Positions 1-25,855 of a DNA stretch of 25,855 nucleotides are shown here, piece after piece. Origin of the DNA: a virus (Duplodnaviria > Caudoviricetes); the IMG/VR virus record IMGVR_UViG_3300048598_000462, positions 1 to 25,855 of that record, one strand, 5' to 3'. The translations under genes were made by a program, and so were the position numbers. Positions within the stretch are counted from its first letter, which is position 1. The number at the start of each line of letters is the position of its first letter. The notes under the pieces are model-generated. The model did no database searches. It was not told where the DNA came from and saw only the letters and a list, made by a program, of their open reading frames with translations.

Positions 1-41
1 TCAAGGCTGAAACAGGGGTTCGATTCCCCTAGGGAGCGCCA
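1..41 (+). tRNA. 3' half of tRNA-Glu (5' part lies upstream of the window); integration target
   Basis: TCAAGGCTGAAACAGGGGTTCGATTCCCCTAGGGAGCGCCA contains the end of the anticodon arm, T-arm AGGGG-TTCGATT-CCCCT, acceptor 3' strand and CCA at 39-41. It resembles alphaproteobacterial tRNA-Glu. The anticodon (TTC or CTC) is cut by the window edge. Confidence 0.85.
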
Positions 42-1134
42 AGCTAGCCAGATTTGCCAATAGCTGCAACGTGTTAGAGTCAAGGTTGGCTATCGTTTTT
101 TGCGGAGTGTCTAACCGCGCAATCGCAGACTCGGCCAGTCGCGCTTGATCGACGGCGCGTGTGTATGTCTCGACCTCCTGCAGGTTCTTGTGTCCGGTGA
201 TGGCTTGGATTTGGTGGGGCGTACAGCCTGCCTCGGCGAGGCGACGGCACGCGGCATGACGCAATCCGTGCGGGCTTGAATCGGAAGGCAGGCCCGCTGC
301 GCGCGCAGCGTCACGCAACCAGTTCGTGAAGCCCTTGGCGCTTCGGTCCTTGCCCGTGATGGTGGCGAGGAAGGTTTTTCGGTCGCGTGGCACCAGATCG
401 ATGTGGTGCTGCAACTCGGCGTGGATCGGAATGCGCAGGTGCGTCTTGTGCTGTGACTTCACCGTAGTGATATGGATCGCGCCGTCCTTGATGTGCTTCC
501 ACCCGACGCGCACCACGTCTGAACGCCGTAGTCCGGTATAGAGCAATAGTTCAAGCGCAAGTCGGTACGTCGTACCTTCCTTCCATTTCGCGCGGTAGGC
601 CGTGATGTCGGCCTCGGTCCAACTGCGATAGCTCTTCTGATCGTACTTGACGCGCTTTGCCCGCTTGATCGGATTCTCGGCCGCAAGGCCCGCGCCAATG
701 GCGTATTCGAATACGCTGTTCAGGCGCTTTCGCAGGATGTTCGCGGCGGCGGGGGTCTTGGCCATCGAATCCATGATGGCATTGACGTGCCGCGTCTCAA
801 GGCTGGCGAGGGACTTCTCACCGTGCTCGTTGCGAAAATGCTCCAGAACGCGCCGGTAATTCATCTTGGATGAAGCCGACAGCCGCTTGTACTCGGCGCT
901 GGAATAATAGCCGGCGATGGCCGACGAGATGCTGCCCGCGGGATTGCGCGTGACAAGCACCTCGCGCGGCTGGTCGCTCACCACCGCGTTGTAGGCATCC
1001 CAAAACGCCTTGCTGCCGACAGGGCCGGGCAGCGCCATACGTTCCGTACCCGGCTTGCGCAGATAGATCCGCTCAATCCCGCGGCGATCAATGTACCTGT
1101 GAACCCACCGGGGTTTCTTCGTTTTGTCGCGCAT
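1..1134 (-). CDS. int: Tyrosine integrase (377 aa from ATG 1134); C-terminus runs through attL into the antisense of the tRNA
   Basis: Catalytic motifs YTGLRRSD (R), TVKS (K), HGLRH, TGH and ETY; N-terminal arm-binding-like region. The start at MRDKTKK is preferred over 1206. Confidence 0.93.
   Translation of the reverse strand: MRDKTKKPRWVHRYIDRRGIERIYLRKPGTERMALPGPVGSKAFWDAYNAVVSDQPREVLVTRNPAGSISSAIAGYYSSAEYKRLSASSKMNYRRVLEHFRNEHGEKSLASLETRHVNAIMDSMAKTPAAANILRKRLNSVFEYAIGAGLAAENPIKRAKRVKYDQKSYRSWTEADITAYRAKWKEGTTYRLALELLLYTGLRRSDVVRVGWKHIKDGAIHITTVKSQHKTHLRIPIHAELQHHIDLVPRDRKTFLATITGKDRSAKGFTNWLRDAARAAGLPSDSSPHGLRHAACRRLAEAGCTPHQIQAITGHKNLQEVETYTRAVDQARLAESAIARLDTPQKTIANLDSNTLQLLANLASLALPRGIEPLFQP
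27..42 (+). repeat. attL core, 16-bp direct repeat CCCTAGGGAGCGCCAA
   Basis: Identical to 19642..19657. It is the tRNA 3' end and lies within the 3' end of the integrase ORF. Confidence 0.9.
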
Positions 1135-1384
1135 TGAGGACACCGTCCCATGGATTGTGCGTTTGCGGCTCGGCCGGAATGTCGCCGAATAGCCGGTCAA
1201 GATCATGTCGATCCCAGATTACCACGCCAAGCATCTGCCGCGGTGGCGGAATGGCGCCCGCTTTGCGTTGAGCGTCGAAATGGCTGGGGCTGATTCCGAG
1301 ATACCTTGCCGCATCAACCCTACGCAGGCCGCGGGGGACAATGCCCCCGCGCGTATTGTCGTTGTGGTGTGTGAGGGAGGTCAT
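1088..1384 (-). CDS. xis: Excisionase / AlpA-like winged-HTH protein (98 aa)
   Basis: PRGLRRVDAARYLGISPSHFD...GAIPPP...VIWDRHDLDRLF; directly upstream of int; TGATG coupling to the upstream gene at 1384. Confidence 0.8.
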   Translation of the reverse strand: MTSLTHHNDNTRGGIVPRGLRRVDAARYLGISPSHFDAQRKAGAIPPPRQMLGVVIWDRHDLDRLFGDIPAEPQTHNPWDGVLNARQNEETPVGSQVH

Positions 1385-1983
1385 CAGTGCCCCCATACTG
1401 GCTGGCGAGAAGTACTAGGGACAACGCCATGCGCAGCCCTCATGAACTTTACGCCCTTCTTCAGCATTTGCTTTTGCCAAGCCCCTCGCCGCCAGTACGG
1501 CACACCGCGAAGTGACTCTGCCTCAGGCCAACATGTCTGCCAGTCTGTCACGGTCTCGCCGCTCTCTATGTCGAGGGCATCGACGATCCACTCCGGCTTG
1601 ATCCAGCCGAAATATACGTGCCACCTATCGGCCGCGTCGGTGCCGGACGTGCGGCGCGCCGACGATTTTAGGAATGCGATAGCTTGAGGTGTGACGTGAT
1701 CCGGTGCCCAATCGGCCCACCTCACTAGGCGTCCGTCGTCTGCGGGGACGTCAACGGTAAGACGGAAGCGTTGCTTGTCCAGAGCACTAGTGTCGATGCC
1801 GTGACCGCTAGGGTTCGGACTTGTAGTGAACCAGACACCGACAAGGCCAGCGGTACTAGTGGTGTCGAGCATGACATCACCGACCGTCAGGCCGTGCTTG
1901 GCGATACCGCGGAGGTATTCCCCAGCGGTGTAGTGGTAGAGCCGCACGCATGAAGGTGCAGGCATAGCAATATGTTCGGGCAT
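1384..1983 (-). CDS. Hypothetical protein with ADP-ribosyltransferase-like (H-Y-T / KptA-type) motifs
   Basis: LYHYT...I...GL...GVWFT and a late WHVYFGWIKPEWI segment resemble the ART-fold strand pattern; TGATG-coupled to xis. Confidence 0.55.
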   Translation of the reverse strand: MPEHIAMPAPSCVRLYHYTAGEYLRGIAKHGLTVGDVMLDTTSTAGLVGVWFTTSPNPSGHGIDTSALDKQRFRLTVDVPADDGRLVRWADWAPDHVTPQAIAFLKSSARRTSGTDAADRWHVYFGWIKPEWIVDALDIESGETVTDWQTCWPEAESLRGVPYWRRGAWQKQMLKKGVKFMRAAHGVVPSTSRQPVWGH

Positions 1984-2051
1984 GGGCGCGCCTCGCTAGA
2001 ATTGAATCCAGGTTGATTGCCCCCGTTAAGGCACGGGCGGCGCGCCACCAC

Positions 2052-2082
2052 TATATATACCGGATAACGCACCAAAGTCAAG
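2052..2082 (-). promoter_or_regulatory. Putative sigma70 promoter for the ART-like gene, xis and int
   Basis: Minus strand CTTGAC-N17-TATATA, close to the rhizobial CTTGAC-N17-CTATAT consensus, about 70 nt upstream of ATG 1983. Confidence 0.55.
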
Positions 2083-2090
2083 ATGTAGTA

Positions 2091-2432
2091 TCAGACTGCC
2101 GGCTGTTGCCACTCGATTCCCCGTTTAAGTACGGGGCCGAGCGCATCCCGAAGCCGCAGCGAGTCCGCGATCTCCATCCATGGCCCATAAAGGGACGTGA
2201 GTGCGCCGACCACATCAGGCGTCGGTCCCGCGTGCGCCAACTGCTGAGTAATGGTGAGTATCTGGGCAGTAAGTCCGCCCTGGACTTCATCAATCCACTT
2301 CTTAGCTTCGGTGCGGCGGAATCTCGGCTGGCAACTGAAGGCAGCGATAATGTTGTCGAGGGTCTGTAGGACGTCGTTAATCGCAAGAAGGTCGTCAGTA
2401 TCGTAAGCGTACTCGTGCGGTTGATACGTCAT
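2091..2432 (-). CDS. Hypothetical protein (113 aa)
   Basis: ATGA-coupled to the upstream ORF; plausible helical protein; no motif recognised. Confidence 0.65.
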   Translation of the reverse strand: MTYQPHEYAYDTDDLLAINDVLQTLDNIIAAFSCQPRFRRTEAKKWIDEVQGGLTAQILTITQQLAHAGPTPDVVGALTSLYGPWMEIADSLRLRDALGPVLKRGIEWQQPAV

Positions 2433-2740
2433 GCTGCACCCCCAAGACGCTGATGGTCTGCACGCAGGCCGGCGCGCATGGCGTCGGCAAATTCATCGCA
2501 AGGGCCAACGTCGACATAGTCCCGAATGAAGAACAGGGCCTTGGCAGCAATCTCCTGCGCTGTGCGGGCGGGAGCCTTGGCAATGTCGAAGCGAACGGCG
2601 CCGGCCGTCAGGCAGATCTGGTCGATTGTGGCGCCCGAGAATGCGCCGACGTCGACGAACTCAGTGAGTCGATTATGGAGAGAGATGAGGTCGGAAACAG
2701 ATTCGGGTGGTGATTCTGTGATATTGATTTGGGTAGCCAT
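2429..2740 (-). CDS. Hypothetical prophage protein (103 aa)
   Basis: Good SD (TAGGAG) before ATG; PARTAQEIAAKA segment of a kind common in small alphaproteobacterial prophage proteins. Confidence 0.7.
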   Translation of the reverse strand: MATQINITESPPESVSDLISLHNRLTEFVDVGAFSGATIDQICLTAGAVRFDIAKAPARTAQEIAAKALFFIRDYVDVGPCDEFADAMRAGLRADHQRLGGAA

Positions 2741-2810
2741 CGATCGCTCCTAAACAGCGTTTGTGGTTAGGGCCGGTGCGAAAGTGGAGGCTTTTGCCCG
2801 GCCTGATTAT

Positions 2811-2856
2811 TTGTTACACCGGAATCATGGCTAAGTCAATATCGGTGACACCGAAA
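2811..2856 (-). promoter_or_regulatory. Putative leftward promoter overlapped by operator-like repeats
   Basis: Minus strand TTGACT(2839-2834)-N17-TAACAA. Repeats TTACACCGGAA (2814-2824) and TGACACCGAAA (2846-2856). Palindrome TCGGTG-A-CACCGA (2842-2854). Confidence 0.5.
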
Positions 2857-3018
2857 AAGAAGAGGGGCCGCCCCGCAACCGGGCGAGACCCTCACGTGAC
2901 TGCGCGTCTGCCGCAGGAATTGATAGACGCTATCGAGATATGGGCAGAGCGGAACGATGTTAGTCGGTCTGGCGCTATCCGTTTACTTATCGAGGCTGGA
3001 TTGAAGGGAAAGAAGTGA
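2827..3018 (+). CDS. Ribbon-helix-helix (CopG/Arc-like) regulator, 63 aa
   Basis: KKRGRPATG followed by VTARLPQELIDAIEIWAERNDVSRSGAIRLLIEAGL (beta-alpha-alpha pattern). Confidence 0.8.
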   Translation: MAKSISVTPKKKRGRPATGRDPHVTARLPQELIDAIEIWAERNDVSRSGAIRLLIEAGLKGKK

Positions 3019-3299
3019 TGCGAGGCACAGCAACCATCATCGTAAACGGCGTTGAAAAGGGCGAAGCAGAATTCACGACGGTCGGCTTGGAGAACATGAG
3101 ACGAGGCCAGCCCAGCGGCGAACTGTACTGCAAACCACAATGGTTCATCAAAGATGGCGGCTTTGGCCTTCATGATGCAGCGCAGCTTAAACTTGCATCG
3201 GGTGAGACCGTGAATATCACCGTCATGCCATCGTTCGAGTCTCCGCTGCCATTCTCGTTTGCCGATCAGAACATTCCTCCCGCCCTGCTTAAAGTCTAA
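3015..3299 (+). CDS. Hypothetical protein (about 94 aa, beta-rich)
   Basis: Start overlaps the RHH stop (GTGATG); no motif recognised. Confidence 0.6.
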   Translation: MMRGTATIIVNGVEKGEAEFTTVGLENMRRGQPSGELYCKPQWFIKDGGFGLHDAAQLKLASGETVNITVMPSFESPLPFSFADQNIPPALLKV

Positions 3300-3362
3300 T
3301 CCCCTCCCTCCCGCCCGCCGCTATAATCCCCGCGGGCCAACTGGAAGGGAGAGGAAACCAAA

Positions 3363-3575
3363 ATGAGTGCTTTTAACAGTCCACAATTCGCGACTCACGG
3401 CAATCCGGATGGGAGCCAGAATGTAACTGTTTCTTTCAAGAGTTCTGGTGGATACCCTAACGTAAACGTATCATTCAAAGACCATTCCGCACCAAACGAA
3501 ACCAACGCAGCGGAGCAATCTCGATGGCGCGCAAAAGCAAAAGAACTTCTAACTCAGGCCGCTGCTGCCTGTTGA
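3363..3575 (+). CDS. Hypothetical accessory protein (70 aa, AT-richer than the structural genes)
   Basis: Strong SD GGGAGAGG and a TATAAT at 3322-3327 upstream. Confidence 0.6.
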   Translation: MSAFNSPQFATHGNPDGSQNVTVSFKSSGGYPNVNVSFKDHSAPNETNAAEQSRWRAKAKELLTQAAAAC

Positions 3576-3706
3576 TCTGGTTTATCTTTTAGCTTTTCCT
3601 CTAAAAAAGAAACCCGATATCCAAGGACATCTTCTACGGCGAATACAGCGCTGGACAGGCGGGCCACCTCCTGCTCCAGCGCCTCAATGCGCTCCTCTAC
3701 CGTCAT
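3554..3706 (-). CDS. Small coiled-coil protein (50 aa), last gene of the structural operon; not in the ORF track
   Basis: Translated by hand: MTVEERIEALEQEVARLSSAVFAVEDVLGYRVSFLEEKLKDKPDQQAAAA*. SD GAGGA upstream. Confidence 0.6.
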   Translation of the reverse strand: MTVEERIEALEQEVARLSSAVFAVEDVLGYRVSFLEEKLKDKPDQQAAAA

Positions 3707-3716
3707 CACTCATTCC

Positions 3717-4070
3717 TCACTGTTGAAACACCGCATCGAACAACGCCGGACTCATCGGACGCGCGCTCACCTTATCGCCGTTCTTCGGTCCAGCGGCCAG
3801 CGTCAGGTACTCACGATCCAGCGCGCGAATGATGTCAGCCTCCCAAGGCCGGATGGCCTCACCGCTGATGCGCGCCAGCGCGAGCATGTCGGTGTATGTA
3901 ATGGGGCAGGGGCCGAACGACGCGCCGCGCTGGTCGTTTAGCTTCAGAAACAATCCCCATACGCGAAGGCCGGCATAGGGAATCTCTGGACCGTCAAGAC
4001 GGCCTGGATTTCCGATGTGCCAGCGCAGAACGGATAGAAGATCCTCGGTCAGAACTTCTGTGTCAATCAT
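3717..4070 (-). CDS. Tail assembly chaperone-like protein (gpT-type C-terminal part), 117 aa
   Basis: WGLFLKLNDQR...PCPITYTDMLA...PWEADIIRALDREYL resembles the second ORF of siphovirus G/GT chaperone pairs; TAATG coupling at 4070. Confidence 0.6.
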   Translation of the reverse strand: MIDTEVLTEDLLSVLRWHIGNPGRLDGPEIPYAGLRVWGLFLKLNDQRGASFGPCPITYTDMLALARISGEAIRPWEADIIRALDREYLTLAAGPKNGDKVSARPMSPALFDAVFQQ

Positions 4071-4663
4071 TAGACCTGGCCTGCCTTGAAGCTGATGGTT
4101 GTGTACAGTCCCGAAATCCGCTGCGTGATGGATTGCGGCATGAGCGCCATGCGGCACGACGGCTTCTTAAGCGTCACTGGTTCGCCTTCCGTTGTGCCGG
4201 GCCAAGGTGGTGGTCGCACCGCAAACTCGCCCGTCTCGCCGTCGCTGTCGGCTGTAGCCGCCTCGACAACTTGGTGCAGGACGCGGCGGCCTTGCACCTC
4301 CAACGACAAGTAATCACCCGGAGATAGCTGAAATCCGTTGGGCAAGTTCGCCAGCGCCATCTTCGTGCCGCTCGCCGACAACACCTCGGCTTCGTCGTCG
4401 AAATCGCCATCGGCATGCGCGCGCGGGTAGGGACGCCGCAAGTCGTACGCTTCAAATTCGCCGATCACACCGTTAAGGGCGTTCAGGCTGGCCTCAAACG
4501 CAAGGGCGTCGTCCGCGTTCATGGGCGCCGTGGTGTATTCCGCGGACCATAGGGCGGGGCCGAAGTCCTTGCCGTAAGTTGTGCCGCTGGCTGTGCGCGA
4601 CAGCTCCTGGCGCGAGATCAATTGGAAAACCTGATCCGCGTATCTGACTGAATCAAAGATCAA
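4070..4663 (-). CDS. Distal tail (Dit)-like minor tail protein
   Basis: Directly after the tape measure; 197 aa; SRTASG...GPALWSAEY...L.G....F..YD.RRPYP pattern typical of post-TMP proteins. Confidence 0.65.
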   Translation of the reverse strand: MIFDSVRYADQVFQLISRQELSRTASGTTYGKDFGPALWSAEYTTAPMNADDALAFEASLNALNGVIGEFEAYDLRRPYPRAHADGDFDDEAEVLSASGTKMALANLPNGFQLSPGDYLSLEVQGRRVLHQVVEAATADSDGETGEFAVRPPPWPGTTEGEPVTLKKPSCRMALMPQSITQRISGLYTTISFKAGQV

Positions 4664-6855
4664 GCTAACTGCCTCCTCTGTTTTGCATTCCGCACCGCTG
4701 CAACCACCTTGCTATTGAACTCCGCATCGCGCTTCGCGAGTTCGGCGCGCATCGTGTTGACGGTGGAGTCGTCGGCATTGCCGTTGATATTGATCGTTGT
4801 GGATCCGCCTGTGATGCTTATCGGCGAACAGCCCATAGGAACCGGAACGGAAAGCGCCGCGCCCGCGCGCATGGCTTCCACGGCGCCAACGCCGCCGGCG
4901 CGCTTAACGTCGGCTTGGCTCCAAACGACCTCGCCTTTGTGAACCACACCGGCCGGTTGATTTTTGCTGCCTGGCCCGGTGTATCCGCCTTCGTCGAAGC
5001 CGAACAGCTTGCCGATACCGCCGAGCAAGCCACCGCCTAGCCCACCGCCAGCGCTCGAGAACGCTGAATCCCACAGCTTGTTGGCCGCCATTTCCATCAG
5101 CTTGTCGGCAATCTTACCGAGAGCGTTTACGCCGGCTTGCTTGAAGGCGTCCCATGCCGACATGCCGTTGCGCAGGTTCTGGCCGAACTCGACAAACAGG
5201 CCGCGGTTGACGTCGCGTCCAATGTTGCCCAGCTCGCGCATGCCATTCGCGGCACGCATGCCCGCGGCTTCAACGCTCGATAGGGCAGTGGCAACATCGG
5301 GATAGATGCCCCTCAGTTGCGAGGCAATGGCAACGTCTTCCTGCGAAAGGAAGGCCGTCTGCTTATCGAACTTGATCTGCGCGGCAACCTTGGCCTTTTC
5401 CATTGCAACGGCGGCGCCGCCATACGCTGCGGCAACTTCGTCGATCACCTTGCGCTGTTCGGCTGTGACAACGTTTTCGCCAAGGCCCGCGGCCGCGTTC
5501 GCCTGCTTAGCAACTGTCTCCAGCTGCGCCGCGATCTTCGCCTTGTCGCGCGCCTCGGTACCGAGATCGATTGCCGCAGCCTCGGCCTGCAATGCCGCGG
5601 TGCGCTTCTCAATCGTGCCGACATTCGTGTCGAAGCGATCGACGTCGGATCCGCCGGTTGGCTTTGGCGTCGGCCTATCGCCCGTGCCAGTCTGCGCCGG
5701 CATCTTCGGATAGTTGTTGGGCTGGCGTTCCAGGTCATCAATCTGCCCTTGGATTTCATCGCGTTTCTTGCGATTCATTTCCGCGGTAATGACGTCGGAC
5801 GGAACGCGCAAACCCGTGTCAATTCCAAACACGCTGATCTTGTTGCCGTTCTTGATCGCGTCGTCGAGTTCGTCCCGCTGCGTCTTCAAGCGAGACGCCT
5901 GATTCCCGAGAATACCGAACTTGTTGGCAAGCTCGACGGCCTGCGCGATGTATCCGACGATCTCGCCCCAAAGATTTTTGATATTCAGAATGACGCTGGA
6001 GAGGTCATCGAATGACGGTTTCAACGAGCGGGATAGCCGCTCCTCTGACGTCTTAAGCTGGTCGTCGACCTCTTTCGCGCGGGCGACGAGGGCGGACGAA
6101 TAGATTCCATCGTCCGAATTCGCCATCTGCTGCATGGTCGACAGGATGGCTTCCGCGGACGTGCGGCCCTGCCGAATGCGATCGACGAATGCCGAGCCAA
6201 ACATGCGCTCGCCCAGATCCAGTGCAGCCGCCCGCTGCCCGATCTGCTCGAGCTGCACCATCGCCTTGAGGACAGCCTGAACTTTAGCTTCCTGCGAGTC
6301 GGCCTCACGGAACAGCACCAGGCCTTCAAGCTGCTGACCAGAGCTACGCGCCAGAGTCTCGTTGTAAATGCGAAGCGCGCGCTCGACGTCTGTAATGCGG
6401 TCCTTTCCGGTGTCCCACGCGGCAAGATCGATCGGCGACTTGTCTTTCGTCGCGTTGAAGGCATGCTGTAACGCACCTTCCAGGTCGCCGACGTCGACCT
6501 GTAGCTTGCGGGCCTCCGCGCTGAAGGACTGGAAGAAGCCAGCTGACACGCCGACGTTCTGGGATTTGTTCTGTAGCTCGACCATATCGGAAAGCTGATC
6601 CCGCGCAGCACCGATAGCATCGCCCATGAGCTTCGCCGCGCCGACGACAAGAGCGATACGGCCGGCAAGTTTTAACGCGCCTGATGCGGCACCACTGAAT
6701 GCAGCGGTTGCGGCGCTTCCAGCCAGCTCCTTATTCACGTCGAGAAAGTGTTGCGCAACCTTACGCGCCGCCGTCTTCGCAAGCGACGACGTTTCGTTCA
6801 TCTGCTTCCTAAAGTCGTCAAGATTGGCGCCGATGCGCCAGGATAGTGCCGGCAT
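4660..6855 (-). CDS. Tail tape measure protein (731 aa)
   Basis: Long Ala/Gln-rich helical protein with the lambda-like C-terminal motif FDEGGYTGPGSKNQPAGVVHKGEVV. Confidence 0.9.
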   Translation of the reverse strand: MPALSWRIGANLDDFRKQMNETSSLAKTAARKVAQHFLDVNKELAGSAATAAFSGAASGALKLAGRIALVVGAAKLMGDAIGAARDQLSDMVELQNKSQNVGVSAGFFQSFSAEARKLQVDVGDLEGALQHAFNATKDKSPIDLAAWDTGKDRITDVERALRIYNETLARSSGQQLEGLVLFREADSQEAKVQAVLKAMVQLEQIGQRAAALDLGERMFGSAFVDRIRQGRTSAEAILSTMQQMANSDDGIYSSALVARAKEVDDQLKTSEERLSRSLKPSFDDLSSVILNIKNLWGEIVGYIAQAVELANKFGILGNQASRLKTQRDELDDAIKNGNKISVFGIDTGLRVPSDVITAEMNRKKRDEIQGQIDDLERQPNNYPKMPAQTGTGDRPTPKPTGGSDVDRFDTNVGTIEKRTAALQAEAAAIDLGTEARDKAKIAAQLETVAKQANAAAGLGENVVTAEQRKVIDEVAAAYGGAAVAMEKAKVAAQIKFDKQTAFLSQEDVAIASQLRGIYPDVATALSSVEAAGMRAANGMRELGNIGRDVNRGLFVEFGQNLRNGMSAWDAFKQAGVNALGKIADKLMEMAANKLWDSAFSSAGGGLGGGLLGGIGKLFGFDEGGYTGPGSKNQPAGVVHKGEVVWSQADVKRAGGVGAVEAMRAGAALSVPVPMGCSPISITGGSTTININGNADDSTVNTMRAELAKRDAEFNSKVVAAVRNAKQRRQLA

Positions 6856-7181
6856 CAGGCCGCGTCCTCATCATCGAAGAAATATGTCGACAGCACAGCG
6901 AACGCGGTATTCGCGCTCGGTCCCATAGCTTGGCCGTGGACATGCTCGGCAATCACTGCGTCGGCTTCCGCCTCCGTCATTCCGCCACCGATCAAGCCCA
7001 GCTTCAGGACGCGCTCGACGTCATCCGGCGAAAACACGGACTCGTCAAATCGCTTCATTGCAGCGGCAGGCGTGCTGCCATACTGGCCCGGAAACGGGTG
7101 CTGGGCTTCCGCCAAGAGCCATCGAATGCGAGGGGCGCGCAGATCGAAGTTATGAGTTCCGCCAGTCCATGTAATGTTCAT
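6855..7181 (-). CDS. Tail assembly chaperone, GTA-gp10-like
   Basis: ITWTGGTHNFDL...DDVERVLKLGLIGGGMTEAEA is the pattern of GTA-gp10-type chaperones; immediately before the TMP. Confidence 0.75.
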   Translation of the reverse strand: MNITWTGGTHNFDLRAPRIRWLLAEAQHPFPGQYGSTPAAAMKRFDESVFSPDDVERVLKLGLIGGGMTEAEADAVIAEHVHGQAMGPSANTAFAVLSTYFFDDEDAA

Positions 7182-7636
7182 TCTGAAAGTGCCTTCTCGA
7201 CTGCCGCCGCAATGTTGGCGTTGATTTCGTCTTCCATCGCGCGCACCGTTGGATAAAAGAACGGCTCGGCCGGATGGTCTGTCGCGCCAAATTCAATGGC
7301 CATGCTGTAATCGTAGGAAACGCCGGCGCCATCAGCCTGTTTGGCAATGCCTTGGTTGCTGCGCCCGTCGATAACGACTTCGCGCTCATAGCCCGTATCG
7401 CGGTCATAGAACTTCGTCGTCGCCGCGCCGCCCGCCTCGACATAAAGCGTGAGATCATTTCGCGTACGGCGCACCCTGACGGAATCGCGGAGCGCGCCCG
7501 TCTTCACTGGGGCGGCGGCCTTTACCGCATTGGCCAGCCTGTCAGCCTCGGCGTGGATGGCAGTAGCCAATTTCCGCTTCACCCTAAATTCTAAGTCCGC
7601 GATCTGCCGGTCTATTTCGTCGTCAGAGCCAGCCAT
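7178..7636 (-). CDS. HK97 gp10-like neck/tail component (152 aa from ATG 7636)
   Basis: APVKTGALRDSV...IEFGATDHPAEPFFYP motif. Confidence 0.85.
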   Translation of the reverse strand: MAGSDDEIDRQIADLEFRVKRKLATAIHAEADRLANAVKAAAPVKTGALRDSVRVRRTRNDLTLYVEAGGAATTKFYDRDTGYEREVVIDGRSNQGIAKQADGAGVSYDYSMAIEFGATDHPAEPFFYPTVRAMEDEINANIAAAVEKALSE

Positions 7637-9257
7637 CGTCGTCGCTCCAATCGTCGCGGTCGTAGAAAGACTGTTCCTGGTGCGCAGCCGCGCGCGATAC
7701 CGCCATCCATGAAGCAGCCGCACCATCGATGCGATCGGTGCTCTTGCCCTTGTGCATCACGCGGTTGCCTGCGCTGTCGGTGTGGATTGCGACGTTACCG
7801 AAACACCACCGCAGGACAGGGTTGCCGGCGTGAACTAGCTTTTCCTCGACGATCACCCGTTCAAGTTCGTTGAGGGCAGGGGACTGAGTCACCCAGCCCT
7901 GCCGCAGCGTCGCGGTGGGAAAGCCGTCGTCGGTGAGCGGTCCCATCACGTTCGAAGCGTAGGCAGGATCGAAGCAGATTTCCCGGACGTCGAACCGTTC
8001 GCACAGGTCGCGAATGTGTCGCTCGATGGCACGCGGATCGATTGCATTGCCCGGCGTCGGCGTGATGAAGCCGGCCTCGGCCCATGAAACGTAGTTCACG
8101 CCGTCCCGATCACCGCGCTTGCGTAGGTCGTGCTCCGGGCAGAAGAACTGCGGCAGGAGAATGTACTCGTCCTCACGTCGGACGCAGGCGACAACGGCGG
8201 CAAGGTCCGTGGTCGTGGCCATGTCACAGCCAATCCAACACGGCAGGCCGTCGATATCGTCGGGGATCGGACGATTGCCCTTGTCGTAAATGGCCATCTC
8301 GACGAAGGGCGAAACAGAATGATCGAGCCAAACGTTTAGATGGTACTGGCGAAACGTGTCGCGCGCGGTCGGACTGGCCTCGGCTTCTTTAGCAAGCTGT
8401 CGCAGGCCTTCGATATCCTGATATCCGAGGGCCAGGCCGGGATTGGCTCGATACCAGTTCGCTTCGTCCTGCCAATCCGCATCAGGGTCGGTTTCGAACA
8501 GGATGGGCAACATAGACGGATCGTCGATCTCGCCGCGCGCTACCTTGCGGGCATGGTCTACAATTTCAAAGGCGATGTTGTCGTTACCCCGGCCGGACGT
8601 CGTGGCAACAATCAGTAGCGAACCCTGCGTCTTCGGAAGGGATGACTTGATGGCCTTCCACAGTTCGGCGTTCTTCCAAACATGAAGTTCGTCGCACAAC
8701 GCCATGGCGATCGTGCGGCCGTGAGCAGGCGCGCCTTCGCCGCTGATCGCCTCCAGAAACGAACCATCCTTATTGAAGACGATCTTCTTTACGCTGTTAT
8801 GCGCGTCATAGATGCGAGTGGCCGCGATCAATCGCTTGTCTTCACGGATGATAGACGCGGCCTCCGCGAAGCCGAGACCGGCTTGCGCGCGGTCAGATGC
8901 GGCAAATACAGCTTCACCACGCGGCCGGCGCTCCGGTCCGATGGTGTGGATGAGATTTAACGCTGCGGAGAATGAAGTTTTTCGATTGCCTCTGGGTAGC
9001 AGAAGCACCACCGTCTTTACGATGCGCTGTCCGTTGGCATGCCTTGGCCCGTAAATGCGCCGGACGATACGCTCCTGCCATGGATCAAGCTGGAACGCGC
9101 GCTTCGGTGCCGAAGATTTCGGATGCTTCAGCCGGCGCAGGAACGTGACCGCGCGCTCGCCGTATCCGAGAGGATCATCGATCGGGGAGTCATCGAAAAG
9201 CCAATGCGGATAGGTGTCAGACGTCAAGCGGGGAATCTTCGTCGTCGTCATTGTCAT
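7623..9257 (-). CDS. terL: Terminase large subunit
   Basis: LDPWQ adenine-binding motif, Walker A variant PRGNRKT, Walker B LCDELH, ATT motif III, nuclease GCDMATTTD and RIDGAAA. Confidence 0.95.
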   Translation of the reverse strand: MTMTTTKIPRLTSDTYPHWLFDDSPIDDPLGYGERAVTFLRRLKHPKSSAPKRAFQLDPWQERIVRRIYGPRHANGQRIVKTVVLLLPRGNRKTSFSAALNLIHTIGPERRPRGEAVFAASDRAQAGLGFAEAASIIREDKRLIAATRIYDAHNSVKKIVFNKDGSFLEAISGEGAPAHGRTIAMALCDELHVWKNAELWKAIKSSLPKTQGSLLIVATTSGRGNDNIAFEIVDHARKVARGEIDDPSMLPILFETDPDADWQDEANWYRANPGLALGYQDIEGLRQLAKEAEASPTARDTFRQYHLNVWLDHSVSPFVEMAIYDKGNRPIPDDIDGLPCWIGCDMATTTDLAAVVACVRREDEYILLPQFFCPEHDLRKRGDRDGVNYVSWAEAGFITPTPGNAIDPRAIERHIRDLCERFDVREICFDPAYASNVMGPLTDDGFPTATLRQGWVTQSPALNELERVIVEEKLVHAGNPVLRWCFGNVAIHTDSAGNRVMHKGKSTDRIDGAAASWMAVSRAAAHQEQSFYDRDDWSDDDGWL

Positions 9258-9591
9258 TGCGCACGGAAGGCCGGCTCCGCGAGACCGGAGTCAGGCCAAG
9301 CTCAGCGGCGAGCTGGCGGGCCGTTGCCATTGCTTTGTCTTGGAGACGGCATAGGATCGGATCGACGCCGTTCTTTTGAATGGCCCGCTCTAACTCGCGC
9401 ACGCGGCCGGTAGCGAGACAGTAGTTTTCTAACGCGCCCATGTCGGCTTCTGTGAGAATGCGCCGCTCGACAAGCGTCGGGATTACGCGCGACCACTCGG
9501 CGCGACCATCCTTTGACAGCCAGGAAGGCGGGGCAGGCGCTTTCTTCACCGCGTTTGCCGCGGTGCGCATTTGCGGTTTGGTGCCCTTCAT
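9217..9591 (-). CDS. terS: Terminase small subunit (P27 family)
   Basis: PPSWLS..GRAEWSR...LENYC...ELGLTPVSRSR. Confidence 0.92.
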   Translation of the reverse strand: MKGTKPQMRTAANAVKKAPAPPSWLSKDGRAEWSRVIPTLVERRILTEADMGALENYCLATGRVRELERAIQKNGVDPILCRLQDKAMATARQLAAELGLTPVSRSRPSVRNDNDDDEDSPLDV

Positions 9592-9911
9592 TGCTCTGCC
9601 TGAATCGCCACGGTGCGGATATCGAGACCCTTGCGGCGCCGGATTTCTTTTAGTTCTTTGATGTTGTGATTGACGCCATTCCAGACGACGCGATCGGCCG
9701 TCTTGAGGCCGTCGACATATCGGGTGCGGAAGATCACCGCGGTTTCGTCCGACGCGCCGTAGCTTTTCATGAACTCTTCCGTCGTGGCCTGAATGATCTG
9801 CGCGCGCACGGTCACAAGGTCGGTCCAGGTGAGGACCGATCCGCCGCCTTCATCGACAACGCGGGAATACCGCTGGATGGTGATGATGGAGTCCATCTTG
9901 CCGGCGCGCAT
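9588..9911 (-). CDS. Head closure protein (SPP1 gp16-like)
   Basis: MRAGKMDSIITIQ...WTDLVTVRA...FRTRY...DRVVWNG...NI pattern. Confidence 0.88.
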   Translation of the reverse strand: MRAGKMDSIITIQRYSRVVDEGGGSVLTWTDLVTVRAQIIQATTEEFMKSYGASDETAVIFRTRYVDGLKTADRVVWNGVNHNIKELKEIRRRKGLDIRTVAIQAEQ

Positions 9912-10327
9912 CAGGCCACCTCGCGAACGAGCGTTTCCACGGTGACAACGCCATGAGCCGTCACGCCATCCGGATCACGCAGGAACCGCATATCGGACAC
10001 GCGGCAATCGGCACACTGGAGGCCTGCCTCAAGGGCTAAACGGTCCTGCCGAATAGCATCGCGCACCGCCGCGGCAATCGCTTTCACACCGGACAGTCCG
10101 CCTTCTTTCTTCCAGACATGCAACGTCGAATGAACACGGGACAGGCTGCGATCGATTGCATTGCCGGTATCCAGAACCTGATCCTCGCCCAAGATGATGG
10201 AAGGGTCCGGCGCGGGACGCTCATTGCGGTCGAGGATCGACGAGGCTGGCACCAAGGCCGTGACCGCCGATACGCCGATCAGCCGGGCACGGATTGCTTT
10301 CTGCACCGCATAGCTGACGTTAGGCAC
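9911..10327 (-). CDS. Tail terminator (DUF3168-like), start at GTG 10327
   Basis: AVQKAIRARL...P.IILGE...TLHVW...RDPDGVTAHGVV; SD GAGG before GTG. Confidence 0.85.
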   Translation of the reverse strand: MPNVSYAVQKAIRARLIGVSAVTALVPASSILDRNERPAPDPSIILGEDQVLDTGNAIDRSLSRVHSTLHVWKKEGGLSGVKAIAAAVRDAIRQDRLALEAGLQCADCRVSDMRFLRDPDGVTAHGVVTVETLVREVA

Positions 10328-10634
10328 TGGCCGGAACCTCGCCAAACGACCAGTCGCGATAATCGTTGATGATGTCGACCAGCCCGAACGGCAGAGACTG
10401 CGCGTTGATACCGACGAGGCTGGCTTCGCGATTCTCGTACCAGTGCGCTGTCAACAGCGCGACTCCGTGAACCAGGGCAGGCGGTACGGTGTCGGGGTAG
10501 CGCTCTTCAATCTTGTACCCTAGCCAGTCCTCAACGTGGTTCTGCGCAGCAGCGATGAGGCGCGCAATCAGGTCGTCGTCGGTGTCGAGAGTCTGCGCGA
10601 GGTGAGCCTTTGCCTCTTCAAGCGTGAGAATCAT
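10320..10634 (-). CDS. Head-tail connector (HK97 gp6-like), 104 aa
   Basis: LTLEEAKAHL...DDDLIARLIAAA...LLTAHWYENRE. Confidence 0.92.
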   Translation of the reverse strand: MILTLEEAKAHLAQTLDTDDDLIARLIAAAQNHVEDWLGYKIEERYPDTVPPALVHGVALLTAHWYENREASLVGINAQSLPFGLVDIINDYRDWSFGEVPASA

Positions 10635-10639
10635 CAAAA

Positions 10640-10720
10640 CTCCAATTATCTGCTCTCTTGCGCCGAGGGAAATCACCGGTCTTTCGCAAAAATCTCAAAC
10701 TTTTTGCCCACTCCCCGTGG
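10640..10720 (-). other. Candidate cos/packaging site downstream of the HNH gene
   Basis: Rare non-coding gap in a tightly coupled operon, directly after HNH; G-run then AAAAAGTTT...GACCGG...GCGCAAGA, like the post-HNH region of HK97-type cos phages. Position inferred. Confidence 0.4.
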
Positions 10721-11060
10721 GTGTGCGACCGAATCCACCTTCGCGCGCTATATTTTGCCTGTTGTTGCAGGCGATGCAGCTTGGCTTCCAATTACTTCGT
10801 ATGAGTCTGAGGTCGGGCGCTTGCTTGATGCTAATGCGATGAGCAACCAACACAGCAGGAGCACCGCATGCACAGCGTTCATTGCCCGGCTCATTCAGGA
10901 AGTCCCTTGATAAGCGCTGCCACTCACTGTCGTAGCCGCGTGCTGCACTGCTGCCTCGCGCTTTGTCATGCTCACGATCACGCTGCTTTTGGCAAACGCA
11001 ACGCTCACCATGAGGCACGCGCTGCCCACATGAACATATGCGGGCAGCGCGCTTAGACAT
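10695..11060 (-). CDS. HNH (HNN variant) endonuclease, terminase cofactor
   Basis: RGSSAARGYDSEW...CACG...VAH...NWKPSCIACNN; N-terminal Cys cluster. Confidence 0.85.
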   Translation of the reverse strand: MSKRAARICSCGQRVPHGERCVCQKQRDREHDKARGSSAARGYDSEWQRLSRDFLNEPGNERCACGAPAVLVAHRISIKQAPDLRLIRSNWKPSCIACNNRQNIAREGGFGRTPTGSGQKV

Positions 11061-11554
11061 TAGTCTTCGTCGCCAGTAGTCGCAGCGACCGGCACGATGT
11101 TCGAGTTGATCTCAATCGTAGCGTTGAGTTTCTGTACCGTGTTGGCCTCGCCACCTGCTTCCTGCGCAGAAGTAACAAGGCCGATAAAGTAGCGCATGGA
11201 TGGCGTTGCACCGACGCCAGCCGGTTTGTCGTTCAACTCGACCTTGAATGCGTAGTTGTTCGAGGTCTTCTCGGCGGCGATCAGGGCAATCTGACCGGCA
11301 TCGGCAGCGTTGATGGCAAACACGTTTTGCATCTGACCAGCATTGCGCGTGCCCTTTTGCTTTACGTCTCGGCCGCGATTGATGAGCGACGTGGTGATCA
11401 CCTGAGCGGTGTCACCGAAGCTGCCCATTTGCTCCCAACCGTCAATTTCCACCCACGTCTGCGACGTGAAATCGGCCTCGACGAAGTCGGTGGCCTTGTC
11501 CGAAAGGACGCCGCCGATGTACAGCTTGCAGCCTGCTACGGGGTAAAGAGACAT
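11060..11554 (-). CDS. Tail tube (major tail) protein, 164 aa
   Basis: GSFGDTAQVIT...KQKGTRNAG...DAGQIALIAA...YAFKVELND...YFIGLV...IEINS is typical of alphaproteobacterial siphovirus tail tubes; SD AGGAGG. Confidence 0.85.
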   Translation of the reverse strand: MSLYPVAGCKLYIGGVLSDKATDFVEADFTSQTWVEIDGWEQMGSFGDTAQVITTSLINRGRDVKQKGTRNAGQMQNVFAINAADAGQIALIAAEKTSNNYAFKVELNDKPAGVGATPSMRYFIGLVTSAQEAGGEANTVQKLNATIEINSNIVPVAATTGDED

Positions 11555-11566
11555 TTGGCCCTCCTG

Positions 11567-11956
11567 TCAGGCTGCGACCGGCGCAAGGGCCGGGCTTCCG
11601 AGAATGAACACCGCACCGGCGGCGATGGACGTACCCGATTGCTTGGTGATCACGGCGCGGACATAGCGCTTTTTGCCGATGTAGCCCTGCCGATAGACAG
11701 ATGATGCTGCAAGCGCGGCCGGTAGCGAGCCGATCAGGTTGTCGGCGGCGACGTCGGTGAAGTCGCCGTCAGTGGTTGTGTCGCTTTCCTGCATTCGGAT
11801 GTCGTAGAGGCCATCCGATGCAATCGCGCCGGTGTTGACAACCATCAGGGCGGATTTGAAGCCTTGCGTATCAACAGCGCTGCCCTTGAGCGTCGCCGTC
11901 TGCACCGCAGGCACGAGGGAGGCGACAACTTTGTTGTCGGTATAGGTATCAAACAT
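11567..11956 (-). CDS. Putative head decoration protein (129 aa from ATG 11956)
   Basis: Directly after the MCP; beta-rich VDTQGF...QESD...FTDVA...GYIGKKRYVR; SD AAGGA. Function inferred from position. Confidence 0.6.
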   Translation of the reverse strand: MFDTYTDNKVVASLVPAVQTATLKGSAVDTQGFKSALMVVNTGAIASDGLYDIRMQESDTTTDGDFTDVAADNLIGSLPAALAASSVYRQGYIGKKRYVRAVITKQSGTSIAAGAVFILGSPALAPVAA

Positions 11957-11981
11957 TCTGAATCCTTGAATTGAGAAAGGG

Positions 11982-12005
11982 TGGGTGATCGGCAACGACC
12001 ACCCA
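11982..12005 (-). terminator. Stem-loop after the major capsid gene (attenuator or mRNA stabiliser)
   Basis: TGGGTGGTC-GTTGCC-GATCACCCA, 9-bp stem with one G-U pair; only a weak pyrimidine tail follows. Confidence 0.4.
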
Positions 12006-12012
12006 TGCCGCG

Positions 12013-13227
12013 TTAGCTGGCAGCGACCTTGAGGAACTTCACCGCGTTGAAATCGCCGGCAGCGCCGCCGACACGCTTGTAGGTGTCGAAAAGGATGCGG
12101 CCCTTTTGCGTGACCTCGTCACGGGTGATCCGGATGCCGGAGCGATCGACCACGACATAAGCCTGACGGTGATCGCCAAAGCTGATCGGCAACGTACCGG
12201 CGCCGATGTCATCATAGCCGTCATCGATGGTTACCGGATAACCGAGCAAAGGATGCTCGACGCCCTCGATCAGGTTGCCGGTGGGCGCCCACAGATAGCG
12301 TCCATTGGCATCAACGATCGTGCGCAGCCGCACCGCTGTGTTGCTGTTCATGACGAACCGCGCATTTGCCTTGTACGGCGTGCGGACCGCAGCAACCAGT
12401 TTCACCAGTGCGGTGACAAGGTTGGCATCGGTCGGTGCCGAGGCGTGACCGGCCGGCACATATTGATACTTGCCCCAAGCCCGGACGAAGTCCTTCTCGT
12501 TGGTCACGTCATAAGTGAGGAAGCCTTTCGGCTTGCCCATGACGCCGTCACCGCGAAGGAACGCTTCGCCTTCGGTCTCGGCGAAGTCGTGAGTGGCGTT
12601 ATTGATCAGCCAGGATGCGATATCGACCTGTACATCATCGAGAAGCTGGCGCGTCGCAGCCGGCGCGGCATAGAGTTCGGCCACGCCGTAGGATTGCTTG
12701 ATGAGTTCCGGTCGAGCCGTGTCCTGCGGGCGGTCATCGCGCTCGGCGACCCACTGAGCGCCGCGCTTGCCCATGGAGTAGAAGCGTTCATACGTAGAGG
12801 TGCCGATCGACACGACTTCCGCCAGACTGCGCATCGGCGAAATGTCGGTCATCAGGGCGCGGATGCTAAGGTCGATGGAGGGCAAAACCATCCAGCCGCC
12901 ATCCACCGCATTGTCGGAAGCCGCAGCCTTCACCTCGACATCGGAACCGGTGCGGATGAAAGAGCCGAGGGCTTTCTTCTCGATGTCGGCCTGCTCGTCG
13001 CCGGCCTTGGTGCCTGCCGGGCGATTGGCCTTCTTCTCGATTTCGGCGAGGCGGGTTTCGAGCGCCTTGACGTCGACAACGTCGTCCTTCTTTTCGGGCT
13101 CGCTCTTGGTTTCGAGCTTGCTTAGGCGGGCGTCGACGGTCTTGGTGAAATCGTCCAAAGCCTTCTGCACGATGCCAACGGGATCGTCGGCCTCGCTCTT
13201 AAATTCAATGGGAGAAACGTGTTTCAA
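12013..13227 (-). CDS. Major capsid protein, HK97 fold (404 aa from TTG 13227)
   Basis: N-terminal coiled-coil delta domain, DGGWMV, EGEAFLRGDG..KPKG, DANGRYLW, LLGYPV, FGD, KRVGG; SD AAGGA before TTG. Confidence 0.95.
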   Translation of the reverse strand: MKHVSPIEFKSEADDPVGIVQKALDDFTKTVDARLSKLETKSEPEKKDDVVDVKALETRLAEIEKKANRPAGTKAGDEQADIEKKALGSFIRTGSDVEVKAAASDNAVDGGWMVLPSIDLSIRALMTDISPMRSLAEVVSIGTSTYERFYSMGKRGAQWVAERDDRPQDTARPELIKQSYGVAELYAAPAATRQLLDDVQVDIASWLINNATHDFAETEGEAFLRGDGVMGKPKGFLTYDVTNEKDFVRAWGKYQYVPAGHASAPTDANLVTALVKLVAAVRTPYKANARFVMNSNTAVRLRTIVDANGRYLWAPTGNLIEGVEHPLLGYPVTIDDGYDDIGAGTLPISFGDHRQAYVVVDRSGIRITRDEVTQKGRILFDTYKRVGGAAGDFNAVKFLKVAAS

Positions 13228-13237
13228 AGTTAGTCCT

Positions 13238-13735
13238 TTAGGAAAGCGCCGCAGTGGCGCGTTGGATTGCAGCCGCAAGCGTGAGTGCTTCAACGGCAGA
13301 CTTTGCGCTGGTCACCCGAGCGCCGGGATGCATGGGGATCGTCACCAAGGACGCCTCCAGCAATTCCAATGATTTGATCGTGCGGCCACCGCCTGCGCGG
13401 TTACTGGCCTTCTTCGTGATAAAGCCGATCGAGATGCCCCGAACTGCGCCTGAGCGCACAAGAGCGCGTACCTCACGGGCGCGTGCAACATCATCAACTA
13501 GAAGATGGCCGGCAAGATGTAGTCCATCCGACTTCTCCGTTGCGATGTCCCAAGTACCGATCGGATCATTCATGTCGTGGCCGAACAGCATCGGAATCGG
13601 CAGCGACGCCTTGGCGAACGCACCTTTCTCGATGACGTCGCCGACGCGGTCAGGCTCGTTGAATTTCCAGGCCACGCCACTGATGGCTCCGGCATCGTCG
13701 GCGATGACCTTGGTTTCGATATAGAGGCGATCCAT
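13238..13735 (-). CDS. HK97-family prohead protease (165 aa from ATG 13735)
   Basis: DRVGDVIEKGAF, MLFGHD, GISIGF, LLEASLVTIPM. Confidence 0.93.
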   Translation of the reverse strand: MDRLYIETKVIADDAGAISGVAWKFNEPDRVGDVIEKGAFAKASLPIPMLFGHDMNDPIGTWDIATEKSDGLHLAGHLLVDDVARAREVRALVRSGAVRGISIGFITKKASNRAGGGRTIKSLELLEASLVTIPMHPGARVTSAKSAVEALTLAAAIQRATAALS

Positions 13736-13896
13736 CAAGCGGGCCTCGACAACACGGCGATGTCGAATTCCTCTTTCTGGAATTGCTCGCCATCGAACCA
13801 AACACATTCAACGCGCTCATCGCGCAGAACGCGCGTCACCGTCATCCACGGGCCACCCGTGGCGAGCCGGACGACGTCAGACTTGGAAAGCTTCAT
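13735..13896 (-). CDS. YodC/DUF2158-like small protein (53 aa); not in the ORF track
   Basis: Translated by hand: MKLSKSDVVRLATGGPWMTVTRVLRDERVECVWFDGEQFQKEEFDIAVLSRPA*. Coupled on both sides (ATGA and TGATG). Confidence 0.8.
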   Translation of the reverse strand: MKLSKSDVVRLATGGPWMTVTRVLRDERVECVWFDGEQFQKEEFDIAVLSRPA

Positions 13897-14282
13897 AGTG
13901 TCCTCATGTAGTAAACATCGCGCTTCTGGCTGAACGCTTCGACCTGCTCACGAATGAACCGGGCCGACGTCAGAAGCCGCACGACGTTTGTGAAGTTGAA
14001 GTCCACCGACTTGCCATCGCGCTTGACGTTCCAGCCGATGACAAGACGCGCGAGTTGCTCGACTTCCATCCGCTCTAGTTCTTCGGCGGGCGGACGATGG
14101 CGGAAGGACATCAGTTCGTCGGAATACTGCAGCCGCGCGCGGCGTGCGGTCTTGCTGTCCGGACCGGCGATGGTCAGGACGATGTCTGTCATCTTTTCCC
14201 CGGTGACGGGGTGGACGATCGTTAGTTCGGCACCACGGTCCTGTGATTCGACGAGGTTGTCGACGTGCGCGAGGTCGTTCAC
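13893..14282 (-). CDS. Tail assembly chaperone-like protein (gpG-type), located in the head cluster
   Basis: GAELTIVHPVTGE...LTIAGPDS...LARLVIGWN...FIREQV resembles siphovirus tail chaperones; GTGA overlap with the portal stop. Confidence 0.6.
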   Translation of the reverse strand: MNDLAHVDNLVESQDRGAELTIVHPVTGEKMTDIVLTIAGPDSKTARRARLQYSDELMSFRHRPPAEELERMEVEQLARLVIGWNVKRDGKSVDFNFTNVVRLLTSARFIREQVEAFSQKRDVYYMRTL

Positions 14283-15442
14283 GCCGCGGCCTCTTGCGGC
14301 TTGTTGTCGTTCGCAGGCTTATCGACGGTGATGTTGCGGTTTCCGTACTTGTCGCCACCGTCGTAGGGCGGAAGCCCAAGCCACTCGCGACCGGTGTTCG
14401 GGTTGATGGTCTCGCTCGCAATGAGAGAGTTAATCGCCGTTGCGCGTTCCGTTAGACTGGCGCGGGTCAGGTCGTCACGGTCGAATTTGAACCGCAAACC
14501 GGAGGCGCGTTCCTCGTCAGAGAGCAGGGCGCGATCGAGGGCGGACTCCAAAGCTTTCAACCACGGCTCCACCGCATACTGCAAGAATTCGAGCTGTTTC
14601 TGAGAAGCATTCGCGTAACTCGACTTCGTGAGGTCGCCCAACATCGCCGGACTGATATTGAACGCACGGCCGATTTCCTCGATCTGGAAACGCCGCATTT
14701 CGAGGAACTGGGCGTCGACCGACGAAAGCTGCATGGCCTTGAACGTCGAGCCATCAAACAGGATGGCGGTCTTCCCGGCGTTCTCGGCACCCTCATGCGC
14801 GGCGCGCCAGCCGGCCTTCATCGCCTTCCACGACTTTTCGCTGATGCCCTTCGGCACTTCGATCACGCCGCCGGGACGTGCGCCGTTCTTAAATAGCCGC
14901 GATGCATGGGCGGTCATCACAAGTGACGCGCCGATCGCCTCGCGTGCCAACGAGACAGGGCACTTCGCGAAGGGGCCGCGAAGATGCACGATGTCCGACG
15001 CCGCGACAGGTCGGCCGGAAACGCGATACAGCAACTCGCGCGTCTCTTCCTCTTGAAAGCCGATCGTGCCGCGTCGATAATTGATGATCTCGCGGACTTC
15101 GCCGTTAACACGGTTGACCCATGCCAGCGCGCCCGCGTCATGCAGCAACGCCTCGGCGACCATGTCCCGGATGAACTCGTAACCGGAAGTCCAGGCATTT
15201 ACTTGGCCGCGGAGCAGGTCGAGCGCGGGGTGATTGTCGACGCGTTCCTCTTCGCGGGTGATATTGACATCGAGCGCCGCGCACGATTCTGAAATGAGTT
15301 TAACACCGGCCTGAACCGCCGTTTCGCAAAGGGCGGTCGCTGCCGTGACGCCAGCGCCGGGCGTCGAGCCGGTGAACGCCTCAAGGATTGCGGCGTCATC
15401 GTCCGGGATCGGCTCGATTGCTTTGGTGGTAAACCAACCCAT
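14279..15442 (-). CDS. HK97-family portal protein (387 aa)
   Basis: DIVHLRG, FKNGARPGG, ENAGKTAIL, DAQFLEMRRFQIEEIGRAFNISP, NTGREWLGLPP. Confidence 0.95.
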   Translation of the reverse strand: MGWFTTKAIEPIPDDDAAILEAFTGSTPGAGVTAATALCETAVQAGVKLISESCAALDVNITREEERVDNHPALDLLRGQVNAWTSGYEFIRDMVAEALLHDAGALAWVNRVNGEVREIINYRRGTIGFQEEETRELLYRVSGRPVAASDIVHLRGPFAKCPVSLAREAIGASLVMTAHASRLFKNGARPGGVIEVPKGISEKSWKAMKAGWRAAHEGAENAGKTAILFDGSTFKAMQLSSVDAQFLEMRRFQIEEIGRAFNISPAMLGDLTKSSYANASQKQLEFLQYAVEPWLKALESALDRALLSDEERASGLRFKFDRDDLTRASLTERATAINSLIASETINPNTGREWLGLPPYDGGDKYGNRNITVDKPANDNKPQEAAA

Positions 15443-15606
15443 TATGCGGCGGCCTTCATTTCAGGAACGTCAAGGCCGGCATTGATACGCGCTTGCGCAA
15501 GCGGCACGCGGCCATCAAGGCCGAGAGATTCGAGAAAGCGACGCTGCGGTGTATCGATGATCTCGAACAAACTATTGTTGCTGCGGGCAGGGTGGTTATC
15601 GTTCAA
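15442..15606 (-). CDS. Small hypothetical protein (54 aa, TTG start); not in the ORF track
   Basis: Translated by hand: MNDNHPARSNNSLFEIIDTPQRRFLESLGLDGRVPLAQARINAGLDVPEMKAAA*. Fills the gap exactly, with TTGA and TAATG overlaps. Confidence 0.65.
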   Translation of the reverse strand: MNDNHPARSNNSLFEIIDTPQRRFLESLGLDGRVPLAQARINAGLDVPEMKAAA

Positions 15607-15896
15607 TGCAATTTAGCCTTCTTTGAGGGGCGCGGCTTGCGGCTGTTTCGGGTCTTCTTCGACGCATTCGGCGCGCGGGTGCGGACGTCGTCGCCACCCT
15701 GTAAACTGTCGGGCCAAAGCGATCGCGGCTGTGATGCCACGCGAAATGGCTTCAGCGATCTCAGCGGAAACACCCGACGCACGATCCGACCCGCATGATC
15801 GCACCAGACAACGTCGGCCTCGTCGCCCGTGACCATGACGACGCGCGCAATACGGCCGGCGGCCACAACTACGTCTGCCGATTTCACGGTGATCAT
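15603..15896 (-). CDS. Hypothetical protein with a divergent YodC-like N-terminus and basic tail
   Basis: VKSADVVV..G....V..VTGDEADVVWCD..G...RRVFP..SL; TGATG coupling. Confidence 0.6.
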   Translation of the reverse strand: MITVKSADVVVAAGRIARVVMVTGDEADVVWCDHAGRIVRRVFPLRSLKPFRVASQPRSLWPDSLQGGDDVRTRAPNASKKTRNSRKPRPSKKAKLH

Positions 15897-16636
15897 CAGT
15901 AAAAAACGATCTCGTTGTCGGAAGAGATGCTATCGATCAGAGTATCGCGCTCGCTCTCACGGCCCTTGATGCGGACTCTGTCGTCGAGCGAAGCAAAACC
16001 ACCAGGAATGCGCAGGCGTTTGTAGCCAAGGGTATTTCCCTTCACTGCGATGTCCTCCGCGGCCAACTCGCCTTCCAGAACGGCGACGACTATTTCCTGG
16101 ACCACGTCCTCGCTATAGTCCTTGCCTCTCGGCACCGCGCGATTGGCAGCGCGATACAGTGGGTGCGCGAGAAGGGCGCGACGCAGGAGGTTCGACTTAT
16201 AGATTGGCTTCGGCGCGCGCGGCGTGTGTCGCGAGACGACCGATTTGACAGTCCGCTTTGCCGCCGCGAACCGCGCCGCGAACTCCGGATCCTTTCGGGC
16301 GCGGGCATAAATTAGTGTGCGATCCGGTAGATCGACCGATAGCGCGGCGGCCTGGCTTCTAATGGATTTGTGAGGGTTGCGAGTCAGCAGTTCAATCGCA
16401 GCGTCGTATTGCTCCTCGGTGTACTTGAGGCCTGTTTTCATCCGGGCGTTGTCGGATTTCTCGCGACCGCGCCATGCTGCGGAGATTTCTTCCTTTCGCC
16501 CGTGCTTGGTCGCCCACTCAGTCAGGGACCGATACGATGGAAAATCCGGGTTTGACTTGCATGCCTCGGCCCCGGTCATCCCACCGCGGATAAGTGCGAC
16601 GATCTCGTCGAAGTATTTTTCGGATCGAGAAACCAT
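15896..16636 (-). CDS. Protein with two tandem TerS(Sf6)-like HTH repeats and a sigma-region-2/3-like C-terminus
   Basis: Repeats IVALIRGGMT..EAC...DFPSYRSLTEW and YTEEQ...SIRSQ...LPDRTLIY..ARKDPEFAARF; then SEDVVQEIVVAVLE and FASLDD...TLIDSI. Confidence 0.6.
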   Translation of the reverse strand: MVSRSEKYFDEIVALIRGGMTGAEACKSNPDFPSYRSLTEWATKHGRKEEISAAWRGREKSDNARMKTGLKYTEEQYDAAIELLTRNPHKSIRSQAAALSVDLPDRTLIYARARKDPEFAARFAAAKRTVKSVVSRHTPRAPKPIYKSNLLRRALLAHPLYRAANRAVPRGKDYSEDVVQEIVVAVLEGELAAEDIAVKGNTLGYKRLRIPGGFASLDDRVRIKGRESERDTLIDSISSDNEIVFY

Positions 16637-16801
16637 CGCACCTTAAAGGTTGGCCGCCGCGACGGAGGAGTACATCGCGACGGCGTCCGCCGTTCTTGCC
16701 GCGGGGCCAGCCCGAAGGGCCGTTTTGCGGTGGTTGGCGGTGGGAGGGGCTGAAAACATGGCCCGTGCTATTAAGTCATCGAGAGCCCCCGCGAGGGCAC
16801 A

Positions 16802-17347
16802 CTAAGAGACAAGTTTTTCAAAGTTTTTTGCGGCTTGCTTCACCGCCTCCTTGCCCTTTCGCTCGGCGTATTTGCCGGCATAACCAGCGAACTCTCCGAT
16901 TTGCCTAAAGGTATATGGCCCAACAGCCATGTCGAGAATCTCAGCATCTCGGCCAAGCTTCTGACGCACCTGCCGAACGTGAATCCGATGCAGCATCGCG
17001 TCCTCGGTCGGCAGCCCTTCGTCGACGAGGGCGGTTTTCTCTCCGCGCTTTACCCGCTCGAACCTCTCTCCATGCGAGTCGGCGCTGTAGGACTCCGTCG
17101 TGCGCTCATAATCCGGATACATCGCGCAGTGTTCATCCTCTGCCATCGAGCGTATCAACTCCATTGCATCAACTGCATCGATGCGCGTCTCCGGGTTCTC
17201 AATCTTCACAGTGGGGTCGTTGTCGTTCGCCACCATCTGCACATCCTCCTCGTTGTATTCAATCATCCAGTCCCGAATGCTCTTGAGCACGGGCTTGTCA
17301 TCGTCGCGCGCGAGTGCGCTCAACGTCGGGTAGGGATTGGCGGCCAA
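16802..17347 (-). CDS. Putative late transcriptional activator with sigma-region-4-like HTH
   Basis: SD GAGGAGG before TTG; C-terminal LGRDAEILDMAVGPYTFRQIGEFAG HTH; sits between the rep and late genes. Confidence 0.6.
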   Translation of the reverse strand: MAANPYPTLSALARDDDKPVLKSIRDWMIEYNEEDVQMVANDNDPTVKIENPETRIDAVDAMELIRSMAEDEHCAMYPDYERTTESYSADSHGERFERVKRGEKTALVDEGLPTEDAMLHRIHVRQVRQKLGRDAEILDMAVGPYTFRQIGEFAGYAGKYAERKGKEAVKQAAKNFEKLVS

Positions 17348-17842
17348 GCTGGCCTCCTCTGGTCTATTTTCAGATTTTGCCCCTCGCGGAGGACTTCGCG
17401 TCTATCTCGCCGAACGCGCTGGCGGCGACCCGGTCGAGCCGGGCCGTTGGCTTGGTGCCGATATGAGTTAGTGGGCGGAATTATCCGAAACACTAACTGT
17501 GAGCATAGCTAGGCGGCCGATGGAGATTTGTATGGGTCAGATTGCCGAAACGGCGAACTGGCAAAGCTAGGCGAGATGATGGCGGCGCAAAAGCCGCACA
17601 TGAGCGTTGGGGGCAGGCCACCAGAAAAAACCGGCGCGCGCGCTACGCCGCGTCGTCGCGCTCCGCGTCCATCCAGGCCGGCCAATCGCTGGGAGGTGTT
17701 GGAAGGGTGGCTTCTGTGGCAACGGCGGCCGGTTCATCCGGCGGCGCGCATGGTGGCCGGTGACATATCTAAAGCTAGGCCGTTTGAATGCAGACGGTCT
17801 AGCAGAAGTCTGGAGATTTTTCAGGTGTTGCGCGAGGGCAAC

Positions 17843-19273
17843 TCAGGCCGCGTCGTCTTCCATCCAATCAGGCCAATCGTCCGGCTGCGGTGGTAGTGGC
17901 GCGGGTTCATCCTCGAATAGCTCGGGATGCGCGGCGTCCCACTCGCGGCGGCCTGCCTCGGCACGCCACTGCGCTTCCTTCCGGCGCTGCCATTCGTTTA
18001 GGTGCGGTGACAACGGCGGCAGGGCATCGATGCGCGCCTTGATTGCCGCCGCCTCGGATTCCGTCACGGGCTTGGACTCCGGCTCTGGCATCGGCTCTGG
18101 CTCGGGCTTCACCGGCAATGGCGTGTCGTCGTCTGGCCGTACCTCTGGGGGTTCAAATCCGTCGCCTGTGATGACGATGGTTCGGCCGTGTAGTTCGCTG
18201 CTGTCATCTATCTGCGCGAGGCCCGCAGCGGCAACGAGCGCTGCGAGCTGACGCTGGCCGGCTTCCTGCTTCTCGCTGTCGGGGTGTTCTATCACGATGA
18301 CGTACTCGCCAGCCTTGTCGGTGGTGAAGCGCAACTTAGTCACGTCGCCCGCCGTCACCACGTCGGCCGCGGTAATCCTGGCCGGCCCACCGGCCCGGCT
18401 CGGCTTGCGTGGTTTGGGGTTCTGATCGGAAACTCCAGCCTTGGCCTTCGTCTTGACCCGGCGCTCGACCTTGTTGAAGCCGCGGGGGGCGGGCTTGAGC
18501 CACATTTCATCCTTGAGCCAGCGCACCGCCGACATGCGAGGGGCGTTTGGATCATTCTGCTGCGCCCATGCTTGATGCCAATCCGCCGCGGCGTCGATCA
18601 CCATGGCGCGATCTGTATCCGGCGGCAGGGCATCCCACGCGCGTTTGATTGCCGCCCTGGCTGGCTTGCTCATGTCGGCGGGGCAATAGGCGGTGAGAAA
18701 CGCTTGTAACCCTTCCACCGCCGTCTCGCCCGCAGCGGGGGCCGCCAGGCCACCCGCTGCGGGCGACGCCGTAGGCGGGCGGTGTCCATCTCTATCTATC
18801 AGGAGACCGGCTGTAAGCCGGTCCTGTAGATAGGAGGGGGTGACATCTGTGTCACCGTATTCGGGAGATAAGGTGACACTTGGGTCCATTTCGTGGACCT
18901 GAATGTCATCCTTTAATACGGTGACAGTTGAGTCACCCTTTTGCGGAACTAGGCTGAAATTGGGTCGATACACCGTCGCGTGCCCGCGCGTCCCGGCGCG
19001 GACGACGTCGACGAATCCGAGGTGGGTGAGACGTTGTCGCGATCGGCCCACGGTGCGGTCGCACAGGCCGGTGAGCGCACAAATCTCCTCGTCGGAAACG
19101 AAACCGTTCCCGTATTGGCCGTGGTACCGCTGGATGATCTCGGCAAAAACGGCAAGGTCGGCCTTCTTGGTGTCAGGATGGTGCGCGGCAAGACGCAGCA
19201 ACTTGAATTGAACCCAGGCCTCGACATCATACGGCCGGGGCTTCCGCTTGGAGTAGGGGTTAGACTCGCTCAT
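17843..19273 (-). CDS. Replication initiator (N-terminal wHTH, iteron linker, replisome-organiser-like domain, DUF669-like domain)
   Basis: SDEEICALTGLCDRTVGRSRQRLTHLGFV wHTH; FLTAY...KRAWDAL...SAVRWLKDEMW; EAGQRQLAALVAAAG...DDSSELHG. Confidence 0.75.
   Translation of the reverse strand: MSESNPYSKRKPRPYDVEAWVQFKLLRLAAHHPDTKKADLAVFAEIIQRYHGQYGNGFVSDEEICALTGLCDRTVGRSRQRLTHLGFVDVVRAGTRGHATVYRPNFSLVPQKGDSTVTVLKDDIQVHEMDPSVTLSPEYGDTDVTPSYLQDRLTAGLLIDRDGHRPPTASPAAGGLAAPAAGETAVEGLQAFLTAYCPADMSKPARAAIKRAWDALPPDTDRAMVIDAAADWHQAWAQQNDPNAPRMSAVRWLKDEMWLKPAPRGFNKVERRVKTKAKAGVSDQNPKPRKPSRAGGPARITAADVVTAGDVTKLRFTTDKAGEYVIVIEHPDSEKQEAGQRQLAALVAAAGLAQIDDSSELHGRTIVITGDGFEPPEVRPDDDTPLPVKPEPEPMPEPESKPVTESEAAAIKARIDALPPLSPHLNEWQRRKEAQWRAEAGRREWDAAHPELFEDEPAPLPPQPDDWPDWMEDDAA
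18839..18937. repeat. Four 18-bp palindromic iteron-like units within rep (candidate origin)
   Basis: GGTGACA-TCTG-TGTCACC (18839), GGTGACA-CTTG-GGTCCAT (18872), GTGGACC-TGAA-TGTCATC (18893), GGTGACA-GTTG-AGTCACC (18920). Confidence 0.7.
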
Positions 19274-19481
19274 GCCGACACCCTCCGGCTGCCACCGCAG
19301 CGCGCGCCAGTTCGTCGGCCGTGGTGCGGTCGAACGTCAGGCTGTGCCCGAACACCCGCATGGAGCCATCCGGCTTGCGGATCAGGCTGACGTCCACGGC
19401 GCGCACGCCTGGGGCAATCTCGATATCGAGCGCGGCAATGCGCCGCCCGCCCGAACATGGGCGGACTTGAAGTATTTTCAT
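19260..19481 (-). CDS. Small beta-rich protein, SpoVG-like nucleic-acid-binding fold (tentative)
   Basis: IAALDIEIAPGVRAVDVSLIRKPDGSMRVF; SD AAGGA; overlaps the rep start. Confidence 0.6.
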   Translation of the reverse strand: MKILQVRPCSGGRRIAALDIEIAPGVRAVDVSLIRKPDGSMRVFGHSLTFDRTTADELARAAVAAGGCRHERV

Positions 19482-19609
19482 GTTGAGGTATCCTTGGGTT
19501 TAAATGCGTCGCTGCTCGGCTGTTCCGAGTCTTCTCTCGCCGTAGCCACTTCGTTTTCTAAAACGACGCTATGCGACGCATTGGAAATCAGCGACGCCAG
19601 CACTTTCAA

Positions 19610-19622
19610 CAACGCATTGATA
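19610..19622 (-). promoter_or_regulatory. IHF consensus site in the att arm
   Basis: Minus strand TATCAA-TGCG-TTG matches WATCAANNNNTTR, about 20 bp from the attR core. Confidence 0.55.
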
Positions 19623-19641
19623 TCAATTGATTGCGCGCCAG

Positions 19642-19657
19642 CCCTAGGGAGCGCCAA
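19642..19657 (+). repeat. attR core of element 1 (displaced tRNA-Glu 3' end) and left boundary of element 2
   Basis: CCCTAGGGAGCGCCAA, identical to 27..42. Confidence 0.9.
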
Positions 19658-19704
19658 AGCTAAGCATCTGAAATTATTGATGAATTTGCCATTTTAGCCT
19701 GTGT

Positions 19705-19725
19705 TTCTACACAGGATTCTACACA
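19705..19725 (+). repeat. Tandem TTCTACACA repeats (probable integrase arm-type sites) overlapping the SD/start
   Basis: TTCTACACA at 19705-19713 and 19717-19725; the last A is the A of ATG. Confidence 0.55.
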
Positions 19726-21329
19726 TGGCAAAACACCTCTGGCGACGCGGGAATAACGGCTGGACTTTCCAAATCGCCGTCCCGAAAACTTTCATCAACC
19801 GTCTTGGTGTTACTCCCTTCCGGATAAATCTCGGAGCCCTGCCGGCGGCCGAGGCCAAACGTCGTGCCCGCATTCTCGCGGGGTATGCGACCGCCAGTAT
19901 GGGGGGCGAAAACATGTCGAGAGAAACAGTCAACCGGGGGTTGGCCGAGGTGGCTACGCAACTGGCAGACCTGAAAGCGAAGGCGACCAGTGCCAATTTC
20001 GCCGCCCTCAGGGCCAGTGCCGCACTTGCTGAAATCGACGACTACGGACAGGTGATGTACTCGGAGCCGCTTTCCGAGATGGAACTGGAACGACGGCTGG
20101 CTACTGCTCAAGCAGAGCGGGCCGCTTATCGCGGAATGCTAGTCCAGCTCGACAAGATCGGCCGTGAAATCGTCCACGACGGCGAAGGATGGGAAAAAGA
20201 ACGCCAGACTTACGATCGCATGGTTGACCGATTGGCGCAGCAGAAACCCGTGACCAAGAATTTGCCGATCCTCAGTGTCGCCGCCGAGGAAGTGATCACG
20301 GCGAAGTCGGATGCGCTCACAGAAAAATCGGCTTCCTACATTGCGCGCCTTCGCCGAGCTATCCGCGCCTTTGTCGCCGTCATTGGCGACAAACGAGTCT
20401 CGGAGTACACGCCGCTCGACCTCCAGAAATTTGTAACAACAGTGGGGTTGCTACCGAGCACCTGGTCGACCCATTCGAAGCTCCGTAATCTATCGGCACC
20501 TGAAATCATCGTGAAAGCAAAGATCATCCGTGGTTTGAAGCCTATTTCCAAAACCACTGTTGCCCAATATCTCAGCGACTTCCGCGGAGTCTGGAAGATG
20601 ATCCGGGCAAACTATCCTCACGATGTCCTTTCACTTGCCCATGAGGATTTATACATCACGTTGCCGCGCACGGCAGCTCGCGCCGTCAAACGCTACGGTC
20701 TGGGCGTCGAGAATTTGAACAAGTTTCTAGCCGTCGCCGCGCGATGTCGACGGCCCGATGATCGTTTCCTTCCATTGCTCGGCGTGTTGACCGGCGCTCG
20801 TCTCGGCGAACTGGTGTATCTTCAGGTCACAGACGTGCAGCAGTTTAAGAACCATTGGATTCTCAGCCTAGTTGAGGACATTGAGGACGATGAAGGTAAT
20901 GTTGACGAGCGGAAGCTGAAAACGGACGCCGCACGCCGTATCATCGCCCTTCCTGATGCCATCGGCGAAACTGGTTTTCTTGAATGGGTGCGAGGGCTAC
21001 GGGGCGGAACGCTATGGCCGAAATTGCTCAAAACCGAACGTCCGCACGCCGTGGCATCAAGACACATGAACAGGTATATGAAGGAAGCCAAAGTCCACGT
21101 GCCGCTCGCGCAGACGTTCCACTCGCTACGTCACAGCTACAAGGACCATCTGCGCAAGATGAAAGTCGATGAGCGCACGATGGACATTCAGGTCGGCCAC
21201 GCGCTGGATACCGTTGCCAAGAAGTACGGCTCGGATACGCTTCGTCCCGATGAGATCGTTACTCTTGCGACATTGCCGTTGCCCGAAGGGCTGGACATTT
21301 CTGTCTATCAGCCACGAAAACGGCGGTAG
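19725..21329 (+). CDS. int: Tyrosine recombinase/integrase with DUF6538-like N-terminus (534 aa)
   Basis: HLWRRGNNGWTFQIAVP N-terminus; TGARLGEL, LKT, FHSLRH, VGH and KKYG catalytic motifs. Confidence 0.9.
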   Translation: MAKHLWRRGNNGWTFQIAVPKTFINRLGVTPFRINLGALPAAEAKRRARILAGYATASMGGENMSRETVNRGLAEVATQLADLKAKATSANFAALRASAALAEIDDYGQVMYSEPLSEMELERRLATAQAERAAYRGMLVQLDKIGREIVHDGEGWEKERQTYDRMVDRLAQQKPVTKNLPILSVAAEEVITAKSDALTEKSASYIARLRRAIRAFVAVIGDKRVSEYTPLDLQKFVTTVGLLPSTWSTHSKLRNLSAPEIIVKAKIIRGLKPISKTTVAQYLSDFRGVWKMIRANYPHDVLSLAHEDLYITLPRTAARAVKRYGLGVENLNKFLAVAARCRRPDDRFLPLLGVLTGARLGELVYLQVTDVQQFKNHWILSLVEDIEDDEGNVDERKLKTDAARRIIALPDAIGETGFLEWVRGLRGGTLWPKLLKTERPHAVASRHMNRYMKEAKVHVPLAQTFHSLRHSYKDHLRKMKVDERTMDIQVGHALDTVAKKYGSDTLRPDEIVTLATLPLPEGLDISVYQPRKRR

Positions 21330-21560
21330 GCGCGAATCCAGAATGCGACTGACGGTTGCGAGAAGCGTCGAACTTGATTCTGCGTCGAGCCTCTGTCGGG
21401 CTTGACGGTAGCACCTCTTTGGATTGCGCGCGGTCGCGCGGAGTATCCAGTCCAATATGCCATCCACTAGGCTGAATTGAGTGGCGCGTTCCCCAATAGG
21501 CTGAAAACGGTATGCCCAGCCCTCGTGCGATCTATCCGTGGCCGCTGTATCATTTCGCGC

Positions 21561-22466
21561 ATGCGAATCGACCTATCAGAGCAGACCGTTAGCGCACTGG
21601 CTGAGATCATTTCAGGCGGTCCAGCAAATGGCTTTGCACCGCCGATTGGGCTGTATCGGCAAGGCTGGAGAATTGAAACCTGGTTCAAGGGTTTCGGTAT
21701 TCCTTTCGATGCTAAGATCGAGAGCCGTCTACCCGCAACGGTGACGGCGATCCGCTATGCCATCTTCTTAGACTCGGGCGATGGTCAGCTTCTGAGGCGC
21801 ATCATCGAAGGCGCTGCAGACCCGCGTGACTTTATCAAAGAGCCTGAACGTCACGCTGCCGTCGTGGACTACCTCAACAAGCATCTATTTTACGACGGCT
21901 TGAAGCTCGAGTCAGACGGCAGAACCATGCGATTGGTTGAGATCGTCGCGATGGCGGCGGTAACGGAGGAATTGTCGGCTATGGTCGCAGGTATCGACTT
22001 CGATACTGTTGGTCGTGACCTCGATAGAGCCCTGCGTGCAGCCTCAGACGACCCAGAGATTGCCGTTACCGCCGCATGTGCGGTCATTGAGAGCGTCTGC
22101 CGATCGATTCTCTTCGAGCTTCGCCTAGACTTGCCAAGCAAGCAGGACATCAGCGGGCTTTACCGTGCGGTGAGAGATCCGCTTGGGCTGGACCCCGCGA
22201 AGGAAGGCTTGGCGTCCGAGATCGTCAATGACGTGAAAGCAGTATTGTCGGGGCTTGTGACTTCCGTGCAGGGTATTGGCTCACTCCGTACACACGCCGG
22301 AGGCGCACACGGCAAAGAGAGAGGTTTTCCAAGGATCGACGCTCGTATTGCGAAACTGGCAATCCACTCCGCTTCCGCGATAGCTCTTTTCATCATCGAG
22401 ACTTGGCACCTTCGCTACCCCGGCCGGAAGCTACCGCTACGACTCCACGAAAAGACACCGTCTTAG
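21561..22466 (+). CDS. Abortive infection family protein (Abi_C/HEPN-like C-terminal domain), 301 aa
   Basis: DPEIAVTAACAVIESVCRSIL...LSGL...GIGSLRTHAGGAHG...A.LAIHSA matches the Abi_C pattern. Confidence 0.8.
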   Translation: MRIDLSEQTVSALAEIISGGPANGFAPPIGLYRQGWRIETWFKGFGIPFDAKIESRLPATVTAIRYAIFLDSGDGQLLRRIIEGAADPRDFIKEPERHAAVVDYLNKHLFYDGLKLESDGRTMRLVEIVAMAAVTEELSAMVAGIDFDTVGRDLDRALRAASDDPEIAVTAACAVIESVCRSILFELRLDLPSKQDISGLYRAVRDPLGLDPAKEGLASEIVNDVKAVLSGLVTSVQGIGSLRTHAGGAHGKERGFPRIDARIAKLAIHSASAIALFIIETWHLRYPGRKLPLRLHEKTPS

Positions 22467-22481
22467 TGTACCGTTAGTCGC

Positions 22482-23855
22482 TCATGCAGCCAGGGCCTTC
22501 GCAATTGCGGTGGTCTTGGGCTTGGTTTGTTTCAGCGATTTCGCCTCCGCCTGCCATTCCCGATAGAATCGTAGTGCGGCCCGAAGATCGGATCGCATTC
22601 CCTTAGACAGTCGAGCGAAGCCGGGGATGGATTCGAGCGTGGACAATTCGATGGCAGCGTCCGCGAAAGTCCGCCCGTTCAAGAAGCGTCGCGCCCTATT
22701 CAAGCGGCTCTTGGCATTCCGGATAGCGAGTTTGGTGAAACCATGCTGCCGACTTAACCATTGACCATACCGACCTTGAATTTCCGGAATGGTCTCGCCC
22801 GCCTCTCGCGCGAGAATGACTCGACCAATCGCTTCGGCCAATGGTGCCGGAACCGCGTTTGCGATCATTTGGTCGACATCCCGCGACGGTGCCGAGGACC
22901 AGTCCCATCCAATCGGAAAGCCTTGGATTCGCGAGACTTGATCTTGAGTCAGCACCGCAGCCAGTGTGGCGGGGACGGGATCGGCAGGATGAGGGTTGGC
23001 GAGATAGTGCGGACGAGGACGTTCTCGTGTCGTTCGGATGACGGCCGGCGCAGGCTCGTCGAGTGTCCGGACACCACGCCCCTCGTGGAATGGCCTCGTG
23101 TAGAACGCGCCAGTCTCGACAAGGGTAGCGTCGGCAGGGTGCGGCTTATAATTCGGCGGGATCGGTCTTTTAGAAGATCGACATATCGTAGGAGCAGGCC
23201 CGTCCGTGCTCCAGATTCCGCGGTTTCCAGAAACCCTTGGCTGGAAATAGCAGGCATCGCCAAGCGCATTGCCGAGCATGTCCCGGATCGTCATTTGCTT
23301 CTCGGATCGCGCCGAGGCCAAAGCGGATTCCAGAAATCCGTCCTGTTCGCCGAGCTGCCCGATCACGAACAGGCGTCGTCGCCGCTGCGGAACGCCATAC
23401 AGCGAGGCATCGAGTTTGGATTCCGTGAGCCCGTACCCGGCTTTCACCAGCATGGCGCGGGCATCCGCCCATGCCTGCGAACGCGCGGCTAAGGGGACGT
23501 TTTCCATCAAGAACCATCGCGGGCGGACGACGGCGACCAACATCGCGAACGCCCTGGTCAGGGCGGCACGCTCGCCCTCGACCCTCTCACCGGCCGCGGA
23601 AAAATCCTGGCACGGCGGCCCGCCGCAGATCATATCCGGGGCCAGAGCCGCAAGCATCGGCCCGATCCGGAAAATGTCCTTGAGGTCGACTTGCCAGACG
23701 TGGCTGCCGATGTTTCGGCGATACACCTCGACCGCTTTGTCCCAGGAATCGTATGCCTGAATAATCTCGCACCCGGCGCGTTTGAGTCCGAGGGACATAC
23801 CCCCGGCGCCAGAGAAAAGTTCAATCGTTCTCACGTCAACCCAGCCCAAAACCAT
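22482..23855 (-). CDS. C5 cytosine DNA methyltransferase (start possibly GTG 23834)
   Basis: Motif I LFSGAGG, IV GPPCQDFS, VI ENV, VIII QRRRR, IX RIQGFP, X IANAV. Confidence 0.95.
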   Translation of the reverse strand: MVLGWVDVRTIELFSGAGGMSLGLKRAGCEIIQAYDSWDKAVEVYRRNIGSHVWQVDLKDIFRIGPMLAALAPDMICGGPPCQDFSAAGERVEGERAALTRAFAMLVAVVRPRWFLMENVPLAARSQAWADARAMLVKAGYGLTESKLDASLYGVPQRRRRLFVIGQLGEQDGFLESALASARSEKQMTIRDMLGNALGDACYFQPRVSGNRGIWSTDGPAPTICRSSKRPIPPNYKPHPADATLVETGAFYTRPFHEGRGVRTLDEPAPAVIRTTRERPRPHYLANPHPADPVPATLAAVLTQDQVSRIQGFPIGWDWSSAPSRDVDQMIANAVPAPLAEAIGRVILAREAGETIPEIQGRYGQWLSRQHGFTKLAIRNAKSRLNRARRFLNGRTFADAAIELSTLESIPGFARLSKGMRSDLRAALRFYREWQAEAKSLKQTKPKTTAIAKALAA

Positions 23856-24039
23856 AGCGTACTTGGTTGCTACGGTTTCAGGGGTTGAAAATTGGTTACG
23901 GGAGGGCTTTTCGGGGCCTTGTGACGCATGGCCTCGCCAGCGTCTGGCAGCGGCGATGTAGCACCCATCTTGTCACGCGCGATTTCTCGACGGAGCATTT
24001 TTATCTGGGGCTGTAGCACTGGCGCTCGGGGGAAAGCCG

Positions 24040-25254
24040 TTGAATGCCATCGTGGGGGAAATAAGCGGGCAGAAATTGTCGCCGACGCAATCGGCGAGAC
24101 TGATTGCTGGCCGATTGGAAGGGCTGGGTCATCATCCGTTTCAATCGGATCGCGAACGTTATCTCGTGCTGCTTGAGGATCGTCCCGGAGACATCGTCGA
24201 ACTCGGCCGAACGCTGCGCGGATCGCGTCTGTTCAAAAAATCGGTGCTCGCGCGCGACATCACGATGATCCACGACATCGAGGCGTTTGCGGCGGCGTGC
24301 GAGGGTGAGGAATGGCTATACTGGAATGTCGGCCTGACTGGCGCGAAGGCCGATGTTGGCAGCCTCGTGGAAGCCAACGAGGAATTCAATCGACTCATCA
24401 ATATTCATTTCCGGGAAATGCGACGCCGCAACGGCTTCCAATTGATTCTGATCGTGGTCCATCCGAGGTTCGACCCGTTCACCGGTCGCTTCGACCTGCA
24501 CGCCCACTTCATCTGCCGCATTCCGCGCGAACACAGGGAGGCGGCACGCCGACGTCTCCTGACCGCATTTTCCAAAGCCGACGTTCCGGACGATCCCGTC
24601 CGCAATGCCGTAGCCTGTGCCACCTACATGATCTGGGGTATCGCCGATCCTCGGGAAACCATCGGGCTTCCGGACGATGCCCTTTCGGACCTGTGGCGGC
24701 TTTCTCGCTCGAAGGCCCGTATGGTTCGGACAGGCGAACGGTTCGGCAAATGGCGAAGCGCCGCCCGTGCGGCCGAGGCAGCCGAACGCGAACGGCAGGG
24801 GCTTTCCAAACGGAAAAAGCGAACGACAACTCCGCAGCCACAATCCGACGAGCATGATCGCGTGCTGGCGAAGACGTTTGCGACGATCGATGGCAAAAAA
24901 ATCGCCGTGATGGTGTGCGAGCGGCGATCTGCCGTTCCGGAAAGCGACGGTGCCATTCCGCCTGTCGCTCCCATGGACATCCCGCCCCCAGACTCTCCTT
25001 CAGCGACTATCCGCATAACTCAGGACTCGATCAACGACACAACTATTCAGGTCGCAGGTACGAGCGACGCGCCCAAAACAATCACCCCCGCCAACGCCCC
25101 AGAGCAGAGGATTGACGGGGGTATATGGAATCGCGCGGGAAAGTTGGTCAGAACCGTAGTCGTTGCCGTTGCACGTATGCTCCGCGCGTCTACGGCGTTG
25201 CTTCGCGCAATTGCATCGCGCGGGCTCGTTCGGTGCCGTGGTCCGCCCCGATGA
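24040..25254 (+). CDS. HUH-motif protein, putative rolling-circle Rep-like; start uncertain
   Basis: HPRFD...FDLHAHFIC (HUH) followed by ACATYMIW (candidate catalytic Tyr); low-complexity C-terminal third. Confidence 0.5.
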   Translation: MNAIVGEISGQKLSPTQSARLIAGRLEGLGHHPFQSDRERYLVLLEDRPGDIVELGRTLRGSRLFKKSVLARDITMIHDIEAFAAACEGEEWLYWNVGLTGAKADVGSLVEANEEFNRLINIHFREMRRRNGFQLILIVVHPRFDPFTGRFDLHAHFICRIPREHREAARRRLLTAFSKADVPDDPVRNAVACATYMIWGIADPRETIGLPDDALSDLWRLSRSKARMVRTGERFGKWRSAARAAEAAERERQGLSKRKKRTTTPQPQSDEHDRVLAKTFATIDGKKIAVMVCERRSAVPESDGAIPPVAPMDIPPPDSPSATIRITQDSINDTTIQVAGTSDAPKTITPANAPEQRIDGGIWNRAGKLVRTVVVAVARMLRASTALLRAIASRGLVRCRGPPR

Positions 25255-25855
25255 CCTTCCGCCCATCCGCACGGATCGATCCGTCTGGACCGACATGGCG
25301 ATACAGCGTCTGACGCGATACGCCCAATTCACGGCACAGATCGGCGACATTGGTTTCTGGTTGTCCCATAGCAGCCTGAGCGAGACGGACCTTCGCGGGC
25401 GTCATTGCCGCTTTCCGTCCGCCGACACGGCCACGGGCGCGAGCCGACGCAAGGCCCGCAATCGTCCGTTCCCGGATCAACTCGCGTTCGAATTCGGCCA
25501 ACGTCGCGAAAATCCCGAACATCAGCTTGCCTTGCGCGGTGGTCGTGTCGATGGCCCCATGACCAGTAAGGACGCGAAGACCGACACCACGTCGGGCCAG
25601 ATCATCGACGGTGGTCACGAGGTGACGGAGATCGCGACCGAGCCGATCCAGTTTCCACACGACCAGCGTGTCCCCAGAGCGTAGCGCCTTGACGCAATGC
25701 CCCAGTCCAGGGCGATCATCGCGGCTTCCGGATACGTGATCCTGGTAGATCATGTCGGAGCGGACACCCGCTGCCACCAGCGCATCGCGTTGAAGGTCGA
25801 CGACTTGCGACCCGTCTGCTTTGGAAACCCTCGCGTATCCGATTAACTCACTCAT
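25190..25855 (-). CDS. Serine recombinase (resolvase/invertase) with Hin-type HTH
   Basis: IGYARVS catalytic Ser, VWKLDRLGR, AEFERELIRERT.AGL..ARARGRVGGR, LGVSRQTLYR. Confidence 0.95.
   Translation of the reverse strand: MSELIGYARVSKADGSQVVDLQRDALVAAGVRSDMIYQDHVSGSRDDRPGLGHCVKALRSGDTLVVWKLDRLGRDLRHLVTTVDDLARRGVGLRVLTGHGAIDTTTAQGKLMFGIFATLAEFERELIRERTIAGLASARARGRVGGRKAAMTPAKVRLAQAAMGQPETNVADLCRELGVSRQTLYRHVGPDGSIRADGRKVIGADHGTERARAMQLREATP

What the first reader, a model, noticed from the sequence alone, without database searches (positions are those of the whole stretch)
27..19657. Compact att-bounded element that builds a head and tail shaft but lacks tail tip, fibre, lysis and CI: a candidate new satellite class
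Seen in sequence: both att cores are present (19,615-bp predicted circle). Portal, protease, MCP, TerS/L, HNH, neck, tube, TMP and Dit-like genes are intact and tightly coupled. After Dit there is only a chaperone-like gene and a 50-aa peptide, with no pseudogene debris or room for hub, fibre, holin or endolysin. Established: cf-PICIs encode capsids and take whole tails from helpers, and siphovirus tails need a tip to nucleate assembly. Inference: this element goes further, making its own shaft and Dit and borrowing only the tip/receptor-binding module and lysis from a helper phage or the host GTA, which could let host range switch with the helper.
Basis: partly seen in the sequence, partly recalled or inferred. 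Interest (0 to 1): 0.88.

Follow-up and report, generated by a model that had tools for sequence, protein, structure and literature searches.

The report
Phage satellite that builds tip-less tails
This intact 19.6-kb mobile element sits in a tRNA gene and encodes a virus head, DNA-packaging enzymes and a tail shaft down to its last ring, but no tail tip or cell-lysis genes; it belongs to a widespread, apparently undescribed family and likely finishes its particles with a tip and lysis borrowed from a helper phage.

Summary
Observation confirmed. A 16-bp att pair 19,615 bp apart at a tRNA 3' end encloses integrase, excisionase, replicase, a full head and packaging set, neck, tube, terminator, three tail chaperones, TMP and a T5-pb9-fold Dit. 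No hub, megatron or lysis gene was found. It is not a lone deletion. Of 96 related loci (2 duplicates), 75 carry a TMP and 21 are head-only; none has an intact megatron or recognisable endolysin, one has a hub, one has tip-gene debris. Att-bounded sizes are 14.9-20.8 kb; dN/dS is 0.03-0.23. Outside these elements this Dit family is followed by a hub in 27 of 27 loci. Element Dits fall in at least four places among phage Dits, so Dit looks repeatedly captured. Best reading: a capsid-forming satellite that builds a chimeric tail inside the cell on a helper siphophage's hub and megatron and leaves by helper lysis. GTA is a poor fit for this copy. No excision, particle or helper is shown. It fails the cf-PICI definition (tail genes); PLE11 and EPIPs are partial precedents. 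This scan found the family before on other DNA.

The parts
1..41 (+). 3' half of a tRNA gene (Glu-like), cut by the window start; integration target
   Evidence: sequence; aligns with the ARAGORN-called tRNA-Glu at relative L095
27..42 (+). att core, tRNA-side copy
1..1206 (-). tyrosine integrase (probable start near 1134); frame runs through att and stops inside the tRNA
   Evidence: phrog_1 E 3.6e-45, PF00589; translation
1088..1384 (-). excisionase/AlpA-like HTH protein
   Evidence: HTH_17 E 0.003, weak; same gene precedes the integrase in L002, L003, L004, L184
1384..1983 (-). cargo, 199 aa, possibly ADP-ribosyltransferase fold
   Evidence: Atlas nearest named clusters PARP/DarT 0.93 and Arr 0.91, a lead only; no Pfam, PHROG or PADLOC hit
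2091..2740 (-). two small unknown genes (113 and 103 aa)
   Evidence: the 103-aa gene has a 36% homolog in L003
2827..3018 (+). ribbon-helix-helix regulator, candidate repressor
   Evidence: PF01402 over cut-off; 94% in L003, 47% in L004
3015..3575 (+). two small cargo genes (94 and 70 aa)
   Evidence: no meaningful family hit
3554..3706 (-). 50-aa coiled-coil peptide ending the structural operon
   Evidence: a similar peptide follows TAC in L259
3717..4070 (-). tail assembly chaperone, stand-alone T-type (TAC_18)
   Evidence: PF23812 over cut-off; T-type role inferred
4070..4663 (-). distal tail protein (Dit)
   Evidence: phrog_1302 E 1e-32; model pLDDT 85.5 matches the T5/DT57C pb9 fold, E 3e-8, TM 0.71
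4660..6855 (-). tape measure protein, 731 aa
   Evidence: phrog_24
6855..7181 (-). tail assembly chaperone TAC_11 (GTA-gp10-like)
   Evidence: PF11836
7178..7636 (-). neck / tail completion protein (HK97 gp10-like)
   Evidence: phrog_5, PF04883
7623..9257 (-). large terminase
   Evidence: best match among 50,697 phage records 35.5%
9217..9591 (-). small terminase (P27 type)
   Evidence: PF05119
9588..9911 (-). head closure protein
   Evidence: PF05521
9911..10327 (-). tail terminator
   Evidence: phrog_176, PF11367
10320..10634 (-). head-tail adaptor (gp6-like)
   Evidence: PF05135
10640..10716 (-). conserved non-coding motif, candidate cos packaging site
   Evidence: between HNH and TerS in 42 of 75 elements, background 0.023 per kb; same shape in the HNH-TerS gap of phage vB_MseS-P1; cos role inferred
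10695..11060 (-). HNH endonuclease
   Evidence: phrog_144
11060..11554 (-). major tail (tube) protein
   Evidence: phrog_158 E 4e-22
11567..11956 (-). probable capsid decoration/cement protein
   Evidence: phrog_5707; Atlas structure neighbour cluster with Bbp16, TM 0.72
12013..13227 (-). HK97-fold major capsid protein
   Evidence: PF05065; nearest solved relative RcGTA capsid, E 3e-59
13238..13735 (-). prohead protease
   Evidence: PF04586
13735..13896 (-). 53-aa small gene coupled on both sides
   Evidence: no NCBIfam hit
13893..14282 (-). tail assembly chaperone, G-type, between portal and protease
   Evidence: phrog_313 E 8e-10
14279..15442 (-). portal
   Evidence: PF04860
15442..16636 (-). 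three coupled genes upstream of portal (54, 97, 246 aa); the 246-aa protein is all-helical with an Sf6-TerS-like HTH
   Evidence: homologs in head-only elements too
16802..17347 (-). 181-aa unknown, candidate late activator (inference from position and a C-terminal helix pattern)
   Evidence: no family hit
17843..19273 (-). replication initiator with HTH; two 16-bp palindromes inside (18840-18855, 18921-18936), candidate origin
   Evidence: phrog_270 weak, HTH_36 weak; palindromes seen (the degenerate pattern is not above chance genome-wide); 63% to the Rep of head-only element L080/L159
19260..19481 (-). 73-aa early gene
   Evidence: about 40% homologs in L091, L161, L010
19478..19657 (-). 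frame that becomes the integrase C-terminus after excision
   Evidence: in frame through att
19642..19657 (+). att core, distal copy

Best explanation
It is a tRNA-integrated element that encodes its own head, packaging motor, neck, tail tube, terminator, tape measure and Dit but no tail tip or lysis genes, and it is likely a phage satellite that builds a chimeric tail on a helper siphophage's tip and is released by helper lysis. Shown: gene content, att bounds, family-wide lack of an intact megatron and of a recognisable endolysin, purifying selection, Dit fold and ancestry. Inferred: (1) a helper induces excision and Rep-driven replication; (2) HNH, TerS and TerL cut a cos site near 10.7 kb and fill a small private capsid; (3) the element's TMP and Dit join the helper's hub and megatron to form the initiator, its chaperones load its own tube protein, and its own terminator caps the shaft so that it fits the element's head closure; (4) helper holin and endolysin release the particle. 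The likely helper type is a temperate siphophage with the order Dit, hub (phrog_2048), GNAT or NlpC gene, megatron (phrog_5616). Because the tube polymerises from the tip, this must happen inside a co-infected cell, unlike the extracellular tail capture of cf-PICIs.
For: Family architecture: all 51 TerL matches in 401 genomes of the family of G001 were examined and, where the contig allowed, show the portal...TerS-TerL order. Att repeats at tRNA 3' ends in 19 of 21 extended TMP-bearing loci; 22 att-to-att sizes 14.9-20.8 kb, median 17.8 kb, with different integrases, tRNAs and cargo. Tally of 96 loci (2 duplicates): 75 TMP-bearing, 21 head-only; intact megatron 0; no free co-oriented ORF over 720 aa. 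PHROG scans of 133 and 115 unassigned element ORFs gave no lysis, hub or central-fibre family (nine phage controls behaved, eight hitting tail, lysis or unnamed families). dN/dS against three relatives 0.03-0.23 for structural genes at dS 0.5-3.5, mostly 1-1.7; Dit 0.05-0.16, TMP 0.06-0.16, tube 0.07-0.13. Control: outside elements this Dit family is followed by a hub in 27 of 27 genome loci (26 by HMM, the last by its 56% match to the L245 hub) and in phages vB_MseS-P1 and Aussie. The window's Dit clade (7 elements, UFBoot 97) is sister (100) to Dits of complete tails, 39-48% identical. Head-facing parts (terminator, head closure, adaptor, neck) are at most 36% identical to the phage and GTA proteins compared. 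A T-type chaperone is kept in 43 of 50 TMP-bearing loci without a tube gene, which implies use of a helper tube there. The initiator needs TMP, Dit and Tal (PMC4493119, passages). Precedent for chimeric tails: PLE11 (PMC12987554, passages).
Against: No excision, particle, helper or expression is shown: 4 laid runs held only short pieces and no att junction. The record is a 25.9-kb cut of a 348-kb contig, so the host and any co-resident helper are unseen. A megatron of the matching family was found in only 11 of 33 element-bearing genomes. Fourteen loci have a tube but no Dit, so an own Dit is not required with an own tube. The window's Dit lacks about 8 N-terminal residues present in phage Dits. 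L250 keeps NlpC and megatron fragments after its TMP and L245 keeps a hub, which shows deletion from longer tail cassettes in some lineages. My ORF picker missed the L245 hub in the PHROG scans, so small divergent tip or holin genes could be missed elsewhere. dS is near saturation. The tube-Dit association (Fisher p 5e-5) is not corrected for kinship.
Confidence: 0.65

Rival explanations
1. Satellite whose tail genes act mainly against the helper: its TMP, chaperones and Dit divert or poison helper tail assembly, or only re-cap helper tails, while the particle uses a largely helper-made tail.
For: 48 of 75 TMP-bearing loci have neither tube nor Dit. PLE11 targets helper tail assembly (PMC12987554). 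The cargo slot in relatives holds defence-like genes (PDC-S47, TIR, PD-T7-4 models).
Against: This copy keeps every shaft component under purifying selection in one coupled operon. TMP-containing frames are 609-949 aa in 57 of 58 elements, as expected for a working ruler.
Confidence: 0.14
2. The host gene transfer agent supplies the tip and lysis.
For: A GTA-type Dit (DUF2460) is present in 29 of 33 element-bearing genomes. The GTA clusters printed carry hub-, NlpC- and megatron-like genes and a downstream lysozyme-like gene (labels from position and recall). The capsid's nearest solved relative is the RcGTA capsid. This stays plausible for members without Dit or tube.
Against: The window's Dit is phrog_1302, not DUF2460, and groups with prophage tails. 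Its Dit, TMP C-terminal third and tube gave no BLAST hit in ten GTA clusters. The GTA TMP is only about 190 aa.
Confidence: 0.08
3. It behaves as a plain cf-PICI: it releases tail-less heads that pick up complete free tails, and the tail genes are passengers.
For: 21 head-only members are interleaved with tail-bearing ones in the TerL tree and share Rep and early genes with the window.
Against: The tail genes are under purifying selection and the terminator is kept in 69 of 75 TMP-bearing loci and in 0 of the 17 head-only loci tallied.
Confidence: 0.08
4. A defective prophage that lost its tip and lysis block.
For: Tip-gene debris in L250. No activity shown.
Against: Same tip-less layout in relatives diverged to dS above 1, at different tRNAs with different integrases; narrow size range; no sequenced phage TerL above 36%; one TerL clade holding only such elements (76 elements, support 96).
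Confidence: 0.04

Closest known systems
Capsid-forming PICIs (cf-PICIs; EcCIEDL933, KpCIDSM30104; bioRxiv 10.1101/2022.09.08.507074 and 10.1101/2025.02.11.637232, passages read; SatelliteFinder, PMC10085698, passages read)
   Same: Integrase, replication gene, own capsid, protease, portal, adaptor, connector, with HNH-TerS-TerL placed after the head genes; similar size; no lysis genes. The 21 head-only family members look like cf-PICIs.
   Different: Encodes terminator, neck, tube, TMP, three chaperones and Dit. Tail profiles are forbidden components in the SatelliteFinder cfPICI model. Order is portal-protease-capsid, not capsid-protease-portal. Predicted to build the tail in the cell rather than attach finished tails.
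PLE11 of Vibrio cholerae (PMC12987554, passages read)
   Same: A satellite that encodes a partial tail pathway (TMP, chaperone, hub) and builds chimeric tails with helper parts.
   Different: PLE11 uses the helper's capsid protein, tube and sheath on a contractile tail. This element has its own capsid, terminase, tube, terminator and Dit and lacks the hub.
EPIPs of Mycolicibacterium (PMC12822802, part 1 of 2 of the text read)
   Same: Small integrative satellites with a TMP and head-tail joining genes, no holin, tail length differing from the helper's.
   Different: 11 kb, serine integrase, reported to lack tail proteins; different phylum. Homology was not tested.
MulchRoom and MiniFlayer (PMC10690885, passages read)
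   Same: Satellites with their own capsid and packaging genes.
   Different: MulchRoom uses helper-length tails; MiniFlayer has a short fibre that grips the helper. No TMP is mentioned in that paper.
Temperate alphaproteobacterial siphophages vB_MseS-P1 and Aussie
   Same: Same Dit family; P1 also has a TAC11 chaperone and a similar motif between HNH and TerS.
   Different: They are 39-41 kb and continue Dit, hub, peptidase, megatron, fibres (and, in P1, annotated lysozymes).

Membership tests
cf-PICI | Integrase and att-bounded chromosomal insertion | tested here: met
   att pairs in 19 of 21 relatives
cf-PICI | [quoted passage not shown] | tested here: met
cf-PICI | No lysis genes | tested here: met
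   no lysis family in PHROG, Pfam or NCBIfam; hydrophobic stretches lie in shadow ORFs or assigned structural genes, none in an unassigned gene
cf-PICI | No tail genes (Alqurainy et al.; forbidden in SatelliteFinder) | tested here: not met
   tube, TMP, Dit, terminator and chaperones present; criterion. He et al. ask only for absence of a complete tail module, which is met.
cf-PICI | AlpA/Stl regulator and primase-replicase of PICI type | tested here: inconclusive
   weak HTH_17 gene beside the integrase, an RHH gene and an HTH Rep; primase-type Rep in some relatives
cf-PICI | Size about 10-18 kb | tested here: inconclusive
   19.6 kb here; family 14.9-20.8 kb; criterion
cf-PICI | TerL or capsid inside one of the three published cf-PICI clades | not tested
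   no cf-PICI reference sequence was obtained; the tree used phage and prophage outgroups only
cf-PICI | Helper-induced excision, small capsids, helper-dependent transfer | not testable with these tools
   no att junction in 4 low-coverage runs
Complete temperate siphophage | Hub and central fibre/megatron after Dit | tested here: not met
Complete temperate siphophage | Holin and endolysin | tested here: not met
RcGTA-like gene transfer agent | Fixed chromosomal cluster without integrase or att, with DUF2460 Dit, hub and megatron | tested here: not met
   integrase and att present, no DUF2460; hosts carry a separate GTA cluster
PLE | No own capsid; Vibrio cholerae element dependent on ICP1 | tested here: not met
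   own capsid gene; relatives in Alphaproteobacteria

The most novel reading that the evidence does not exclude
A satellite lineage of Hyphomicrobiales spans a full gradient from head-only, to head plus ruler, to head plus shaft plus Dit (once plus hub), and has repeatedly captured the Dit ring from different helper tail lineages as a swappable adaptor. The satellite keeps a private head and shaft and plugs in whichever helper tip its Dit fits, so Dit exchange sets helper choice and host range.
Probability: 0.4. Interest if true: 0.88.

Novelty: new variant of a known kind. Interest (0 to 1): 0.74.

Why it matters
Published capsid-forming satellites take whole tails, and the standard detector rejects any element with tail genes, so a family whose TerL marks 41 of 401 sampled genomes of one alphaproteobacterial family and 28 of 401 of its order would be filed as broken prophages. 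If the model holds, it adds a new division of labour (own head and shaft, borrowed receptor-binding tip and lysis). It also offers a natural series of intermediates between phage and satellite, and natural chimeras that map which tail interfaces (Dit-hub, chaperone-tube, terminator-head) tolerate foreign partners.

Tried and rejected
Reads: the best public runs held 6-19% of the words; laying four gave short pieces and no att junction, which is not evidence of inactivity. Sequence search of the PDB with the Dit profile found nothing; the fold search settled it. The fold of the 246-aa protein gave no significant match. Promoter and terminator scans were at chance level. Rfam gave only a weak tRNA-like 3' fragment. 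A helper in the window's own host could not be sought because only the 25.9-kb record is held. Nine further order- and class-level TerL hits, including the weakest, could not be fetched and one lay at a contig end, so the family's outer boundary is untested. The idea that the TMP C-terminus came specifically from the Dit donor is not supported: residues 480-600 match a complete-phage TMP (57%) no better than Dit-less elements (54-58%). Direction of evolution (gain or loss of tail genes) is not resolved: types are interleaved and deep nodes are weak. A muramidase-like hit in L322 lies inside its 1211-aa TMP, not in a lysis gene. L261 has Dit without a hub on a 1.5-kb contig and is not counted as a complete tail. 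L226's TMP hit lies upstream of the element and it was recounted as head-only. Dropped before the counts: of 138 loci, 2 lacked a TerL of 400 aa, 16 were duplicates and 44 lacked the portal or a closed 3' side, leaving 76.
Full report
WHAT IS THERE. A 16-nt core occurs at 27-42 and 19642-19657 and nowhere else within two mismatches. The left copy ends a tRNA 3' half that resembles the tRNA-Glu used by relative L095. Reading the minus strand from the right: a 73-aa gene, Rep, a 181-aa gene, three coupled genes, then portal, G-type chaperone, a 53-aa gene, protease, capsid, decoration protein, tube, HNH, adaptor, terminator, head closure, TerS, TerL, neck, TAC_11 chaperone, TMP (731 aa), Dit, TAC_18 chaperone and a 50-aa peptide. 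Then come 2.2 kb of small cargo and regulatory genes, including an RHH protein and a possible ADP-ribosyltransferase (a lead only), an excisionase-like gene and the integrase. The Dit model matches the T5 pb9 fold. No ORF matches a hub, central fibre, holin or endolysin family.

IT IS ONE MEMBER OF A LARGE FAMILY. TerL finds relatives at E below 1e-120 in 41 of 401 genomes of the family of G001, a Nitrobacter genome. A TerL profile finds 28 of 401 genomes in the order and 5 of 401 in the class, the centre genome included. The best match among 50,697 sequenced phage records is 35.5%. All 51 family-level matches were examined; none lies in a complete phage and all that are long enough show portal first and TerS-TerL after the head genes. 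Att repeats at tRNA 3' ends were found in 19 of 21 extended loci; 22 att-to-att sizes run from 14.9 to 20.8 kb. From 138 loci I kept 76 non-redundant ones with a portal and a closed 3' side and added 20 order-level loci that were not used to build the profiles (two proved duplicates). Of these 96, 75 carry a TMP and 21 are head-only. Among the 75: neck 70, terminator 69, T-type chaperone 68, tube 25, Dit or lambda-gpM-type Dit 13, lambda-gpI-like 13, hub 1, intact megatron 0; the 3' side was closed by an integrase in 38, a tRNA in 14, and the att site or end of the fetched DNA in 23. PHROG scans of unassigned ORFs gave no lysis, hub or central-fibre hit. The 76 TerLs form one clade (FastTree support 96) in which head-only and tail-bearing types are interleaved. 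Host membership of the window in this family is inferred from these matches and from a Rep 63% identical to that of a head-only element in G166.

EXCEPTIONS. L245 has TMP, Dit, hub, chaperone but no megatron; my ORF picker had missed this hub in the PHROG scan, and only the six-frame profile search found it. L250 keeps short NlpC and megatron fragments after its TMP. Fibre-like genes are inserted among the head genes of L004, L095, L096 and L194, and a minor tail gene near the portal of L247. So what is missing throughout is the intact central fibre and lysis, not every tip-related gene, and some lineages clearly trimmed a longer cassette.

SELECTION AND PACKAGING. Against L002, L003 and L004, structural genes have dN/dS 0.03-0.23 at dS mostly 1-1.7. 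These relatives share the same tip-less end with different cargo, and L004 has another integrase and tRNA, so the divergence most parsimoniously happened in the tip-less state. A conserved non-coding motif lies between HNH and TerS in 42 of 75 elements against 0.023 per kb elsewhere, and a motif of the same shape lies in the HNH-TerS gap of phage vB_MseS-P1. That this gap holds cos in HK97-like phages is recalled, not shown here.

WHICH HELPER. Outside the elements, the Dit profile matched 27 loci in 18 of 401 genomes; all 27 are followed by a hub, as in phages vB_MseS-P1 and Aussie. In a 46-sequence Dit tree (206 columns) the window's clade of seven elements is sister to Dits of complete tails, while other element Dits group with three or four other phage lineages; a lambda-gpM-type Dit occurs in further elements. 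This suggests repeated capture of Dit, nearly always without the hub. The closest tails (Dit 39-48%) have the order Dit, hub, GNAT gene, megatron. A megatron of that family was found in 11 of 33 element-bearing genomes, never inside an element. GTA clusters are more common (29 of 33), but the window's Dit, tube and TMP C-terminus found no match in ten of them.

MECHANISM. [quoted passage not shown] The element supplies all but the Tal-equivalent parts. I infer that its TMP and Dit join a helper hub and megatron in a co-infected cell, that its tube grows to a length set by its TMP, and that its own terminator reserves the tail for its own head. Members without a tube keep the T-type chaperone in 43 of 50 cases, which points to recruitment of a helper tube there. 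None of this has been observed; reads showed no excision junction but coverage was low.

COMPARISON. It works like a cf-PICI extended into the tail, with PLE11-like chimeric assembly. It is not a cf-PICI by the published definition, because tail genes are excluded there, although one working definition asks only for an incomplete tail module. Papers seen: PMC12822802 (part 1 of 2 of the text); passages of PMC12987554, bioRxiv 2022.09.08.507074 (39, 71), bioRxiv 2025.02.11.637232 (60), PMC10085698, PMC11476347, PMC10690885, PMC9618062, PMC4493119. No supplement was read; SatelliteFinder's tables may list head-only alphaproteobacterial members. Eight searches found no description of a satellite with its own head, tube, TMP and Dit; most subscription journals are outside the library. 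Five earlier notes of this scan describe what appears to be the same family on other DNA; they are not independent evidence, and I had reached the reading before consulting them.

VERDICT. Real, intact, widespread and apparently undescribed; a new variant of the capsid-forming satellite kind. Confidence in the chimeric-tail mechanism 0.65; interest 0.74.

Noticed in passing
window 1-42 and 19478-19657: The integrase frame runs through att. Integrated, it ends 8 residues later inside the tRNA; in the predicted circle it gains a different tail of about 54 residues. Relatives L002, L004 and L027 also end their integrase inside the tRNA. This could be an integration-state switch.
   Followed up: partly
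window 19701-25855: A second island begins just beyond the distal att: DUF6538 tyrosine recombinase, AbiJ-like gene, C5 DNA methyltransferase, a 404-aa unknown and a resolvase. Possibly a tandem island at the same tRNA.
   Followed up: no
window 13893-14282 and 3717-4070: The G-type and T-type chaperones are about 10 kb apart, so a frameshifted GT fusion cannot be made. Other members have adjacent G and T genes (L077) or an in-frame fusion (L005).
   Followed up: partly
L007:1059-1760 and 12 other loci: A lambda gpI-like tip component sits right after the portal in 13 TMP-bearing loci, without a central fibre gene.
   Followed up: partly
L245:12520-13086: One element keeps Dit plus hub, 56% identical to the hub of prophage locus L292, but no megatron.
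   Followed up: partly
L250:13989-14733: NlpC and megatron fragments after the TMP: remains of a trimmed tip cassette.
   Followed up: partly
L003:9851-10471, L184:10941-11906, L232:13079-13864: The slot after the last tail gene carries defence-like cargo (PDC-S47, TIR effector, PD-T7-4 models).
   Followed up: partly
G166 (L080, L089, L090), G066, G036, G203, G215: Several genomes carry two or three members at different sites, sometimes head-only and tail-bearing together (G070).
   Followed up: no
L002:7190-8830, L004:5845-6633, L063, L067, L098: An unnamed protein family, without PHROG or Pfam hit, is inserted among the neck genes of several elements.
   Followed up: no
L263:2007-2456, L264, L265: The candidate helper tails have a GNAT acetyltransferase between hub and megatron where other tails have an NlpC peptidase.
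   Followed up: no

What the first reader, a model, noticed from the sequence alone, without database searches (positions are those of the whole stretch)
1..19657. att core lies inside int: excision swaps the integrase C-terminus and couples int to the replication operon
Seen in sequence: integrated Int ends ...LALPR-GIEPLFQP*, with the last 8 aa read from the tRNA antisense. Joining the ends at the 16-bp core by hand gives ...LALPR-AGAQSIDINALLKVLASLISNASHSVVLENEVATAREDSEQPSSDAFKPKDTST* (54 aa, about 423 aa total). The frame stays open from 19642 to 19478, and its TGA overlaps the ATG of the 73-aa gene at 19481 (ATGA), the coupling style used throughout the element. Inference: recombination itself is the genetic switch. 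The rep operon is cut off from the xis-int transcript in the integrated state and joined to it on the circle, and the two Int isoforms may differ in stability or directionality. This parallels integration-dependent immunity in mycobacteriophages, where attP lies in the repressor gene.
Basis: partly seen in the sequence, partly recalled or inferred. Interest (0 to 1): 0.85.

Follow-up and report, generated by a model that had tools for sequence, protein, structure and literature searches.

The report
Excision builds reading frame feeding replication
A 19.6-kb phage-like island is cut open, when inserted, between its integrase and its replication genes, and in it and most of its complete relatives a reading frame starts at one end and continues at the other, so these elements likely switch on replication only after they excise.

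Summary
Observation confirmed: a unique 16-bp core (27-42, 19642-19657) lies inside int; joining the ends gives a 423-aa Int whose stop overlaps the start of a conserved 73-aa gene. Integrase tail swapping is known (Mx8) and is not the conserved feature: of 7 complete Int-fused elements, including this one, only 2 run into such an overlap, and the swapped residues lie outside the fold. What is conserved is a reading frame across att. In 125 non-redundant attL ends an ATG open to the core sits in one frame 39 times (9 and 15 in the others; 17 shuffled). In 41 complete elements that frame is open for at least 40 codons at the far end in 33 (4 and 8 in the others), often ending on, or being, a primase/Rep gene; when the start codon shifts frame, the far-end frame shifts too (p=6e-6; 9e-4 thinned). 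Here Int itself supplies the ribosomes. Likely role: Tn916-like coupling of replication to excision, through translation. No junction read or transcript was seen. The scan noted split start/body layouts before in other element families.

The parts
1..42 (+). 3' half of a tRNA-Glu gene (window starts inside it); attL
   Evidence: Sequence; same site is tRNA-Glu(TTC) in relative L001
27..42 (.). 16-bp att core, copy at attL, inside the int reading frame
1..1134 (-). Tyrosine integrase, 377 aa in the integrated state; fold ends near residue 341, last 8 residues from tRNA antisense
   Evidence: Pfam PF00589 E 7.8e-22; model
1088..1387 (-). Excisionase-like HTH gene (ORF listed from ATG 1396; ATG 1387 overlaps the upstream stop)
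   Evidence: phrog_66 E 8.5e-5, HTH_17 weak; overlap
1384..2740 (-). Three unknown genes (103, 113, 199 aa) upstream of xis-int; a sigma-70-like match at 2082-2055
   Evidence: no family hits; promoter match 1 seen, 0.5 expected
2827..3018 (+). Ribbon-helix-helix repressor-like gene, divergent from the xis-int unit
   Evidence: Pfam RHH_1 23.7 bits over cut-off 20.5; phrog_4738 E 2.5e-8; opposite strand to int in 6 of 6 hits among 125 loci
3717..15442 (-). HK97-like head, terminase, connectors, major tail protein, tape measure (731 aa), distal tail protein, chaperones; no tail-tip, fibre or lysis gene recognised
17843..19273 (-). 476-aa replication-initiator-like protein (weak assignment)
   Evidence: phrog_270 E 1.2e-4; HTH_36 E 0.002, under cut-off; HTH_36 look-alikes at 0.90
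19260..19481 (-). Conserved 73-aa gene with its own AAGGA ribosome site; possibly SpoVG-like fold
   Evidence: 22 homologs; model pLDDT 89; SpoVG TM 0.52-0.55, E 0.06-0.07, not significant
19478..19641 (-). P arm of att, open reading frame body of 54 codons; becomes the Int tail on the circle
   Evidence: same length without gaps in a relative with 37 differences over 19435-19657
19610..19622 (-). IHF-consensus site in the P arm (consensus recalled)
   Evidence: exact match
19642..19657 (.). 16-bp att core, copy at attR
19701..21329 (+). Integrase of a second, neighbouring island directly behind attR (not part of this element)
   Evidence: PF00589 E 1.4e-7, DUF6538 weak

Best explanation
The element is cut at att between int and its replication genes, and a reading frame that begins on the int side and ends on the replication side exists only on the circle, which likely makes replication and particle genes depend on excision. 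Shown: gene order, the split frame here, and its conservation and frame co-variation in relatives. Inferred: a transcript controlled by the divergent RHH repressor runs through xis and int; in the chromosome it ends in tRNA antisense; on the circle it would cross attP, and ribosomes would stay on the 160-nt arm, stop on the start codon of the 73-aa gene and restart there, then on rep. This would give translational coupling and protect the arm from polarity, while chromosomal read-through into attR would find no good start. Most relatives use a separate short ORF or the Rep gene's own start for this; this clade uses Int fused in frame. The tail sequence itself is probably unimportant.
For: 125 non-redundant attL ends (from 187 with a tRNA end among 316 Int loci): ATG within 10 codons and open to the core in the frame N+TG of the CCA complement 39 times without codon 0, against 9 and 15 in the other frames, 2 of 41 in attR chromosomal flanks and 3 of 21 in other tRNA trailers; shuffled mean 17.2, maximum 31 of 1000. 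22 of 91 non-read-through Ints have such an ATG within -4..+5 nt of their stop. 41 complete elements: far-end frame open for 40 or more codons in 33, against 4 and 8; beyond the IHF site stop-free in 28, against 14 and 10. Non-default frames: 8 of 12 with an ATG at attL are open, 4 of 70 without (p 5.6e-6); thinned to 25 elements under 60% Int identity 4 of 6 against 2 of 44 (p 9e-4); permutation p 0.023. Shifted frames fall at about four separate places of the Int tree. First large gene after attR is primase/helicase-like in 18 and HTH_36 in 4 of 40. Natural junction records L248 and L242 show start, open frame and overlap in one piece. Precedent: Tn916 genes are silent when integrated because they are separated from their promoter (PMC11658703, passages).
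Against: No read or contig spans this element's junction, and there are no transcript data. The 73-aa gene has its own ribosome site, so it may not need coupling. Only 14 of 41 default frames end in a strict overlap (17 with direct fusions), against 7 and 4. 8 of 33 open default frames have no ATG or Int feeding them. The nearest complete Int-fused relative in the same frame, L294, stops 7 codons past the core; G728 and L022 stop after 6-7. IHF and arm sites at fixed distances put stops in the other two frames and explain part of the bias. No complete member of the window's own clade was obtained. The promoter scans are inconclusive, and one weak match (19745-19716) points into attR from the neighbour.
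Confidence: 0.55

Rival explanations
1. Excision does join the operon, but only at the level of transcription, as in Tn916; the open frame in this element is a leftover of an ancestral att-spanning gene and ribosomes crossing it do nothing.
For: The 73-aa gene has its own AAGGA site. Substitutions in related arm ORFs are spread over codon positions (10/11/17, 8/4/8, 9/11/14). L294, G728 and L022 lack the open Int-fed frame yet look intact.
Against: A relative with 37 differences in 223 nt keeps the exact length without gaps, and the partial sequence seen has no stop. Start codons and open frames co-vary between ends 6-20 kb apart, which transcription alone does not need.
Confidence: 0.22
2. 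The point is two Int isoforms, as in Mx8: the 423-aa circle form and the 377-aa integrated form differ in activity, stability or direction.
For: Read-through to att is kept across a clade and several tRNA targets (34 of 125 ends). Mx8 shows that such a swap can change activity (PMC6070905, passages).
Against: Circle-form tails are not conserved in length (6 to 59 codons from the core in 7 elements) or sequence. Residues 365-377 have pLDDT under 50 and the last confident helix ends at 341. Neither tail ends in AA.
Confidence: 0.12
3. The open frame here is a chance by-product of att-arm DNA (IHF and arm sites), and rep has its own promoter in the arm regardless of excision.
For: About 3% by chance in one element; motif positions close the other two frames near codons 13-15 in many relatives.
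Against: Bias persists beyond the first IHF site (p 0.002 and 1e-4); start-codon enrichment at the other end and frame co-variation; no promoter match in this arm and 1 of 41 loose matches in relatives' arms.
Confidence: 0.11

Closest known systems
Tn916 excision-coupled operon (PMC11658703, passages read)
   Same: Replication/transfer genes are physically separated from the promoter-xis-int end when integrated and joined to it across the circle junction.
   Different: Tn916 uses a terminator and an RNA antiterminator; here the conserved signal is a reading frame whose start and body lie on opposite ends, in tRNA-targeting phage-like islands. No T-run of 5 or more in the junction.
Myxophage Mx8/Mx9 Int with attP inside int (PMC6070905 and PMC4383910, passages read; one primary paper looked up, not held)
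   Same: Tyrosine integrase, att core in the int 3' coding region, integration gives a new C-terminus.
   Different: In Mx8 the swap changes Int activity; here the free-form tail is unconserved, outside the fold, and the relatives mostly use a separate ORF instead of Int.
Integration-dependent immunity of mycobacteriophage BPs (PMC4557955, abstract read)
   Same: Recombination rewrites a coding sequence and acts as the switch.
   Different: attP lies in the repressor and removes an ssrA-like tag; here the repressor-like gene is 2.8 kb from att and intact in both states.
Capsid-forming satellites (cf-PICI) and EPIPs (PMC12822802, part 1 of 2 read)
   Same: Small integrated element with its own head and packaging genes and no recognised lysis or tail-tip genes; tape measure present as in EPIPs.
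   Different: This element also has a major tail protein, chaperones and a distal tail protein, an RHH rather than AlpA/Stl regulator, and att between int and rep.

Membership tests
Mx8-type integrase (attP within int) | att core inside the int reading frame | tested here: met
Mx8-type integrase (attP within int) | Conserved free-form tail that changes activity | tested here: not met
   Conservation not met: 6-59 codons, no shared sequence in 7 elements; activity itself not testable
Tn916-like excision-coupled operon | Replication genes downstream of xis-int only on the circle | tested here: met
   relatives
Tn916-like excision-coupled operon | No promoter for these genes in the integrated element; transcript reads across att | tested here: inconclusive
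   Consensus scans only; no RNA holder listed
Tn916-like excision-coupled operon | Insulating terminator plus antiterminator | tested here: not met
   No terminator-like site in 19260-19900; no T-run in the junction
Integration-dependent immunity (BPs) | attP inside the repressor gene | tested here: not met
   Repressor-like gene at 2827-3018
Integration-dependent immunity (BPs) | ssrA-like C-terminal tag removed or added by recombination | tested here: not met
   Neither Int tail ends in AA; tag rule recalled
cf-PICI-like satellite | Own capsid, portal, protease, terminase, connectors | tested here: met
cf-PICI-like satellite | No tail genes (definition recalled) | tested here: not met
   Major tail protein, tape measure, distal tail protein present
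cf-PICI-like satellite | Dependence on a helper phage | not testable with these tools
   Inferred only from missing tail-tip and lysis genes

The most novel reading that the evidence does not exclude
A widespread family of alphaproteobacterial tRNA islands and satellites uses recombination as a translation switch: the start signal of the first replication cistron (a separate ATG, an ORF coupled to the Int stop, or Int itself) is parked at attL and the body at attR, so replication proteins cannot be made from the integrated state, with no terminator or repressor needed at that end.
Probability: 0.45. Interest if true: 0.8.

Novelty: new variant of a known kind. Interest (0 to 1): 0.62.

Why it matters
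Integrated elements must keep their replication genes off, or they re-replicate the chromosome. Known solutions are repressors and, in Tn916, promoter separation with antitermination. A start codon at one end and the gene body at the other would be a further, sequence-readable solution, testable with one stop codon. It also means that many such islands are mis-annotated: their first gene has no true start in the genome, and odd tRNA-antisense Int tails are by-products of this design.

Tried and rejected
Reads: no RNA holder listed; no joint between the two ends among the listed joints in contigs of 6 runs that hold only relatives at shares up to 0.17 (22 joints not shown). Rep and 73-aa gene searches in viral contigs found nothing. 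The close relatives L006-L008 lack the far end. Non-tRNA tails of L155, L136 and L241 first looked like circle forms, but their two arms carry different arm motifs, so I read them as tandem-island junctions and did not count them as this clade's attP. An A before the core (making ATG from the CCA complement) is not clearly enriched: 56 of 125 against 14 of 41 and 7 of 21. No LexA or CtrA pattern in the element. Promoter scans do not separate arms from upstream regions once length is allowed for (1 of 41 in 300 nt, 12 of 41 in 1500 nt). The 93-aa minus-strand ORF at 2892-3173 is probably the antisense of the RHH gene. Fold search of the 73-aa protein gave no match at E 0.001; atlas gave no family. 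146 nearest-copy repeats of 12-13 nt that do not start at the tRNA end were not the criterion; only copies of 13 nt or more starting at the tRNA end counted, and 84 of 125 ends had no attR in the DNA held. Paper searches for the split-start design returned 0 papers; some searches returned the precedents; the TIGER paper and a primary Mx8 paper were not held, no supplements were read, and most subscription journals are not covered, so absence from print is not shown.

Full report
Observation. The 16-bp core occurs twice, at 27-42 and 19642-19657, bounding a 19,615-bp element. Int (PF00589) reads on the minus strand through the core into tRNA antisense and has 377 aa. Joining the ends in silico gives 423 aa, and the new stop overlaps the ATG at 19481. 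On its own it is weak: 9.4% of shuffled arms are stop-free, about 3% with the register, and the TGA follows almost automatically from a start followed by K or R, as in 22 of 22 homologs of the 73-aa gene.

The element. It encodes an HK97-like head, terminase, connectors, major tail protein, tape measure, distal tail protein and chaperones, but no recognised tail tip, fibre or lysis gene, so it looks like a satellite with a partial tail (inference). A ribbon-helix-helix repressor-like gene at 2827-3018 faces away from a run of three unknown genes, xis and int; a homolog lies on the strand opposite int in 6 of 6 hits among 125 loci. The 73-aa gene, a weakly Rep-like 476-aa gene and the particle genes follow attR on the int strand. 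On the circle they therefore continue the xis-int unit. A second island with its own integrase starts right behind attR.

Is the Int swap conserved? Read-through into the tRNA is a trait of the closest homologs. I collected relatives from viral and metagenome contigs and from about 2,000 genome searches (part repeated). Of 325 sequences, 316 had the catalytic Tyr region, 187 a tRNA 3' end behind it; these collapse to 125 non-redundant attL ends, 41 with attR in hand. Int reads through in 34 of 125, in all three frames. Among the 7 complete Int-fused elements, the Int frame stays open 59 (window), 26, 25, 11, 7, 7 and 6 codons from the core, and only the window and L305 end on a downstream start. 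The model of Int has its last confident helix at 318-341 and pLDDT under 50 for 365-377. So a conserved second isoform is not supported.

What is conserved. Call the default frame the one whose codon is N plus the TG of the CCA complement; it is the window's Int frame. At attL an ATG within 10 codons and open to the core lies in this frame in 79 of 125 ends, 39 without codon 0, against 9 and 15 in the other frames; 36 have a ribosome-site match against 2 and 9. Controls: 2 of 41 attR chromosomal flanks and 3 of 21 other tRNA trailers; shuffles give 17.2, at most 31. In 22 of 91 Ints that stop early, such an ATG sits within -4..+5 nt of the stop. At attR the same frame is open for 40 or more codons in 33 of 41 elements, against 4 and 8; median 63 against 15 and 18. 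It ends on the start of a gene of 50 aa or more in 14 (7 and 4 in the other frames, three of the 7 being a stop at codon 1), and in G013, L269, L276 and G371 it is itself the primase, large unknown, HTH_36 or HNH gene. The first large gene is primase/helicase-like in 18 of 40, HTH_36 in 4, other in 5, without hit in 13.

Controls against a DNA-motif artefact. IHF and arm sites at fixed distances put stops in the other two frames near codons 13-15. Past the first IHF site the bias remains: codons 21-55 are stop-free in 28, 14 and 10 of 41 (p 0.002 and 1e-4), though further motifs may still contribute. The stronger test is co-variation between ends that lie 6.5-19.6 kb apart: in non-default frames, 8 of 12 with an ATG at attL are open at attR, against 4 of 70 without (p 5.6e-6). 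Thinned to 25 elements under 60% Int identity it is 4 of 6 against 2 of 44 (p 9e-4), and pairing ends at random gives 14.2 against 17 observed (p 0.023). The shifted cases fall at about four places of a quick tree. Two records with like arms on both sides of the core, L248 and L242, show start, open frame and overlap in one piece; both are classed linear, so they may be circles or tandem copies. Substitutions in related arm ORFs are nearly flat over codon positions, so openness matters more than the peptide, except for one small helical family (G050, G194, L256).

The window's own clade. No complete member was found. Contigs of relatives keep the arm length: one covers 19435-19657 with 37 differences and no gap, and the stretches I could read have no stop. 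Four of the seven other near relatives listed have ATG at codon 0, where the window has TTG, so an internal start may exist beside the Int fusion.

Against. No junction read, no transcript. The 73-aa gene has its own ribosome site. L294, G728 and L022 lack the Int-fed open frame. 8 of 33 open default frames have no visible feeder. Promoter evidence is inconclusive: one match upstream of the xis-int unit with 0.5 expected, and a weak match pointing into attR from the neighbour.

Mechanism. Shown: the cut between int and rep, and the split frame. Inferred: a repressor-controlled transcript crosses attP only on the circle, and ribosomes from Int are handed to the 73-aa gene and rep, also guarding the arm against polarity (role of Rho recalled). 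I put this at 0.55; transcription-only joining at 0.22; Int isoforms at 0.12; chance at 0.11.

Known systems. Mx8 has attP in int and a changed 3' end (PMC6070905, PMC4383910, passages). Tn916 separates its promoter from replication and transfer genes until excision (PMC11658703, passages). BPs has attP in the repressor (PMC4557955, abstract). EPIPs are satellites with a tape measure (PMC12822802, first part). PMC5861418, PMC10111431 and PMC13626063 (passages) added nothing on a split start. Three searches for the split-start design returned no paper; the TIGER paper was not held and no supplements were read. Earlier notes of this scan describe tail swaps in serine integrases and one split start/body gene in another family; I did not test them. 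Verdict: real, a new variant of excision-coupled expression, with the Int swap as a side effect; interest 0.62.

Noticed in passing
window 3717-15442; also L007, L008: About 19-kb elements with head, tail tube, tape measure and distal tail protein but no recognised tail tip, fibre or lysis gene: possibly a satellite type that borrows only the tail tip. G369, L297 and L298 (17-18 kb) share part of this set.
   Followed up: partly
window 2827-3018 (+): RHH repressor-like gene missed by start-first ORF calling; divergent from xis-int in relatives too.
   Followed up: partly
window 19701-25855: Second island behind attR with a DUF6538-type integrase, an Abi_C protein, a C5 methylase, an unknown 404-aa gene and a resolvase.
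   Followed up: no
L029, L034, L039, L135, L139 Int ends: A sister group of short Ints ends in GAA, resembling a C-terminal AA degradation signal (recalled).
   Followed up: no
G050, G194, L256, L248 arm ORFs: A small conserved helical protein whose N-terminus overlaps the att arm and whose start lies at attL.
   Followed up: partly
L155:343, L136, L241:6942: Apparent tandem junctions between different island families; these would build hybrid att-spanning frames and might switch on the neighbour's replication genes.
   Followed up: partly
window 19260-19481: 73-aa protein folds confidently; weak likeness to SpoVG; distant look-alikes follow the arm in L294 and G728.
   Followed up: partly
window 2022-2137 and 4470: A palindrome-like motif around CCGTTAAG/CCGTTTAAG recurs three times; possible operator.
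   Followed up: no
L095:10898: A 75%-identical relative has a frameshifted int that stops before the core.
   Followed up: no
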